Positions 1 through 64,000 are shown, counted from the first letter of the stretch. The stretch is 64,000 bases of DNA from an uncultured Ignavibacteriales bacterium (GCA_937858935.1 CALLZX010000305.1:8208-72207); one strand, 5' to 3'. Translations and numbers: made by a program. Notes: generated from the sequence alone by a model not told the origin.

Positions 1-102
1 GTTTTTCTACTAGACTATTATTTTCCAATATGTATTTAGTTTATAATTAATAAGAACGAAGACTTACTTAGTTTGCTCAGCATAAAAGTAATGTTAATTT
101 AT

Positions 103-438
103 CTAACCATTTAAAGCTGACTCAACTGTATCAGCTTTTTCTGCAAATTGAAATAATCCCATTATAGAAAAAGTTTTTTCTATTGTAGGATCTAGGTTTG
201 TAAAAACAAGTTTACCATCCGTTTGATTTAATTTTTCAATTACTTCAATGAGATGAGAGATACCGATAGAGTTAACAACCTTGGAATTTTCAAGATTAAG
301 TATAAGTTTGTTTACATCAGCATGTTTTTCAAACTCTTTAACAATTTTCTCGCCGCCACCGCTATTGATATATCCTTCTGTTTTAATTACTAAAGTTTTA
401 TCGTGTAATTCTGAAATTAAATTAAAATCTGTGCTCAT
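103..438 (-). CDS. STAS-domain anti-sigma-factor antagonist (RsbV/SpoIIAA-like)
   Basis: 111-aa ORF of STAS size and layout. Candidate phospho-serine in 'VVNSIGISHL' (compare the DSSG motif of SpoIIAA). Lies 13 nt downstream of the RsbW-like kinase gene. Confidence 0.75.
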   Translation of the reverse strand: MSTDFNLISELHDKTLVIKTEGYINSGGGEKIVKEFEKHADVNKLILNLENSKVVNSIGISHLIEVIEKLNQTDGKLVFTNLDPTIEKTFSIMGLFQFAEKADTVESALNG

Positions 439-451
439 TAAATTTCTCCGA

Positions 452-868
452 TTAGATTAATTTTTTAATTATTGTAATTCTAGTTCCATTAGGACCTGAT
501 TCAATAATCAGATCATCAGACATTGATTTCATTAGTTTAAGCCCCCATCCACGTTTATGCGTGCTATGAATTTTATCTGCAATTTGTGGATCTTCAACTT
601 TCTCTGGCGCGAAACCCGGACCGTAATCAGTTACTAGTATGATTAACTTTTCCTTACCCATATCAAACTCAACATTGACATATGGTTTGTCATCCCCAGA
701 ATGTTCAAGAGCATTTATTATTGCTTCGGTTACAATTATTTTTGCCTCGCCAATTTTATCATCAGAAATTCCGAAATGTCTGCCCATAATCTGCAAACTT
801 TCAATAGCAACAAGTTCAACATCCGGTATGTTGGGTAGTTTGATTTCTAGTATTACGTTTTCCTTCAT
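452..868 (-). CDS. Anti-sigma regulatory Ser/Thr kinase (RsbW/SpoIIAB-like, HATPase_c)
   Basis: 138 aa. N-box-like '[10 protein letters not shown]', G1 'VTDYGPGF', G2-like 'RGWGLKLM'. Size and position are typical of RsbW. Confidence 0.75.
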
Positions 869-980
869 TAAAATTCTTTCTTAATGTTTTTGCAATTATT
901 TATTAAAACGGATTAGAACTTTTGGAATATATATATAATTTTTAACATTGTTTAACCTGTGTTATTAAGTTTATCAAAAT

Positions 981-3900
981 TTATTTAATCCTTATCACGA
1001 CAAATGTAATATCATCATCCTGAACCCGGCCATTCATCCAAGCATCGCCGGTTTCTACAAATTTTTCTATTATAATATCTGGTGTGTTTTCTATAATTTC
1101 ACTAAAATGACTTTTTACACGAGAGTAATCAAACATTTCTTCATTAGAATTCATTTGTTCCGGCAATCCATCGGTAAGCAGTAAAATTGTATCGCCGCTT
1201 TTTAATTCTTTTTCCAAAATCTTATATGATGCATTTCTCATTGCTCCTAACGGCATTCCCTGGATAATTATTTCTTCAACTTGATTTGTTTCTTTGTGGT
1301 AATAATAAATAGGCGGCATTCCCGCACTTGAAAGCTGAAGTTTATTGTTTTCTATTTTTAGATAGCTAAATGACATTAAGATTCTGCCAAGTTTAATGTC
1401 CTTAATAACACGACTGCAATGCGACATAAATTCTTTCAGTCCAAGCTTTGATGAATCTGCGGTAAAAAAACCTTTCATTAATGTAACCATAGTTCCGGCT
1501 TGCAAACCATGTCCTGTTGCATCACCGAAAGCGACATTCAGAATTCCATTTTCTTCAACGATAAAATCATAATAATCTCCACCAACTTCAGTTGCGGTAC
1601 GCATAAATGCAGCTATCTCCACATTTGGTAGCTGTGGTAATTCTTTAGGAAGCATGGAAAGCTGCAATTGTCTCGCCTCTTCAAGCTCTTTTGTTTTTCT
1701 TTCATTCTCAACTTCTAAAACGCGCTTCTCTGCTTCCGTTGCTTTGACCCGAAGTTCAGATTCTCTTACTCGTGATTTTTGTTCTCGTCTGTCAATTTCA
1801 AACTTTCTAATACTGTATAATAATCCAATTAACAAAATTCCATAAATTAAATATGCAAGATTTGTTCTCCACCAGGGCGGCTGCACTTGAATAAAAAGAG
1901 TTGTTCCCTCCTCATTCCAAATCCCGTCGTTATTTGATCCAATAACTCTTAGTTTATAATCACCTGGAGAAAGATTTGTAAATGTTATTGTGTGATTGCT
2001 TCCAAGCTGAATCCAATTTTCGTTAAATCCCTCGAGCATATATCGATATTGATTTTCGAAATTGTTATGGAAGCTCAATGCTGCAAAGTCTATTGTTACG
2101 ATATTGTCTTTATAGGTTAGTACTATGCTGTCTCTTTCTGAAATACCTTTTTCAATAATTGGTTTACCTTCTTCATCATCAGTATTATATCGCAGATAAT
2201 TTGTAAAAACGATTGGTGGCAAAAAATTATTTTCTTTTAGATCATCTGGATTAAAAATATTAAGCCCATTTGGTCCGCCAAAAAGAAGTCGCCCAGTTTT
2301 AAAATCTTTTGCATAAGCGTTCTGATTAAACTCATTGCCCTGCAGCCCATCTTCATAATAATAATTTTTAAAGGTTTCTTTTAGTGGGTCAAATTTTGAA
2401 AGACCATTATTTGTACTTAGCCAAAGATTCCCATTATTATCCTCGAGTATTCCATAAACAAAATCATTTGCTAAGCCATCTTTTTCACGATAAGTTTTAA
2501 ACTTTTTTGAATCACGGTAAAAGCGGCACAATCCTTTTGTTGTACCAAACCACATGTTGTTTTTACTGTCTTTAAAAACTCTTATGATATTATCATCACC
2601 CAAACTTGAAGGATCTTTAGGATCATTTTTAAAGTTGGTAAAAGTTTGAGTCCCTTTATCAAAAATATTTACACCACCGCCAAATGTTCCTAACCAAAGT
2701 TTGCCTTCATTATCCTCAGACATTGTCCAAACGCTGTTTGAACTTATTGATGAAATGTTCTTTTCATCATGTTTATAAACAGTAAACTTTCCTGTGCTTT
2801 TATCTAATCTATTTAGACCGCCTCCATAAGTGCCAATCCAAATTATTCCATCACGATCTTCAAGTATCGAATATACACGATTATCAGAAAGAGAATTGGG
2901 ATCAGAAGGGTTATTAACGAATCTTTTAAATATCCCAGATTTCGGATCAAAAGAATTCATTCCGCTGCTGAACGTACCAAGCCATAAAATTCCAGATCTA
3001 TCCTCGGTTATTGCTAACACTGAATTATTTATCAGGCTATTAAAATTGGAGGGATTGTTTGAATAATTTGTAAACGATTTTTTATCATAATTTAACTTGT
3101 CTAACCCACCACTTCTTGTTCCAATCCAATAATTACCTTCTTTGTCTGCATGCATTGCAAGCACGGCATTGTCACTTAGACTATTTTTATTATTTGGATA
3201 ATTATTAAATCGTTCAAATACTTGTGATGAGGGATGGAAATAATTTATTCCGCCAGTATTAGTTCCAACCCAAATTATACCGCTTCTATCTTCATAGATT
3301 GAAAAAATAAAATTATCATTTATACTAGTTGGATCATCCGGATCATTATTAAAATTTACGAATGTATTTGTTGCAGGATTAAACTTAGAAACTCCACCTC
3401 TTACTGTTCCGATCCATAAATTTCCGTGTGAATCTTCGTAAATAGGCCAGACCCAATTATCAGGCAAACTATTTGAATTTTGAGGATCATTACGATAGTG
3501 AGAAAACTTTCCTGTTTTCTCATCAAGCTTATCCAGACCATCAAATGTACCGACCCAAAGATTTCCTTTTTTGTCTCTATAAATAGAATAGACTTTATCA
3601 TTTATTAAACTTGAAGGATCCGTTGGATTGTGTTTATAACGAATTACTTTCCCAGTATTAATATCGACTCTTTCCAGTCCGGTTCCTCTGCTCGCGCCAC
3701 CTTTCCATTGTATACCAGATTGTTCTTGAAGTGCAGCACCTACTGTACTTACTCTTGCACTATTAAAATCAATTTGATCTTTAGAAAATACTTTAAAAGA
3801 TTCCGACACAGGATTATACTTGTGAAAATTTCCACTTTGAGTTTCGATGTAAAGAACACCTGATTTATCTTCAATTATTGAAAAGATGAAATTATCAGTT

Positions 3901-4142
3901 AGGCTAGTAGAATCGTTGGGAATATTTTTGAATATTTTAAATTTATAACCATCATATCGATTGAGTCCATCTTGAGTTCCGAACCACATGAATCCTTTGT
4001 TATCCTGAAAAATACATGTAACAGAACTTTGTGATAAACCATCATCAACATTTAAATGATTAAATCTAATATTTTCCTGAGAGAAAATTTCCGAGGAGAA
4101 TAAAAGGAATGAAAAGATAATAAATTGAATCACCCTGCTCAT
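981..4142 (-). CDS. Sensor PP2C/SpoIIE-family phosphatase with periplasmic two-component-regulator propeller + Y_Y_Y domain (RsbU-like output)
   Basis: 1053 aa. N-terminal signal/TM segment. Many repeats ending in WFGT/WIGT/WVGT/WLGT. Y_Y_Y region 'YRYMLEGFNENW...GDYKLRVIGSNNDGIWN'. TM 'LAYLIYGILLIGLLY'. Coiled coil. PP2C motifs 'GGDYYDF', 'GDATGHGLQAG', 'LLLTDGLPE', 'DDITFVVIRI'. Confidence 0.85.
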   Translation of the reverse strand: MSRVIQFIIFSFLLFSSEIFSQENIRFNHLNVDDGLSQSSVTCIFQDNKGFMWFGTQDGLNRYDGYKFKIFKNIPNDSTSLTDNFIFSIIEDKSGVLYIETQSGNFHKYNPVSESFKVFSKDQIDFNSARVSTVGAALQEQSGIQWKGGASRGTGLERVDINTGKVIRYKHNPTDPSSLINDKVYSIYRDKKGNLWVGTFDGLDKLDEKTGKFSHYRNDPQNSNSLPDNWVWPIYEDSHGNLWIGTVRGGVSKFNPATNTFVNFNNDPDDPTSINDNFIFSIYEDRSGIIWVGTNTGGINYFHPSSQVFERFNNYPNNKNSLSDNAVLAMHADKEGNYWIGTRSGGLDKLNYDKKSFTNYSNNPSNFNSLINNSVLAITEDRSGILWLGTFSSGMNSFDPKSGIFKRFVNNPSDPNSLSDNRVYSILEDRDGIIWIGTYGGGLNRLDKSTGKFTVYKHDEKNISSISSNSVWTMSEDNEGKLWLGTFGGGVNIFDKGTQTFTNFKNDPKDPSSLGDDNIIRVFKDSKNNMWFGTTKGLCRFYRDSKKFKTYREKDGLANDFVYGILEDNNGNLWLSTNNGLSKFDPLKETFKNYYYEDGLQGNEFNQNAYAKDFKTGRLLFGGPNGLNIFNPDDLKENNFLPPIVFTNYLRYNTDDEEGKPIIEKGISERDSIVLTYKDNIVTIDFAALSFHNNFENQYRYMLEGFNENWIQLGSNHTITFTNLSPGDYKLRVIGSNNDGIWNEEGTTLFIQVQPPWWRTNLAYLIYGILLIGLLYSIRKFEIDRREQKSRVRESELRVKATEAEKRVLEVENERKTKELEEARQLQLSMLPKELPQLPNVEIAAFMRTATEVGGDYYDFIVEENGILNVAFGDATGHGLQAGTMVTLMKGFFTADSSKLGLKEFMSHCSRVIKDIKLGRILMSFSYLKIENNKLQLSSAGMPPIYYYHKETNQVEEIIIQGMPLGAMRNASYKILEKELKSGDTILLLTDGLPEQMNSNEEMFDYSRVKSHFSEIIENTPDIIIEKFVETGDAWMNGRVQDDDITFVVIRIK

Positions 4143-4216
4143 GATTTCGCCCTGAAGGTTTGAAATATTATATATAAAAATTAAAGTAAATTGATAGCAA
4201 CATTAATAATGATCAC

Positions 4217-4257
4217 AAAAAAGAACAAGCCCTTGATTTTTAATTAAACCAAGGGCT
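4217..4257 (-). terminator. Rho-independent terminator downstream of the 1530-aa gene
   Basis: Inverted repeat agcccttg (4228-4235) / caagggct (4250-4257), followed on the minus strand by a T-rich run (plus-strand aaaaaagaaca, 4217-4227). Confidence 0.6.
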
Positions 4258-4265
4258 ATAAATAA

Positions 4266-7200
4266 TTATTTCATCAATATCAGTTTTTTTGTTGATGTAT
4301 AAGAACCACTGCTAAATCTGTACAGGTAAACACCACTAGCTAATCCGCCAGCATTCCAATTTATACTATGATATCCGGCTTCCATTTCCTCATCAACTAA
4401 TGTTGTTACCAGATTGCCGAGTATGTCATATATTTTTAACGATACATAATTTTTCTCTGGTATTTGATAATCAATCCTTGTACTCGGATTAAATGGATTT
4501 GGATAATTTTGATCCAATCCAAACTCAGTAGGTAAGGTTATGGAATTAATTAACTCACCTATATCTTTTTTTAGTGTAATTCCAAGCGCTGTTTGTGCAA
4601 ACTTCCAAGCATTAGTTAAGTGATTAAATACATTTTGATAGTTTGCTTTATCAAATTCACGTAAGGCTTTTCCCATTTCTGTTGTTGCGTTACTTAGAAC
4701 TTGATCACAATTAGAAACAACACAATTATCTTCAGCATCCTCTATCGCATATTCAGCAAATATCTTTGAGCCTTCGTATAAAAGTTCAAAAGCATTATAA
4801 ACAGTTTCTGTAGCTGAAGGATTCGTTAATAATTCATTCAGGTAATTTACAGCAACTGTCAGATCAGAATAAAAATGTAAACCATAATTCGATAATCTAT
4901 TGTAATCATATACCCCATTAACTTTAAGGAAGTTACGGCTGCTTAGTGCATTTTGAATAGACCTTACAGCACTATTAACTTTTCCTTTCTCTTTACTGCT
5001 CAAATTCTCTTTAATTGGTGATTGTAAGAGTTTTTGAATTTCAATTAAAGCTTGCTGAATCATTTTATAACCTGAGTTTGCAACAGGCTTTAAATTATCA
5101 TCAATATAAATTGAATGTTGAGCTCTTATGAAAAATTCCTGGTTAACAATTGCATTGTTCGGATCTACAACATCTGTAGCAATGATCAGCATATTATAAC
5201 TTCCAATTAACGTTGGAGTATATTCAAGTTTGTACAAACCTTCACCTAGATCTTCAAAAGCAATTACAGGATAGTTATTTGTGTCTGGTTCATCTGGAAT
5301 TGTTATTCTGGCAACTACTAGAGCACTATCAATAGGATTTCCTTGATTGATAACATGTCCTGAAAATCCTGATCCTTCTCCACCTTCATATAATCTTGCA
5401 TAAAGGACTACTTGTTCGCCAACGAGGTACCGTTCTTTATCAGAATCAACTTCAAGAACTCGGTCGGATTCCTGTGCCATGTAAATATGTACCGGTTCAA
5501 TAGAGTCCGGCGCAACTATTTCATTTACATATCCTGACCATCCGCCAACAATAGGGTTATTAACTCTAAAGAACTTATGAGGTGATCCAACATCAGTTCC
5601 ATCAACTAAGTTGATATCGAACAATGTCACTGGAGTTCCAGGATAAACAAAAAAGTTTGGATCATTGTAATTAGACTCAGTAATTAATTTGGTTACATCA
5701 TTTTTATCATTACCTGGGGCAACTAATTTTAGTCCATATTCACTTCCTTGCCAGTAAAGACCTAATTCTAATGCACCACCTTGCCAGTATAGTCCGTTTT
5801 GCCAGTACAATCCGTTCTGCCAATACAAACCATTTTGCCAGTAAAGACCATTTTGCCAGTACAATCCATTCTGCCAGTACAATCCATTCTGCCAGTAAAG
5901 ACCATTTTCTCCCGTACTACCAATATCAGTACTACTGATTGGATCTGATAAATACGTTACTTGCATACCGAGTAATCGGTACCAGATAACATTCACTACC
6001 AGCGGAATTTCTGTAGATTGATTTATTTCATAATATTCGCCATCAGTTTCATTTGCTACCCAGCCCATCAAGTTTTGACCAAATGAACTTGATTTGAAAC
6101 CAAATGCATTAACTGGATAAGTCGGAAGATTATAACCGGCATCAAGAATAGAGGGAGAAGAAAATTCTTCTCCAGCACTGAATAATACTATTATTTTTTG
6201 TCTCTCAGTTATGCCGTTCATATCGAGTTCGGTTTGTGCCTGACTAAGCCTTTGGGCTAGATTGCCATCTCCACCAGGTTGCATTGCCATAAGAAACGAA
6301 AGTGCACCTTCTCTCGAGAAACCATTCAGGGAATAATCTATTGAGCCTGAATTTACAATTGCAACTCTATCTCCATCTCTGAGCTTATTTACCAATTCCA
6401 AAGCACTGTTTTTTGATGGGCTAAAACCATCATAAACATTTTCTGATATAAAGTTTGCAGAGCCGTCAAAAACCAAAACTATATCAGCTAGTGAATTGTC
6501 AACTGCATTATAGATTGCTTCTATTCCTGCTATATCACCATTAACTCTTGGTGTGTTTACATCATCATATAAAGTTCTTTTCTTTATTTCATTGATGTTT
6601 ATTCTGCCATAAAGTGTTTGATCTTCGTTATGAGCTCCCATTCCAATTCCTAGTGCATAAGCAGGATCGCCAGGATTATATAAATCTTTTAATCCTGTAA
6701 AATGTCCGATTTCGTGTGCAGCAACATTCTGAACATCTAGCATTCCGTCTGAACCGCTTCCTGTTGATGACCAGAAAAAATCTGTATTCTGAGTAACTGA
6801 ATGCGGAACTCCATTAAATGCAATATCAATATCAATGTTTTCACCAGTTAGTACATTGTATCTTACTCTTGTTGATGCAAGAACATTTTCTGGCAATTCA
6901 ATTTCTGCCCATTGCTCAGGAGACATCCATACAATATTATTTACACCATCTGGTTCACCACCCCAGGTTTCATTTATTGAATCTGCAGGAAGATCTCTTC
7001 TTTCATAATCTAGTTGTTCTAAAAGACTATAGGTAGCAAAAGCACTCTGAATCTCTTCAGTGAAAGTAAAATCTTTAGCTGCCACAGAAGGGGCTATAGA
7101 ATATTTTGCTTTACCATTTTTCCAGTGTAATGGAATTCCACCAAGAGTTTTATTTAATAAGTATTTGTGGCCGTCATCCAATAGTGTAATAATTGATGGT

Positions 7201-8858
7201 GAAAATTCAGAAGTATTTCCATTTACGTCAGTTGCTGTCACACTAACTGAATGTCCATTTTCAATATCAACTTCGGCATTTGTAAAATTTGCCTGAAAAT
7301 CTATTCTTCCATTTGCATCAGTTGTAAAAGTTTTTTCGCCAAGAAAATTTTCACCAACTCTAGGATCCAATAAACCTGAAGGTGAGTTAGAAAAAAATTG
7401 TAATTTGAATGTTTGGTTAGGTAGGCTTTCAAGATAGCCAGCTATACTTGTTCCACCACTACCGGAATAAAAATCTGTAAGCACCGGATAATTTTGAAGT
7501 TTGTTGCCTCCTTCATCCAAATCTAAAAGATCATTTTCTGTTATCCCGCTTATTCCAGCAGATGTCCATAAATCAATTCCGGGACCAGAATTTGCATAAA
7601 TAGAATTATTACTTATTGAATTATTTAATCCAGATTTTACTGAAACTCCTGCTAATCCATTATTTGAAATAATATTTTTTCGGATTGAATTATTTCCATT
7701 AGTCTCTAGAACAATCCCTGAACCGGAAAAATTCTTTATTGAAAATCCCTGGACCAAACTTCCACCACCCGAAATTGTTAAACCACTAGCGACACCAGAA
7801 ACAGATCCATCGATTTTAATAAGTGGTGTTCCTGAATACCCTCTCTGGGATGTTGCTTCAAGTGAAACAGGATCAGTTATTGAAGGCAATGGTGTTTGTG
7901 GTGAAATTGTAAAAGGCGAACTTCCGGGGATGTAAAAATAGACTGTTTGTTTTCCTGCAAGTGCGTTAGTTTCTTGTATCGCTGATCTTAATGTAACAGT
8001 ACCCAAATATGTTTTTGCATTACCATTACCAGCAAGTGAATCAGGCTCATCACCAGTTGAGTTAACTATAATAAACGGTAAATTCTTGCTGGGATAAATT
8101 TCGGTTATATCAGTTACCCGTAAATGATTTTTGTACGTAGAAAGATCGTTTAACAATCCGTTATTAATTGATGTAAAAGACCACTGACCGGTTGAATATT
8201 GACTGAGCGAAGATGGAAATGGTTCTGCAGGATTTCCGTTTCCACCTGAACCATTAATATTATTATCACCAAGAGCTATATTAAAAATTCTTACTTCATC
8301 TATTAATCCTTTGAAGGCACCTTCAGAAGATTTGCCTATAAACAATCCTTGACCACCTGTGTATCCATTTGCCAATGTGTATGGAATGCTTTGCGATAGT
8401 AACCCACCATTGTATATTTTTATTGTATTTCCATCATATGATCCAGTTAGTTGAATCCAGGTAAAAGCCGGAAATTCTTCTGTGTTTAAAACAGGGCTGT
8501 TTCCAACAGAGAAATATCCTTTATTATCTTTTACGTATAGGGAAAAAGTAGTTCCACCATCTACTGCACGATAAACGATTGGCATTTTAACACCAGGATT
8601 ATCACCGAGAAGATAAACCCAGGCTTGAACTGTAATCTTATTGTTTGTTGAACCATTATTAAAAAACTTAAATCCGTTTTGATTCGCATCGGTGTTTGCA
8701 GCTCCTTGCGGATAAGCTCCGTCAGTAATATAAACCTGACTGGTTGTTCCGTTAAATAAAAATGCATTATTGTTTGATCCTTGTGCAAAAATTATATTGC
8801 TAAGTAGTATTACTATAATGGAAATATTTAACAAAAAGTATCTTTTATAAATTTTCAT
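4266..8858 (-). CDS. Giant secreted multidomain protein: LamG-like lectin, parallel beta-helix repeats, metzincin-like Zn-protease motif, vWA-like domain, GLYWQN repeat array, helical region, T9SS C-terminal sorting domain
   Basis: 1530 aa with a signal peptide. LamG-like 'GLIDEVRIFNIAL'. PbH1-like 'NNSIRKNIISNNGLAGVSVKSGLNNSISNNSIYAN'. 'AAHEIGHFTGLKD'. vWA-like 'DIVLVFDGSANF...IIVLFSAGEE'. C-terminus 'NYPNPFNPSTRIDYQIP...LKIYDILGNLV...GVYLYRFSSGSYTSTKKLILMK' is typical of the T9SS Por_Secre_tail. Confidence 0.8.
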   Translation of the reverse strand: MKIYKRYFLLNISIIVILLSNIIFAQGSNNNAFLFNGTTSQVYITDGAYPQGAANTDANQNGFKFFNNGSTNNKITVQAWVYLLGDNPGVKMPIVYRAVDGGTTFSLYVKDNKGYFSVGNSPVLNTEEFPAFTWIQLTGSYDGNTIKIYNGGLLSQSIPYTLANGYTGGQGLFIGKSSEGAFKGLIDEVRIFNIALGDNNINGSGGNGNPAEPFPSSLSQYSTGQWSFTSINNGLLNDLSTYKNHLRVTDITEIYPSKNLPFIIVNSTGDEPDSLAGNGNAKTYLGTVTLRSAIQETNALAGKQTVYFYIPGSSPFTISPQTPLPSITDPVSLEATSQRGYSGTPLIKIDGSVSGVASGLTISGGGSLVQGFSIKNFSGSGIVLETNGNNSIRKNIISNNGLAGVSVKSGLNNSISNNSIYANSGPGIDLWTSAGISGITENDLLDLDEGGNKLQNYPVLTDFYSGSGGTSIAGYLESLPNQTFKLQFFSNSPSGLLDPRVGENFLGEKTFTTDANGRIDFQANFTNAEVDIENGHSVSVTATDVNGNTSEFSPSIITLLDDGHKYLLNKTLGGIPLHWKNGKAKYSIAPSVAAKDFTFTEEIQSAFATYSLLEQLDYERRDLPADSINETWGGEPDGVNNIVWMSPEQWAEIELPENVLASTRVRYNVLTGENIDIDIAFNGVPHSVTQNTDFFWSSTGSGSDGMLDVQNVAAHEIGHFTGLKDLYNPGDPAYALGIGMGAHNEDQTLYGRININEIKKRTLYDDVNTPRVNGDIAGIEAIYNAVDNSLADIVLVFDGSANFISENVYDGFSPSKNSALELVNKLRDGDRVAIVNSGSIDYSLNGFSREGALSFLMAMQPGGDGNLAQRLSQAQTELDMNGITERQKIIVLFSAGEEFSSPSILDAGYNLPTYPVNAFGFKSSSFGQNLMGWVANETDGEYYEINQSTEIPLVVNVIWYRLLGMQVTYLSDPISSTDIGSTGENGLYWQNGLYWQNGLYWQNGLYWQNGLYWQNGLYWQNGLYWQGGALELGLYWQGSEYGLKLVAPGNDKNDVTKLITESNYNDPNFFVYPGTPVTLFDINLVDGTDVGSPHKFFRVNNPIVGGWSGYVNEIVAPDSIEPVHIYMAQESDRVLEVDSDKERYLVGEQVVLYARLYEGGEGSGFSGHVINQGNPIDSALVVARITIPDEPDTNNYPVIAFEDLGEGLYKLEYTPTLIGSYNMLIIATDVVDPNNAIVNQEFFIRAQHSIYIDDNLKPVANSGYKMIQQALIEIQKLLQSPIKENLSSKEKGKVNSAVRSIQNALSSRNFLKVNGVYDYNRLSNYGLHFYSDLTVAVNYLNELLTNPSATETVYNAFELLYEGSKIFAEYAIEDAEDNCVVSNCDQVLSNATTEMGKALREFDKANYQNVFNHLTNAWKFAQTALGITLKKDIGELINSITLPTEFGLDQNYPNPFNPSTRIDYQIPEKNYVSLKIYDILGNLVTTLVDEEMEAGYHSINWNAGGLASGVYLYRFSSGSYTSTKKLILMK
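5745..5906 (-). repeat. In-frame 18-bp tandem repeat encoding (NGLYWQ)x7 plus one separated degenerate unit (GLYWQG)
   Basis: Seven contiguous 18-nt units at 5781-5906 all translate to NGLYWQ. An eighth unit at 5745-5762 follows a GGALEL spacer. Confidence 0.95.
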
Positions 8859-8919
8859 ATTTTCCTCAATAAATTTTTATTAAAAACCGTTGGAATTAAA
8901 TAGTTTACAGAATCAGTCC

Positions 8920-9417
8920 TTACTGTCTCTCAACATTGTTTTTAATTTCCTTCTTCATCTCACTTACTTTAATATTTTTTGAAGTAATTTTTTCACCACT
9001 GATTTTATCCTGATACAATGTCACTTTACCGCCATCACCCTCAAAGACTCTCAGGCTCTGATCTATTTCAGATTTTTTTAAGAAGACCAAAACATCCTCA
9101 TCATCTTTAAATGTTGGAATATGACTATATGTTTCGCCGACTGATCCGACTTCCCCACCAAGATGAGTAATTATTACCTTATCTTGATTAGTAGAACCTT
9201 TTAAGAACTCTTCCACTTGAAGGGTTACCTGAGTGTAGATTCTGGATTTTTCAGAATTCCATTGAGATTTTTGATCTACTACTTTCCCGGCAACAATAAT
9301 GTCGGCTCCTTTTGAGAGATATTTAATATCTGATTGGATGGATTGTGAAAGTCCATCAAAATGAATAAAAAATATCATCAAAAATGTAAAGAAGGCAATT
9401 GTGTGGAATAGTTTCAT
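8920..9417 (-). CDS. Hypothetical exported protein
   Basis: 165-aa ORF with a hydrophobic N-terminal signal. AGGAGA Shine-Dalgarno about 9 nt upstream of the ATG. No hairpin before the downstream 1530-aa gene, so probably co-transcribed with it. Confidence 0.5.
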   Translation of the reverse strand: MKLFHTIAFFTFLMIFFIHFDGLSQSIQSDIKYLSKGADIIVAGKVVDQKSQWNSEKSRIYTQVTLQVEEFLKGSTNQDKVIITHLGGEVGSVGETYSHIPTFKDDEDVLVFLKKSEIDQSLRVFEGDGGKVTLYQDKISGEKITSKNIKVSEMKKEIKNNVERQ

Positions 9418-9937
9418 AGTTTATTCTCCTGGAAAAATCTGGAAATAGTTTTATTGGCGCAAAAATAGTATTTGCAACTCAACCTGTGTTAGGACAATTC
9501 TGGCGTTCAATTGGACTTTTGTTGCAATTAAAAAAATGCGTTAAGATTTGTTTTTCTATTAGTTTTGAATGATTTAAGAAGTTTATTTGCTCATCACAAA
9601 ACATTCATACTGTGAATATTGGGACTAACAAAATTCAACAACAGAAAGAAAAACAAATAGTTTTGTTATTGGAAAACTAATTCGAAATTAAGATTGTCTA
9701 TCGCACACGACTATTATTTGATGAGTAGCTATAACCCAAAAGATTCTAATAACGATAATCTTAATAATTTTTTGATAATTGATTTATTAATGTATTTTAC
9801 GATAGATAAATTTTGATCAAAGATAATAGATCAGTTTTTAATAATCATCTTACTTAGATATTTGATTTAATTAAACATTTTATTCTGGTTCTGTCAATAT
9901 TAAACTCAGCAAGTAGAATTTACATCGTTAAAGATAG

Positions 9938-12900
9938 ATGTTATTAAAAAAAAATATTTATGTTTCTGAAATAATAGGATCTGATATTTATAAAGATACT
10001 TTATTATCATTTTTCTTATTCATCCTTCTTACATTCACGTCTTTTTCGCAAAATAATAATTTAAAGTTCAGACACCTTACCAGCGATGATGGACTATCTC
10101 AAAATTTTATTTCATGCATTCTACAGGATCAAAAAGGGTTTATGTGGTTTGGAACCAAAGATGGTTTAAACAGATACGATGGTTATTCATTCGAGGTTTA
10201 TCAAAACGATCCGTTTGATTCAACAACTATTTCAGATAATTTTATAACAGCACTGTTTGAAGACAGTCGGGGATATATTTGGGTAGGAACATTAAGCGGA
10301 GGATTAAATTGTTTTGAAAGAGAGACTGAAATTTTTCATCATATTCGTTATCGATCGAATAACGCAGAGGTTTTTAATACAGATGAAGTAAAATCGATTG
10401 TTGAAGATACTAACGGAAATATCTGGATCGGGACGAGAGGCGAAGGAATCTTTAAACTCTCCTTTAAGAACAAAGATTCCTTTAAGTTAAATTACAAACA
10501 GTATTATTCTGACGTTGATAAACAGGGTAGCTTAAGCAGTAATATCATATCCACTTTATTCTTTGATTCTAAAGGTGTCCTTTGGGTTAGCACTCTAAAT
10601 GGATTGGACAAATTCAATGCTAAAAACGAAAGTTTTACTAATTATGAAATCTTAACCAGAAATCCCAAAGCACCTCTCAGCTACTTTGATAAAACTGTTT
10701 ATTCAATATTTGAATGCAGTAACGGTAATTTATGGCTGGGTACTCTTAGCGGATTAGTAAAATTCGATAGACTAACTCAAAGCTATAAATTATTTCCGCA
10801 TCATTATGATGTTTTTAGATATGGATGGGGAAGCATAATGCAAATCGTTGAAGATCATTCAAAAAAATTATGGCTTGCTACTCCTGGTGAATTAATGAGA
10901 TTTGATGCAAGGTCTAACACTTATGATTATTTTAAAAATGATCCTCTAAATCAAAACTCAATTAGTTATAACAGCATCTCAAGTTTATATCTGGATAATA
11001 CCGGAATTCTATGGATAGGAACAGCGGGAATTGGGATTAATATATATGATCCAAAGGGAAATAGATTTTCAACCTTAGTAAGAAATAATGATACTTCATC
11101 GCGGATAACAGGATTTAGTGTGCGATCCGTTTTACAAGAAAGTAGAGATATTGTTTGGATAAGTACGGATGTGTTGTTTAAATGGAATCGCAGAACAGGT
11201 GAATTAAAAAGTTATGAAACTGATTCAAATAGACCTAATGACTATGGGAACACAGGTCCGTGGTCAATTATAAAATCGTATGATGGGAAAATATGGTCAG
11301 CAACTTCAGAAGGCCTCTATAGTTATGATCCATCAAATGAAAACATTAGACAGTACAAATTCAATTCTTCGGATAAAAATGGTTTACCTCAGAAAGAGGT
11401 TTATGCTGTATTTGAAGATCAGAATAAAAACATATGGGCTGCAACAGAAAATTACTTTTGCAATTTGATAGATATTGATAAAGGAATATTTAATTACTAT
11501 CGATATCAAACTTCCCTGCCTTATAACCAACGAGAAAGGCCTGTAATTCATCAGGACAGCAAAGGTATATTTTGGATTGGAACAAAAAATGGGTTACTCC
11601 GTTTTGATCAACAAAATAAATCGTTTTTTACATATAAGAATAATCCCAAACAACTTAATAGTCTTAGTAATAATTATATCAAAACAATATGCCCTGATCC
11701 GATTAATCCTGATAATATTCTCTGGCTTGGTACATCGGGTGGTGGTTTAAACAGATTTAATGTTAAGAAGGAAACATTTGAACACTTTACGGAAAGTGAA
11801 GGGCTGCCCAATAATGTTGTTTATGGAATATTGCCGGATGGAAAAGGAAATTTGTGGTTAAGTACAAATAAAGGATTATCGAAATTTAATCCTAAGGAAA
11901 ATACTTTTAGAAATTATGATGTTAGTGATGGTTTGCAAAGCAATGAATTTAATACTGGAGCCTATTATCTAAGTGAAAATGGTGAAATGTTTTTTGGAGG
12001 AATTAAAGGACTGAATTATTTCTATCCGAATGAAATAAAGGACAATCCAAATATTCCTAAAATTGCTTTAACAAATTTAAAACTCGGAGATCATTACATA
12101 TCCATTAAGGACGAAAATTCAGTATTAAAAAGAACATTTTCAGAAACAGATGAACTTGTACTTTCTTATGCTGACGATGTGATAACATTTGAATTTACGT
12201 CACTTGACTATTCGGCACCTAATAAAAACCGTTACGCATACAAGCTTGAGAATTTTAATGAAGATTGGATTTATTCCGGTTCTGTTCGCTCTGCTACTTA
12301 TACACATTTACCTTTTGGCGAATATGTTTTCCGTGTTAAGGGATCTAACAACGATGGAGTATGGAATGATGAGGGTATAGCTCTTAAGTTGATCATTACT
12401 CCACCCTGGTGGAGCAGATGGTGGGCTTACATTATATATGGTCTATTGCTCCTTTCAATTTTATATATAATAAGACGCTATGAGTTAAATAGATTAAAAT
12501 TAAAAAACCAATTAGAAGTTGAGAAGATTGAAATTGATACTCTCCGAAATTTAGATCAATTAAAATCACATTTTTTTGCTAATATATCTCACGAGTTTCG
12601 AACACCGCTTACATTAATTCTTGGTCAGATAGAAAGTGTACTCGCCTCTAACCTCGAGATAAAAGAAAAAGGGAAACTTCAGGTTGCAACAAGAAATGCA
12701 AGAAGATTACTTACCCTGATCAATCAGTTATTGGATTTATCGAAATTAGAAGCTGGAAGCATGGAACTAAATGCTGAGCAGCATAATATAGTATCATTCC
12801 TTAAAAGTCTTTTCTTTTCTTTTGAGTCACTGGCAGATAACCAAAAGATCAAACTTAAATTTGAATCTGAATTAGAAAATATTCCTGTAGTTTTTGATCC

Positions 12901-14140
12901 TGATAAGATTGAAAAAGTTTTTTATAATCTTGTTTCGAATGCGTTTAAGTTCACCTCTGTAAAGGGAGAAATTAAAGTTTCATTGAAAATTATTGAGCCA
13001 TTTAAAGTTGAAATATGCGTTAAGGATAACGGGATTGGAATTCCTGCTGATCGTATTTCACATATCTTCGATCGTTTTTATCAGATAGATAGTTCAAGCA
13101 CTCGAGAGCATGAAGGAACCGGTATTGGGCTGGCATTAACAAAAGAATTAGTTGAACTGCATCATGGTAAAATAAGTGTTAAAAGTGAAGTAAATAAAGG
13201 AACAGAATTTAGTATTCATTTGCCATTAGGTGGTTTAAAAACCAAAGAAGAACCATCATTGGAAAAAACAACCAATTATTCTTCTAACGGAAATAATTCA
13301 GACGATAATGAAAAAGATTTAGTTCTAAATGACGAACATCATGAATTAAACATTTCTAATAGTGACACTCAGATTCCTTTTAATGATCAAAATGAAATCG
13401 TGCTAATTGCTGAAGATAATGCTGATGTACGTGCATATATAAGAGAACAGTTAGAAAATGATTACAAAATTCTCGAAGCAAAAAATGGCGAAGAAGGATT
13501 TTCTATCGCCCAAAATGAAATCCCGGATTTAATCATAACTGATGTAATGATGCCTAAAAAAGATGGCTATCAATTCTGTAAAGAAATTCGCAATGATGAA
13601 AAAACAAGTCACATTCCAATTATAATGTTAACTGCGAAAGCAGGGCTTGATGATAAAATTGAAGGGCTGGAAACAGGTGTTGATGCATATCTTACTAAAC
13701 CATTTAGTGCAAGAGAATTAAGAGTTAGAGTTAGGAATTTAATCTATCAGCGCAAGCAGCTAAGAAAGCGTTTCAGTAAATCAACAATTTTAAAACCTTC
13801 CGATGTTTCCGTTGTTTCAGTTGAGCAAATTTTTCTGGAAAAGACGATTCGAACTATAGAAAAACACTTTGAAGATGAACAATTCGGTGTTGAAAAACTT
13901 GCAGACGAAATGAATATGAGTGTATCGCAGCTTAACAGAAAATTAAATGCTCTTGTTGATCAGCCGCCAGGACAGTTAATCAGGTCATTTCGTCTGCAGC
14001 GAGCAGCAGATTTATTAAAACAAAATGCTGGAACAGTTGCTGAGATTTGCTATAGGGTCGGCTTCAATGATCAGGCGTATTTTTCAAGAGCTTTTAAAAA
14101 ACAATTCGGAACTTCACCTTCTGAGTATAAAATCAAATAG
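9938..14140 (+). CDS. Hybrid two-component system protein (propeller + Y_Y_Y sensor, HisKA, HATPase_c, receiver, AraC-type HTH)
   Basis: 1400 aa. Propeller repeats. 'YAYKLENFNEDW...GEYVFRVKGSNNDGVWN'. TM 'WAYIIYGLLLLSILY'. H-box 'FFANISHEFRTPLT'. N/G boxes 'NLVSNAFKFT', 'VKDNGIGIP', 'GTGIGLALTKELV'. REC 'DLIITDVMMPKKDG'. AraC HTH 'YRVGFNDQAYFSRAFKKQFGTSPSEY'. Confidence 0.9.
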   Translation: MLLKKNIYVSEIIGSDIYKDTLLSFFLFILLTFTSFSQNNNLKFRHLTSDDGLSQNFISCILQDQKGFMWFGTKDGLNRYDGYSFEVYQNDPFDSTTISDNFITALFEDSRGYIWVGTLSGGLNCFERETEIFHHIRYRSNNAEVFNTDEVKSIVEDTNGNIWIGTRGEGIFKLSFKNKDSFKLNYKQYYSDVDKQGSLSSNIISTLFFDSKGVLWVSTLNGLDKFNAKNESFTNYEILTRNPKAPLSYFDKTVYSIFECSNGNLWLGTLSGLVKFDRLTQSYKLFPHHYDVFRYGWGSIMQIVEDHSKKLWLATPGELMRFDARSNTYDYFKNDPLNQNSISYNSISSLYLDNTGILWIGTAGIGINIYDPKGNRFSTLVRNNDTSSRITGFSVRSVLQESRDIVWISTDVLFKWNRRTGELKSYETDSNRPNDYGNTGPWSIIKSYDGKIWSATSEGLYSYDPSNENIRQYKFNSSDKNGLPQKEVYAVFEDQNKNIWAATENYFCNLIDIDKGIFNYYRYQTSLPYNQRERPVIHQDSKGIFWIGTKNGLLRFDQQNKSFFTYKNNPKQLNSLSNNYIKTICPDPINPDNILWLGTSGGGLNRFNVKKETFEHFTESEGLPNNVVYGILPDGKGNLWLSTNKGLSKFNPKENTFRNYDVSDGLQSNEFNTGAYYLSENGEMFFGGIKGLNYFYPNEIKDNPNIPKIALTNLKLGDHYISIKDENSVLKRTFSETDELVLSYADDVITFEFTSLDYSAPNKNRYAYKLENFNEDWIYSGSVRSATYTHLPFGEYVFRVKGSNNDGVWNDEGIALKLIITPPWWSRWWAYIIYGLLLLSILYIIRRYELNRLKLKNQLEVEKIEIDTLRNLDQLKSHFFANISHEFRTPLTLILGQIESVLASNLEIKEKGKLQVATRNARRLLTLINQLLDLSKLEAGSMELNAEQHNIVSFLKSLFFSFESLADNQKIKLKFESELENIPVVFDPDKIEKVFYNLVSNAFKFTSVKGEIKVSLKIIEPFKVEICVKDNGIGIPADRISHIFDRFYQIDSSSTREHEGTGIGLALTKELVELHHGKISVKSEVNKGTEFSIHLPLGGLKTKEEPSLEKTTNYSSNGNNSDDNEKDLVLNDEHHELNISNSDTQIPFNDQNEIVLIAEDNADVRAYIREQLENDYKILEAKNGEEGFSIAQNEIPDLIITDVMMPKKDGYQFCKEIRNDEKTSHIPIIMLTAKAGLDDKIEGLETGVDAYLTKPFSARELRVRVRNLIYQRKQLRKRFSKSTILKPSDVSVVSVEQIFLEKTIRTIEKHFEDEQFGVEKLADEMNMSVSQLNRKLNALVDQPPGQLIRSFRLQRAADLLKQNAGTVAEICYRVGFNDQAYFSRAFKKQFGTSPSEYKIK

Positions 14141-14386
14141 ACACTAGCTCTATTACCCTTGTCCCCTTTCCTCAATACTATTTGCTGTGCGTTACAAAAA
14201 CATTCTTCTTCTTAAGATAATAATCTTTACAAATTTTATTCAAGAATCATTTTAAATAACTTTAATAATGCCCCATCTGCAAGGAAAGTCCTAACTTTTG
14301 CTTCAATTGTGCAAGATAACTTTTATCCATTCTTCTACTTTTGCTAAGAGCTTTTAACAAATAATTAAAAATAATTTGAAAAATAA

Positions 14387-14830
14387 ATGTTGAGCATTTT
14401 AAAGGTAAAAGGGATATATGATGAGAATGGCAAAATCTTGTTGGATTCGATGAGAGTTTTGAGTTGGAATAGTCTGACAGAAAAGAATCAACCGAAATTG
14501 GATTATGGAACTAATATTGACATCTCACTTTCAATTGACGAGAATACATTTCTTTCCGGAAAGAATGGGGTTGTATGGGCAACCTATGATTCAAGGCAAG
14601 CAGATATTATTCAAAGTACACTTCTAGCACAGCAAATAAATTGTGAAATCAAAAAGATAAGTTTTGAAACTGAAGTAATATTCTTAATCGTCATAACAAA
14701 CCAGAATGAAGTTATAGATGCAATTGATTTTATTTGGAAAAGTGATAGCGGACTAAGGCTGAAACCGGATTGGAGTTATCCAAACGGTAGTAAAAATAAA
14801 AGTTTTGAGCAATGGTTAAATGGACATTAG
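14387..14830 (+). CDS. Hypothetical protein (no signal peptide)
   Basis: 147-aa ORF in a gene-sized gap. No recognised motif. Confidence 0.4.
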   Translation: MLSILKVKGIYDENGKILLDSMRVLSWNSLTEKNQPKLDYGTNIDISLSIDENTFLSGKNGVVWATYDSRQADIIQSTLLAQQINCEIKKISFETEVIFLIVITNQNEVIDAIDFIWKSDSGLRLKPDWSYPNGSKNKSFEQWLNGH

Positions 14831-14867
14831 AAGCTGAATTTCTATAATAAAATGAAGAGGTAATAAA

Positions 14868-15377
14868 ATGAAATTTGATAAATTATTTGTATCTGCATTT
14901 TTCTGGATTACACTTTTAAGCATTCCGGTAATGTCACAAAGTGAACAAGGATATATTCTTGGAATAAAAAACTTCGAAAAATCTTTCCCTCCCGAAAATA
15001 TTGATTGGGATAGCTATGAAAATCTTTATTTGGACACACACCAGGATGGCAAACTGAAAAGAAACAAACTTGGTCTTAAAACAAATGATATTATCGGAGA
15101 AGAAATGATTTACGAGTATGGCAATTTTAATGTTCATCTTGTTATAACTTCCGATTCCACACTCTATATGAAGAATAGTAAAACTGGCGTTGATGCAAAC
15201 GAAAAAATGTCCACTATTCATATTGATGATAATACAATGTTAGCTTCGTTTGTTGATGCTGATAATAATCTAGTAACAATGCTCTCTGACTTTGAAAATG
15301 GAAAAGCCTCCGCCTTTTTATACAAGGATGATGGAAGTGTGACTTCGGTTTCAGGGTCAATTAAAATGAAAAAATAA
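14868..15377 (+). CDS. Hypothetical exported protein
   Basis: 169-aa ORF. Signal peptide 'FFWITLLSIPVMSQS'. Confidence 0.45.
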   Translation: MKFDKLFVSAFFWITLLSIPVMSQSEQGYILGIKNFEKSFPPENIDWDSYENLYLDTHQDGKLKRNKLGLKTNDIIGEEMIYEYGNFNVHLVITSDSTLYMKNSKTGVDANEKMSTIHIDDNTMLASFVDADNNLVTMLSDFENGKASAFLYKDDGSVTSVSGSIKMKK

Positions 15378-15428
15378 AATAAAGTTAAGTGAAAATTTCA
15401 ATTTCAAAAATCAAAAAGGAGCAATGCT

Positions 15429-15863
15429 ATGAAGTACTCGATAATCAGTTCTTTTCTATTTATTCTTTTCTTTGCAGGCGCAAATGCAATGCTTGCCCAA
15501 GCACCACAGGGTAATGCTGTACTCATGTCAAATTATGAGAGAGCATTTCCAATGGATGGTTCAATGGCGGAGTTTGATTCTCTGACGCATCAATTTCAAA
15601 CTAAAGTATGGGACAAAAATCCTCTTGTAATCAGTCATAAAACTGTTCGGCATTGGTGGGGACACGATAACAGGGATGTAATTGAGATTACAGTAATTAA
15701 AACCTGGGAAGATATTCCAAAAGCAATGCAGAAAAACAATGAACTATTTATGGAAGCATGGTCAACGAAAGAAGCACGCGATAGTTTTGACAAAGCGTAT
15801 AATAAATATTTCACCGGCAAACATTCCGATGAAATTTACCAGGAAGTAAAATTTAATAAATAA
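15429..15863 (+). CDS. Hypothetical exported protein
   Basis: 144-aa ORF. Signal peptide 'FLFILFFAGANAMLAQA'. Confidence 0.45.
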   Translation: MKYSIISSFLFILFFAGANAMLAQAPQGNAVLMSNYERAFPMDGSMAEFDSLTHQFQTKVWDKNPLVISHKTVRHWWGHDNRDVIEITVIKTWEDIPKAMQKNNELFMEAWSTKEARDSFDKAYNKYFTGKHSDEIYQEVKFNK

Positions 15864-15889
15864 ATATTAACAAATAAAAAAGGCAGTAT

Positions 15890-16354
15890 ATGAAAAATTT
15901 AATTGGTCTCTCCATTTTAGTTCTAACGATAATTTTAACAACTAATACTCAGGCACAACAATGGTCCTCTGAACAAAAATCAGTGTGGGCTGGCGTTGAA
16001 GAATACTGGGCTGTAAGCACATCAAATGATCCGCTATCTTTCCTAAATTATTTTGATGACACATATATAGGTTGGTCTTACGATAGCGAAACTCCCGGAA
16101 CTAAAGCTGATGCTGTCAAATCTCTCAATTACTGGCTCAAGAAAGGTAAAACTCAATTTTACATTATCAAGCCTTCAAACATTTGGGTAAACGGTGATTT
16201 TGCTTACGTACATTATCACTATACACAGGTTATGGAAAGTACAGATGGTAAACCAACCACTGAAAGAGGACGCTGGACAGATATCCTTATGAAGAAGAAC
16301 GGCAAGTGGATGCTTGTTGGTGATCATGGTGGTGAAATTAAGAACGATGAATAG
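15890..16354 (+). CDS. Exported NTF2-like (DUF4440/SnoaL-like) protein
   Basis: 154 aa with a signal peptide. C-terminal 'RGRWTDILMKKNGKWMLVGDHG' resembles the NTF2-fold DUF4440 family. Confidence 0.5.
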   Translation: MKNLIGLSILVLTIILTTNTQAQQWSSEQKSVWAGVEEYWAVSTSNDPLSFLNYFDDTYIGWSYDSETPGTKADAVKSLNYWLKKGKTQFYIIKPSNIWVNGDFAYVHYHYTQVMESTDGKPTTERGRWTDILMKKNGKWMLVGDHGGEIKNDE

Positions 16355-16374
16355 TAATAATTAAGATGCTTAAA

Positions 16375-16396
16375 CAGGCAGTGAAATATCTGCCTG
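16375..16396 (+). terminator. Candidate hairpin terminator
   Basis: caggcag (16375-16381) / ctgcctg (16390-16396), 20 nt after the stop codon. The T-tract is weak. Confidence 0.35.
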
Positions 16397-16453
16397 AATA
16401 TTATTAAATACTCTCTCCAATCTAATTTTATCAATCAGTAAGAATTTGACATA

Positions 16454-16912
16454 ATGAAAAAAACAAGTTTGCTCCTTCTGGTTTTCATATTATCAGGGTT
16501 TCTTCAAGCACAGGATGCCGGAACATATAATTTCACTTTTAATCACATAGCACTATCAGTAAAAGACGTAGACCGTTCTGCAGATTTTTATAAAAAAGTT
16601 TTAAATCTTAATGAGATTACAAACAAAACAAAAATTGAAGGTATTCGTTGGTTCTCTTTGGGAGAAGGAAAAGAACTGCACCTCATTTCAATTTTAAAAG
16701 AAAGTGGTACAATAAATAAAGCTTTGCATTTTGCCTTAACAACTTTAGACTTCGACCCTTTTATCAAGGTACTTGATGAAATGAAAATATCATATTCCGA
16801 CTGGCTAGGAACTCCTCAGAAAATCAATATTAGAGCTGACGGAATAAAGCAGATCTTCTTTCAAGACCCTGATGGTTATTGGATTGAAGTTAATAGTGTA
16901 GTACAAAAATAG
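16454..16912 (+). CDS. Exported VOC/glyoxalase-family protein
   Basis: 152 aa with signal peptide 'LLLLVFILSGFLQAQD'. VOC motifs 'FNHIALSVKDVDRSADFYKKVLNL', 'ELHLI', 'HFALT', 'FFQDPDGYWIEV'. Confidence 0.7.
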   Translation: MKKTSLLLLVFILSGFLQAQDAGTYNFTFNHIALSVKDVDRSADFYKKVLNLNEITNKTKIEGIRWFSLGEGKELHLISILKESGTINKALHFALTTLDFDPFIKVLDEMKISYSDWLGTPQKINIRADGIKQIFFQDPDGYWIEVNSVVQK

Positions 16913-16952
16913 ATATTGTAAACTTTTTAATAATAAAAATCAAAGGGAAACA

Positions 16953-17435
16953 ATGAAAAGACTAATTATACATTTTTTAATGTTTATACTGTTCATCTCA
17001 TTCAGTCCATCTTTTGCCATAAATAATAAACCTGCAAAAGAAAGCAATGTTGAAATCATTCAGAATTTGTATGCTGCTTTTGCAAAAGGTGATGTTCCTG
17101 CTGTACTGCAAAAATTTGATCCAAAGATTGTATGGAATGAAGCAGAGAATTTTCCTTATGCGGATCGAAATCCTTATGTTGGTCCCCAGGCAGTGCTTGA
17201 AGGTGTTTTTGCACGGATTGGTGCAGATTGGGAATATTGGAACCTAGCTGATCAAACTTATTATGAAGCTAATTCAGGTGAAGTAATAGTCACCGGACGT
17301 TACAACGCAAAAAATAAATTAACAGGTAAAGAAATAAGTGTTCAATTTGTACATATGTGGACACTTAACGAGGGTCTGGTTACAATGTTTCAGCAATATG
17401 CTGATACTTATCAAACCGTTGAGGCGATGAAATAA
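16953..17435 (+). CDS. Exported SnoaL-like/NTF2-fold protein
   Basis: 160 aa with a signal peptide. 'IIQNLYAAFAKGDVPAVLQKFDPKIVWNEAENFPY' is typical of ketosteroid-isomerase-like SnoaL_2 proteins. Confidence 0.6.
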   Translation: MKRLIIHFLMFILFISFSPSFAINNKPAKESNVEIIQNLYAAFAKGDVPAVLQKFDPKIVWNEAENFPYADRNPYVGPQAVLEGVFARIGADWEYWNLADQTYYEANSGEVIVTGRYNAKNKLTGKEISVQFVHMWTLNEGLVTMFQQYADTYQTVEAMK

Positions 17436-17482
17436 AAACAATAATATCATTCTCTAAAAACTATAAGTGAGGATCTGGTAAA

Positions 17483-17974
17483 ATGAAACAACTAATTAAT
17501 ACCATTCTAAAAGCTGGAACTTTTTTATTTCTCTTGCTCGTCATATTCACAATGGGATGTCAACAGCCGCAGGAAGTAAAACCTGAGTATTTTTATCTCC
17601 GTCCGGAAGTTGAAAAAACTTACGGTTATACACACGCTGTTAAGATTGGTAATGATATAAAAATATCCGGAGCAGTTAGCATGGATGATGTAGGCAATCC
17701 AACTGCTGTTGGTGATTTATTACAGCAAATGAAAAATTGTTATTCAGATTTAGATAAAGTGCTAAAACATTACGGCTGTACATTTGATGATGTTGTTGTA
17801 GAAAATGTTTTTACTACAAATATGCCTGAATTCCTTAACCAAGCTGCCTATAGAAATACAATTTATACAAAACAATTTCCAACAGGATCGTGGTTAGGAG
17901 TTAAAGAATTAGCTCTACCTGAGTTTATGATAGAGATTGAATTAGAAGTTCATAAAGCGATTCAATTAAATTAA
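17483..17974 (+). CDS. RidA/YjgF-family protein with lipoprotein-type signal
   Basis: 163 aa. N-terminus 'FLFLLLVIFTMGCQQ' carries a lipobox-like Cys. RidA-like 'HAVKIGNDIKISGAV' and C-terminal 'EFMIEIELEV'. Confidence 0.6.
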   Translation: MKQLINTILKAGTFLFLLLVIFTMGCQQPQEVKPEYFYLRPEVEKTYGYTHAVKIGNDIKISGAVSMDDVGNPTAVGDLLQQMKNCYSDLDKVLKHYGCTFDDVVVENVFTTNMPEFLNQAAYRNTIYTKQFPTGSWLGVKELALPEFMIEIELEVHKAIQLN

Positions 17975-18009
17975 AATTTTAATAACATTATTAATAATTA
18001 GTTGATTGA

Positions 18010-19362
18010 ATGCTTTTTGTAAAATCTGATCAAACATTGTCTAAACCTCTTCCTTCTTTATCTGAAAATACTTTTTTAAGGTATTTTACTTTTGCCGCTC
18101 TTTATGTTGCACAAGGAATTCCGGAAGGATTATTGTGGTACGCCATACCTGCGTGGCTGGCAATGAATGGTAAAAGTCCTGCTGAGATAGGTTCATACGT
18201 TGCTGTTGTAGGTATTCCCTGGAGTTTAAAAATTATTAACGCTCCAATTATGGATAGGTTTACATATTTATCTATGGGTCGAAGAAGACCATGGGTTTTA
18301 TTCGGTCAGCTTGGATTAATATTAAGCTTTTTATCTATGTCATTAATTGCAGATCCTCTAAACAATATGTCAGCTTTAATGATACTTGGTTTTATAGTTA
18401 GTTTTTTTGAAGTATCACAGGATATTGCCGTGGATGGAATGGCTATTGATATTTTACCCGTCGATCAGCAGGCAAGAGCAAATGGATTAATGTGGGGTTC
18501 AAAAACATTAGGAATTTCTGCGTCAGTAGCTGCTGGCAGCTGGATAATGAGCAATTATGGTTACTTCTATGCAATAGTATCATTTTCACTAATTATTTCC
18601 GTTATAATTCTTGTTCCTTTATTGCTAAGAGAAAGACCCGGCGAAAAATTACTGCCGTGGACAAATGGAGAAGCCTCAAAAGCCGCAGAGAAAATTCAAT
18701 TACATAGTTGGAAGGGTATCTTTAAAAGTTTGTATAAGGTTTTCTTTTTACCCGTCAGTTTTATAATGGGTGTTGCCGCTTTTAGTTATTCAGTCGGCAG
18801 AGGATTGATTGATACAGTTCTTCCGGTATTTACTGTTCAGGAACTGGGATGGGCGGACACAGAATATTCACAAATCTTTGCAACTGCAAATTTAATCTCA
18901 GGTATACTAGGAATGATTATCGGCGGATTTCTTATAGATTATTTCGGCAAGGTTAAAATGATATCTATTTATATGAGTCTATTAATTTTGCTTGCTTGTG
19001 CAATGTCTTTCTTAAAAAGTTTTTGGCAGAATGACATTTTTGTAACGGGTTTTATAATCTGTTTTTATATTCTGTTAACATTTACAAACATTGCAATCTT
19101 TGCTTCCGCAATGCAGCTTTGCTGGAAAAGAATTTCTGTAACCCAGTTTACTCTCTATATGGCTATATCAAATTTAGGATTGGCGGCAGGTGCAGCTTTA
19201 CTTGGGCCACTAAAAGATTTATTTAATTGGGAATATGTTATTCTTTGCTATATAGTTTTTGCGGGAATAATGTTAGCGGCAATCAGATTCATCAACTTTG
19301 AGAAGCATCAGAAACGTGTGGAAGATTTAGAGACTAAGCACCTTGATATAAATATTGTCTAA
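18010..19362 (+). CDS. MFS transporter, AmpG-like
   Basis: 450 aa with about 12 hydrophobic segments. 'GRRRPWVLFGQLG' matches the AmpG-family loop motif. Confidence 0.65.
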   Translation: MLFVKSDQTLSKPLPSLSENTFLRYFTFAALYVAQGIPEGLLWYAIPAWLAMNGKSPAEIGSYVAVVGIPWSLKIINAPIMDRFTYLSMGRRRPWVLFGQLGLILSFLSMSLIADPLNNMSALMILGFIVSFFEVSQDIAVDGMAIDILPVDQQARANGLMWGSKTLGISASVAAGSWIMSNYGYFYAIVSFSLIISVIILVPLLLRERPGEKLLPWTNGEASKAAEKIQLHSWKGIFKSLYKVFFLPVSFIMGVAAFSYSVGRGLIDTVLPVFTVQELGWADTEYSQIFATANLISGILGMIIGGFLIDYFGKVKMISIYMSLLILLACAMSFLKSFWQNDIFVTGFIICFYILLTFTNIAIFASAMQLCWKRISVTQFTLYMAISNLGLAAGAALLGPLKDLFNWEYVILCYIVFAGIMLAAIRFINFEKHQKRVEDLETKHLDINIV

Positions 19363-19424
19363 TTGTGTTCTAATTTAAAATTAAATAATTCGTATTATTT
19401 CAAATCAACAGAAACAGAGATGAG

Positions 19425-20063
19425 ATGCTCAAAGCTTTGTCAGCAATAGTTATATTCATTTGCGTAACAACAAATATGAATGCGCAAAGTTTTAATATAC
19501 CTTCTAAAGGTAACCAGGTATTTGATTTCAAGGATACTCAAGATAGAAATCAGGCTACCTTTTACAGTGAAGCCCGTTTCGAAAATATAACAGGATTAAC
19601 AAACGATGTTTGGGGAAAAGTATCTTTTGATGTTAAGGATGTTAAATCTACTTTAATAGGTGAAGTCTCGATTTCTACTTCTTCCATAAAAACAGGAATT
19701 GAAAAAAGGGATGAGCACTTAAGAAGTGTTTCCTGGTTAAATTCAGAAAAATATCAAAACATAACATTTAAAATAAAAGAGATTTCGCACCTTGATCAGA
19801 TTGAAGCTAACTTATTAAAAATTGTCCTATTAGGTGAATTTACTCTGCGCGGTAAAACTAAACCGGTTTATGCAAATGCAACGATGAAATATTTAGTAGA
19901 ATCTGAAACGACAAAACAAATAATGCCTGGTGACTTGATAAGTGTTGTAGCAAGTTTTGATATAAAGCTTTCTGATTTTGGAATTACTAATTCTATGATC
20001 CCAAACCGAGTGAGTGATAAAATTCAAATTACAGCTAATTTGGTAGGATCTAATACTAATTAA
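19425..20063 (+). CDS. YceI-like periplasmic protein
   Basis: 212 aa with a signal peptide. 'GIEKRDEHLRSVSWLNSEKYQNITFK' is the YceI-family signature region. Confidence 0.7.
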   Translation: MLKALSAIVIFICVTTNMNAQSFNIPSKGNQVFDFKDTQDRNQATFYSEARFENITGLTNDVWGKVSFDVKDVKSTLIGEVSISTSSIKTGIEKRDEHLRSVSWLNSEKYQNITFKIKEISHLDQIEANLLKIVLLGEFTLRGKTKPVYANATMKYLVESETTKQIMPGDLISVVASFDIKLSDFGITNSMIPNRVSDKIQITANLVGSNTN

Positions 20064-20074
20064 AAAATAAAAAA

Positions 20075-20101
20075 CCTGTAACTTATAATATTACAGGCTT
20101 T
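20075..20101 (+). terminator. Candidate rho-independent terminator after the yceI-like gene
   Basis: cctgtaa (20075-20081) / ttacagg (20091-20097), followed by cttttac. Confidence 0.45.
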
Positions 20102-20107
20102 TACAAG

Positions 20108-20181
20108 CGGGGCCGACGAGACTCGAACTCGCGACCTCCTGCGTGACAGGCAGGCGTTCTAACCAACTGAACTACGACCCC
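20108..20181 (-). tRNA. tRNA-Asp (anticodon GTC)
   Basis: The reverse complement folds as a cloverleaf. Acceptor ggggtcg/cggcccc, D-arm 'agttcagttggttagaac', anticodon stem cctgc/gcagg with loop ctGTCac, T-arm 'gcgagttcgagtctcgt'. CCA is not encoded. Confidence 0.9.
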
Positions 20182-20233
20182 GTGGAAATTTGAAGGCCAA
20201 ATATATAATCTGGCAGTAAAAAATCAAAATTTA

Positions 20234-21331
20234 TTAATCACCAAATGATATTCCTAGAGACTTTGCTACAAATACCGCTTGATCATCTGGACTTACTAAT
20301 TTTTGGTGCGAAATTGCATCTTCTATCTTAACATTTTTAATTTCATTCCCTTTTAATGCAACCATTCTGCCAAACTTTTTATTCGCAACTAGATCTATTG
20401 CAAAAGCGCCGAATTTTGTTGCTAGAATTCTATCATAGGGTGTTGGACTTCCACCTCTTTGAAGATGTCCGAGAACAGTCACACGAGTTTCTCGTCCAGT
20501 CAACTCTTCTATTTTATCTGCTACAACTTTTCCTATACCGCCAAGCTGGACTGGGTCCGTTCTTTTTATATCACTTCCTCTAGTAACTATTTCGCCACCT
20601 AAAGGTTTTGCACCTTCCGCAACACAGACTAAGGAAAATCGTTTGCCCATTAATTCTCGCTCATGAATCTTAGCAGCAATCTTATCCCATGAAAAAGGAA
20701 TTTCCGGAATCAATATTATATCCGCACCACCGCTTAAGCCTCCATTCAAAGCAATCCAACCAGCGTATCTACCCATTACTTCTACCACAATTACTCTGTG
20801 ATGCGAGGAAGCTGTTGTATGAAGTCTATCTAATGCCATTGAAACTACATAGACAGCTGAATCGTGACCAAATGTTACATCAGTTGCTTCAAGATCATTA
20901 TCAATGGTTTTTGGCACACCAACTATGTTCATTCCAAGCTTAGACAATTTATTACAGATATGCATCGTACCATCGCCGCCAATTGCAATTAATGCATCAA
21001 GACCCCATGATTTATAATTTTTTATTGCCGATGCTGATTTATCCTGTATTTCTATTTTACCGTTAACTTCAACCGGCCAATGATAGGGATCACCCTTATT
21101 TGATGAGCCTAAAATTGTTCCTCCTCTTGAAAGTATACCTGAAACATCAGCATTAGTCAATTCTTTAGCTTTTCCTTCAACTAGTCCTTCAAATCCATCA
21201 ATAATTCCATAGACAGACATTCCATAGTCTTCTGCAGGTTTTGTTACGCCTCTAATTACTGCATTTAATCCGGGGCAGTCGCCTCCGCCCGTCAAAATTC
21301 CGATTCTTCTTATTCCATTCTTTTTAGCCAT
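20234..21331 (-). CDS. pfkA: 6-phosphofructokinase
   Basis: 365 aa. 'IGILTGGGDCPGLNAVIRG', 'IAIGGDGT', 'VPKTIDNDL', 'MGRYAGW'. Confidence 0.9.
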   Translation of the reverse strand: MAKKNGIRRIGILTGGGDCPGLNAVIRGVTKPAEDYGMSVYGIIDGFEGLVEGKAKELTNADVSGILSRGGTILGSSNKGDPYHWPVEVNGKIEIQDKSASAIKNYKSWGLDALIAIGGDGTMHICNKLSKLGMNIVGVPKTIDNDLEATDVTFGHDSAVYVVSMALDRLHTTASSHHRVIVVEVMGRYAGWIALNGGLSGGADIILIPEIPFSWDKIAAKIHERELMGKRFSLVCVAEGAKPLGGEIVTRGSDIKRTDPVQLGGIGKVVADKIEELTGRETRVTVLGHLQRGGSPTPYDRILATKFGAFAIDLVANKKFGRMVALKGNEIKNVKIEDAISHQKLVSPDDQAVFVAKSLGISFGD

Positions 21332-21349
21332 TTTTACTTTTAGATCCTT

Positions 21350-22303
21350 CTATTTCTTAAAAATACTTTGTGAATTCTTAAAATGAAATTTAATCATTTT
21401 CATTAAATAATTATCATCAAATTGATTAAAAACACGCTTTGCCGCAATATTTACCAATGAACCGCCACCCTTGGGAATATTAAAACCCACTTCCCTGCTT
21501 TTTACATTAAACCAATCTATAACTTTTGCCCTGGCTAATATCGATGCTGCAGCAACAGCCGTGTATCTTTCAGCCCTTGGTGTCTGATAAAGATTTACAT
21601 CAATATTTTTTTTCTTCAATTCATCTTTAATAAGTTTTTCATTACCAAACTTATCACTTATAACATTTGGACAACCAATTCTTTGCAATAAATTCTCAAT
21701 TGTTTTTGAATGTGCCCAACCCATAATTTTATTAAGATTATTAAAAGATTCATAAAGTTTGTTATACTTTTCAGGATTGATCTGGACAATTTCAAAATTA
21801 TCCCCAATTATCTCTTTAATCTTATATTCAATAATCTTAATATTATTATCGGAAATAAGCTTACTATCTTTAACTCCCGCTTCTTCCAACTCCAATGTTG
21901 TCTTTTTATTGATATAAACTGCCGCAACTACCAATGGACCAAAATAATCTCCCTTTCCAGATTCATCCGTACCGATGTATTCTATAAACTTAATTTCTGT
22001 TTTTTTCTCAGATTCAAAAAGTGTTTGTCCAAAAACAATGCTATTTAATTCTTTTGCTATTATTGATTCAGGGTTAGCCTGGATAACTTTTTTAATCCCT
22101 TTCTTACCAAAATACACTAACAATTTTGCCTGCTCTTTATTGCTGTTCACTATTATTTCATAGTTGTATAGTTTTTTATCCGGCTTGGAAACTGAGAATT
22201 CAAGATTTGTTATCTTTTTTGATAAATTTTCAATTTCTTTAAGAGCTTTTTGTTGGAATGGATCTTGCATAATAGGTGTTGGTTTAAGTTTGTATTTAAG
22301 CAC
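21350..22303 (-). CDS. rnhC: Ribonuclease HIII
   Basis: 317 aa. N-terminal extension followed by an RNase HII-fold core 'GTDESGKGDYFGPLVVAAV', 'DSK', 'VAAASILAR'. The true start may be the internal Met12. Confidence 0.8.
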   Translation of the reverse strand: MLKYKLKPTPIMQDPFQQKALKEIENLSKKITNLEFSVSKPDKKLYNYEIIVNSNKEQAKLLVYFGKKGIKKVIQANPESIIAKELNSIVFGQTLFESEKKTEIKFIEYIGTDESGKGDYFGPLVVAAVYINKKTTLELEEAGVKDSKLISDNNIKIIEYKIKEIIGDNFEIVQINPEKYNKLYESFNNLNKIMGWAHSKTIENLLQRIGCPNVISDKFGNEKLIKDELKKKNIDVNLYQTPRAERYTAVAAASILARAKVIDWFNVKSREVGFNIPKGGGSLVNIAAKRVFNQFDDNYLMKMIKFHFKNSQSIFKK

Positions 22304-22349
22304 TAATAAATTTAGTTTTCATAGTAATGAGATTTAAAAGGAGAAAATA

Positions 22350-22679
22350 ATGAATACTTTAAGATTAAATAAATATTTTATGATAATATTGCTGATCACC
22401 TTATTTGCAGCCACAAATATTTTATCAAAAACGGTAACTCAAGATGACCAAACAATAAATGAATTTGCTTCAATATTAAAACAAAAAGTTTTATTAACTA
22501 ATGATCAAGAAGCAAAGGTCATAAACATAATGTCAGAAATGCAAAAAAATATTTCATCTAATCCGAAAAATAAAACTGACTTTACTAAAGCTGCTCAGTC
22601 TAAAGTTGAAAGTTTATTAGATAGCAAACAAAAAATGAAATATGATATTATCAAAAATGATTTATGGAAAAAATTCTAA
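22350..22679 (+). CDS. Hypothetical exported protein
   Basis: 109-aa ORF with a signal peptide, followed by a clear terminator. Confidence 0.4.
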   Translation: MNTLRLNKYFMIILLITLFAATNILSKTVTQDDQTINEFASILKQKVLLTNDQEAKVINIMSEMQKNISSNPKNKTDFTKAAQSKVESLLDSKQKMKYDIIKNDLWKKF

Positions 22680-22698
22680 TAGAACATTAACGCATTCT

Positions 22699-22723
22699 AA
22701 CCCGGTATTAGGCCGGGTTTTTT
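22699..22723 (+). terminator. Rho-independent terminator between convergent genes
   Basis: aacccgg (22699-22705) / ccgggtt (22713-22719), running into a T-tract that ends at 22723. Confidence 0.65.
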
Positions 22724-22732
22724 GTTTCGATT

Positions 22733-23170
22733 CTATTTGCCCCATTTAAGTACTTCCACTTTAACTTCCTGAATTCCAGCATTAACCATTTCAATTTTAT
22801 TTGCAGCAGCTAGTGATAAATCTAAAATTCTTCCCTTAAATTGCGGCATACGATCATTGATTCTTACTTCAACGCTCTTTCCATTTGATAAATTAGTTAC
22901 TTTAACTAAAGTATTAAATGGATATGTTGGATGTGCAGCTGTTAAAGAATTCATATCATAAATCTCACCATTAGCAGTTTTTTTTCCATCAAATTCATCG
23001 GCATAAAAAGAGGCTATGCCAGTCTCAACCTCAAGCACATTTGGACTTTTTATTCGATTATCTTTTTCTGAATAATCATCAGCTCTAGAATATCTTGTTG
23101 TTGAACTGCAGCTAAAGAATATTAGAGAACCTAAAATGAACCCCAAATAATATTTTGGTGTTAAATCCAT
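22733..23170 (-). CDS. rlpA: Septal ring lytic transglycosylase RlpA-family lipoprotein (DPBB domain)
   Basis: 'GIASFYADEFDGKKTANGEIYDMNSLTAAHPTYPFNTLVKVTNLSNGKSVEVRINDR'. I place the start at Met11 of the tracked ORF (which extends to 23200). This gives a lipoprotein signal 'LGFILGSLIFFSCSS' and removes the overlap with rsmE. Confidence 0.8.
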   Translation of the reverse strand: MDLTPKYYLGFILGSLIFFSCSSTTRYSRADDYSEKDNRIKSPNVLEVETGIASFYADEFDGKKTANGEIYDMNSLTAAHPTYPFNTLVKVTNLSNGKSVEVRINDRMPQFKGRILDLSLAAANKIEMVNAGIQEVKVEVLKWGK

Positions 23171-23180
23171 TCTAAAATTT

Positions 23181-23876
23181 CTATGATAAAATTGAGGCAA
23201 CTTTAATAATTGCCGTTTCGGATCTCAATCTATTATCGGCAAGATTTAAAATAAGAGTTGGCTGAATATCTAAGATTTCTTTCTCTGAAAATCCGCCTTC
23301 TGGACCAAATAGAAAATAAAATTCTTTTGATGTATCAAATTTTTTATCAGCTAATTTACTTTCAGAGTTCTGTTCAAATAACACTTTTTCAACAGATAAA
23401 TCTTTAAAGTTTTTAACTGATTCAAATATATTAACTCTTGGTAAATATGATTTTAACGATTGCTTCATTGCAGATAATAAAATTTTATGTATCCTGTCGA
23501 TATTAAACCCTTTACTTACACTTCGCTCTGAATTAAAAAGAATAAAATTAGTAATCCCCAATTCTGTGCATTTCTCCAAAGCAAACTTAAATCTATCTGG
23601 ATTTCTTAGATTAGGGATGCAAAATGTAAAGTGTTTTAGTCTATTTTGAAGAATATTAAATTTTAAGATACGAACGCTGATACTTTTCTTCTCAATGCTT
23701 GTGATAATACCTTCATAAATCTTTCCATTACCATCTGTTGCATAAAGAGAATCACCAACTTTGTTACGCATTACTTTTGTTGCATGATGATATTCCTCAT
23801 CAGCAAGCTGAAATATTTGTTCATTCTCATTTAATGATGAACAATAATATAATTCGATGTTAGAAAGATATTCCAA
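23181..23876 (-). CDS. rsmE: 16S rRNA (uracil1498-N3)-methyltransferase
   Basis: 231 aa. 'HHATKVMRNKVGD', 'GPEGGFSEKEI', 'RLRSETA'. Confidence 0.8.
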   Translation of the reverse strand: MEYLSNIELYYCSSLNENEQIFQLADEEYHHATKVMRNKVGDSLYATDGNGKIYEGIITSIEKKSISVRILKFNILQNRLKHFTFCIPNLRNPDRFKFALEKCTELGITNFILFNSERSVSKGFNIDRIHKILLSAMKQSLKSYLPRVNIFESVKNFKDLSVEKVLFEQNSESKLADKKFDTSKEFYFLFGPEGGFSEKEILDIQPTLILNLADNRLRSETAIIKVASILS

Positions 23877-25206
23877 GGTCTAAAATTATTTGTGATTTAA
23901 ATTTTTCATCAAATGCAACTTCTATTCTAAAAACCTGGTAAGGTAAAATAAGGAAAGTCAATCCTAATCCGTATCCGGAATTAAATCTGTTGATTGCCCA
24001 AGGCTCTTCTCTATAATGCGCTAGACCAGTCTCAGCGAATATCTGGGTATAAAATCCTAATCTATATGACAAGAGTTGATCCGGTATAATGGGAATAAAC
24101 GTAAGATCTACATTTAACTCTTCTATTATAGGATAGTAAAATTCTGCAGATAATACATAGTAATTATCTCCTTCAAATTTTTCAAAATAATGTCCGCGAA
24201 TTTTTTCATCAGCGCCGATAATTGAAGCATCATAATATGGAACCACATCACCAAAGGTAAATCTTGATGCCAATCGCCACTTACTAATCAATTTATCAAA
24301 TATTTTTCTATATTCTCTAAAATCAATCCACGCTACACTGTAGCTAATGTCATCAAATCCTAATCCCTTAGCAGAATAATTAATACTAGAATATATACCA
24401 TTTTTTGGAAACTGTGCAAGATCTCTTGTGTCATGCTCATAACCAATTCCCAATTCAAGTAGATTATCAATTCTATCGTCGGATGCATTGATTCCAGGAA
24501 TGTAAAATGGTGTTTCGATATTATTGTATCCGGCGTTAATATAGACTCTATTAAAAAGTCCCAATCTTTTACCCATAACTAATCGTAGTCCAATGAGCCG
24601 TTGACTAAAACTACCTCCATAAAGTTCTTCCGCACTTGGGCTTTTATTTGTAATATCAGAATAATTTATTGTAGATCTAATAAACAGATTTTCTTTGCCA
24701 ATTATGTTAGGATTATAATAACTAAAATAAAATGTAGGATCATAACCTAAAGCAAACGCCGCTGTAAGATCCTCATTTCTACCTCTAAAATTTTTAATCC
24801 TTAAAAACATTCCATAGGATAATTTATTAAGATCATTTTCTTTAGCCTCAATTAGTGGAACGGGATATATATACCAGCTTTCTTCAATTTCAATTGTTAA
24901 TATTCTTTTTTCATCTACAATTGTTGGGATAAAATAAACGTGATTAAAAATTCCTAAACTGTATACACGTTCTCGATTATATAATGAATTTTGTTGCGTT
25001 AATGTATCGCCTCTGGAAAAATTTAACTCTCTTAATACGATAAACTCTTCTGTTATGTCATTCCCAATTATCGTAATTGAATCAACAATAAAAGGATATA
25101 AATGAGAATTGGATAGTGAATCAGTGTTTTGTGGAAAGATAAGTGAAGAGAAAACAATAACGATTTGCAAAAAAACTATTTTTACTTTGGTTTTAATTTT
25201 TAACAC
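23860..25206 (-). CDS. Omp85/BamA-family outer-membrane protein (single POTRA + beta-barrel)
   Basis: 448 aa with a signal peptide. POTRA-like 'VDSITIIGNDITEEFIVLRELNFSRGDTL'. Beta-barrel pattern ending in '...LDLGISF'. Confidence 0.7.
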   Translation of the reverse strand: MLKIKTKVKIVFLQIVIVFSSLIFPQNTDSLSNSHLYPFIVDSITIIGNDITEEFIVLRELNFSRGDTLTQQNSLYNRERVYSLGIFNHVYFIPTIVDEKRILTIEIEESWYIYPVPLIEAKENDLNKLSYGMFLRIKNFRGRNEDLTAAFALGYDPTFYFSYYNPNIIGKENLFIRSTINYSDITNKSPSAEELYGGSFSQRLIGLRLVMGKRLGLFNRVYINAGYNNIETPFYIPGINASDDRIDNLLELGIGYEHDTRDLAQFPKNGIYSSINYSAKGLGFDDISYSVAWIDFREYRKIFDKLISKWRLASRFTFGDVVPYYDASIIGADEKIRGHYFEKFEGDNYYVLSAEFYYPIIEELNVDLTFIPIIPDQLLSYRLGFYTQIFAETGLAHYREEPWAINRFNSGYGLGLTFLILPYQVFRIEVAFDEKFKSQIILDLGISF

Positions 25207-25265
25207 TAAGCGTTATTGTTTTCTAATTCAATTTTTCAATTTAATAAATAAAACAGATCTTAAAA

Positions 25266-28163
25266 TTATTTAAGAGACTCCTCAACATACTCTGATACAG
25301 GTAAACAACTGCAAACAAGATTTCTATCACCATATGCGTTATCTACTCTGCTAACACTCGGCCAAAATTTGTTTGATCGCGTCCAGTGCACAGGATAAGC
25401 GGCTTTTTCTCTTGAATATGGATAATTCCATTTATCATTTATTACCATCTGAGCTGTATGCGGTGCATTTTTTAAAACATTATTTTTCTGATCAGCATTA
25501 CCGTTTGCAATTTCTTTTATCTCTTCAAGAATATTTATCAAGGCATCACAGAATTTATCCATCTCTGCTTTAGATTCACTTTCTGTTGGTTCAACCATTA
25601 AAGTTCCTGCAACAGGAAATGATACAGTTGGTGCATGATAGCCGTAATCCATTAATCTCTTTGCAATATCTTCAACTTCTATGTGAGCGGATTGTTTAAA
25701 TTCACGCATATCAAAGATTAATTCATGTGCAACTCTTCCTTTTGTGCCTGAATATAAAACTTTAAAGTAAGGCTCTAATTTGGCCTTTATATAATTTGCG
25801 TTTAAGATAGCAGCTTTCGTGGAATTAGTTAATCCAGTAGCACCCATCAGTTTTATATAAGCATATGAAATTAAAATAACATTTGAACTTCCAAAAGGTG
25901 CAGCTGCAACTGCATTAATTGATTTACCTTTAGAAATATCTACAACTGAATGTCCAGGTAAAAACGGAGTTAAATGCTGTGCAACAGCAATAGGTCCAAC
26001 GCCCGGTCCGCCACCGCCATGAGGAATACAAAATGTTTTATGCAAATTTAAATGACAAACATCGGCTCCAATTTCTGCCGGACTTGTTAATCCAACTTGG
26101 GCATTCATATTTGCACCATCCATATAAACTTGCCCACCATTTTGATGAATGATTTCGCAAATTTCTTTAATTGATTCTTCAAACACACCATGAGTCGATG
26201 GATAGGTTACCATTAAAGATGCGAGATTATTTTTGTGCAATTCAGATTTTGCACGTAAATCATTAACTTCTATGTTGCCCCGGTCATCACATTTTACCCC
26301 CACTGCTTTCATCCCTGCCATAACAGCACTTGCAGGATTTGTACCGTGTGCAGATGAAGGAATTAATGCAATGTTTCTATGTGCCTCACCCTTATCTTCT
26401 AAATATGCTTTGATAACTGATAAACCAGCATATTCTCCTTGAGCACCTGAATTAGGTTGAAGTGATACAGCTGAAAATCCAGTTATTTCAGCAAGATCTT
26501 TTTCCAGTGAATCAAATAATTCCAGATAACCTGAAACTTGTTCTTTCGGTGCGAAAGGATGGATATTCCCAAATTGTGGATAAGTAACACCGAGCATTTC
26601 GGTTGTTGCATTTAATTTCATAGTGCAAGATCCAAGAGCTATCATTGAGTGAACAAGGGACAGATCTTTGTTTTCAAGATATTTCATATATCTCAAAATA
26701 TCAGTTTCCGATTTATATGAATTGAAAACAGGATGTTCTAAATAATTTGATGTTCTGACAAATTTCTGATCAAATGATGGTTCAAAAGTATTTTGAGCAT
26801 TCTGTTCTTTTTGAGATGCTGCTTGTTTACTTTGAGCATGAGCAAAAACTTGAATCAATTCCTTCACATCTTCAATCGTTGTAACTTCACTCAACGAAAT
26901 GCTTATATGTTCATTGATAAAGTAATTCAGATTTATCTCATGTTTTAATGCTTCAATATTTATCTTTTCACAAAGTTGCTTATCAACTTTAATTGTAATT
27001 GTATCATAATAATTTTTGTTAACCTGAATTAAACCAAGATTATTAATTCCATCACTTAGCACTTTTGTAAGACTATTAATTCTCTCAGCAATTACCCTAA
27101 GATTTTTTGGACCATGATAAACAACATACATTCCGGCTAATACGGCTAGTAAAACCTGAGCAGTACAAATATTACTCGTTGCTCTTTCACGTTTAATGTG
27201 TTGTTCTCTAGTCTGAAGAGCCATTCTTAAAGCTCTATTTCCTTGTGAATCAACAGATACGCCTATTATTCTTCCGGGAATAACTCTTTTAAAATCTTCT
27301 TTTGTCGCAAAGTAAGCAGCATGTGGTCCGCCAAAACCCATTGGAATCCCAAATCTCTGAGTGCTACCAACAGCACAATCAGCTCCAAATTCTCCCGGAG
27401 GAGTAAGTAGAGTTAAACTTAAAATATCAGCTGCAACAACTTTTAAAATTCCAAATGCCTGTGCTTTGGAAAACAATTCAGCATAATCATAGATCTCGCC
27501 ATTAAGTGCAGGATACTGTACTAACAAACCAAAATAATCGCCATTCAATTCTATTTTTTGGTGATCATCTATAATTAATTCAATTCCCAAAGGTTTAGAT
27601 CTTGTTTTCAGAACATCTATTGTTTGGGGAAACACCTCATTAGAAACAAAAAACTTATTGGAACTAGCCTTATCTTTTTTTCTGTTATTAAAAAACATAA
27701 CCATAGCCTCTGCAGCTGAAGTTGCTTCATCAAGCAATGATGCATTTGCAATTGGAAGTGCAGTAAGGTCTGAAACGGCAGTTTGAAAATTTAATAAAGC
27801 TTCCAGTCTCCCTTGTGCAATTTCAGCTTGATAAGGGGTGTATTGTGTATACCAACCTGGATTTTCTAAAATGTTTCTCTGAATGACAGCGGGAAGAATT
27901 GCAGGGTAATATCCCATTCCGATGTAACTTTTAAAAATTTTATTTTTGGATGCAACAATATTAAGGTGTTGAGCAAACTCAAACTCACTTAATGGTTCTC
28001 CCAATTGTAATTTATTTTTAAGACGGATACTTGCCGGTACAGTTTCATCGATCAACTCATCAACTGAATTAACTCCACATAGTTTAACCATTTCTTTAAT
28101 TTCATCAGTATTCGGACCTATGTGGCGTTGTTCAAATACATCAGGATGTTGAAAAGATCTCAT
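25266..28163 (-). CDS. gcvP: Glycine dehydrogenase (decarboxylating), single-chain P-protein
   Basis: 965 aa. '[25 protein letters not shown]', PLP-lysine region '[19 protein letters not shown]'. Confidence 0.95.
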
Positions 28164-28304
28164 CTTAATTCTCTTATTTAATTATTCGGTATTAAAAACT
28201 ACATTAATTTATTAATTCAAAATTAAAGAAAATCTTTGTAATTCTGATTGAGTTGTTAGGTTATTTTTAAAGCAATTTTGTATTAAAAATTGTTTTAGAG
28301 TTGC

Positions 28305-29078
28305 TTAGTGAGGTATTTTTTCAAGCGTGGCTTTTGCAGCATTCTGTTCAGCAGTTTTTTTATTTTTACCTGTTCCTACACCAAAATAAACTTCTCCAAC
28401 ATTTACTTTAACTGTAAAAATTCTATCGTGCTGCGGACCTTCTTCTTTTATCACAATATAATTTGGAACCTCAATTTTATTTGCCTGTGCATATTCCAAT
28501 AGTTGACTTTTATAATTTTCATCAATCAAATATTCACCATCCTTGGTTAGAGGTTCAATTAAAACCCTGTGGATAAATTTCTTGGAGATTTCTAATCCAT
28601 GATCTAAATAGACAGCTCCAACAATTGCTTCAAAAGCATCTGATAGCACTGTTTTAGATGCGCGGGCAAATGTGTTAGTTAAATTCTGATTAATCAAAAT
28701 AAAATTTGCCAGCCCAATATCTTCGGCGGCATCAGAGAGGGCAAATCTATTTACTAACTTAGCTCTAACTTTTGTTAAAAAGCCTTCATTCTCTTTAGGA
28801 AAGTTTTCAAAAAGATATTCAGCAACAACAAGACTCAAAACAGAATCTCCTAAAAACTCTAATCTTTCGTTGGAAACATCGGCGTCTTCAAGTTCTTCGA
28901 GAAAGGATCTATGCATTAATGCTTGAATGTAGTGGGATTTGTTCTTTATAGGAAATCCAATTATTGCCTCTAACTCAGAAAACTTGAGTGGTGTAAGTAT
29001 TTTTTTCACTTGGTGGGAATTATTACTTTCTTCCCGAAAGCCAAAATATTTAAGCAAACGAGAAAAAAGAGAACTCAA
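28305..29078 (-). CDS. rnc: Ribonuclease III
   Basis: 257 aa. 'NERLEFLGDSVL', 'SDAFEAIVGAVYLD', and a C-terminal dsRBD 'GTGKNKKTAEQNAAKATL'. Confidence 0.9.
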   Translation of the reverse strand: MSSLFSRLLKYFGFREESNNSHQVKKILTPLKFSELEAIIGFPIKNKSHYIQALMHRSFLEELEDADVSNERLEFLGDSVLSLVVAEYLFENFPKENEGFLTKVRAKLVNRFALSDAAEDIGLANFILINQNLTNTFARASKTVLSDAFEAIVGAVYLDHGLEISKKFIHRVLIEPLTKDGEYLIDENYKSQLLEYAQANKIEVPNYIVIKEEGPQHDRIFTVKVNVGEVYFGVGTGKNKKTAEQNAAKATLEKIPH

Positions 29079-29080
29079 GT

Positions 29081-30328
29081 CTATTCCTCAAACTTCTTAA
29101 ATAAAATTGATGCATTATGTCCGCCAAATCCAAATGTATTACAGATTGCGGCTTTGATTTCTTTTTTAGTTATTTTTTTTGCACTATAATTTAAATCACA
29201 TTCAGGATCAGGATTATCAAGATTTATTGTTGGTGGTATTAAATTGTGTTTCATAGATAAAAGAGTCGCGATTGCTTCTATCCCACCGGCAGCACCCAAT
29301 AAATGTCCTGTCATAGATTTAGTAGAACTAACCACAAGTTTATATGCGTGATCACCGAACACGGTCTTTATGGCTCTAGTTTCATTAATATCGTTGTGAG
29401 GCGTTGAGGTTCCATGAGCATTTATGTAATCAACATCGGTTAATAAAAGATTAGCATCCTCAACCGCGATCTTCATAGATCTTACTGCACCTTCGCCACC
29501 TGGGGCAGGAGCTGTGATATGATGTGCATCTGCCGTTAATCCAATTCCAGCAAGTTCTGCATATATTTTTGCGCCTCTATCTAGTGCATGATTTAATTCT
29601 TCTAATATCAGAGTTCCGCCACCTTCTCCCATCACAAAACCATTTCGGTCTTTATCAAAAGGACGTGATGCTTCAGCATATCTATCATTCCAAGTGGATA
29701 AAGCTCTCATTGCATTAAAGCCTCCAATACCAATTTCAGTAATAGGAGCTTCACTACCACCACAAACCATCAGATCTGCGGCACCTCTTTCGATTACCAT
29801 AAATGCATCTGAAATTGCATGTGAAGCAGTTGAACATGCTGAAGTAGTTGCGTAATTGGGACCTTTTAATCCAAAGCGAATAGAAATCTGTCCGGCTGCT
29901 AGATCTGAGATCATCATTGGAACAAAAAATGGACTTATCATTCCAGGATTTTTATCCTGAAAATATTTCCAATGTTCATTTTGAAGAGTTTCTAATCCAC
30001 CAATTCCACTACCGTAAATAACTCCCACTCTTTCTCTGTTTATTTTTTCAAGATTGATTTCGGAATCTTTTACAGCTTGAACGGAAGCTGCGATGGCAAA
30101 TTGAGAAAACCTATCTAGTCTTTTGACAGATTTTTTATCAAAATATTCGTCAGGATTAAAATTGTCTGCTTGAGCCGCAAACTGGGTATCAAACCTTGAA
30201 GCATCAAAATACTTAATCGGGGTTACACCATTTCTACCAGAAATTAAACCTTCCCAAAATTGTGGAACGTCTAACCCGATAGGTGTAACTGCACCAATAC
30301 CTGTAACTACAACTCTTCTTTTAGTCAT
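29081..30328 (-). CDS. fabF: 3-oxoacyl-ACP synthase II
   Basis: 415 aa. Active-site 'TTSACSTASHAI', 'NAHGTSTPHND', 'NTFGFGGHNASILF'. Confidence 0.95.
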   Translation of the reverse strand: MTKRRVVVTGIGAVTPIGLDVPQFWEGLISGRNGVTPIKYFDASRFDTQFAAQADNFNPDEYFDKKSVKRLDRFSQFAIAASVQAVKDSEINLEKINRERVGVIYGSGIGGLETLQNEHWKYFQDKNPGMISPFFVPMMISDLAAGQISIRFGLKGPNYATTSACSTASHAISDAFMVIERGAADLMVCGGSEAPITEIGIGGFNAMRALSTWNDRYAEASRPFDKDRNGFVMGEGGGTLILEELNHALDRGAKIYAELAGIGLTADAHHITAPAPGGEGAVRSMKIAVEDANLLLTDVDYINAHGTSTPHNDINETRAIKTVFGDHAYKLVVSSTKSMTGHLLGAAGGIEAIATLLSMKHNLIPPTINLDNPDPECDLNYSAKKITKKEIKAAICNTFGFGGHNASILFKKFEE

Positions 30329-30383
30329 GATACCTAATCAGTATATACCATTTTTGAGATGGAAAGACATATAAAGGTAAGAA

Positions 30384-30406
30384 AGTCGGGATTAAAAATC
30401 CCGACT
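30384..30406 (-). terminator. Hairpin (partial terminator/attenuator) just downstream of acpP
   Basis: agtcggga (30384-30391) / tcccgact (30399-30406). The T-tract is weak, which is typical of partial termination between acpP and fabF. Confidence 0.4.
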
Positions 30407-30414
30407 ATTATTAA

Positions 30415-30648
30415 TTAAGCCAATTTTTCTGAAAGATACTTTACAGCATCTCCCACTGTTCCGATTTTCTCAGCATCTTCATCAGGAATTGAAATTTGAA
30501 AAGCGCTTTCAAATCCCATAACTAATTCTACTATATCAAGTGAATCAGCGCCAAGGTCATTTGTAAATGATGCTTCAGGAGTGATTTGAGACTCTTCTAC
30601 ACCTAATTTATCAATAATGATCTCTTTCACTTTAGCTTCAACATCCAT
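30415..30648 (-). CDS. acpP: Acyl carrier protein
   Basis: 77 aa. Phosphopantetheine site '[13 protein letters not shown]'. Confidence 0.95.
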
Positions 30649-30745
30649 GGTGTTCTCCTCTTATTAGTTTTGTATTTATTTGAGTTATTATTTATTGGTC
30701 TAAATTTAACAAAATTAAAATCTAAGAAACAAATAGATTTATTAA

Positions 30746-31519
30746 TTACATCGTCATTCCACCGTCAACGGCAATAACCTGGCCTGTAATATAATCTGCA
30801 TCTTTACTGCATAAAAATGCAACAACTTTGGCAACGTCTTCAGGTTTGCCTAATCTTGACATTGGAACATTCTGAACTAATTTTTTTACCTGTTCTTCAG
30901 TTAACTTATTCGTCATATCTGTTTGGATGAATCCTGGTGCGACTGCGTTAACTGTAATATTACGTGAAGCTAACTCACGAGCCATTGATTTGGTAAAACC
31001 AATCACTCCTGCTTTGGAAGCTGAATAATTGGATTGTCCAGCATTTCCAATTAGTCCAACTACCGAGGCTATATTTACAATTCTTCCATATCTCTGAGCT
31101 ATCATAGGTTTTATGACTGCTTTAGTATAATTAAATACACTTTTTAGGTTCGCACTTATAACATCATCAAAATCTTTTTCTGTCATTCTTAATAATAGAT
31201 TATCTCTTGTAATTCCGGCATTATTAATAAGAATATCAACGCCGCCAAGCTTATCAATAGCAGCATCAACTGTTGCTTGTGCTTGTTCCATTGATGATGC
31301 ATCGGCCTTAAATCCGTGAATCTTTATTCCAGGATAATCAATCTCACCCAATAATTCCTCAGCACACTCATCACAGCTATTATAAACAAATGCAACATCC
31401 GAAAACAAAACACCGCAGCAGCTTCTTGAAGCAAGTTCTTTTACAATTGCTCTGCCTATCCCTCTTGTTCCGCCGGTAACTATTGCTCGTTTATTATGTG
31501 ATTCAACTACTTTACTCAT
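30746..31519 (-). CDS. fabG: 3-oxoacyl-ACP reductase
   Basis: 257 aa. 'VTGGTRGIGRAI', 'NNAGITRD', catalytic 'YSASKAG', 'GQVIAVDGGMTM'. Confidence 0.9.
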   Translation of the reverse strand: MSKVVESHNKRAIVTGGTRGIGRAIVKELASRSCCGVLFSDVAFVYNSCDECAEELLGEIDYPGIKIHGFKADASSMEQAQATVDAAIDKLGGVDILINNAGITRDNLLLRMTEKDFDDVISANLKSVFNYTKAVIKPMIAQRYGRIVNIASVVGLIGNAGQSNYSASKAGVIGFTKSMARELASRNITVNAVAPGFIQTDMTNKLTEEQVKKLVQNVPMSRLGKPEDVAKVVAFLCSKDADYITGQVIAVDGGMTM

Positions 31520-32118
31520 TTTTTTTCTACTCCAGAATAATATTCTGATAAATATTCATTTTTATACTTCTCAAGTTCAATAAAATTATCTTGTCCAAAG
31601 AAATGAATAAGTTCTTCTCTGCAAGCTTCATAAATTGTAGTTTCTTTTAGTGGATCTTTACTACAAGTTTTTAGTCTATCAATATGTTCATCATCTATTG
31701 TGAGAGCACCTTCAAAAACTGTTAGCGGAAATAGAACACAATATATTGGTTTGTATTTCCATTTATGTTCGCCTTCAATCATTGCCAATTTTTGAAGAGT
31801 ACATAATCCATTTTTATCCAAGAAAGTACATTTACCATTTGGGATCTCAGTTCCAACAGCTACACCGGATTCAAAATCCTCATCCTCTTCAGGTTCCTCA
31901 AACCATTCATCAATTACTTTGGTCTGTGTTTCATCAAGTAAAGGTATGATTTTATCTTTAAGCGTTAAAATATATTCATGTTCTTTAAGATCAGTATAAA
32001 CTCCATAATTGCAGCATTCACCGCCACACTTACATGCAAATTTAAATGTAAAAATCTGTGGATCAATATAAACGCCATTAATCTCCTTAGAAAACTTAGG
32101 CTGCGTTTTTGTTCCCAT
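31516..32118 (-). CDS. Cys-rich hypothetical protein (DUF3109 / CxxCxxCC-like) embedded in the fab operon
   Basis: 200 aa. 'FACKCGGECCNYG' plus further Cys residues ('GKCTFLDKNGLCTLQ', 'YCVLFP', 'TCSK'). Overlaps fabG by 4 nt and fabD by 1 nt. Confidence 0.5.
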   Translation of the reverse strand: MGTKTQPKFSKEINGVYIDPQIFTFKFACKCGGECCNYGVYTDLKEHEYILTLKDKIIPLLDETQTKVIDEWFEEPEEDEDFESGVAVGTEIPNGKCTFLDKNGLCTLQKLAMIEGEHKWKYKPIYCVLFPLTVFEGALTIDDEHIDRLKTCSKDPLKETTIYEACREELIHFFGQDNFIELEKYKNEYLSEYYSGVEKK

Positions 32119-33032
32119 TATATGTATCGCTCCAAATCCTCGTATTTATCAATCCCAAATAATTTAACATCTGGATTTATTCTTTTAACCAATCCTTGTA
32201 AAACTTTACCAGGGCCAATTTCATAAAATTCATCAAATCCATCTGCTATCATATTTATAATTGTTTCTTCCCATCTAACTGGAGAAGTTACTTGCTCGTG
32301 CAAAAGATTTTTTATTTCTGCCATTTGGGTAACGGGTTTTGCAGTAACATTTGCATAGACAGAAAACCTTGCATCATAAAACGGTGTTTTATCTAAAGCA
32401 TTAAGTAAAGCATCTTTTGCCGATTGCATTAATGGTGAATGGAATGCCCCACTAACCACCAATTCTTTTACCAATTTTGCACCGTTAGCTTTGCATAATT
32501 CCATTGCTTTTCTAACACCATCAATTGATCCGGAAATTACAATCTGCCCTGGAGAATTAAAATTTGCGCATTGCACAATTCCAACTACGGAGGCTTCCTT
32601 GCAAAGTTCTATAACTTTTTTGGGTTCTAAGCCAACAACTGCAGCTAAAGTTCCGGGATTATCAATTCCTGCTTGCTGCATTGCTTTTCCTCTTGCTCTG
32701 ACTAATCTAATTGCTTCATAAAATTGAATTGCATTTGCAGAAACCAACGCTGAATATTCTCCAAGTGAATGTCCAGCAGCAGCTTCTGGTTGGATCGTTC
32801 TGATTAAACTTGAAAGGATAACACTATGTAAAAAGATAGCAGGCTGGGTAAATTCTGTTTGTTTTAATTGATCTTCAGGTCCATTAAACATTATGTACGA
32901 TAAATTAATACCTAAAGCGTCATCAGCGGTTTTAACCATTTCTTTGGCTTCAACAGATCTTTCATATAAATCCTTAGCCATACCTATATATTGCGATCCC
33001 TGTCCGGGAAATAAAAATGCTTTTTTAGCCAT
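32118..33032 (-). CDS. fabD: Malonyl-CoA:ACP transacylase
   Basis: 304 aa. 'FLFPGQGSQYIGM', active-site 'AGHSLGEYSAL', 'VSGAFHSPLM'. Confidence 0.9.
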   Translation of the reverse strand: MAKKAFLFPGQGSQYIGMAKDLYERSVEAKEMVKTADDALGINLSYIMFNGPEDQLKQTEFTQPAIFLHSVILSSLIRTIQPEAAAGHSLGEYSALVSANAIQFYEAIRLVRARGKAMQQAGIDNPGTLAAVVGLEPKKVIELCKEASVVGIVQCANFNSPGQIVISGSIDGVRKAMELCKANGAKLVKELVVSGAFHSPLMQSAKDALLNALDKTPFYDARFSVYANVTAKPVTQMAEIKNLLHEQVTSPVRWEETIINMIADGFDEFYEIGPGKVLQGLVKRINPDVKLFGIDKYEDLERYI

Positions 33033-33057
33033 TGAAATAGTTTTCAGTAATTAAAAA

Positions 33058-34056
33058 TTAAATTGCCCAAACAACATGTATTGCACCCCATGTATAACCA
33101 GCACCAAAAGCGGATAAAATTAGATTGTCACCCTTCTTCACTTTTCCATCACGAAAGTATTCAGTTAAACATAGGGGAATTGTTGCTGCCGTTGTATTAC
33201 CATATTTATCAATATTAATCATAACCTTGTCTTTACTTAGGCCCATTCTTTGAGCAGTAGCGTCTATTATTCTTAAGTTTGCCTGATGAGGAACAAGATA
33301 TGCAATATCTTCCGATTTTAAATTACTCTTTTCCATTAATTCTGCAGAAACATCTGCCATTCCTTTAACTGCAACTTTAAATACAGCTTTACCATCTTGA
33401 TAAATATAATGCCATTTTTTATCAACAGTTTCATGCGAAGCAGGATTTAAACTTCCGCCACCTAACATATATAGTGCGTCTTTACCTGCACCATCAACCC
33501 TTAGAATACTGTTTTGCAAACCCAGAGTTTTATCTTCAGTTGGTTCTAATAAAACTGCTGCCCCAGCATCACCAAAAAGGATACAAATGTTTCTATCTGT
33601 ATAATCGGTAATTGAACTCATTTTATCAGCTCCAATTACTAAAACTTTTTTGTATCTGCCAGATTCAACAAGCGTAGCGCCTGTTTGTAATGAAAATAGA
33701 AATCCCGAGCAGGCAGCGGATAAATCAAAACCCCATGCATTTTTTGCTCCAATTTTATTTTGCACTAAACAAGCCGTTGCCGGAAAAAACATATCAGGAG
33801 TAACTGTGGCTACAATAATAGCATCAATTTCTTCTGGATTTACATTATGTTTTTCAAACAAATCTAAAGCTGCACGAGCCGCTAAATCACTTGTAGCACC
33901 TTGCTCTAAAAATCTTCTTTCGCTAATTCCTGTTCTGGTTTTTATCCATTCATCATTTGTTTCTACAATGGACTCAAAATATTTATTATCCAAAATTTTA
34001 TCAGGAGTATACATGCCAACTCCTGTTATCATTGCGTTATATCTTTTTTCTAACAT
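33058..34056 (-). CDS. fabH: 3-oxoacyl-ACP synthase III
   Basis: 332 aa. 'FDLSAACSGFLFSL', 'VPHQANLRII', 'YGNTTAATIPL', 'FGAGYTWG'. Confidence 0.9.
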   Translation of the reverse strand: MLEKRYNAMITGVGMYTPDKILDNKYFESIVETNDEWIKTRTGISERRFLEQGATSDLAARAALDLFEKHNVNPEEIDAIIVATVTPDMFFPATACLVQNKIGAKNAWGFDLSAACSGFLFSLQTGATLVESGRYKKVLVIGADKMSSITDYTDRNICILFGDAGAAVLLEPTEDKTLGLQNSILRVDGAGKDALYMLGGGSLNPASHETVDKKWHYIYQDGKAVFKVAVKGMADVSAELMEKSNLKSEDIAYLVPHQANLRIIDATAQRMGLSKDKVMINIDKYGNTTAATIPLCLTEYFRDGKVKKGDNLILSAFGAGYTWGAIHVVWAI

Positions 34057-34066
34057 TAATTATCTA

Positions 34067-35101
34067 CTATTTTTTTTGTGAATATTGTTTGATAGAACTT
34101 TCTATCTTTTTAATTAAATCTTTATGGTACATCTCACGTGCTTTAAACACCATATTTTTAATTGCTTTCGGAGAACTTGAGCCGTGTCCTATAATACTAA
34201 TTCCATTAACACCTAACAAAGGCACTCCGCCATGCTCCTGATAATCCAATGATTTTAAAGATTTTTTTAAAGTGCCTTTAGATATTCCAACTTTTAACTT
34301 GTCGAAAAAACTAGCTTCAGCCGTTTTAGTTAAAAGATGTTTAAGCAGTTTTGGTACAGATTCACCAAATTTCAAAATGATGTTACCAACAAATCCATCA
34401 CAAACAACCACATCAACGTGTTTGGTCATTATATCTCTGCCTTCAACATTTCCAATAAAATTAAGCTTGGAATCCTTAAGCATTTTAAATGCATCATTAG
34501 AAACTTCATTTCCCTTGCCATCTTCCTCACCCATACTTAGTAAACCAACAGATGGATTTTTAACACCACCCATTTCTTTGGCATAGATTGTTCCCATAAC
34601 TGCGTATTCAAATAGATGTGAAGGTTTTGCATCCTTACCAGCGCCAACATCATAAAGATAACAAACTCCGTAAACATTTGGCATTTCTGCACCGATTGTG
34701 GGACGACCAACACCTGAAATTCTGCCTATAATTAAAGTTGAAGCACTCATCATAGCACCTGTATTGCCTGCGCTTACAAAAGCATCGGCTTTACCTTCTT
34801 TAACTAACTGAGCACCTTTTACAATAGAAGAATTCGGTTTTGATTTTAAAGCAGAAGTAGGCGAATCACCCATTTCGATAACTTCATCAGCATGGATAAT
34901 ATATTTTTCATTAAAAGAAAGATTGTTGGATTTTATAACGGAAAGTATCTCTTCCTTTTTCCCTACAAGAAAAAGTTCAAAGTCATGTTTTTCATTATAA
35001 GCTTCTAAAGCTCCAACCACAGCATTTTGAGGGGCGTAATCGCCCCCCATTGCATCAACAATAATTCTGCATTTAGAATTTTTAGCTTCTGATTCAGCCA
35101 T
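34067..35101 (-). CDS. plsX: Phosphate acyltransferase
   Basis: 344 aa. 'IIVDAMGGDYAP', 'DAFVSAGNTGAMM', 'GVPLLGVNGISIIGHGSSS'. Confidence 0.9.
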   Translation of the reverse strand: MAESEAKNSKCRIIVDAMGGDYAPQNAVVGALEAYNEKHDFELFLVGKKEEILSVIKSNNLSFNEKYIIHADEVIEMGDSPTSALKSKPNSSIVKGAQLVKEGKADAFVSAGNTGAMMSASTLIIGRISGVGRPTIGAEMPNVYGVCYLYDVGAGKDAKPSHLFEYAVMGTIYAKEMGGVKNPSVGLLSMGEEDGKGNEVSNDAFKMLKDSKLNFIGNVEGRDIMTKHVDVVVCDGFVGNIILKFGESVPKLLKHLLTKTAEASFFDKLKVGISKGTLKKSLKSLDYQEHGGVPLLGVNGISIIGHGSSSPKAIKNMVFKAREMYHKDLIKKIESSIKQYSQKK

Positions 35102-35123
35102 TAGATAAGTAAGCTATTAATAT

Positions 35124-35303
35124 TTAGCTCTTGGGAATAAACACAGAGCGTTCATTGTAGTATCCGCAGGAAGGGCAGGCACGATGAGCAAGTTTCATTT
35201 CACCGCAATTACCACAAGTGCTTAATGAAGGTGCTACTGCTTTATAGTGAGTTCTGCGTTTATCTCTACGGCTCTTAGACATCTTACGTTTTGGATTTGG
35301 CAT
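35124..35303 (-). CDS. rpmF: 50S ribosomal protein L32
   Basis: Not in the ORF track because it is only 59 aa. My translation is [59 protein letters not shown]. It shows the classic L32 N-terminus and CxxC...CxxC knuckle, in the conserved position between yceD and plsX. Confidence 0.9.
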
Positions 35304-35321
35304 AATATCATTCCATTATAT

Positions 35322-35828
35322 TTAATTGAGATTTAATTTATCTTTCAAATTCATAAGAGGTTTCCACCTCGGGTCAATTTCTTCTGCACTGCAAGCACAT
35401 TTTTCTTTATTTAAATCTTTACCGCATTTGTAGCACAATCCTTTGCATTCATCTTTACAAAGTTTTTTCATTGGAACTGCGAGTAAAGCAAATTCACGAA
35501 CATCAGAACTAATATCAATCTTATCTGCATCTCTGCTGAGATAACTTACATTAAGAGATTCTGTTTCTTCCGGAGCTTCATTCATTAAATAAATCATTTT
35601 ATAATCACTCATTAAACTTGTTTTATATTCAGTTCCACATCGGTCACATTCATACTTCACTTTAAAATCTGACGTTACCGAAAGTATTAACTGATCATGC
35701 AGTTTATTAAGAATTAAAGAAGATTTATATTTACCATAAAAGGGTTTATCTAAATCCAATACATCAACTTTGTCTTCAAAAACAAAATTGTGTTCCCCTT
35801 CGCTTAAATTTGATATTTTTATAATCAT
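35322..35828 (-). CDS. yceD: YceD/DUF177 family protein
   Basis: 168 aa with C-terminal Cys clusters 'CKDECKGLCYKCGKDLN'. Conserved synteny upstream of rpmF. Confidence 0.8.
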   Translation of the reverse strand: MIIKISNLSEGEHNFVFEDKVDVLDLDKPFYGKYKSSLILNKLHDQLILSVTSDFKVKYECDRCGTEYKTSLMSDYKMIYLMNEAPEETESLNVSYLSRDADKIDISSDVREFALLAVPMKKLCKDECKGLCYKCGKDLNKEKCACSAEEIDPRWKPLMNLKDKLNLN

Positions 35829-36147
35829 CTTGCAAAATCACGCAAAAAACGAGGCTTAATATATAACTGAACCATTATATAATCAAACAATCCTCGCACC
35901 CAATATTCGACTTTTTGGAACAATTCAGCCATTTTCTTGGATTATCCAATATTTTTAGAACTAATTAGATCACTATTTTATTACAGTTTTATCAGTCGGG
36001 GTAACAATCAAAAGTAGTTACTAACCCATCAAACTATTTATACAGATCTAAGTTACACATTTGGACCAAAATAATTTTGGTTTTTTCACTTCTAAATCAA
36101 TAATTTGAAGCAGATATTTAATAATAGTTATCATTGCCAAGAATTAA

Positions 36148-37092
36148 ATGTTAATAATTCTTTCTGCTTTTGCCGCAATCGTTCCAATGTCAATTTACTT
36201 AGTTTTGATTTGGAAATTTGACCAATATGATAGAGAACCATTTAAACTAGTATTAATAAATTATCTATGGGGCGCGCTTGGCGCTATAGTTCTTGCTTTA
36301 CTCGGCAGTTTATTTTTTACAACCATTGCTTCTATTTTTATAAAAGATAGTTTACAATTAAGCAGATTTGGTGCAATTGTAGTTGCACCTATTGTGGAAG
36401 AAATAACCAAAGGATTTTTTCTGCTGATAACAATTTCCAATAAGAAATTTGATAACATTACTGATGGAATAGTTTACGGTGGAGCAATCGGGCTTGGATT
36501 TGGGATGACCGAAAATTTTCTTTACTTCGTTTCCTATGGTGATTCAATAGCTAATTGGATAATGTTAGTTATAATCAGAAGCCTTTTCTCAGCCGTTATG
36601 CACTGTGTTTCAACAGCAACACTTGGCGCACTTCTTGGAATGGCAAAATTTAAATCATCTCCTAAAAAGATTTTTTATGCCTTTATTGGATTATTAATTG
36701 CGATGTTAATTCATTCTATTTGGAATTCCAGTTTGAGCTATGACAGAACAGCTCCAATTGGTTTTCTATTTATGATAGTTTCAATTATTATTTTTATATC
36801 AAGTTATATTATTTCGATTAAAGGAGAAAGAAAAATTATTTTTAATGAATTAAAAGAAGAATCTAAAAACGGAGTAATTCCGGAATCACATTTAATTATA
36901 TTAAGCTCTCCACAGCGAGAACGAAAAGGCTGGTTAGATGAACGTACCAGAAAAACGTATATCAAAGCAGCAACAACACTCGCATTCAGAAAAGTTCAGT
37001 TGAAAAATTCTAATGGAGCAAGTAAAGCATATTATGAAATGGATGTGGATAATTATCGAGATTTTATCAAAAAATTATTACAGAATAATTAA
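36148..37092 (+). CDS. PrsW-family intramembrane metalloprotease
   Basis: 314 aa, polytopic. 'PIVEEITKGFFLL' (the EExxK motif) and 'HCVSTATLG' / 'HSIWN' His motifs. Confidence 0.7.
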   Translation: MLIILSAFAAIVPMSIYLVLIWKFDQYDREPFKLVLINYLWGALGAIVLALLGSLFFTTIASIFIKDSLQLSRFGAIVVAPIVEEITKGFFLLITISNKKFDNITDGIVYGGAIGLGFGMTENFLYFVSYGDSIANWIMLVIIRSLFSAVMHCVSTATLGALLGMAKFKSSPKKIFYAFIGLLIAMLIHSIWNSSLSYDRTAPIGFLFMIVSIIIFISSYIISIKGERKIIFNELKEESKNGVIPESHLIILSSPQRERKGWLDERTRKTYIKAATTLAFRKVQLKNSNGASKAYYEMDVDNYRDFIKKLLQNN

Positions 37093-37094
37093 GA

Positions 37095-37790
37095 ATGAAT
37101 TCTAAAGCTGTTTATATTCTCCCATTCTATTTTTCACACGCTAAAGAATCATCTAATAACTTAGATGTATTTAGTAAAGATGATATTTCATTTCTTTTCG
37201 AAACTTTATACTTGAATATTTTGGAGAATCTTATTGGTAAGCAAGCCAAAATAGATATTTATTGTATTTGGGATGAAAACAGAAAAGACAGTGTGCCGGA
37301 TGAATTTAATAACAGTAATTATAATGTTGTATTTTCCGATGTTTCTAAAAAGAAACTAATTCTTGAAAGATTGTCATCTAAAGAATTTTTATCACATAAA
37401 AATAACCTCATTATTTTTTCCGATGCAATCGATATAAGGCCATCTGATTATGAACAATATTTCAATCTTCTTAATATTGAAGATGAATCACTTGTAATCG
37501 CAAAAAATAAAGAGAACAGTATTGCAGTTTTTGGGTTTAATAATTACTCGGAAGAAATTATTAATAATTTGATACTGAGTAATTTTAGCTATAATGATTT
37601 TTTAGGCCGGGTGAAATCGTGTGAGCACTTCATGCATATAGTAAATGATGTGTTGCTCGTTAGAAATTTATATAATTTCAAACAACTTTATCAGGAGTTA
37701 TCACAAAAGAAAAGTATTGAGTATTGCTCACAACCAATGCACGAAAGATTCACTCATCTTTTCGTAGAATATAAGGATTTATTGAAATGA
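37095..37790 (+). CDS. Hypothetical protein (possibly DUF2064/GT-A-like)
   Basis: 231-aa ORF. Its stop overlaps the nadD start (ATGA). The family assignment is only a weak impression. Confidence 0.4.
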   Translation: MNSKAVYILPFYFSHAKESSNNLDVFSKDDISFLFETLYLNILENLIGKQAKIDIYCIWDENRKDSVPDEFNNSNYNVVFSDVSKKKLILERLSSKEFLSHKNNLIIFSDAIDIRPSDYEQYFNLLNIEDESLVIAKNKENSIAVFGFNNYSEEIINNLILSNFSYNDFLGRVKSCEHFMHIVNDVLLVRNLYNFKQLYQELSQKKSIEYCSQPMHERFTHLFVEYKDLLK

Positions 37791-38368
37791 GTAAAGTTGG
37801 CATTTTTGGCGGAACATTTGATCCAATACACAATGGTCATTTAATAACCGCACAATCAGTAAAAGAAATCAGAAATCTTGAGAAGATAATTTTTATTCCC
37901 GCATATATTTCTCCGCATAAACAACATGCAAAAGCATCAAGTGCACAACATAGATTAAATATGCTTAAAATCGCTTTAGATGATATTCCATTTTTTCATT
38001 GTTCAGATTTTGAAATCAAACAACATACTATTTCTTACACAATTGATACACTTAGAGAATTCAAAAAAACATATGATGAAATTGAATTGATAATTGGATA
38101 TGATAATATTTTTCAATTCCATACCTGGAAGGAACCAGATGAAATTTTAAAATTAGCCAACATTGTTGTTCTTAAAAGAAAATCCTCTCATCCGTTAGAT
38201 TTTGTTGATAAGTATGTTGATGCAGCAACCTTTGTGCAAACCCGTGGTATTGAAATAAGTGCAACAGATATAAGAAATCGTGTACATGCTGATTTGCCAA
38301 TTTATTACCTCGTTCCGGAAAAAGTTTTAGAATATATTAATAAAAACAAATTATATAAGGACAACTAA
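37787..38368 (+). CDS. nadD: Nicotinate-nucleotide adenylyltransferase
   Basis: 193 aa. 'GIFGGTFDPIHNGH', 'ISATDIRNR'. Confidence 0.9.
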   Translation: MSKVGIFGGTFDPIHNGHLITAQSVKEIRNLEKIIFIPAYISPHKQHAKASSAQHRLNMLKIALDDIPFFHCSDFEIKQHTISYTIDTLREFKKTYDEIELIIGYDNIFQFHTWKEPDEILKLANIVVLKRKSSHPLDFVDKYVDAATFVQTRGIEISATDIRNRVHADLPIYYLVPEKVLEYINKNKLYKDN

Positions 38369-39292
38369 TTGAAAATTCTAGTTACAGGCGGAGCCGGTTT
38401 TATAGCTTCGCAAATTGCGGATGCATTTATCGAAGAAGGACATCAAGTTGTAATACTAGATGATCTTTCAACTGGATATGAAAAAAACATTAACCCGAAA
38501 GCCCTGTTTGTTAAAGCCAATATTTGCGATAAAAACTTGGACAAACTATTTGAATCAGAAAAGTTTGATATTGTTAATCATCACGCTGCACAGATGGATG
38601 TTCGAAGATCAGTAAAAGATCCAGAGTTTGATGCAACCACAAATATTCTTGGTACAATTAATTTGTTACAAAATTGTGTTAAGTATAAAGTTAAGAAATT
38701 TATGTTCGCTTCAACCGGCGGTGCAGTTTATGGTGAGCAAGATTACTTCCCTGCTGATGAAAAACATAATCAGCAACCAAAATCACCATATGGCATTTCT
38801 AAACTTGCAGTGGAAAAATATTTATACTTCTACAACTCAGAACATAATTTGAATTACACAATTTTGCGATATGCAAATATTTATGGACCAAGACAAAATC
38901 CTTTTGGTGAAGCTGGAGTTGTTGCTATATTTTCTACAAAACTTCTTAAAGGTGAACAACCAGTTATAAATGGACATGGCAAACAGACTCGTGATTATGT
39001 TTTTGTTGGTGATGTGGTAAAAGCCAATTTACTTGGATTAAAAGATGAAGTATCAGACATTTATAATATTGGAACTGGAATTGAAACAGATGTAAATCAG
39101 CTTTTCCATTACATCAATGGTATTACTAAAGCTAACAAAGAAGAAAAACACGGCCCAACCGCTGCTGGAGAACAATTGCGTAGTGTAATTACATCGGACA
39201 AATTATTTAAAAAATTTAGCTGGCGTCCATCAACAAAATTGGAAGACGGTTTAAAAGCAACGGTCGATTACTTTAAGAATAATTTAGCTTGA
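38369..39292 (+). CDS. NAD-dependent sugar epimerase/dehydratase (GalE-like)
   Basis: 307 aa with a TTG start. 'ILVTGGAGFIASQI' and the catalytic 'YGISKLAVE' YxxxK motif. Confidence 0.85.
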   Translation: MKILVTGGAGFIASQIADAFIEEGHQVVILDDLSTGYEKNINPKALFVKANICDKNLDKLFESEKFDIVNHHAAQMDVRRSVKDPEFDATTNILGTINLLQNCVKYKVKKFMFASTGGAVYGEQDYFPADEKHNQQPKSPYGISKLAVEKYLYFYNSEHNLNYTILRYANIYGPRQNPFGEAGVVAIFSTKLLKGEQPVINGHGKQTRDYVFVGDVVKANLLGLKDEVSDIYNIGTGIETDVNQLFHYINGITKANKEEKHGPTAAGEQLRSVITSDKLFKKFSWRPSTKLEDGLKATVDYFKNNLA

Positions 39293-39293
39293 T

Positions 39294-40247
39294 ATGATTG
39301 ATAGTAATCTTATAGAAAACATCTATAAAGAAGATAGACGATCTATTGCTCGCGCAATTTCTATAGTTGAGACAAATAATTCTTTCACTTCAGAATATTT
39401 AAAAGAGATTCATAAAAAAGTTGGTAATGCTTATCGCATTGGAATTACTGGCCCACCCGGTGCTGGCAAAAGCACAATCACAAATCAATTAACAAAATTC
39501 TATAGAAAACAGAATAAAAAGGTTGGGATTATAGCAGTTGATCCAACTTCCCCTTTTACGGGTGGTGCTTTACTTGGTGATAGAGTTCGAATGACAGATA
39601 TTGGAATGGATAGTGGAGTTTTCATTCGTAGTATGGCAACTCGTGGTAGTCTTGGCGGTTTATCCAAAAAAGCTATTGATGCAGCCGACGTTTTGGACGC
39701 CGCAGGATTTGATCTAATTATTTTTGAAACTGTCGGAGTTGGGCAATCAGAACTAGATATTGCACAGGCTGCTGATACAACGATTGTAGTTCTCGTTCCT
39801 GAAAGTGGAGATTCGGTTCAGGCGATGAAAGCTGGGTTAATGGAGATTGCTGATTTCTTTGTTCTGAATAAAAGCGATAGACCCGGTTCACAACAAGCTT
39901 ATACAGCGCTTCAGACTATTTTAATGATAAAAGATCACGATGAAAATTCATGGCTGCCAAATATTATTAAGACTGTTGCTTCAGAAAATTCAGGAATAGA
40001 TGATATTGCAGTTGAGATTGAGCGACACAAGACTTTTATGAGAGAAAAAAATATATTCCAATCAAAGAGAGATCATCAAGCTAAAGTTAGAATTAAAGAA
40101 ATTGTTGAGCATAAATTAAAAGATGAATTGTGGAGTGAGACAGGCGAAAATTCTTTAATTTCATCATTGGAGAAAGTTGTACTTGGTAATTTTTCTCCTT
40201 ATCTCATTGCAGAAGAAATAATTGATAATTTTAAAAATAGAATTTAA
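39294..40247 (+). CDS. meaB: MeaB/ArgK-type G3E GTPase (methylmalonyl-CoA mutase accessory)
   Basis: 317 aa. 'GITGPPGAGKST', 'ETVGVGQSE', 'LNKSD'. Confidence 0.85.
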   Translation: MIDSNLIENIYKEDRRSIARAISIVETNNSFTSEYLKEIHKKVGNAYRIGITGPPGAGKSTITNQLTKFYRKQNKKVGIIAVDPTSPFTGGALLGDRVRMTDIGMDSGVFIRSMATRGSLGGLSKKAIDAADVLDAAGFDLIIFETVGVGQSELDIAQAADTTIVVLVPESGDSVQAMKAGLMEIADFFVLNKSDRPGSQQAYTALQTILMIKDHDENSWLPNIIKTVASENSGIDDIAVEIERHKTFMREKNIFQSKRDHQAKVRIKEIVEHKLKDELWSETGENSLISSLEKVVLGNFSPYLIAEEIIDNFKNRI

Positions 40248-40259
40248 CCTGGAGTTTTA

Positions 40260-41417
40260 ATGGAACACAAACCATACTTAACAGAACTTACAGAAAACCA
40301 AATCATCATCCGAAATACAATAAAAGACTTTGCTGAAAAAAATATTCGTCCCGTTATTATGGAATACGATGAAGCCCAAAAATTTCCAATGGAAATAATG
40401 AAACAACTTGGCGATCTGGGATTTCTTGGCATTCTTGTTCCTGAAGAATTTGGTGGCGCGGGCTTAGGTTATGTTGAATATGCTTTGATCATTGAAGAAC
40501 TTTCAAAGGTTGATCCATCAGTCGGACTTTCTGTTGCTGCTCATAATGGATTATGTACAAATCATATAAATCTTTTTGGTAACGATTCACAAAAGAAAAA
40601 GTATTTACTAGATCTTGCAAGTGGAAAGAAAATCGGCGCATGGGGATTAACAGAATCATTTTCGGGAAGTGATGCAGCCGGATTAAAAAGCACCGCCTCA
40701 AAGGATGGGGACTACTGGATTTTAAATGGCAGTAAACAATTTACAACACACGGTACAGTCGGCGAAACTTATGTTGTTATGGCAATCACCAATAAAGATG
40801 CTGGTAAAAAAGGGATTTCTGCGTTCATTCTTGAAAAAGGAATGGAAGGATTAATAATTGGTAAAAAAGAAAATAAACTTGGAATGCGTGCAAGCGACAC
40901 AACACAATTAGCTTTTGAGAATTGTAAAGTGCCCGTTGATAATCTTTTGGGTGATGAAGGAATGGGATTTATTAATTCAATGAAAGTGTTGGAGGGCGGA
41001 AGAATTTCTATTGCTGCTTGCAGTATTGGATTAGCACAAGGCTGTTTGGATACTTCTTTAAAGTATTCTCAGGAACGCAAACAGTTTAACACACAGCTTT
41101 TTAATTTTCAAGCGATACAATTTAAGTTAGCAGAAATGGCAACAAACATAGAAGCAGCAAGAATGTTAACATACAAAGCAGCCTCGATGAAAGATGCAGG
41201 AATTCCTAATACAAAAGAGGCTGCAGAAGCAAAGCTTTTTGCAAGTGAAATCGCCGAGAAAGCTGCAAGTGAAGCAGTACAGATTTTTGGTGGATACGGC
41301 TTTATAAAAGAGTACCCCGTAGAAAAATTTTACAGAGATGTAAAACTTCTTACAATCGGAGAAGGTACATCCGAAATCCAAAGAATAGTTATTGCTAGAG
41401 ATTTGTTGAAGGATTAA
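40260..41417 (+). CDS. Acyl-CoA dehydrogenase (short/branched-chain type)
   Basis: 385 aa. 'GAWGLTESFSGSDA', 'QIFGGYGFIKEYPVEKFYRDVKLLTIGEGTSEIQR'. Confidence 0.9.
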   Translation: MEHKPYLTELTENQIIIRNTIKDFAEKNIRPVIMEYDEAQKFPMEIMKQLGDLGFLGILVPEEFGGAGLGYVEYALIIEELSKVDPSVGLSVAAHNGLCTNHINLFGNDSQKKKYLLDLASGKKIGAWGLTESFSGSDAAGLKSTASKDGDYWILNGSKQFTTHGTVGETYVVMAITNKDAGKKGISAFILEKGMEGLIIGKKENKLGMRASDTTQLAFENCKVPVDNLLGDEGMGFINSMKVLEGGRISIAACSIGLAQGCLDTSLKYSQERKQFNTQLFNFQAIQFKLAEMATNIEAARMLTYKAASMKDAGIPNTKEAAEAKLFASEIAEKAASEAVQIFGGYGFIKEYPVEKFYRDVKLLTIGEGTSEIQRIVIARDLLKD

Positions 41418-41420
41418 TTT

Positions 41421-43076
41421 ATGAAACAAATCGGTTCACAAATAATCGAGAATGAAACTTTTCTTAAAAGAGAAGATTATCAAAAAGAATTATTACGCAA
41501 GCTTGCTGGCGCTAAAGAAACAGTAAAAGAAGGCGGCGGAAAGAAAGCAATTGAAAAACATAAAGCTAAAGGAAAACTAACCGCACGTGAGAGAGTAAAT
41601 CTACTAGTTGATGATCCTAAAAAGTTTTTTGAGTTAAGCACTTTTGCAGCTTTCGGAATGTATGAGGAATATGGCGGTGCGCCATCCGCCGGAACAATTT
41701 ATGGAATTGGAAAAATTCATAATCGTAATTGTGTTATTGTTGCCAATGATGCAACTGTAAAAGCTGGAGCCTGGTTTCCTATCACTGCAAAAAAGAATTT
41801 GCGTGCACAAGAAATTGCAATGGAAAATCGTTTACCAATTATATATCTGGTTGATAGTGCCGGAGTTTTCCTTCCATTGCAAGAAGATATTTTTCCTGAT
41901 AAAGAACATTTTGGAAGGATCTTTCGCAACAATGCTAAGATGTCTTCGATGGGAATTCCACAACTCGCAGCAATTATGGGTCCTTGTGTTGCAGGTGGAG
42001 CTTATCTTCCAATTATGAGTGATGAAGCTTTAATTGTTGAAGGAGAAGGTTCCGTATTTCTTGCAGGTTCACATCTTGTTCGGGCAGCAATTGGTGAAGT
42101 AATTGAAAATGAAAAACTTGGTGGCGCAAAAGTTCAATCAAATATTTCCGGTGTTACAGATTACATAATTAAAAACGATGAAGAATGTATCCAACAGATA
42201 AGAAGTCTAGTTGAAAAATTTGGAATTAATCAAACTGCAGGATTTGATAGAGCTGTAAGTACACTACCCAAATACCCAACAAAAGAGATTCTTGGAATCT
42301 TACCAGAAGATACATTAAAACCCTACGATACTTATGAATTGATTTCTCGTATGGTTGATAATTCTGAAATTGATGAATACAAAGCTGGATATGGTAAAAC
42401 GATCATCACAGCTTACGCAAGAATTGATGGCTGGGCTGTTGGAATTGTGGCTAATCAAAGAAGTGTAGTTAAAACTGAAAAAGGTGAGATGCAAGTTGGC
42501 GGAGTTATCTATTCAGATTCTGCAGATAAAGCCACTAGATTTATTATGAATTGTAATCAAAAAAAAATTCCATTGCTCTTTTTGCAAGATGTAACAGGAT
42601 TTATGGTTGGCAGTAAAGCTGAGCATGGCGGAATAATTAAAGACGGCGCAAAGATGGTAAATGCTGTTGCAAATTCTGTTGTGCCAAAAATTACAATCAT
42701 AACAGGTAACAGTTTTGGTGCAGGCAACTATGCAATGTGCGGCAAGGCATACGATCCAAGATTTATTTTTGCTTATCCAAATGCCAAGATTTCTGTAATG
42801 GGTGGTAACCAAGCCAGCAGTGTTTTGTTGGATATCAAACTAAAACAAGAAGAGAAAAGCGGACACAAATTCAGTGATGAAGATAAAAAGAAATTACTTA
42901 ATGACATTCTAAAATCTTATGATGAAAAAAGCACTCCACTTCACGCTGCCGCAAGATTATGGATTGATGAAATAATTAATCCATCACAATCACGTGAGTG
43001 GATCTCAATGTGTTTGGAGGTCGCAAATAATAATCCTGAGATACCAAAGTTTAATCCAGGTATAATTCAGACATAA
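41421..43076 (+). CDS. Acyl-CoA carboxylase carboxyltransferase (beta) subunit, methylcrotonyl/propionyl-CoA type
   Basis: 551 aa. 'GKLTARERVNLL', 'VANDATVKAGAW', 'MGPCVAGGAYLP', 'FLQDVTGFMVG'. Confidence 0.9.
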   Translation: MKQIGSQIIENETFLKREDYQKELLRKLAGAKETVKEGGGKKAIEKHKAKGKLTARERVNLLVDDPKKFFELSTFAAFGMYEEYGGAPSAGTIYGIGKIHNRNCVIVANDATVKAGAWFPITAKKNLRAQEIAMENRLPIIYLVDSAGVFLPLQEDIFPDKEHFGRIFRNNAKMSSMGIPQLAAIMGPCVAGGAYLPIMSDEALIVEGEGSVFLAGSHLVRAAIGEVIENEKLGGAKVQSNISGVTDYIIKNDEECIQQIRSLVEKFGINQTAGFDRAVSTLPKYPTKEILGILPEDTLKPYDTYELISRMVDNSEIDEYKAGYGKTIITAYARIDGWAVGIVANQRSVVKTEKGEMQVGGVIYSDSADKATRFIMNCNQKKIPLLFLQDVTGFMVGSKAEHGGIIKDGAKMVNAVANSVVPKITIITGNSFGAGNYAMCGKAYDPRFIFAYPNAKISVMGGNQASSVLLDIKLKQEEKSGHKFSDEDKKKLLNDILKSYDEKSTPLHAAARLWIDEIINPSQSREWISMCLEVANNNPEIPKFNPGIIQT

Positions 43077-43141
43077 TATTTATGCACACTAAGTTGTGAA
43101 GTATTCTCTGTGTTTTTATCGAACTTAGTTTTACTCTAAAA

Positions 43142-43786
43142 ATGAAACCCTTATTTATTCTTTACATATTTCTATTATTTCAGAATACTTTTCCTCAGCA
43201 AAGTGAATTATCCAAAACAGTAAATTATATTTCCAGTTATATCGCATCCGAACATTTTTTCAATCTTAGAAATGATATTGGAGATGTTTCGGCTACTGAC
43301 TCAATTTTTATTCAAGCGACTAAGTTTACCAATGGAAATATTTCTGATGCATTGCTCGCATTAATGCTAGCAACAGTTCCCTATCGTGAAGTCCCTATTC
43401 AAATTCCATTACTTAATACTATCGTTAACTATCCATTAACTGCAGCCGATGAAACAACATTTCTTAAAAAAAATGATAACTTACCTCGATTTTTATTTCT
43501 GGATTCTCCACAAAATGATTATGGGGACAAGGATAAACTTGCACATTTTTTTGGAAGTGCTTTTCTATCATATGAATCACACATCTTTGACTTGGGAAAG
43601 CTAATTGGTTATTTTGTGGAAGCATTTGAAGAAAGTTTTAAAGTGCAATCAAGTGTGGATATACGCGATCTTGATGTAAACGATTATGGCAGATTATTTG
43701 GGAATTTACTTCAAGAAAACAACGATTTATTACCATCACAAATATTTTTAATACGTTCAATCAGATTTTTAAGAGTAACAATATGA
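43142..43786 (+). CDS. Hypothetical exported protein
   Basis: 214-aa ORF with signal peptide 'LFILYIFLLFQNTFPQQ'. Its stop overlaps the start of the downstream activator gene (ATGA). Confidence 0.4.
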   Translation: MKPLFILYIFLLFQNTFPQQSELSKTVNYISSYIASEHFFNLRNDIGDVSATDSIFIQATKFTNGNISDALLALMLATVPYREVPIQIPLLNTIVNYPLTAADETTFLKKNDNLPRFLFLDSPQNDYGDKDKLAHFFGSAFLSYESHIFDLGKLIGYFVEAFEESFKVQSSVDIRDLDVNDYGRLFGNLLQENNDLLPSQIFLIRSIRFLRVTI

Positions 43787-45138
43787 AATCAGTTTTAGTT
43801 ATTGATGATGAACTTCAAATTTGCGAAAGCATAAATATGATACTCGAATATGAGGGTTATGCTGTTGATTATACAACAAGTGCGAATGAAGGATTAGATA
43901 AATTTTCTGCTAAGGATTTTTCCGCTGTTCTTTTAGATATCCAAATGCCAGAGATGAATGGTTTTGAGGTTCTTAAAAAATTAAAAGCACAAAAACCAGC
44001 AGTATCAGTTATAATTATTTCTGCACACGGAAGTGTTGAAAATGCCATTAAAGCAACTCGACTTGGCGCATTCGATTTCCTTGAAAAACCAATTGATCGT
44101 GATAAACTTTTAATAAGTGTACGCAATGCAACTGAAACTGCATCACTAAAAGAAGAAAATGAAGTAATTAAAAAAGTTTGGATCGGTGATGGTGAAATTC
44201 TTGGAAAGAGTAAGGCGATTCAGAATATTTTACAAATGATTGATAAAGTTGCACCATTAGATACGCGTGTTTTGATAACCGGTGAAAATGGAACCGGAAA
44301 GGAATTAGTTGCTAGAGCTATCCATAGAAAAAGTGAGCGTAAAGATAAATCTTTTGTTGAAGTTAATTGTGCCGCAATTCCAAATGAATTAATCGAATCA
44401 GAATTATTTGGACACGAAAAAGGCTCATTTACTGGTGCAGTTCAACAGCGGATAGGTAGATTTGAGCTTGCAAATAAAGGGACATTGTTTTTGGATGAAG
44501 TTGGTGATATGTCACATCAAGCTCAGGCAAAAGTTTTAAGAGCTATCGAGGATGGGAAAATTGAACGAGTTGGAGGCGGAAAAAAGATTGATGTTGATGT
44601 GCGATTGATAGCAGCCACAAATAAAAATCTTAAAGAAGAAATTGAAAAAGGAAATTTCAGAGAAGATCTTCTGCATAGACTAAATGTAATCCCAATTGTT
44701 GTTCCACCACTTCGTGAAAGATCTGAAGATATTCCTATTCTTGTTGATCGTTTTACAAATGATATTTCATTGAAGCATAAGAAACCTGTTACAAAGTTTT
44801 CCGATGATGCGATTCGAGTTTTACAAAATCAATCCTGGACTGGAAATGTGCGGGAGCTAAGAAATATTGTTGAGCGTATTATTATCATCGTCGATAAAAA
44901 AGAGATTACTGCAAAAGATATAGAATTTATGTTTTCAGGAAATCAGCAATCTGTAGATGAACTTGTTGATACTAGTAATTCATTTCAGGAATTTAAGGAA
45001 AAAGCAGAACGTGTTTTTATTCTTAAGCAACTTCGTGCAAATGATTGGAATATCAGTAAAACATCTGAAATACTTGAGATTCAACGTAGTCATCTTTATA
45101 ACAAAATGAAAAAATATGGAATTGAAAAGGAGGAATAA
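43783..45138 (+). CDS. Sigma-54-dependent response regulator (NtrC family: REC + AAA+ + Fis-type HTH)
   Basis: 451 aa. REC 'VLLDIQMPEMNG'. Walker A 'GENGTGKE'. 'GAFTGA'-type loop 'GSFTGAV'. Walker B 'LFLDEVGD'. 'NVRELRN'. C-terminal HTH 'WNISKTSEILEIQRSHLYNKMKKYGI'. Confidence 0.9.
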   Translation: MKSVLVIDDELQICESINMILEYEGYAVDYTTSANEGLDKFSAKDFSAVLLDIQMPEMNGFEVLKKLKAQKPAVSVIIISAHGSVENAIKATRLGAFDFLEKPIDRDKLLISVRNATETASLKEENEVIKKVWIGDGEILGKSKAIQNILQMIDKVAPLDTRVLITGENGTGKELVARAIHRKSERKDKSFVEVNCAAIPNELIESELFGHEKGSFTGAVQQRIGRFELANKGTLFLDEVGDMSHQAQAKVLRAIEDGKIERVGGGKKIDVDVRLIAATNKNLKEEIEKGNFREDLLHRLNVIPIVVPPLRERSEDIPILVDRFTNDISLKHKKPVTKFSDDAIRVLQNQSWTGNVRELRNIVERIIIIVDKKEITAKDIEFMFSGNQQSVDELVDTSNSFQEFKEKAERVFILKQLRANDWNISKTSEILEIQRSHLYNKMKKYGIEKEE

Positions 45139-45482
45139 TGCCAACTATTTTTTCTAAAATAATTAATAAAGAAATTCCAGCAAACATTGTTTTTGAATCT
45201 GATTCGGTTCTTGCTTTCAAAGATATCAATCCTCAGGCACCTGTTCACATTTTAATTATTCCAAAAATTGAAATACCCAAAGTAACCGATATTAACGGAA
45301 ATGAGCATTCACAACTTCTTGGTGAGATGATTGATGCAGCAAATAAAATCGCTAAAGATTTAGGCATTGCTGAAGATGGTTTTAGATTAGTTTTTAATTG
45401 TGGTGAAAACGGCGGACAGGAAGTTTACCATTTACATCTCCACTTACTTGGCGGTAGAAAGATGAATTGGCCTCCGGGATGA
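45138..45482 (+). CDS. HIT-family (histidine triad) nucleotide-binding protein
   Basis: 114 aa. 'HLHLHLLGG'. Confidence 0.9.
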   Translation: MPTIFSKIINKEIPANIVFESDSVLAFKDINPQAPVHILIIPKIEIPKVTDINGNEHSQLLGEMIDAANKIAKDLGIAEDGFRLVFNCGENGGQEVYHLHLHLLGGRKMNWPPG

Positions 45483-45492
45483 TTTAGTAAAC

Positions 45493-46683
45493 TTAAACTT
45501 GAAAATAATTTTCCATCCCTTTTAATCTTTTATCTTCACTAGTATTTCCAAACATCAAAGATTCATATCCAAATTTATCACGAATTCTTGTTACTGCTCT
45601 TAACATTTTTTTTCTTTTAATTTTATAATCTTCAAACAGATATTCTTGTTCATTTAACGGAGAAAAATTTGTAATCCCAATTCCGATTAATCTTACCCCG
45701 ACTCTTCTAGTCCTGGCTTTCTTCATCAAGTCCCATGCTGATTCAAAAATAACTTTATCGTCATCACTAGGCTTTATTGTTTTAGCACGAGTTAATGTTT
45801 GAAAATCTGTATAACGAAGTTTTATATCTACTGTTGAAGCTTCCCAGCCTTTTTTCCTTAATGATTGAGCAACTTTTCCCGTTAGGTAAAACAAAGTGTT
45901 TTTAAGTTCTTCTTCATTTGTAACATCATTCCCAAAAGTTGTTTCGCGAGAAATACTTTTTCTTGTTCGCTGTATTGTTAAATATTCTGTTCCTTCACCA
46001 TGAGCTTTTCGCCAGAGATCAATTCCGTATTTACCAAATGCAGTTCCAAAATAATCTGATGAAAGTGTAGTGATATCACCGATTCTATAAATTCCTCGGG
46101 CATTTAAACTTTGTTTCATAACCTTTCCAACACCGGGAATTGTTTCAACTGGCATTGGAGAAAGAAATTCTTTTTCCATTCCCGGAATAATGTAGGTAAT
46201 TCCCTTTGGCTTCATACAATCAGATCCGATTTTTGCAACGGTTTTATTACTCCCGACTCCGATGGAAATTGGTAAACCAATTTTATCCCATATTTCTTTT
46301 TGCAGTCTAGTAGCAAATCCAAACATTGAACCGTACATTTTTTGTGTGCCTGTCATATCAAGATAAAATTCATCAATAGAAGCTTGTTCAATTTGAGGTG
46401 CATATTGTTCTAAAACATTTTTTACAGTTTTAGAAAATCTTGTGTATTCATCGCCATGTCCGTGTAAATAAATTCCTTGCGGGCAAAGCTTGTAAGCAGT
46501 TCTGATTGGCATCGCTGAATGTAAACCAAAAGCACGCGCTTCATATGAACATGCAGATACAACTCCCCTTCCGTACTTCGGATCACCGCCAACAATTACT
46601 GGTTTGCCATTAAGTTTTGGATCGAGAATTCTCTCTACTGAAACGAAAAATGCATCAAGATCTAAATGAAATATTGTACGCAT
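45493..46683 (-). CDS. dinB: DNA polymerase IV (Y-family)
   Basis: 396 aa. 'IFHLDLDAFFVSVE', 'SIDEFYLDMT', 'SIGVGSNKTVAKI', 'IPGVGKV'. Confidence 0.9.
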   Translation of the reverse strand: MRTIFHLDLDAFFVSVERILDPKLNGKPVIVGGDPKYGRGVVSACSYEARAFGLHSAMPIRTAYKLCPQGIYLHGHGDEYTRFSKTVKNVLEQYAPQIEQASIDEFYLDMTGTQKMYGSMFGFATRLQKEIWDKIGLPISIGVGSNKTVAKIGSDCMKPKGITYIIPGMEKEFLSPMPVETIPGVGKVMKQSLNARGIYRIGDITTLSSDYFGTAFGKYGIDLWRKAHGEGTEYLTIQRTRKSISRETTFGNDVTNEEELKNTLFYLTGKVAQSLRKKGWEASTVDIKLRYTDFQTLTRAKTIKPSDDDKVIFESAWDLMKKARTRRVGVRLIGIGITNFSPLNEQEYLFEDYKIKRKKMLRAVTRIRDKFGYESLMFGNTSEDKRLKGMENYFQV

Positions 46684-46723
46684 AAATAAATCAAAAGTAA
46701 AAAAAAATCATTATTCAAAATTC

Positions 46724-47614
46724 TTAGTTAATCATAATTTTTTCCAACCTTGGATAAGCTTTTAGAATATGTGACGGCATTCCAACTTTAGTTTTCTCCT
46801 CAAGCAAGTGTATCAGCTCAAAAGCATTTGCAACCGCATCTCCCTGCGGATGATTATTCATTATAACATTTACTTCTTTAACTTTTTGTTGTATTGATTT
46901 AATTTTTTGCTCAATCTCAACTAACTCACCTGGTGAATAAAGATAACTGTAACGTGAACTTTGTTCTTCATAAGTCTGAGGTTTTCCAAAGTTGGATAAT
47001 GATTTTTTCCAGGCTTCCGTATTTCTTCCGTGAAACCGAATATAGGCTTTATCATTTGTAATAATTGGTTCAAACTCAATTGCCTGCCCAATTTGTGGTT
47101 GGTCAATTGTACAAAAGGTTAAATCATTTTCCTTAAAGAATTCTAATGCACGATTATTATTCCAGCTTGAATGTCGAACTTCCACAAAGCAATCTATATC
47201 AGAAAAAATATCTCTAAGTTTTTGAACATGCTGAACAGAATTTCCATCAAATGAATATGAGTATGGGAATTGGATTAATAATCCGCCAAGTCTTTCTGAT
47301 CTTCTTAATTGCTCAAGATTATAACGAACAGCTTTTATGTTTTGCTCATCAAATTTTCTTTTATGTGTAAAATCCTGGTGAAGTTTTATATGAAAGATAA
47401 AATCCTTTGAGCCTTCAACCTTTTTTATCCAGCTATCAACAACTTTTGGACTGATATAAGTATAGTAAGTTGAATTTACTTCAACACAATTAAAGTAATG
47501 CGAATAAAACTGCAGCCAGTCAAATCCACCAGACTGATTTTTAGGATAGAAATTTGGCACCCAATCTTTATAAGACCAGCCTGCTGTACCGATGTTAAAT
47601 TTAATCGAACTCAT
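46724..47614 (-). CDS. DUF72 (YecE-like) family protein
   Basis: 296 aa. 'IGTAGWSYKDWVPNFYP', 'NSTYY', 'VEVRHSSW', 'IRFHGRN' match the DUF72 signature pattern. Confidence 0.8.
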   Translation of the reverse strand: MSSIKFNIGTAGWSYKDWVPNFYPKNQSGGFDWLQFYSHYFNCVEVNSTYYTYISPKVVDSWIKKVEGSKDFIFHIKLHQDFTHKRKFDEQNIKAVRYNLEQLRRSERLGGLLIQFPYSYSFDGNSVQHVQKLRDIFSDIDCFVEVRHSSWNNNRALEFFKENDLTFCTIDQPQIGQAIEFEPIITNDKAYIRFHGRNTEAWKKSLSNFGKPQTYEEQSSRYSYLYSPGELVEIEQKIKSIQQKVKEVNVIMNNHPQGDAVANAFELIHLLEEKTKVGMPSHILKAYPRLEKIMIN

Positions 47615-47624
47615 TTTTTTATCT

Positions 47625-48491
47625 TCAGTTAATATTTAATTGGACTCCAACAGAAGCACTGAATGAACGAGTTAATCCATCCACATTTACTTCTCGTTTA
47701 ATAAATGGGATAGCAAAATCAGCAAACAAAGAATAATTGTTATCTATCTGATACTGAATTACTGTAAGTAAATTAAGTTGGGCTTGATCGCTGTTTTCAA
47801 CATCAATATAAGTTTCCGTTGGGGCCATAGAAGCTGAGTTTACAACATTTGATTCGCTTAATCTTTTTATAAATAGTATTTGCGGTTTAATTGTAAATTG
47901 ATCTAGTAGAAAATTATATGAAGCTCTCAATAGTATATCATCACCGCGTTCTAATTTTATAACATTATTATTTCTGCCACCAGCTAATTGATAACCAACT
48001 CCAAAGCCAATGTTTTTGTAATTATAATTTATCGTAAATAGAATATCGTTTGATCCCAATCCCGATTGATAGGCCATCGGTAAGTTATCAGCATTATCTT
48101 CACCTATAGCAAACTTTGCTCCGATTGAGGCATCAAGAGATGAATTATTTTGTGATATAAAATTTTGTGTTACACTAATTAATAGATCACCAATTCCATT
48201 TACATCACCCAATGGACCAGATTGAATGTTATATGGAATAGATATTTGTAATGATGTTTTTTCAAAAATATTATAATTCGCTCCAATCAGAAATGAATGA
48301 TACTTCACATCATCTTCCTTGCCGCTTGAACCAAACTTGTATCCCAAATTAATATCAAGAATATTATCATTGTTATCACTCATTGTATGCCCCACTGAAC
48401 AGACACCAGCGTCTGAACATTGTGGAATTAGGTGAAACAAATTTCCAGATAAAACTAATAATAACATTAAACTGAGAATTGCATTTTTCAT
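47625..48491 (-). CDS. Putative outer-membrane beta-barrel protein
   Basis: 288 aa with a signal peptide. Alternating hydrophobic/aromatic strands throughout. No specific family recognised. Confidence 0.5.
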   Translation of the reverse strand: MKNAILSLMLLLVLSGNLFHLIPQCSDAGVCSVGHTMSDNNDNILDINLGYKFGSSGKEDDVKYHSFLIGANYNIFEKTSLQISIPYNIQSGPLGDVNGIGDLLISVTQNFISQNNSSLDASIGAKFAIGEDNADNLPMAYQSGLGSNDILFTINYNYKNIGFGVGYQLAGGRNNNVIKLERGDDILLRASYNFLLDQFTIKPQILFIKRLSESNVVNSASMAPTETYIDVENSDQAQLNLLTVIQYQIDNNYSLFADFAIPFIKREVNVDGLTRSFSASVGVQLNIN

Positions 48492-48561
48492 TTTAAACCT
48501 TTGATTTAATATTTCTAATATCAGATATATTCAATATGACGAACATTCAAGATTTAAATCA

Positions 48562-49185
48562 TTATCCAGCCCGCTTTTCCATACTACGATAGATACCAAC
48601 CACAATCCCAACTATCTTAAACGATGGATATTTTTTATCAATTACTATTGTTTTGTACTCGGGATTTTCTGAAGCTAATTCAATTTCACTACGCTTTTTA
48701 TAAAATCGTTTTACAACGGCTGCATCATTAAGTATAGCAACAACAATTTGTCCATTCTTTGGTTCAAGATTTGGGTTTACGATTACAATATCTCCGCTAA
48801 AAATGTAGGCATCTTTTAAACTATCACCTTTTACACGAAGCAGAAATGAATCTTGTGGCATTTTTGCTATTGTAGGAAGTTTGACTGTATCAATTGCATC
48901 AGGATAAATAGTTAATGGATTACCTGCTGCAACTTCTCCCAGTATTGGTCGAGGTACAAAATATTTATCTTCTAATGTAAGTTCTATTCCACGGGAAAGT
49001 TTAGGACTTTTTCTGATATACCCTTTTTTTTCAATTGCTTGAAAATGCTGTTGAACAGTCGCACGATTTTTATATCCAAAATGCTTTGCTACATCGGCAA
49101 GTGTTGGTGGAATTCCCTTCCCTTTTATTTGATCAATAAGAAAGTCTAAAATATCCTTTTGGATTGCTGTTAGCTCTTTTTGCAT
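48562..49185 (-). CDS. lexA: LexA repressor (S24 autopeptidase)
   Basis: 207 aa. wHTH 'PTLADVAKHFGYKNRATVQQHFQAIEKKGYI'. Cleavage-site region 'EVAAGNP'. Ser 'VKGDSLKDA' and Lys 'VVKRF'. Confidence 0.9.
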   Translation of the reverse strand: MQKELTAIQKDILDFLIDQIKGKGIPPTLADVAKHFGYKNRATVQQHFQAIEKKGYIRKSPKLSRGIELTLEDKYFVPRPILGEVAAGNPLTIYPDAIDTVKLPTIAKMPQDSFLLRVKGDSLKDAYIFSGDIVIVNPNLEPKNGQIVVAILNDAAVVKRFYKKRSEIELASENPEYKTIVIDKKYPSFKIVGIVVGIYRSMEKRAG

Positions 49186-49210
49186 TAATATACCTATAAA
49201 AAATAATTGC

Positions 49211-49224
49211 CATACATTTGTATG
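49211..49224. promoter_or_regulatory. Candidate LexA operator (palindrome CATACA-TT-TGTATG)
   Basis: Perfect 6+6 inverted repeat lying 3-16 nt downstream of the predicted -10 of the lexA promoter. It has the same 14-bp geometry as the Cheo box CGAACA-NN-TGTTCG. Confidence 0.4.
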
Positions 49225-49226
49225 TT

Positions 49227-49255
49227 AATTTAATTCGGGAAAGGGAAAATGTCAA
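49227..49255 (-). promoter_or_regulatory. Candidate sigma70-type lexA promoter (TTGACA-17 nt-TAAATT)
   Basis: Minus-strand TTGACA at 49255-49250 and TAAATT at 49232-49227, with 17-nt spacing, about 40 nt upstream of the lexA ATG. Confidence 0.45.
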
Positions 49256-49260
49256 GAGAG

Positions 49261-49297
49261 AAATAAAAAATCCCCTTAATTCTTAGAATTAAGGGGA
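49261..49297 (-). terminator. Strong rho-independent terminator closing the 63883->49321 gene string
   Basis: 12-bp arms tccccttaattc (49271-49282) / gaattaagggga (49286-49297), followed on the minus strand by TTTTTTATTT. Lies 24 nt after the stop of the 1190-aa gene. Confidence 0.75.
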
Positions 49298-49320
49298 TTA
49301 ATCATAAATGGAAGAATAAT

Positions 49321-52300
49321 TTAATACTTTGATAAAAATATCTTTTCTAAAGATTCCATCATTTTTTCTTTAAAGATTGGTTTTGAAATAAAATCATCAA
49401 ATCCGGCAGCAATAAACTTTTCCTTATCACCTGGTAGAACGTAAGCTGTTACTGCAATAATTGGAATTGAACTAAATGCAGGCATAGTTTTAATGATTTT
49501 TAAAGCATCTAGACCGTTATACTCGCCCTGTAAATTTATGTCCATCACAATAAAATCAAACTGATGGTTTAGTAAAAGAAGTTGAGCTTCTTCAAAACTG
49601 ACCGCAAACTTAACATCATTAAGTCCTTTCATCTGGACTTTAAAAAGTATCTGTGAATCGACCTGGTCCTCTATATAAAGACAGTTAAGTTTTGTTAAAT
49701 CAAGTGATTGAGATGGTTTAACATCTTGAACATCATCAGATTCAGAAGCTAATTCATCTTTTATAGCTTCCGAAAGGTTTCCATGTACATCAGTTTCATT
49801 AGAATCATAATCAATATTGCTATGCTCTTCAGTTTTTTTCTGGTTCAACATTTCATAGGTTTGTATTTCTTGCTGAATTGAATCATCTTGAATGTTCTTT
49901 TGGTCAGTAAGTTTTGAGAGTAATTCTTGCGCTACTGGTGGAACGGCTTTAAATACATCGGCTGACTCATCGATTTTAGATTCAAGAGAAACATCATTTA
50001 TAGTATCTATGTCATTGTTCGGTAATATTATTTTTTCAGAATATTCAGGAAACTCCTCTTTATCTGATTCAGGAATATCAAATTCACGGGCTCTCAAATT
50101 ATCAGATAACTGAAGTAAAGAAATTGTCTCTTGTACTGATTCAAATCTTTGTGTTTCTGAACCGGCCGTGAAAGTAATTGGAAAAATAAACCCTGTTTCA
50201 TTTCGAACTGTAGCCGAAGAGGATTTATAAAACTTTCCATCTAAATAGTGCATAAGAATTCTTGCTAAATATGTTGTTAACTTAGGCAAACCAAAATCCT
50301 TTGGATCTTTATCGTTAGCAAAAATTTGCTCCAGAACATTTGCAACATATTCTGAAGGATTGCCATACTGATCGCTGATACCAATAAGAAAGGAATCAGC
50401 ATCAACCGGAAAAGCAGAGAAATAAACTTTTTTATCCTTGCTTAATCTTGAAACAACTTTGATTAAGGACAGAATAAAGTTTTCAAATTTTTGTTTATCA
50501 GATTTAAACTTTAAGGATGAAGATATTTTGCCGTACGAAAATTGAATATCATTAATCCCCGTTATGTCTTTTATGTTGTCATCCAATTTTTCGATAACAT
50601 CGGTTATAGTAATATCTTCAACCTTTAATGGGGATTTATTTTGCATTATATCTGAATACTCAACAACAGCATTCATAGTATCCATCATCTTAATGCGGTT
50701 CTGATTAATTATTTCAGAGGCTTCTAATTGTTCTTCAGTCGGATTTTCGGTGCTGCTTATCAACTCCTGAGAAAAACCAATAATCACATTAATTGGAGTT
50801 AAAATCTCATGAAACATTCCGGAAAGAAAATTTGAATCGGGAATAATAGTTTTATGTTGAGTAACGCTTGGTTTTTCAATAATAACTTCTTTTACAACCT
50901 CTTTAATAACTTCTTTAACTATTTCTTTTGGTTCTTCTGAACTTAATTTTACTGATAATGGTTTTACTATAACTGTGAAGGAATCTATTTCGCCATCAAA
51001 ATCAAGAATTGGAGAAGCAGAAATTTCTGCATCAAAATGATTACCAAGTGAATCCTTAAATTTTGATTCTAAAACTACTGGGTCTTTAAGATGAGATTGA
51101 AAGATGGTAGTATTAACAATTCCTCGATCATCATCAGCAACAAGACTTGCAAAGGACGATTGAAGTATTTCCTCATTTGAATAACCAAGACTCTTTGTTA
51201 CATTTTGATTAATATATGTTATAAATCCGGAGGAGTCGGTACTAAAGATCATCAAATCAGATTCATTAAAAATAATCTTAAGCATCTGATGTTGTTTTTC
51301 TTTTTCAATACTGTCCGAGATATCTTTTACTATATTGAAATGTGCTTCCTTATCGTTAAACTTAAATGAAGTTTTACTTATCTCAACAAGAACATTTGAA
51401 CCGTCTTTTCTTCTGTGTCTGAATGGTTTACTGAATCTTGCTTCCGACGCTTCGTCTCCAAAGGAATCTAATAAGGTCTGAATATCTTCAGGTGCATAAA
51501 GATCTGTAAGATCCATTTGAAGGAATTCTTCACGGCTGTAACCGTATAGCTTAATAGCTGCATTGTTTACTTCAAGAAATTTTAAATTTTCTTTATCATA
51601 AACAAATATTGGCTCCGGATTTCTTTGAATTAAAATATCGAACATTGTTCCTCTATGCATTAAAATATTTTGGAGTTCGTTTTCAGAATTTTTAATTTCA
51701 TTCTGTGCTTCAATCGTTATAAAAACGTTTGATTTATTTTTTCCTAAATTTAATATTTTTACAAGTAACAATTGAAAATTAACTTGTAAAGAATCAACCG
51801 AATTTTGATTTTTTGTTATTTGAACAAATTCTTCTGTTTTATCACTCTTAACAAATGAATTGATTTGATTAACAATACTTAGTGGAAATATTTCATCAAT
51901 TATCTTATCAGTTATCTCTTTCGTCTTAAAATTAAAGAATTCATTAAATTTTTCATTTATTCCCTTTACAACTCCATCAGAAGTTATGTATGCTGAAGGC
52001 CTGGGAAAACTATTTACCAAAGCACTAAAGAATTCTTCTTCTCCCCAAAAGTTACAATAATCATACATATTATCAACAATTAGACCAACCATTACAATTA
52101 TTTTATTAAAATTGTCTACAAGTGGTATCTGAATAATGCTCTGGATTACTTCAAAATTTTTAACTTTTTTGCTAAATCCTTCTAAAATTATTTGCTGCGT
52201 ATTAAGTATAACATACTGATCCAGCATTTTATAAATTGCTTTTTGATGAGGCGGTAAAAATGTCTCATGTTTTTTGCCGGCTGCAAAAGAAGTTTCAATT

Positions 52301-52893
52301 CCTAAAATACTTGCATATGAATTATTAACCGCAATTAGTTTACTCTCAATATCTTTAATCCAGATAGGATGGTCGTAATGATCAATTAAATTTTGAACTC
52401 TTTTAAAGGATATAATTGTAAAAGGTGCCAACTTTTGTAATTCGGATATGAGTGCCTTTCCAGGATTGTCTTTATCAGATAAGAAATTTTTGACTGAACT
52501 AATTTTTATTTTACTTAAAAGATGATCTGAATTAATATTCTCTGTACTTCTAAATACCAAAATCACATTTACATTTTCATCTGCTTGGATAGGTTCTACA
52601 GCTAAATCGAATACTACACCATCTCCTGATTTTAAATTAATTAATGTGTTTTTAAAAATATTTTTTTGGAAAGCATTCAAAACAGGCCCGATAAAATCAC
52701 TTATTTCCTGAACAGTTTGTTTTTCAAAAACCTGATCTAAAGAAATATGGTAATCATCAATAGTAAATAACGCGGAAGCTTTTTGATTTGTAAAAATAAT
52801 TTCAAAAGATTCATCTAAAATTATAAGTGGATCACCATGATAATCGGCATTTCTACCTAGAATATCGAGCCACTCTTTATTTTTTATTTCCAC
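49321..52893 (-). CDS. Multi-PAS signalling protein with HisKA-like H-box, degenerate HATPase-like region, acidic linker and C-terminal receiver domain
   Basis: 1190 aa. Several PAS-like modules. H-box 'MFHEILTPINVIIGF'. The expected N/G1/G2 boxes read 'SLIKVV', 'ISDQYGN', 'DFGLPKL'. REC 'FDFIVMDINLQGEYNG...IPIIAVTAY...FDDFISKP'. Confidence 0.75.
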   Translation of the reverse strand: MEIKNKEWLDILGRNADYHGDPLIILDESFEIIFTNQKASALFTIDDYHISLDQVFEKQTVQEISDFIGPVLNAFQKNIFKNTLINLKSGDGVVFDLAVEPIQADENVNVILVFRSTENINSDHLLSKIKISSVKNFLSDKDNPGKALISELQKLAPFTIISFKRVQNLIDHYDHPIWIKDIESKLIAVNNSYASILGIETSFAAGKKHETFLPPHQKAIYKMLDQYVILNTQQIILEGFSKKVKNFEVIQSIIQIPLVDNFNKIIVMVGLIVDNMYDYCNFWGEEEFFSALVNSFPRPSAYITSDGVVKGINEKFNEFFNFKTKEITDKIIDEIFPLSIVNQINSFVKSDKTEEFVQITKNQNSVDSLQVNFQLLLVKILNLGKNKSNVFITIEAQNEIKNSENELQNILMHRGTMFDILIQRNPEPIFVYDKENLKFLEVNNAAIKLYGYSREEFLQMDLTDLYAPEDIQTLLDSFGDEASEARFSKPFRHRRKDGSNVLVEISKTSFKFNDKEAHFNIVKDISDSIEKEKQHQMLKIIFNESDLMIFSTDSSGFITYINQNVTKSLGYSNEEILQSSFASLVADDDRGIVNTTIFQSHLKDPVVLESKFKDSLGNHFDAEISASPILDFDGEIDSFTVIVKPLSVKLSSEEPKEIVKEVIKEVVKEVIIEKPSVTQHKTIIPDSNFLSGMFHEILTPINVIIGFSQELISSTENPTEEQLEASEIINQNRIKMMDTMNAVVEYSDIMQNKSPLKVEDITITDVIEKLDDNIKDITGINDIQFSYGKISSSLKFKSDKQKFENFILSLIKVVSRLSKDKKVYFSAFPVDADSFLIGISDQYGNPSEYVANVLEQIFANDKDPKDFGLPKLTTYLARILMHYLDGKFYKSSSATVRNETGFIFPITFTAGSETQRFESVQETISLLQLSDNLRAREFDIPESDKEEFPEYSEKIILPNNDIDTINDVSLESKIDESADVFKAVPPVAQELLSKLTDQKNIQDDSIQQEIQTYEMLNQKKTEEHSNIDYDSNETDVHGNLSEAIKDELASESDDVQDVKPSQSLDLTKLNCLYIEDQVDSQILFKVQMKGLNDVKFAVSFEEAQLLLLNHQFDFIVMDINLQGEYNGLDALKIIKTMPAFSSIPIIAVTAYVLPGDKEKFIAAGFDDFISKPIFKEKMMESLEKIFLSKY

Positions 52894-52911
52894 CTTTTGA
52901 AAACCACTTCG

Positions 52912-54180
52912 TTAAAATGTTGAAATTGTAACTTCATTGGAATATTCTGAATATCGATTTAAATCATATCCTCTGATTCTATATGTGTAAACATTATTAG
53001 TTTCAACATTAAAATCCAGATAAAGATTTACATCTGCATCAATTCTTCGCAAGAGAGTGTAAGAACTTAAATCGGTTTTTCTTTCTATGTCAAAATACAA
53101 AATATTATTGTCCGAACTATTCCAATTTAATTGAATAACTCTAACAGAACTATTGTATATTGCTGTAAGATTTGTTGGAGGAAGCAAAATTCCTGAAGTG
53201 ATTTTAATACTTACAGTATTACTCATTGCCGAGTCTTCATTACTGTATGCTACAACTCTGTATTGATAAGTTGAACCTCTAATTAGGCCGTTTCCGGAAT
53301 CTTTAAATGTTGTAGTATTTTTTGTCAACGCAGCAATACGATTAAAAAATCCATCTGATGAGCTTCTTTGAACAGCAAAATAATTTTCATTATCACTATT
53401 ATCTTTCCAATTCAAAAGGACATTTGATATTCCCGAAACATTTGCTGAAAGATTAGTTGGAGGTAAAATATTCCCTGATGAAATTATTCCGGCAGTATTT
53501 ATTTCACCGCTAAATTCTGAAAACCCTGAAATCTTAAATCCACGTACTTTATAAAAATAAATATTAGTCGTATCAAGGTTATTGTCATTAGTATTATTGG
53601 ATTTTCCAGTAAGTTCTTGATGTAAAAAATACTCTCCATCAAGATTTACCTTTCGCCAAAGCTCATATTTTTCAACATAACGTGAAGTATCTTTCCAACT
53701 AATATTAACTGATCCATCATTGAATTTTAGTAAAGCTAGGTTATATGGCTTGAATGGGATTCTATTATCATTCGTTACCAGCAATTCTGTTACAGTATTA
53801 CTTTTTTGCGATGTACCATCTGTATCATAATAAATCAAATACAAATTCATCTTTTGACCGATTAAAGTAGAATCAAGTTGGAAATTTATCGGCGGCGCAG
53901 TACCGTTACTATTGGGCGGGATATTTTTGACAAATGTACTATTAACATATAATTCAAGAAATTTTATAGAGTAGGGTTGTGTAATGGAATAAACAATTTC
54001 ATTATTACCTTCCATCAAAGTTCCATCAGAAGATGGTGATATGATTTGAATTTTCAAATTTGATGGGATTGAATTCTGATTTGGATCAGAACTAAGATCT
54101 GCACAAGACTGTGAAATAATTACTAAGATTACTATTAAAATCGAAAAGGTAATGTCTTTTTTTAAAAACCATTTTTTCAT
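52912..54180 (-). CDS. Lipoprotein with three fibronectin type III repeats
   Basis: 422 aa. Lipobox-like 'VIISQSCADL'. Three FN3-like units, each ending in a Y.Y+V/R..G/Y...S.FS/YS pattern ('IYFYKVRGFKISGFSEFS', 'YQYRVVAYSNEDSAMS', 'YTYRIRGYDLNRYSEYS'). Confidence 0.7.
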   Translation of the reverse strand: MKKWFLKKDITFSILIVILVIISQSCADLSSDPNQNSIPSNLKIQIISPSSDGTLMEGNNEIVYSITQPYSIKFLELYVNSTFVKNIPPNSNGTAPPINFQLDSTLIGQKMNLYLIYYDTDGTSQKSNTVTELLVTNDNRIPFKPYNLALLKFNDGSVNISWKDTSRYVEKYELWRKVNLDGEYFLHQELTGKSNNTNDNNLDTTNIYFYKVRGFKISGFSEFSGEINTAGIISSGNILPPTNLSANVSGISNVLLNWKDNSDNENYFAVQRSSSDGFFNRIAALTKNTTTFKDSGNGLIRGSTYQYRVVAYSNEDSAMSNTVSIKITSGILLPPTNLTAIYNSSVRVIQLNWNSSDNNILYFDIERKTDLSSYTLLRRIDADVNLYLDFNVETNNVYTYRIRGYDLNRYSEYSNEVTISTF

Positions 54181-54212
54181 TTTTTATCTAATCCTAATTA
54201 CAAATAATCTAT

Positions 54213-55835
54213 CTATTCAAGCGTGAAGTTAAACTTAATTTTATTCAAAGAATTCGGAAGAATTTTATCTAATTTGATTCTAATTCCGCCAGCAGTATCA
54301 TCAAAATAATATTCTAATAACGATTTATTAAGTGATATAGTTAAAGTTTTTCTGTCAATATCCTGAGCAAAGTTTAGAAAAACATTTAGATCACTAACCA
54401 ATAAAGGATTTTTATTATTTAACCATATTTCAATTTCATTATCTGATATATTTTTAATCTCACAAGTTATTCTCTCTCTAACACTCCACCATCTATTTAT
54501 CGTTGGTAGTGTAGTAAAATTAAATTTGAGTGATCTGATTTTATTAATCTTTTCCAGTAATTCATCTTCAGGATTAACTTCGCAATTAATTTTAGGATTG
54601 TAATTCAAAAAATTAATTACATTTATAGAAAATGGAAGTTCGTTAGACTTTACGAATGGAATTAATAACAAATCTTTATTATAATATTTGGGGAGTCCAG
54701 GAGCTTGTTCAGTATAAAGTATTTCAGTTATTCCGGCAGCGCTTATTAGACCTAAATCTATGTTTTCTAAAGCTTGTTCTTTGACAAGAAGTGTAGATAG
54801 TTCAACTCCATAGTCTCGATTAAAGTTTTCTATTAATTCAATTACGTTGTTAGAAGTATAATGATCAATTCCTGATAAATCAAAAATGATTTCATCAAAC
54901 GCGAATTTGGTTAAAATCTCTTTTGAAACTTCCAGATCAGAATTTACAATAAGATTAGGTCTGATCTCATTATTCTGCAAAACATCAATCAGTTCAGATT
55001 CAAGAGCATTATTGTATTGAAGCGAAACTATTACTGGAGAAGATATACTATCATAAAATACATCAATATAAATATCCGGATCTTTATCCATCCAACTTAT
55101 AGTATTCAAAACGAGTTTTTTAAATGCAGCTAAATCTTCTTTGCCTCCAATAACATCATTTAAATCAAATCCTGTAAACAGGAATTTTCCCTTTCCATTA
55201 GATCCATAAACAATTGAAGAATTTGAGGAATCATAACTACTTTTATCAAAATAAAATCCGGCTGAGGCTACTTTGTTTTCGATCAAATCACAAATTAATC
55301 CCTGGTTCTTATTTGAAATCTGCAGAATCAATTCATCATCAATATTAAAATGATTCAAATGATTTGGTAAGAGAGAATGGAAATAGCTTATATTTTCTGA
55401 TGATACAGTTTCAATATTCTTTAATCCCAAAAGTGTTTTGAGATTCTGGTATTCTATTATACTGCTTTCTTGAAACATTAATTTTGATCCAGAGCTGATA
55501 ATAGAATTTCCACTCACTAAGAATTTTTGTAGAACTTCCATCTGAACAAATGAGATGAAGTTTATAGAAGGTAAAATCAATATATCATACTCTTCATCAA
55601 TACCGGATTCAAGATCATGATCATAAATAACTGAGTAAGGGATTTGTTCTTGCATTAGAAACAATTCCCATGAAGTTATCACCTCCATAACTTTATTGGA
55701 GTTAGCATCGATATTATTTTCGGTTAATTCCGAATATAGAATTGCGATTCTTGGCTGAGCATAGATCAGACCCTGAGAAATTAAAACTCCGAATAGAATG
55801 ATTAGAATTGAAAATATTTTAAAATGATGATACAA
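54213..55835 (-). CDS. Exported protein, paralogue of the upstream 632-aa protein (GATase1-like N-domain + NodB-like degenerate domain)
   Basis: 540 aa with a signal peptide. 'RIAILYSELTEN...YDILILPS...LQKFLVSGNSIISSGS' and 'GKGKFLFTGFDLNDVIGGKED...NTISWM' align by eye with 55858-57756. Confidence 0.5.
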   Translation of the reverse strand: MYHHFKIFSILIILFGVLISQGLIYAQPRIAILYSELTENNIDANSNKVMEVITSWELFLMQEQIPYSVIYDHDLESGIDEEYDILILPSINFISFVQMEVLQKFLVSGNSIISSGSKLMFQESSIIEYQNLKTLLGLKNIETVSSENISYFHSLLPNHLNHFNIDDELILQISNKNQGLICDLIENKVASAGFYFDKSSYDSSNSSIVYGSNGKGKFLFTGFDLNDVIGGKEDLAAFKKLVLNTISWMDKDPDIYIDVFYDSISSPVIVSLQYNNALESELIDVLQNNEIRPNLIVNSDLEVSKEILTKFAFDEIIFDLSGIDHYTSNNVIELIENFNRDYGVELSTLLVKEQALENIDLGLISAAGITEILYTEQAPGLPKYYNKDLLLIPFVKSNELPFSINVINFLNYNPKINCEVNPEDELLEKINKIRSLKFNFTTLPTINRWWSVRERITCEIKNISDNEIEIWLNNKNPLLVSDLNVFLNFAQDIDRKTLTISLNKSLLEYYFDDTAGGIRIKLDKILPNSLNKIKFNFTLE

Positions 55836-55857
55836 TTTTACTTTATTAGTTTTATAG

Positions 55858-57756
55858 TTAGAAGTTTACCTGATCGTAATCGATATAATATTGCCTGGAT
55901 TCACCCGGTTTCAAATCATCTATATACAAATAAACCATTTGCGAGCCTGCTGTATGTTTTACACTTGCAGTTTTAGTTCCAATAATTTCTGAACCAATTG
56001 TGATGTTTTGTGCATAATCATTTAGATCAAGATCAATAACTAAATTATTAATAGACTCGATTCCAGGATTTGAAACTTTTAATGCAACACGAGTTTTGCC
56101 TCTTCGATCAGCTTTGATTTCAATATAATCTCTTTTTTCATACCACTTTTGAATTTCGGTTGCAGTTGCAATCCAGAATTTTTTCTTTTTTAAATCTTTA
56201 AGCACATCTCTTAATACATTTGCGTAATCACTTCTGCATTGATACTCTGTGTGAAGTTTTAAAATATACATACCACCTTCAAAAAGAACACGATCTAAAT
56301 CTTCCTGATAAGTGTAGAACTGAAATTCAGGTAATGTCAATCCAAAATCTCTAATAATTTCATAATCATCACGAGCTGTCTTTGTCATCGTAACAATTCG
56401 CTTATCTCCGCGAATTATCGTTTTAGGGACAGAACGATCTGTGAGTGAATCAGTAAGTACATATTTATAGTTGGAATTAATAACTGCATTTAAAGTATTC
56501 TGATCAAACAAACCATAATAAGGTAAAAAGCCTGAAACACTGCTTGATGAAATTTTTTCAAGTTTTTCTTTTGCAGAATTTAGCTTTTGTAGTTGTTCTG
56601 CATACGAATTTAGTTTATTAAACTTATCATTGATTGAGGTCAAATAACCAATATCAACTAAGGCAGCTATTTCTCCATAAGATGAAATTTTTCTAATCAG
56701 CTCTTTATTATTCTCCGCGATTGTCGGATCAACAAAAAAAGTTGCAGAAATTCCTTCGTTTTTCATAATCGGTAAAATATTATTGATGTTATTGACATCA
56801 TTTGTGAGCACCGGAGCCACAATAGCTGCAGCTTCATATCCTGTTGGCCAATCTCGTACATATGCAATAGGAAAATACATAAGCCATTTTATGGAGTTAT
56901 TAAAAAGCCTTTCAAAATAAATGTAATCTTCCTGCACACCGATTATGGAATTCAATTCAAATCCCATCCACATAAATCTACCTTTACCAAAATTTCCATA
57001 AGCAATTCCAGCAGATTTTTTAATTTCTTCACGAACCAATCCGTCATCCATTCGGTAATTGTACCAGAAGCTAACTTGAGTTGTTCTTGGATCAAGTACT
57101 TCAACCGCCATTGGTCTATCCCATGTAGCTATCTTCAAAGGAAATCCGGTTGGAATATTTGCAGTAATCGGCAAACTACCGCAGATAGTATGAATTTTTG
57201 AAAACTCATCAGGTTTTAATTCGTGAGAGAATTGCACACCAAAAACCTGGTTAATAAATTCCCATCCACGCCATTTGCCATCGTTAGAATATGAACCGAT
57301 TCCACCTGTAGCAAAAACACTTCCACCATTCTCCAGATATTTTTTTAATTGCAAGGCTTCTTTTTCACTTAAAGATTTTGTACCTGGTAATACAATCAAC
57401 TTGTATTTTTTATAATCACCATTTTCAATTTTTTGATCTGAGATTATTTCATACTTAAGATTTAGATTATCAAGAAATTTTTTCCAGGTGGAAATATTAT
57501 CATTCAACCAGGTGCTTCCAACGGGTAAAGTATTTTCAGTGTACTTGGAATAAAGAATTGCAACTTCTGGCTCTTTACCGAATAAAAAGTCTTCAATAAT
57601 ATTAGAATTGGGAAGAATTTCTGAAGTGTCAAATCGGCCATAGATGCCGCGAAGGATAAAATAATAAATAAGAATCGCTGAAATGATTATTACGATGCCT
57701 GAAAAAAAGAAAAAAAATTGATTTATCCTTATACCAAATAATTTCTTTACCGCCAC
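55858..57756 (-). CDS. Membrane-anchored protein with GATase1-like domain and polysaccharide-deacetylase (NodB)-like domain lacking the canonical metal/catalytic motifs
   Basis: 632 aa. TM 'FFFFFSGIVIIISAILIYYFIL'. 'EVAILYSKYTEN...YKLIVLPGTKSL...LKKYLENGGSVFATGG'. NodB-like 'AAAIVAPVLTNDVN...GISATFFVDP...YGEIAALVDIGY'. Confidence 0.55.
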   Translation of the reverse strand: MAVKKLFGIRINQFFFFFSGIVIIISAILIYYFILRGIYGRFDTSEILPNSNIIEDFLFGKEPEVAILYSKYTENTLPVGSTWLNDNISTWKKFLDNLNLKYEIISDQKIENGDYKKYKLIVLPGTKSLSEKEALQLKKYLENGGSVFATGGIGSYSNDGKWRGWEFINQVFGVQFSHELKPDEFSKIHTICGSLPITANIPTGFPLKIATWDRPMAVEVLDPRTTQVSFWYNYRMDDGLVREEIKKSAGIAYGNFGKGRFMWMGFELNSIIGVQEDYIYFERLFNNSIKWLMYFPIAYVRDWPTGYEAAAIVAPVLTNDVNNINNILPIMKNEGISATFFVDPTIAENNKELIRKISSYGEIAALVDIGYLTSINDKFNKLNSYAEQLQKLNSAKEKLEKISSSSVSGFLPYYGLFDQNTLNAVINSNYKYVLTDSLTDRSVPKTIIRGDKRIVTMTKTARDDYEIIRDFGLTLPEFQFYTYQEDLDRVLFEGGMYILKLHTEYQCRSDYANVLRDVLKDLKKKKFWIATATEIQKWYEKRDYIEIKADRRGKTRVALKVSNPGIESINNLVIDLDLNDYAQNITIGSEIIGTKTASVKHTAGSQMVYLYIDDLKPGESRQYYIDYDQVNF

Positions 57757-58199
57757 TTCACTTCCCCTGAATTTCTATCTTCCTGAGTAGGTATATACCC
57801 ATCAGAAGTGTATTTCAGGAATTTATTTTCATCACTAAATCGTTCTTGCGGTCTTACACGAACCTTTTGCTTTTCTACTTTTTCTTCATCGACTTTATAT
57901 CCGCGCGGTTCAGGTGTATATTTTGATTGTGATGGTTGGCGCTGCTTAGTGTATTCCTCTCTAGTAATTCCCGGCTCAACAGTTTTTATCTGTCCCCGTT
58001 CTTCCAAAGTTGAATCTTTTGTATAAATTGCTTCAGATGGAACTACTAGTTCACCTTGCACAGATGCAGGTTTGGTTTGATATGCATATTGTGATTTTCC
58101 TTCACGAACCTTGTAAAGGATATACGCCCCGATTGCCAATATGAACGTGCATATTGTTGCGACAAGAATAATAGTAGATAGTATCGGGATAAGTTCCAT
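57747..58199 (-). CDS. Small single-pass membrane protein with charged, low-complexity tail
   Basis: 150 aa. TM 'LIPILSTIILVATICTFILAIGAYILY', then a K/E/R/Q/P-rich tail. Lies 8 nt after the GT2 gene and overlaps the next gene by 10 nt. Confidence 0.5.
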   Translation of the reverse strand: MELIPILSTIILVATICTFILAIGAYILYKVREGKSQYAYQTKPASVQGELVVPSEAIYTKDSTLEERGQIKTVEPGITREEYTKQRQPSQSKYTPEPRGYKVDEEKVEKQKVRVRPQERFSDENKFLKYTSDGYIPTQEDRNSGEVKWR

Positions 58200-58207
58200 T
58201 TAATTTC

Positions 58208-59632
58208 CTAATTAGTATTAACAGCAATATTATCTGATCTTGTTGAACTAATTCGATCCAATTTTCCCCAAGTCATTCTGATTCCAAGAAACTCTTCAAT
58301 AGTCGACATGGTTTTACAAATATCAATAATCAAAATAAAAAACATTCTGTAAATGATTGCATACCATATCAATCTAAATTCTTCTTTTTCGACCGCAACA
58401 CAATAAAGTGCTGTGACAAGATCCAATATTGCTAAACCCGCCCACCAAAAGAATATTAAATGTGAAAATCCAAAAAATAAAGCTGCAAAAATAAAAAATG
58501 CATTGGCTGCAATATTCATCGTTGGCCAAATTAGGGCTTCATAAGACATCATCCACAAAATAAATGTTTGTCCAAAATTTACTGTAGGATTCAACATTCT
58601 TTTTTTATGCTTTCTGATCGATTGAAGTATTCCTCTAGTCCATCTGTATCTCTGTTTAAGAAGCTGCTGCAATGTTACGGGAGCTTCTGTATAAGAAATC
58701 GATTTGGGTTCATAATAAATTTTCCAACCATTTGCTAAAACTTTTAAGGTTAAATCAGCATCTTCTGCATAAGTATCACTTGAGTAATATCCAGCTTGTT
58801 CAATTGCTTTTCTTCTAAAAATACCTATTGGTCCTGGAATAATATTTACAAGTTTAAAATAGCTCTGAGCACTGCGAGCCATATTTAATCCTTCAATATA
58901 TTCAAGAGCTTGAAGATCTGTAAAAAACCTTTTTCTGTTTAGAACTTTTACATTACCTGCAACGGCACCAATTTTAGGATTTTTAAAATGTCTAACTGCA
59001 ACTCTGACTGATTCAGGTGAAAGCTGAGAGTCTCCGTCCATACAAAGAACAAAATCAGACTTAGAATAATAAATACCAGAATTTAAAGCTCGTGCTTTTC
59101 CCAAATTTGGCTGATTTATTAATGATATTTTTACCTTACCATATAACCCATCCTGGAATCCAACCATAGATTCAGCTACTTGTTTAGTATCGTCGGTTGA
59201 ACCATCATTTACAACAATAATTTCATAATTCTGGTAATCAAGCTTAAGCAAAGACAAAATTGATTTTCTAATAATTTTACCTTCGTTAAAGACCGGAACT
59301 ATAATAGATATAAAAGGAGAATACCCATTAGTTTCTGAGAAAGTGTATTCATTTAAATATAAATATGCTGCAACCAAAATGGCGAAGTATCTTACAAGAA
59401 GGATGAAAAGAAAAATAACAAGAGCTATAATTGTCGAATACTCAAATAGTGAACTGTACGACAAAATTGTGTAAGGTAAAGTATAGACTATAACTAAAAT
59501 CAGTAATAGTGAAATTATACCACTTACGAGTATCCTTCGTAAATATTTTTGCTCTAGATTTTCTCCTTTTTTTTCATCTTCCCGGCTTGAAATAGTAATA
59601 ATAACACGATCGACAAGCTGATTTATTTTCAT
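58208..59632 (-). CDS. Membrane-embedded processive family-2 glycosyltransferase (PgaC/IcaA/NodC-like synthase)
   Basis: 474 aa. Two N-terminal and about four C-terminal TM segments. 'ISIIVPVFNEG', 'IIVVNDGSTDDT', 'LGKARALNSG', 'VLCMDGDSQL', 'YAEDADLTLK', 'QRYRWTRG' (D, D, D, QxxRW). Confidence 0.85.
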   Translation of the reverse strand: MKINQLVDRVIITISSREDEKKGENLEQKYLRRILVSGIISLLLILVIVYTLPYTILSYSSLFEYSTIIALVIFLFILLVRYFAILVAAYLYLNEYTFSETNGYSPFISIIVPVFNEGKIIRKSILSLLKLDYQNYEIIVVNDGSTDDTKQVAESMVGFQDGLYGKVKISLINQPNLGKARALNSGIYYSKSDFVLCMDGDSQLSPESVRVAVRHFKNPKIGAVAGNVKVLNRKRFFTDLQALEYIEGLNMARSAQSYFKLVNIIPGPIGIFRRKAIEQAGYYSSDTYAEDADLTLKVLANGWKIYYEPKSISYTEAPVTLQQLLKQRYRWTRGILQSIRKHKKRMLNPTVNFGQTFILWMMSYEALIWPTMNIAANAFFIFAALFFGFSHLIFFWWAGLAILDLVTALYCVAVEKEEFRLIWYAIIYRMFFILIIDICKTMSTIEEFLGIRMTWGKLDRISSTRSDNIAVNTN

Positions 59633-59815
59633 TTATCCGGATAATGGTTTGCCCTAATTTTTCAATAATAATGCCATTAGAAGGATTTTAATTAACATTT
59701 TTTTTACTCATAAATCCCCTTTATGCAATACCAATATTGGACTTTAATTTAATCTGTATCATAATCAAACAAGCGAGAATGTTTAGATTTGGCTAAAAAA
59801 TTGGTAAGTAAACGT

Positions 59816-62662
59816 TTACAATCCCCAGATCAAACTAGCTTGTATAGAAGTTGAACGATAACCAGTGTTTGATCTAAAAGAACTTCCCGTCGTGAATCGT
59901 GTTTGCAAAAGCAGATTTTCAATAATTTCATAGTCTATTGAAGCGTAAAACTCGGAAAGTATAAAATCATTTTGTGGTATCAAACCAATTTTACCACCAA
60001 TGTTAAAATTAAAAGTATCATCATAGTAAAGATTCCAATTAGCCCAGATGGAGTGTGATTCAAAATTCTTTGGACTCCAATACAGCTGCGTTTCATCTTT
60101 TAATGAATAGAAATAATACTCATAACCAGCAGTAAGATCAGATTCAAAAACCTTTCCTAGTCTTGCAACAAATAAGTTACCGGAGTTATTATCAGAAACA
60201 TCTAAATATCCATATTTTCCTGAAACAACCAAATTATTTTTAAACTTGTATTCACCATTTAACCCAAAATGAAAAGCATTCAATCTTGTGTTAACTAAGA
60301 ATGGAGAGTAAAGTATAAATGCAGCATCAGAATAATTTAAGAAAGCTGTAACACTAAAAATACTTTTTTTCTGTGTAGTTAGTGATAACTCAATAATATT
60401 TTCTTTTTGGTCGTTCACAAAATATGTTTGTCCAAAACTTCCAGATCCTGAAAATGTTTCATTAAATTTTACATACGCTGACCCTTTAATTTGATTAAAC
60501 CTTAATTCATTATCAGCCGAGGAAAGTTTACCACGTGAACCAGAAAGACCAAGAGCTAGAAAGTCTGTTGCACCTAAGTCAAATCCAACCCCAAAGTTTG
60601 AATAGCTAAAATCAGTGTTATCAGTGAAATAAGATGCTCTGGGGATCAATTGTATATAAGTTGGAAACTTATCAAAAGAAAATTTATCGCTTCCACCAAT
60701 CCAGCCTAACCGTGTTTTAAGTATATGGGAATTAGGAGATTTAAGGAAAAGATTCTTATAAGTGATTTTTGCATTTTGAACTTGACCATTTTGCAGGTAG
60801 GCGTCTCCGAGGAGTAATTCAGTCTCAATATCGTTTGGATTTTTTTGATTTAGTCTTCTAAATTCCTTTAAAGCTAAAGACGAGTCACTATTCCATAAAT
60901 AAACCTTTGCTCTTTGTTTTTCTATCTCATAATCGTCAGTTGACTTTAATAAATCATCATAGATTTTTATCGATTTATCCAAATTAGAATTTGCAATATG
61001 AACATTTGCCAGCTCAAGTTTAACTGCATTGTTATCCGGATTGTTAATTAGATACTGATTGAATGATTTTATAGCAGAATTATATTCTTTTCTGTATGAA
61101 AATAATCTTGCATCTTCTAAAATTTTATTGGATGTATCTAATTCATTTTGATCTTTTGCATTCTCAAAAGTCCTTTGCAGTAAAATAAATTTCTGAGAAG
61201 AACTATCAACAATTGAAATTTCATTCATTAATTCTTCTGCATCAGAGATACTATTATTTCTTATATAAAGATTTGCCAATCCAAACATAGCCTCTGTGTT
61301 TTTAGAATCGATAGCCAATACTTTTTGAAAAAGTGATTGGCTATAAACTAAATCTCTATCTAACCAATAATTTATTTGAGCAGCTAATAATAAATAATCC
61401 TTATTATTCGGTGCTGACTTTAGAAGTTCGCTAGCATTATCGGAGGCTTCACAAAGATTATTTTGCCACATTAAAATCTGAGCTAATTTATAACGTACTT
61501 CTTGATCATTTGGGTCTTTTGATAAGTAACTGTTGTAAAGATTTACAGCTATACTGTAATCATTATTGTAAGAATAATATTTAGCTAACTCTAATAATGC
61601 ATCTTTATTAAATGGTTCTTTATTTAATCGCTCTTCATAAAATCTAATGCGATCTGCATAGTAGGATTTTCTTAAAGTAATTGCCTTAAACCATAAATCT
61701 TTAAATCTATCCTGGTCAGAAAATTTAGGAGATAAAATCTGCAGTTGTTCATAAGCTTCTTCATATCGATTTACAGTGATTAATTCCTCAATCAATTTAA
61801 ATCTACTATCATCATCAGCCTTATTTTTTTTTAGAACAAGATATAATCTATCAATTTCATATTGCTTGGCGGCTGGTTGCATTCCATAATTAAATTTAGA
61901 CGTTGTATCGTTAATCGAATAAATGTAACCTTTACCTTTTGCCAGATCCAATCCATCCATTGCCTCTTTAAAGTAGGGTCGTATTTCTAGAGATTTAGTG
62001 AATGCATCAACGGCAATTTTATTTTTACCAAGCCATAGCGTAAAATAACCATATCTGGACAACAATCTGTGATCGTCCGGAAATCGCTCAGTATAGTTCT
62101 TAAGAATCGGTTCACCTTTAGAAATATGATTATTCTTAGCTAATATTTCTGAGTATCTGATGATCTCATCAGGAGAGGCTTTTTCTTTTTCAAGATAGAT
62201 ATCATACCATATTTCAGCTTCATTCCAGTTTCCTAAATTCTTATAGCACTTTCCTATTTCAAGATAATTTTTTGCAATAATAGGATTGATTGCAATTTCT
62301 CTCTTGTGTCCTTCAATTTTATTGTAAAGGATTTTATACCAATCAGAGGTTGCTCTATTTAAATTTGATGAAATTTCATCATCTTCTGGTTTTATTTTTT
62401 TTGCTGTGCGAAAATCATAAACAGCATACTCATAATTACCTCTTTTTTCATAACAGATGCCGCGTAAATTAAATCCATCCGCCGAATTTGGATTTGCAGA
62501 TACATATTTATTTAAAATGTCAATTGCCTCACCGTAACGTCCAGAACTAATTAGTTGTATAGCTTCTGTTTTAAAATTTGAAGAATAATTATTTTGAGGT
62601 AATATAGATATGCTAAAAAAAGTAAGATTCAGAATGAGCAATTGATAGAAAAATAATTTCAT
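59816..62662 (-). CDS. TPR-repeat protein with C-terminal outer-membrane beta-barrel (PgaA/BcsC/PelB-like export porin)
   Basis: 948 aa with a signal peptide. About 600 aa of TPR-like repeats ('YGEAIDILNKYVSANPNSADGFNLRGICYEKRGNYEYAVYDF...'). The last ~300 aa show alternating beta-strand patterning rich in aromatics and end in '...SIQASLIWGL'. Confidence 0.75.
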   Translation of the reverse strand: MKLFFYQLLILNLTFFSISILPQNNYSSNFKTEAIQLISSGRYGEAIDILNKYVSANPNSADGFNLRGICYEKRGNYEYAVYDFRTAKKIKPEDDEISSNLNRATSDWYKILYNKIEGHKREIAINPIIAKNYLEIGKCYKNLGNWNEAEIWYDIYLEKEKASPDEIIRYSEILAKNNHISKGEPILKNYTERFPDDHRLLSRYGYFTLWLGKNKIAVDAFTKSLEIRPYFKEAMDGLDLAKGKGYIYSINDTTSKFNYGMQPAAKQYEIDRLYLVLKKNKADDDSRFKLIEELITVNRYEEAYEQLQILSPKFSDQDRFKDLWFKAITLRKSYYADRIRFYEERLNKEPFNKDALLELAKYYSYNNDYSIAVNLYNSYLSKDPNDQEVRYKLAQILMWQNNLCEASDNASELLKSAPNNKDYLLLAAQINYWLDRDLVYSQSLFQKVLAIDSKNTEAMFGLANLYIRNNSISDAEELMNEISIVDSSSQKFILLQRTFENAKDQNELDTSNKILEDARLFSYRKEYNSAIKSFNQYLINNPDNNAVKLELANVHIANSNLDKSIKIYDDLLKSTDDYEIEKQRAKVYLWNSDSSLALKEFRRLNQKNPNDIETELLLGDAYLQNGQVQNAKITYKNLFLKSPNSHILKTRLGWIGGSDKFSFDKFPTYIQLIPRASYFTDNTDFSYSNFGVGFDLGATDFLALGLSGSRGKLSSADNELRFNQIKGSAYVKFNETFSGSGSFGQTYFVNDQKENIIELSLTTQKKSIFSVTAFLNYSDAAFILYSPFLVNTRLNAFHFGLNGEYKFKNNLVVSGKYGYLDVSDNNSGNLFVARLGKVFESDLTAGYEYYFYSLKDETQLYWSPKNFESHSIWANWNLYYDDTFNFNIGGKIGLIPQNDFILSEFYASIDYEIIENLLLQTRFTTGSSFRSNTGYRSTSIQASLIWGL

Positions 62663-62677
62663 CTTCTATAGTCAATT

Positions 62678-63883
62678 CTATCTCTGATTTAATTGGGTTT
62701 TGACAGTTTTGTTATCAAATTCTCTAAAGACATCTTCAGCACTGTTCATCGAGTCATTTACTTTTAACATTAAATAAGCCACATTAGTAGATCCACTACC
62801 ATTTAAAGTCTGATGAACTTTTGAAATGAAATCATCAATCAATTTATCATCAGATTTTGTGATAAGAATATAAATTTTATCATCAATTGTACATATCTTA
62901 TCTTTTTTATGTGCTGCTACTTTAACAGAATAACTTAATTGATCGAATGAAATTCTAGATTGTGACTGACTTGCTGGATTAATTCTAATCGATAAAATTG
63001 TGAACATTTGGCCGGTCGTTTTATACAGTGCAATTTGATTATTAACAATCAATTTAAAATCATTTATACTGTAAATATTAGGTACTAAATATTCAGGAGT
63101 ATTTAAAGCATTTGTCTTATTTGGAATCAGCTCAGTTATTTCGGGCAATATGTTTTCTTTAGTTAAGCGTTTTGTGATTTTAAAATCAGTTGTTATACCT
63201 TTATAAGGTTCTATGAAATAGTTTGCTTTGAATTTCCCTTCTGTATGCCCAATATTTGGAGTAATATCGATAATGCCTGGTTGCTGCTCTGCACTGTCTT
63301 CGGCTTTATGAAGTTGAATAATTCCAGTTGCGAAAGAATTTAAAACATTAAATATCATTTTTGAAGATTGTGCTGCAGGCTCTCTTAAAATCAATAAACT
63401 AGTTATCCCTAAATCTTCAATTGATTCAATCATCGAACCAAATGCATCTCTAAGGCTGTTTAGATTTTCATACTCAACATAAGGGGTCAATTCATCAAAA
63501 ATAATTCGAGTAGGATGATACTGATTAATAACAGAAATAATATCGCTGAGATAATCACTTAAAAATTCATCTCTACTTTTAAATTCTGTAGTTTCAGTCG
63601 GTTGAGCAACACGCACAACTATAATTGTATTCTGATTAATATAGTTTTCAAGATCAATATCAATGGAAGCGGCATGAATCATCAAATCTTTAGGGCGAGA
63701 GTTTGTGAAATACAGGCAAACTTCTTTGTTTTTTGCAGCTTCTACCGCATATTGAAGACTTAAAAGAGTTTTGCCAGACTTTTTTTCACCAACTAATAAA
63801 TATGTCCCGCCGTGATAAAATCCTCCCCAGGCGCTATCAACGATTGGAATACCGGAATGGAATAATTGCACGCTTTTTTTCAT
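62678..63883 (-). CDS. KaiC/RecA-superfamily ATPase with C-terminal extension resembling a degenerate GGDEF domain
   Basis: 401 aa. 'GIPIVDSAWGGFYHGGTYLLVGEKKSGKTLLSLQYAVEAA' (Walker A GEKKSGKT). Walker B 'RIIFDELT'. C-terminal 'FTILSIRINPAS...DKICTIDDKIYILITKSDDKLIDDFISKV' mimics the GGDEF-domain layout without the GG[DE]EF residues. Confidence 0.6.
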   Translation of the reverse strand: MKKSVQLFHSGIPIVDSAWGGFYHGGTYLLVGEKKSGKTLLSLQYAVEAAKNKEVCLYFTNSRPKDLMIHAASIDIDLENYINQNTIIVVRVAQPTETTEFKSRDEFLSDYLSDIISVINQYHPTRIIFDELTPYVEYENLNSLRDAFGSMIESIEDLGITSLLILREPAAQSSKMIFNVLNSFATGIIQLHKAEDSAEQQPGIIDITPNIGHTEGKFKANYFIEPYKGITTDFKITKRLTKENILPEITELIPNKTNALNTPEYLVPNIYSINDFKLIVNNQIALYKTTGQMFTILSIRINPASQSQSRISFDQLSYSVKVAAHKKDKICTIDDKIYILITKSDDKLIDDFISKVHQTLNGSGSTNVAYLMLKVNDSMNSAEDVFREFDNKTVKTQLNQR

Positions 63884-64000
63884 AGTTTAATTTTTTAACA
63901 ATTTTACCAATAATTATACCGTTAGTATTGTTCGTTTATATTAAAAAAATGAATAAAAGCGATATTTTTTTGGACTAAACAGAGACAAAAAAAGTGAGTT

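Follow-up and report, generated by a model that had tools for sequence, protein, structure and literature searches.

The window analysed here, a 64,000-nucleotide stretch of DNA from an uncultured Ignavibacteriales bacterium, carries on its minus strand a locus that quite probably directs the synthase-dependent synthesis of an exopolysaccharide and its export through a two-membrane envelope. A familiar PgaC-like synthase and a probable exporter are joined to undescribed partners, namely a KaiC-type P-loop protein with a degenerate GGDEF fold (KaiC-GGDEF protein), pseudo-deacetylases and sigma-54-type elements. The locus belongs to a distinct family that extends across Ignavibacteria and is also represented in a KSB1 genome. 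Searches of the literature and of the text of the EPS-operon census found no such cluster described. All genes listed below were called as open reading frames (ORFs), with the supporting family matches in brackets.

62678–63883, minus strand: gene 1, KaiC-like protein, 401 aa (PF06745)
59816–62662, minus strand: gene 2, TPR protein, 948 aa (TPR Pfam families)
58208–59632, minus strand: gene 3, GT2 synthase, 474 aa (Glycos_transf_2, PgaC_IcaA)
57747–58199, minus strand: gene 4, p150, 150 aa (no family)
55858–57756, minus strand: gene 5, GN1, 632 aa (Polysacc_deac_1, GH42M/GATase1-like)
54213–55835, minus strand: gene 6, GN2, 540 aa (paralogy to GN1)
52912–54180, minus strand: gene 7, FN3 lipoprotein-like protein, 422 aa (fn3)
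49321–52893, minus strand: gene 8, PAS/HisKA/receiver protein, 1190 aa (PAS, HisKA, Response_reg)
49269–49299, minus strand: intrinsic terminator at the 3' end of the locus (14-bp stem, 3-nt loop, T-run)

The eight ORFs of the preliminary description were reproduced with identical coordinates, and its domain calls were borne out by Pfam and NCBIfam profile searches. Reading from gene 1 to gene 8, the first three junctions are gaps (15, 183 and 8 nt), followed by an overlap of 10 nt between the p150 stop and the GN1 start, and the last three are again gaps (22, 32 and 18 nt), in agreement with the 10-nt overlap, gaps of 8–32 nt and single 183-nt gap claimed before. The terminator does precede lexA (48562–49185), which lies downstream of it. 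The term “terminator-bounded”, however, is true for the 3' end only, because the window stops 117 nt upstream of gene 1 and cuts the locus there. The locus probably consists of two promoter-headed modules, KaiC-like/TPR and GT2-to-PAS/REC, rather than one simple transcript.

The gene set is more than a chance assembly, being found again in 70 species-level loci. Among the 46 species loci with full flanks, GT2 occurs in 46, p150 and PAS/REC in 45 each, and the KaiC-like and TPR genes in 44 each; two GN-family ORFs are present in 39 and the FN3 gene in 28, GN1 being the query of the locus search and hence present in all 46. The core is retained in a KSB1 genome (L072), which has the FN3 gene and lacks the PAS/REC gene, and in distant relatives (L075–L078) whose other flanking genes are different, in line with the conserved gene neighbourhood that was expected. 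In three loci (L056–L058), the GT2 module has neither a KaiC-like nor a TPR gene near it, and L078 has no TPR gene. Since L056–L058 and the KSB1 locus miss some of them, the KaiC-like, TPR and PAS/REC parts are separable.

The synthase matches Glycos_transf_2 (E 6e-34), and its best NCBIfam model is PgaC_IcaA (TIGR03937, E 1.5e-59), with 202 bits compared to 106 for the next-best model, 102 for NodC and 56 for cellulose synthase, although this score falls below the equivalog cut-off of 422 bits. It shares 31% identity with E. coli PgaC over 347 aa (E 1e-50), one orthologue carries the NCBI name poly-beta-1,6-GlcNAc synthase, and the closest solved structures are hyaluronan and cellulose synthases. 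The GT domain is flanked by TM-like segments (aa 34–86 and 371–439), the protein has a QRYRW motif, and Pfam detected no PilZ domain. By these sequence features, GT2 groups with the processive membrane synthases, as had been read from its PgaC/IcaA-like appearance. The following gene encodes the bitopic protein p150. In the orthologue alignment, which includes the KSB1 sequence, its N-terminal TM helix is near-invariant, the linker varies and the C-terminal motif KF[LM]KYTSEGY...KWR is conserved. The protein has no Pfam or NCBIfam match and is an obligatory bitopic partner.

A PgaC-like synthase followed by a small membrane protein would suit a diverged pgaABCD operon, in which GT2, p150, GN1/GN2 and the TPR protein correspond to PgaC, PgaD, PgaB and PgaA, respectively, the product is partly deacetylated poly-beta-1,6-GlcNAc and the extra genes are incidental. 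We consider this unlikely. Despite the clear lead of the PgaC_IcaA model, its equivalog cut-off is not reached; p150 has one TM helix compared to two in PgaD, and hhalign gave the pair a probability of 0.4%. The periplasmic proteins point in the same direction. GN1 is N-terminally membrane-anchored (TM-like segment aa 17–35) and has a GATase1/GIFT-like alpha/beta domain (GH42M, ABC_transp_aux and GIFT matches, aa 84–157) as well as an above-cut-off match to PF01522 (Polysacc_deac_1, 37.2 bits, aa 322–433), the family that would link it to PgaB. Yet GN1 is unrelated to PgaB and lacks a GH153-like domain. Alignment against PgdA (5o6y) showed TFDD replaced by VLT/SxD, HSxxH by LTSIN and RPPYG by LPYYG, and HxxxH together with RPP was found in none of 69 GN1 orthologues. 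GN1 also has a C-terminal region without an assigned fold. GN2 is a secreted paralogue with a signal peptide (BLASTP against GN1, E 2e-26, 25% identity), has no Pfam match and is more degenerate than GN1. The tandem GATase1-like/NodB-like paralogues and their missing Asp/His motifs are thus real for this genome, both proteins being devoid of the CE4 catalytic and metal residues. HGDxH and RPP are kept solely in the second paralogues of L054, L067, L068, L069 and L071, and these five deep-branching relatives plausibly retain an active CE4 enzyme, as judged from the motifs, which a poly-beta-1,6-GlcNAc operon would accommodate.

Downstream of GN2, gene 7 has two fn3 stretches, an FN3-type CRLF2-D2 match and a signal peptide ending in ...ISQSC, compatible with the triple-FN3 lipoprotein proposed earlier. 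Gene 8 is a soluble protein with PAS families, HisKA (E 7e-7), an acidic linker and Response_reg (E 2e-14). It aligns to histidine kinases at its H-box, MFHEILTPIN; at the N-box, another residue stands in place of Asn (SLIKVVSRLS aligned to NLIVNAIRYS of kinases), and no HATPase_c match was found by Pfam in gene 8 or its orthologues, which agrees with the degenerate ATP-binding domain noted between H-box and receiver.

The TPR protein has an N-terminal signal peptide and is secreted, with many TPR Pfam matches over approximately aa 30–650, followed by one further region:

59819–60670, minus strand: beta-rich C-terminal domain of gene 2, approximately aa 665–948 (composition, beta-moment)

In this region the beta-moment exceeds the helical moment, Gly, Phe and Ser are enriched and the periodicity is amphipathic; orthologues end in a beta-signal-like ...[YF]W-x-[FL], and OMP_b-brl matches are sub-threshold (E 0.045–0.84). 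NCBIfam matches to PgaA and BcsC are also sub-threshold and confined to the TPR part, so weak PgaA matches can be counted for a diverged pga operon; hhalign found no significant match to PgaA or BcsC, and no PDB sequence matched. From the terminus, the composition, the periodicity and the sub-threshold OMP_b-brl matches, we infer that the domain is an outer-membrane beta-barrel and gene 2 a predicted export porin.

Gene 1 encodes a cytoplasmic protein with a KaiC-type P-loop domain (approximately aa 10–230, PF06745, E 3e-30) and a disordered linker (approximately aa 193–267), and its top PDB matches are KaiC structures, both by sequence and by fold. The Walker A residues G32/G37-K38-T39 and the Walker B residues D130-E131 are invariant in 40 sequences. 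The catalytic Glu pair of KaiC aligns to N61-S62, so ATP may be bound without being hydrolysed in the manner of KaiC. The preliminary description correctly recognized the KaiC-like ATPase but did not describe the domain fused to it:

62681–63076, minus strand: C-terminal domain of gene 1, degenerate GGDEF fold, aa 270–401 (AF2 and Foldseek)

The AF2 model of this domain alone has a pLDDT of 86.2 and a pTM of 0.81. Structural similarity search using Foldseek put GGDEF domains in all of the top 22 places (E 2e-5 to 1e-3, TMq 0.51–0.71), with PelD also among the matches (4dmz, TMq 0.62), whereas no sequence match was found in PDB or Pfam. The domain has neither a GGDEF motif nor an RxxD site, the latter position being occupied by KKDK. 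The model predicts a GGDEF fold that is dead as a cyclase, and because RxxD is missing, second-messenger binding by gene 1 is conjectural. The domain is rare, with 37 cluster representatives among 1.84 billion proteins, and every sampled context includes the TPR, GT2 or GH9 genes of this system.

Judging from related genomes, a gene for a secreted GH9 hydrolase lies just beyond the window. In L076, L077 and L078 it adjoins the KaiC-like gene although the surroundings are otherwise unrelated, and in the KSB1 genome it is found downstream, inverted; 18 of the 46 full-flank loci have none within 10 kb. The protein has a signal peptide, and 37 of 39 orthologues keep the DAGD/NEx catalytic motifs. 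This linkage indicates that GH9 belongs to the locus, so that the eight ORFs, though real, are part of a set of at least nine genes. Glycoside hydrolases of family 9 are beta-1,4-glycanases, and the closest solved structures are endo-beta-1,4-glucanases; this hydrolase and the different gene order both argue against a pga operon. A GH18 gene adjoins the KSB1 locus and may be an unrelated neighbour.

The intact GH9 in independent contexts raises the tentative possibility that the product is a beta-1,4 polymer, cellulose-like or chitin/chitosan-like, and that the system is functionally nearer to Bcs, with GN1/GN2, GH9, the TPR/barrel protein and the KaiC-GGDEF protein in the places of BcsB, BcsZ, BcsC and BcsE. 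GT2 also matches Chitin_synth_2 and NodC, the GH18 gene might be counted in favour, and the NodB fold, being non-catalytic, might bind the chain. Furthermore, the architecture of gene 1 parallels that of BcsE, in which a degenerate GGDEF domain is joined to a RecA/KaiC-like fold (PMC7439463). On the other side, the NCBIfam scores place GT2 nearer to PgaC than to cellulose synthase or NodC, PilZ is missing, no homology to BcsB or BcsE was detected, and the GH9 gene is not universally linked.

GH9, the NodB-like proteins, the FN3 lipoprotein, the sensor and the outer-membrane protein might also be read as a catabolic polysaccharide-utilisation cluster instead of a biosynthetic one. But the most conserved gene is a multi-TM, PgaC-homologous GT2 with QRYRW, neither SusC/SusD nor transporter genes accompany it, catalytic residues are missing from the NodB-like proteins, and TPR plus a beta-rich C-terminus is a known exporter layout, which together make a catabolic role extremely improbable.

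Two promoter-like elements precede the two modules of the exopolysaccharide locus, and two further conserved sequences lie in the 183-nt gap (59633–59815). A candidate activator gene is found outside the locus.

63907–63921, minus strand: P1, sigma-54-type, -24/-12-like, CGGTATAATTATTGG, 38 nt before the KaiC-like start codon
59662–59676, minus strand: P2, sigma-54-type, -24/-12-like, TGGCATTATTATTGA, ending 29 nt before the GT2 start codon
59755–59772, minus strand: conserved block TTGTTTGATTATGATACA, TPR–GT2 gap, candidate regulator/activator site (sequence conservation)
59731–59740, no strand assigned: perfect palindrome CCAATATTGG in the gap, candidate regulator/activator site (sequence conservation)
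43783–45138, plus strand: NtrC-type sigma-54 activator, REC + Sigma54_activat + HTH_8 (Pfam)

P1 and P2 are the sole two matches to [TC]GG[CT]A[CT]-N5-TTGN on both strands of the window, P2 being its only TGGCAY-N5-TTGM match. The P1 type recurs in 52 of 61 loci, including the distant L076–L078, at 38–49 nt (in a few at 12–33 nt) upstream of the KaiC-like ORF start, compared to a chance expectation of about 0.015 matches per 265-nt leader. The P2 type, TGGCA[CT]-N5-TTGN, is found in 53 of 73 loci, including the distant L076 and L077, and its usual position relative to the start of the GT2 ORF is about -45 to -56. When both strands of the entire set of fetched loci (~1.46 Mb) are counted, the pattern has just 63 matches, and these sites account for 53 of them. 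L057 and L058, which lack the KaiC-like and TPR genes, have one at -111 and -116, respectively. P1 and P2 are conserved sigma-54-type promoter-like elements. Their -12 position is A, G or T, compared to C in canonical sigma-54 promoters, and P1 also contains TATAAT, so that a sigma-70-type reading is possible for it. TTGTTTGATTATGATACA has a single exact match in the window and is identical at all but one position in 13 species, with variable flanks; 21 of 73 loci have its core, TTGAT-N4-AT[AC][CA]A, at a position of about -136 relative to the GT2 start. CCAATATTGG (one match in the window, 0.12 expected) is found in 25 of 73 loci, mostly at about -107, in four at about -240. The gap is thus not a neutral spacer. 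The NtrC-type protein (Sigma54_activat, E 2e-72; Response_reg, E 4e-30; HTH_8, E 2.5e-9) has counterparts in 15 other Ignavibacteria loci, where similar ORFs occupy the equivalent position, and the KSB1 locus has a CHASE2 + Sigma54_activat protein on its flank, which places sigma-54 activators nearby in two independent contexts. We tentatively regard the NtrC-type protein as a candidate activator of P1 and P2.

A gap with its own promoter-like element could also mean that two or three functionally unrelated units are held together by inherited synteny, the KaiC-like and TPR genes forming a signalling pair, GT2 belonging to a glycan module and the PAS protein being a sensor in its own right. 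Much of the conservation within Ignavibacteria is indeed shared synteny, with LexA, SNF, FA_hydroxylase and other neighbours also kept, and the loci without KaiC-like/TPR, TPR or PAS/REC genes would fit. Nevertheless, both module leaders have the same rare motif, the KaiC-GGDEF domain is narrowly distributed and always found with TPR, GT2 or GH9 in the sampled contexts, and it is hard to see what a TPR protein with a signal peptide and a beta-rich C-terminus would do if there were no polymer to export, which leaves this explanation quite improbable. The frequency of the KaiC-GGDEF gene, also in distant contexts, and the promoter type it shares with the synthase module speak against its being incidental to a pga operon as well.

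The non-canonical synthase-dependent exopolysaccharide system proposed in the preliminary description is supported, with the GH9 gene, the GGDEF fold, the promoter elements and the CE4 exceptions as amendments. We propose that a sigma-54 enhancer-binding protein, possibly the nearby NtrC-type regulator, would turn on both modules. GT2, steadied by the TM helix of p150, would make a beta-linked hexose or HexNAc homopolymer and thread the chain across the inner membrane. Anchored GN1, GN2 and the FN3 lipoprotein may then bind and guide the chain through the periplasm without deacetylation, a role similar to that of BcsB, PgaB-like catalysis being unlikely. GH9 might trim or free the chain, and the TPR/beta-barrel protein would export it. 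The KaiC-GGDEF protein may act post-translationally where the synthase/p150 complex faces the cytoplasm, serving as an ATP-dependent, possibly nucleotide-sensing switch, by analogy with BcsE or PelD.

As claimed at the outset, the parts do not correspond to those of pga, bcs or pel: no relation was seen between GN1 and PgaB, p150 and PgaD, or gene 1 and BcsE. With pgaABCD/icaADBC the locus shares the PgaC-homologous GT2, a small membrane-protein gene directly after it, a NodB-family protein and the PgaA logic of TPR plus a probable C-terminal outer-membrane domain. They differ in gene order, in the single TM helix of p150 without detectable PgaD homology, and in GN1/GN2, which have a GATase1/GIFT-like domain and neither CE4 residues nor GH153; GH9, the KaiC-GGDEF protein, the FN3 lipoprotein, PAS-HisKA-REC and sigma-54-type elements set the present locus further apart. 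Compared to E. coli-type Bcs (BcsA, BcsB, BcsC, BcsZ, BcsE, BcsQ and BcsR), there is a similar set of a processive inner-membrane GT2, an anchored periplasmic guide, a periplasmic endoglycanase, a TPR + beta-barrel exporter and a cytoplasmic regulator, but the synthase has no PilZ, BcsB has no homologue and the hydrolase is GH9 instead of GH8. In gene 1, Walker A/B is invariant, whereas it is lost in the BcsE N-terminal domain, and there is no REC-type domain or RxxD site; hhalign gave a probability below 1% against BcsE, and no sequence homology to BcsE or PelD was detected.

PelD is likewise a cytoplasmic regulator of synthase-dependent EPS with a catalytically dead GGDEF fold. However, it is membrane-anchored, has a GAF domain and binds c-di-GMP via RxxD, whereas gene 1 is soluble with a KaiC-type P-loop and KKDK; moreover, Pel uses the GT4 enzyme PelF rather than a GT2. 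Archaeal ArlH/FlaH and PH0186 resemble gene 1 in their single RecA-superfamily KaiC-type domain with Walker A, consistent with the NCBIfam and PDB matches, but gene 1 is bacterial, fused to a GGDEF fold and situated in a polysaccharide locus, with no KaiA/KaiB or archaellum context. The NfrAB system has an MshEN c-di-GMP domain at the C-terminus of NfrB and an epimerase, NfrC, both of which are missing from this locus, and the match to the NfrA model reaches 30 bits against an NCBIfam cut-off of 1223. Nevertheless, NfrAB and other TPR-porin + GT2 systems share with this locus the combination of a TPR + outer-membrane protein, a GT2 synthase and nucleotide-linked regulation.

The eight open reading frames of the locus all lie on the minus strand, with coordinates identical to those of the preliminary description. 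The recomputed junctions also agree, with gaps of 15, 183 and 8 nt, a 10-nt overlap and gaps of 22, 32 and 18 nt in gene order, and all of its domain calls were reproduced by profile searches.

Genes of the locus and its downstream neighbours
62678-63883, minus strand: gene 1, KaiC-like protein, 401 aa
59816-62662, minus strand: TPR protein, 948 aa
58208-59632, minus strand: GT2 synthase, 474 aa
57747-58199, minus strand: p150, single-pass protein, 150 aa
55858-57756, minus strand: GN1, 632 aa
54213-55835, minus strand: GN2, second paralogue, 540 aa
52912-54180, minus strand: FN3 lipoprotein, 422 aa
49321-52893, minus strand: PAS/REC protein, 1190 aa
48562-49185, minus strand: LexA (LexA_DNA_bind + Peptidase_S24), directly downstream of the locus
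46724-47614, minus strand: DUF72 protein, after LexA

A terminator with a 14-bp stem followed by a T-run lies at 49299-49269, and the lexA gene was confirmed beyond it. The locus had been called terminator-bounded, which holds at the 3' end; the 5' boundary falls outside the window, whose end is 117 nt upstream of gene 1. A 207-aa ORF in the LexA position recurs downstream of the locus in most mapped Ignavibacteria loci.

The source organism is an Ignavibacteriales bacterium, and one database protein, P0121, is 100% identical to GN1. For locus comparisons we used a near-identical locus, L015 (JADJIH010000002.1), which is 93-99% identical for all eight proteins, together with other relatives. 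Scanning one genome per species with the GN1 alignment as query retrieved 70 loci in which the gene set recurs, in support of a conserved neighbourhood. Nearly all are from Ignavibacteria, including MAGs labelled Ignavibacterium album, in addition to one KSB1 genome. Component counts were limited to the 46 loci with full 10-kb flanks.

Components among the 46 loci with full 10-kb flanks
GT2: 46/46
GN1: 46/46, present by construction, being the scan query
p150: 45/46
PAS/REC protein: 45/46
KaiC-like protein: 44/46
TPR protein: 44/46
Two GN-family ORFs: 39/46
GH9 hydrolase: 28/46
FN3 lipoprotein: 28/46

Because synteny within Ignavibacteria also takes in unrelated neighbours such as LexA, independent contexts weigh more. 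The KSB1 locus (L072) retains the KaiC-like, TPR, GT2, p150, GN1 and FN3 genes, with the GH9 gene inverted downstream. Searching with the C-terminal domain of gene 1, which is rare, retrieved four distant relatives (L075-L078); L075 differs in gene order, with a TPR protein of 969 aa encoded next to the KaiC-like gene. Three loci (L056, L057 and L058) contain GT2, p150, GN1, FN3 and PAS/REC genes without a KaiC-like or TPR gene within 8-10 kb upstream. Among the distant variants, a gene for an SGNH/GDSL-like protein (395-399 aa, sub-threshold in Pfam) is inserted between TPR and GT2 (L077:14458-15657 and L075:4048-5235), which may encode an accessory protein that acyl-modifies the polymer. The GT2 orthologue of L076 (14328-15731) is named [quoted passage not shown] in NCBI nr, a taxon label probably due to faulty binning of an anammox community. 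A 1389-aa protein (P0274, L079:6777-10946) weakly matched the C-terminal domain of gene 1, with an E of 9e-5; it lies in an archaeal-type ribosomal-protein context and is probably unrelated.

The GT2 protein has the expected QRYRW motif, and TM-like segments flank its GT domain on both sides. By far its best NCBIfam model is PgaC_IcaA (TIGR03937), with an E of 1.5e-59 and 202 bits against an equivalog cut-off of 422, and it shares 31% identity with E. coli PgaC (E 1e-50). Hyaluronan and cellulose synthases are its closest relatives of solved structure. By homology we place GT2 among the processive membrane synthases, in the PgaC lineage, as a PgaC homologue and at most a putative equivalog.

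Downstream of GT2, p150 contains one TM-like segment, in line with its description as a single-pass protein, and matched no family in profile searches. Its TM helix hardly varies, the KSB1 orthologue included; next come a linker that does vary and a conserved Tyr/Ser/Thr-rich C-terminal motif, KF[LM]KYTSEGY...KWR (aa 126-150), which may be a docking or phosphorylation site. Basic residues follow the helix, which suggests that the tail is cytoplasmic; likewise, the 10-nt overlap of the p150 stop with the GN1 start suggests that the two are translationally coupled. As a candidate PgaD, p150 was rejected: the pairwise BLASTP match (E 0.005) covers a low-complexity juxtamembrane stretch, and the family-profile hhalign probability is 0.4%.

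The TPR protein has a signal peptide and multiple TPR families. Beta-type amphipathicity marks the 285 residues of its C-terminal region, in which Gly, Phe and Ser are over-represented and whose last residues fit a beta-signal-like pattern, [YF]W-x-[FL]; from these features a C-terminal beta-barrel is likely. NCBIfam PgaA matches are far under cut-off and confined to the TPR region, and the profile of the C-terminal region against PgaA was not significant (E 0.058, probability 1%). Nor did this region match BcsC, PDB chains or Pfam barrel families significantly, with only OMP_b-brl appearing below threshold.

The N-terminal part of gene 1 is a single KaiC-type domain (PF06745, aa 10-198), whose Walker A and Walker B motifs are invariant across 40 relatives. 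The catalytic Glu-Glu pair of KaiC aligns to N61-S62, and the NCBIfam KaiC equivalogs score 34-63 bits against cut-offs of 408-546. Circadian KaiC consists of tandem CI-CII domains with catalytic Glu pairs and works with the partners KaiB and KaiA. By contrast, gene 1 has one KaiC domain only and lacks the Glu pair; the locus maps show no kaiB-like neighbour. Searches of Pfam and PDB gave no sequence relative of the C-terminal 130 residues, and the domain is common to only 37 among 1.84 billion representative proteins. All nine members of 400-450 aa that were scanned with Pfam possess a KaiC-type N-terminal domain, and the two-domain architecture is therefore shared.

A fold search with full-length gene 1 gave KaiC matches only, which masked the C-terminal domain, and the domain was re-modelled alone (pLDDT 86.2, pTM 0.81). 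The top 22 PDB matches of this model are all GGDEF domains, with E values of 2e-5 to 1e-3 and TMq of 0.51-0.71, and PelD is also listed; as modelled, the domain has a GGDEF fold. The position of the GG(D/E)EF hairpin reads I-D-D-K-I in the window protein and is variable across the family. PF00990 does not match the window protein and matches one of 17 family members, at E 0.019. The RxxD c-di-GMP I-site motif, located five residues before the GGDEF position, is absent from gene 1 and from the family pattern: the position reads H-K-K-D in the window and x-[KRN]-[KRS]-[DE]-K in the family, without a conserved Arg at -3; what the family does conserve there is (K/R)(K/R)(D/E)K.

A parallel layout is that of BcsE, in which a degenerate RecA/KaiC-like fold is joined by REC* and GGDEF* (PMC7439463). 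Gene 1 also pairs a KaiC-type domain with a GGDEF fold; compared to BcsE, however, it lacks REC* and the RxxD motif, and its P-loop (Walker A) is intact. At the level of sequence profiles, homology of the two was rejected: against E. coli BcsE, hhalign gave a probability of 0.15% with full-length gene 1 and of 0.12% with its C-terminal domain. We offer only as a long shot a joint reading in which gene 1 would represent an unrecognised class of post-translational regulators of processive polysaccharide synthases. It would assemble into a RecA/KaiC-like oligomer under GT2 and p150 and, by ATP binding or autophosphorylation, and perhaps with a nucleotide messenger at the KKDK patch, couple ATP to chain initiation or translocation. 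Equally speculative within the same joint reading, the KYTSEGY motif of p150 would serve as docking or phospho-site for gene 1 and the PAS-HisKA-REC protein as signalling partner, and gene 1 would be an ATP-competent counterpart, possibly an evolutionary precursor, of BcsE. One relative has two extra genes immediately upstream of the gene 1 orthologue, for a receiver-only protein of 141 aa and a KaiC-domain-only protein of 245 aa (L044:2350-3717), and another contains a receiver-only gene of 131 aa (L064:3254-3649); these extra genes hint at a link between KaiC-like and receiver signalling.

GN1 and GN2 are tandem paralogues as proposed, the 632-aa and 540-aa proteins matching each other with an E of 2e-26. 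GN1, which is membrane-anchored, scores 37.2 bits against Polysacc_deac_1 (PF01522, cut-off 23.1), in addition to a GH42M/GATase1-like match, and its PDB profile matches are PgdA and PdaA. GN2 is secreted and is tied to the NodB family only through GN1. The NodB-like domains were described as seeming to lack the Asp/His motifs, and both the alignment and the motif counts among orthologues agree for the two proteins. Against 5o6y (Bacillus PgdA) and 4l1g, GN1 has VLTND in place of TFDD and LTSIN in place of H(S/T)xxH; relative to Bacillus PgdA, it keeps neither the catalytic base nor any of the three metal ligands. HxxxH together with RPP occurs in 0/69 GN1 orthologues and in 5/63 second paralogues, the GN2 of the window not being among the five. 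The second paralogues with HGDxH, RPP and a later His are restricted to five deep-branching lineages.

CE4-like second paralogues (L067, L068 and L071 by ORF start)
L054:11905-13653
L067:11826
L068:11808
L069:11867-13606
L071:8079

Since these five deep lineages keep CE4-like motifs, an active CE4 deacetylase was probably ancestral and lost in the lineage of the window, which carries two predicted pseudo-deacetylases, GN1 and GN2. Both are predicted to bind or guide the polymer chain, and the anchoring, together with the alpha/beta-plus-sugar-binding layout of the GN proteins, suggests a BcsB-like role. As for PgaB, it was discarded as an identity for GN1: the profile hhalign probability is 0.1%, no hydrolase domain was detected and the CE4 residues are absent. 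The third accessory protein, of 422 aa, matched fn3 in profile searches, in accordance with the FN3 domains ascribed to it.

The PAS/REC protein contains PAS, HisKA (E 7e-7) and Response_reg (E 2e-14) domains. Its H-box, MFHEILTPIN, aligns with those of kinases, and direct reading of the sequence shows that the ...FIVMD..., ...AVT... and ...SKP... positions of the receiver are retained. The ATP-binding domain had been described as degenerate, and indeed HATPase_c has no match in the window protein or its orthologues (an unrelated kinase in L001 does match), and, when aligned to HprS, the protein has another residue in place of the N-box Asn. The protein thus shares the H-box and receiver of hybrid histidine kinases, yet lacks a recognisable HATPase_c domain.

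In the 183-nt gap between TPR and GT2, three blocks are almost fully conserved across 13 species and their surroundings are variable; the gap is, by this measure, more than a neutral spacer. One block, P2, has the -24/-12 layout of a sigma-54 element except for an A in place of C at -12, and a similar element, P1, precedes gene 1.

Promoter-like elements and a nearby activator
63907-63921, minus strand: P1 CGGTATAATTATTGG, 38 nt before the KaiC-like gene; conserved in 52/61 loci
59662-59676, minus strand: P2 TGGCATTATTATTGA, ending 29 nt before the GT2 start codon
59755-59772, TPR-GT2 gap: block TTGTTTGATTATGATACA; 21/73 loci, closer clade
59731-59740, TPR-GT2 gap: perfect palindrome CCAATATTGG; 25/73 loci, closer clade
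43783-45138, plus strand: NtrC-type sigma-54 activator (REC + Sigma54_activat + HTH_8), ~4 kb from the locus

A sigma-54 promoter has GG at -24 and GC at -12 with 10-nt spacing, lies ~12 nt upstream of the transcription start and requires an enhancer-binding protein. Both leaders keep the GG-N10-G spacing with TGGCA and TTG, and A, G or T stands at -12 instead of C. A strict pattern, TGGCA[CT]-N5-TTGN, was found before GT2 in 53/73 loci, mostly ~45-56 nt before the ORF start, including the distant L076 and L077; L057 and L058, which have neither KaiC-like nor TPR genes, carry it at -111 and -116 from GT2. These 53 sites make up 53 of only 63 strict matches on both strands of all fetched loci (~1.46 Mb), and a relaxed pattern, [TC]GG[CT]A[CT]-N5-TTGN, has exactly two matches in the 64-kb window, P1 and P2. 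The same scan found the element upstream of GH9 in 0/38, TPR in 0/62, FN3 in 0/44 and PAS/REC in 1/56 loci; a few loci (e.g. L026) also have a strict match 200-600 nt upstream of the PAS/REC gene. Sigma-70 matches were no more numerous than in shuffled sequence, and the Rfam scan for riboswitches and known RNAs gave chance-level matches only in the locus and none in the GH9/KaiC leader of L001. CCAATATTGG and TTGTTTGATTATGATACA are candidate activator or regulator sites. The NtrC-type activator is syntenic in 15 other Ignavibacteria loci, and the KSB1 locus is instead flanked by a CHASE2 + Sigma54_activat protein (L072:16352-18736). The genes had been regarded as apparently co-transcribed; with a promoter-like element of its own in the 183-nt gap, we amend this and conclude that the locus comprises two putative co-regulated modules, namely KaiC-like plus TPR, and GT2 through the PAS/REC gene, both of them probably sigma-54-dependent.

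In L076, L077 and L078, a gene for a secreted CelD_N + GH9 protein lies directly upstream of the KaiC-like gene, and all other upstream genes differ.

GH9 gene in relatives
L015:2039-3682
L001:8172-9815
L076:8163-9836
L077:8219-9871
L078:8221-9843
L072:13181-14851, minus strand

This linkage is kept in independent contexts, which argues that GH9 is a component of the system and that the window, ending at 64000, truncates the locus; the full predicted locus is of at least nine genes, with GH9 off-window. The GH9 protein has a signal peptide and keeps the catalytic DAGD/NEx motifs in 37/39 orthologues, and among solved structures it is closest to endo-beta-1,4-glucanases. In L015, the stretch separating GH9 from the KaiC-like gene has no consensus terminator, and a sigma-54-type element heading GH9 was seen in none of 38 loci. 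We conclude that GH9 would form a separate unit adjoining the two co-regulated modules. In KSB1, the gene beside GH9 (L072:14954-16348) encodes a chitinase-family (GH18) protein that has a sorting domain for type IX secretion.

As to the polymer, the PgaC-like synthase argues for a beta-1,6-GlcNAc product, and the conserved GH9, with the neighbouring GH18 in KSB1, argues for a beta-1,4 glycan. Searches of the literature on KaiC with synthase-dependent EPS, on Ignavibacterium EPS and on GH9 + TPR + GT2 did not turn up a description of the system, and a text search of the 2020 EPS-operon census gave no mention of Ignavibacteria. We rate the KaiC-GGDEF* regulator, the pseudo-deacetylase pair and the paired sigma-54-type promoter elements as most novel. 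Synthase-dependent EPS systems, including cellulose, PNAG, Pel and alginate, are models for the building of biofilm matrices; to our knowledge, nearly all mechanistic insight comes from Proteobacteria and Firmicutes. Ignavibacteria are abundant in wastewater, anammox and sediment communities. If confirmed, the system would provide a natural comparison for which machine parts are essential, and could show the origin of degenerate GGDEF regulators as well as how enzymes become polymer-handling pseudo-enzymes, five deep lineages still keeping the catalytic motifs. In engineered biofilms and granules, it could further account for the matrix that Ignavibacteria form.

The lack of a match to the pga and bcs blueprints was upheld, the defining accessory subunits not being recovered as family members. 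In the pgaABCD PNAG system, PgaA is a TPR protein with a 16-strand beta-barrel porin, PgaD is a small two-TM partner of PgaC, and PgaB combines an active CE4 de-N-acetylase with a C-terminal glycoside hydrolase domain, whereas p150 has one TM segment and GN1 neither the CE4 residues nor a recognised hydrolase domain. In the Bcs cellulose system, BcsA carries a C-terminal PilZ domain; by contrast, profile searches found none on GT2, which scores 52-56 bits against cellulose synthase models with cut-offs of 699-992. Altogether, the locus appears to be a coherent phylum-wide variant in Ignavibacteria, in which the synthase/exporter core is kept and the accessory and control layers are replaced. 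A KaiC-type ATP-binding domain joined to a dead GGDEF fold occupies the place of BcsE/PelD-type c-di-GMP receptors elsewhere; non-catalytic NodB-fold proteins stand where other systems have an active deacetylase, and the linked hydrolase is a GH9. The sensor is kinase-like yet without an ATP lid, and there are apparently two sigma-54-type promoters. The system is predicted to work like the Pga and Bcs machines while being a member of neither.
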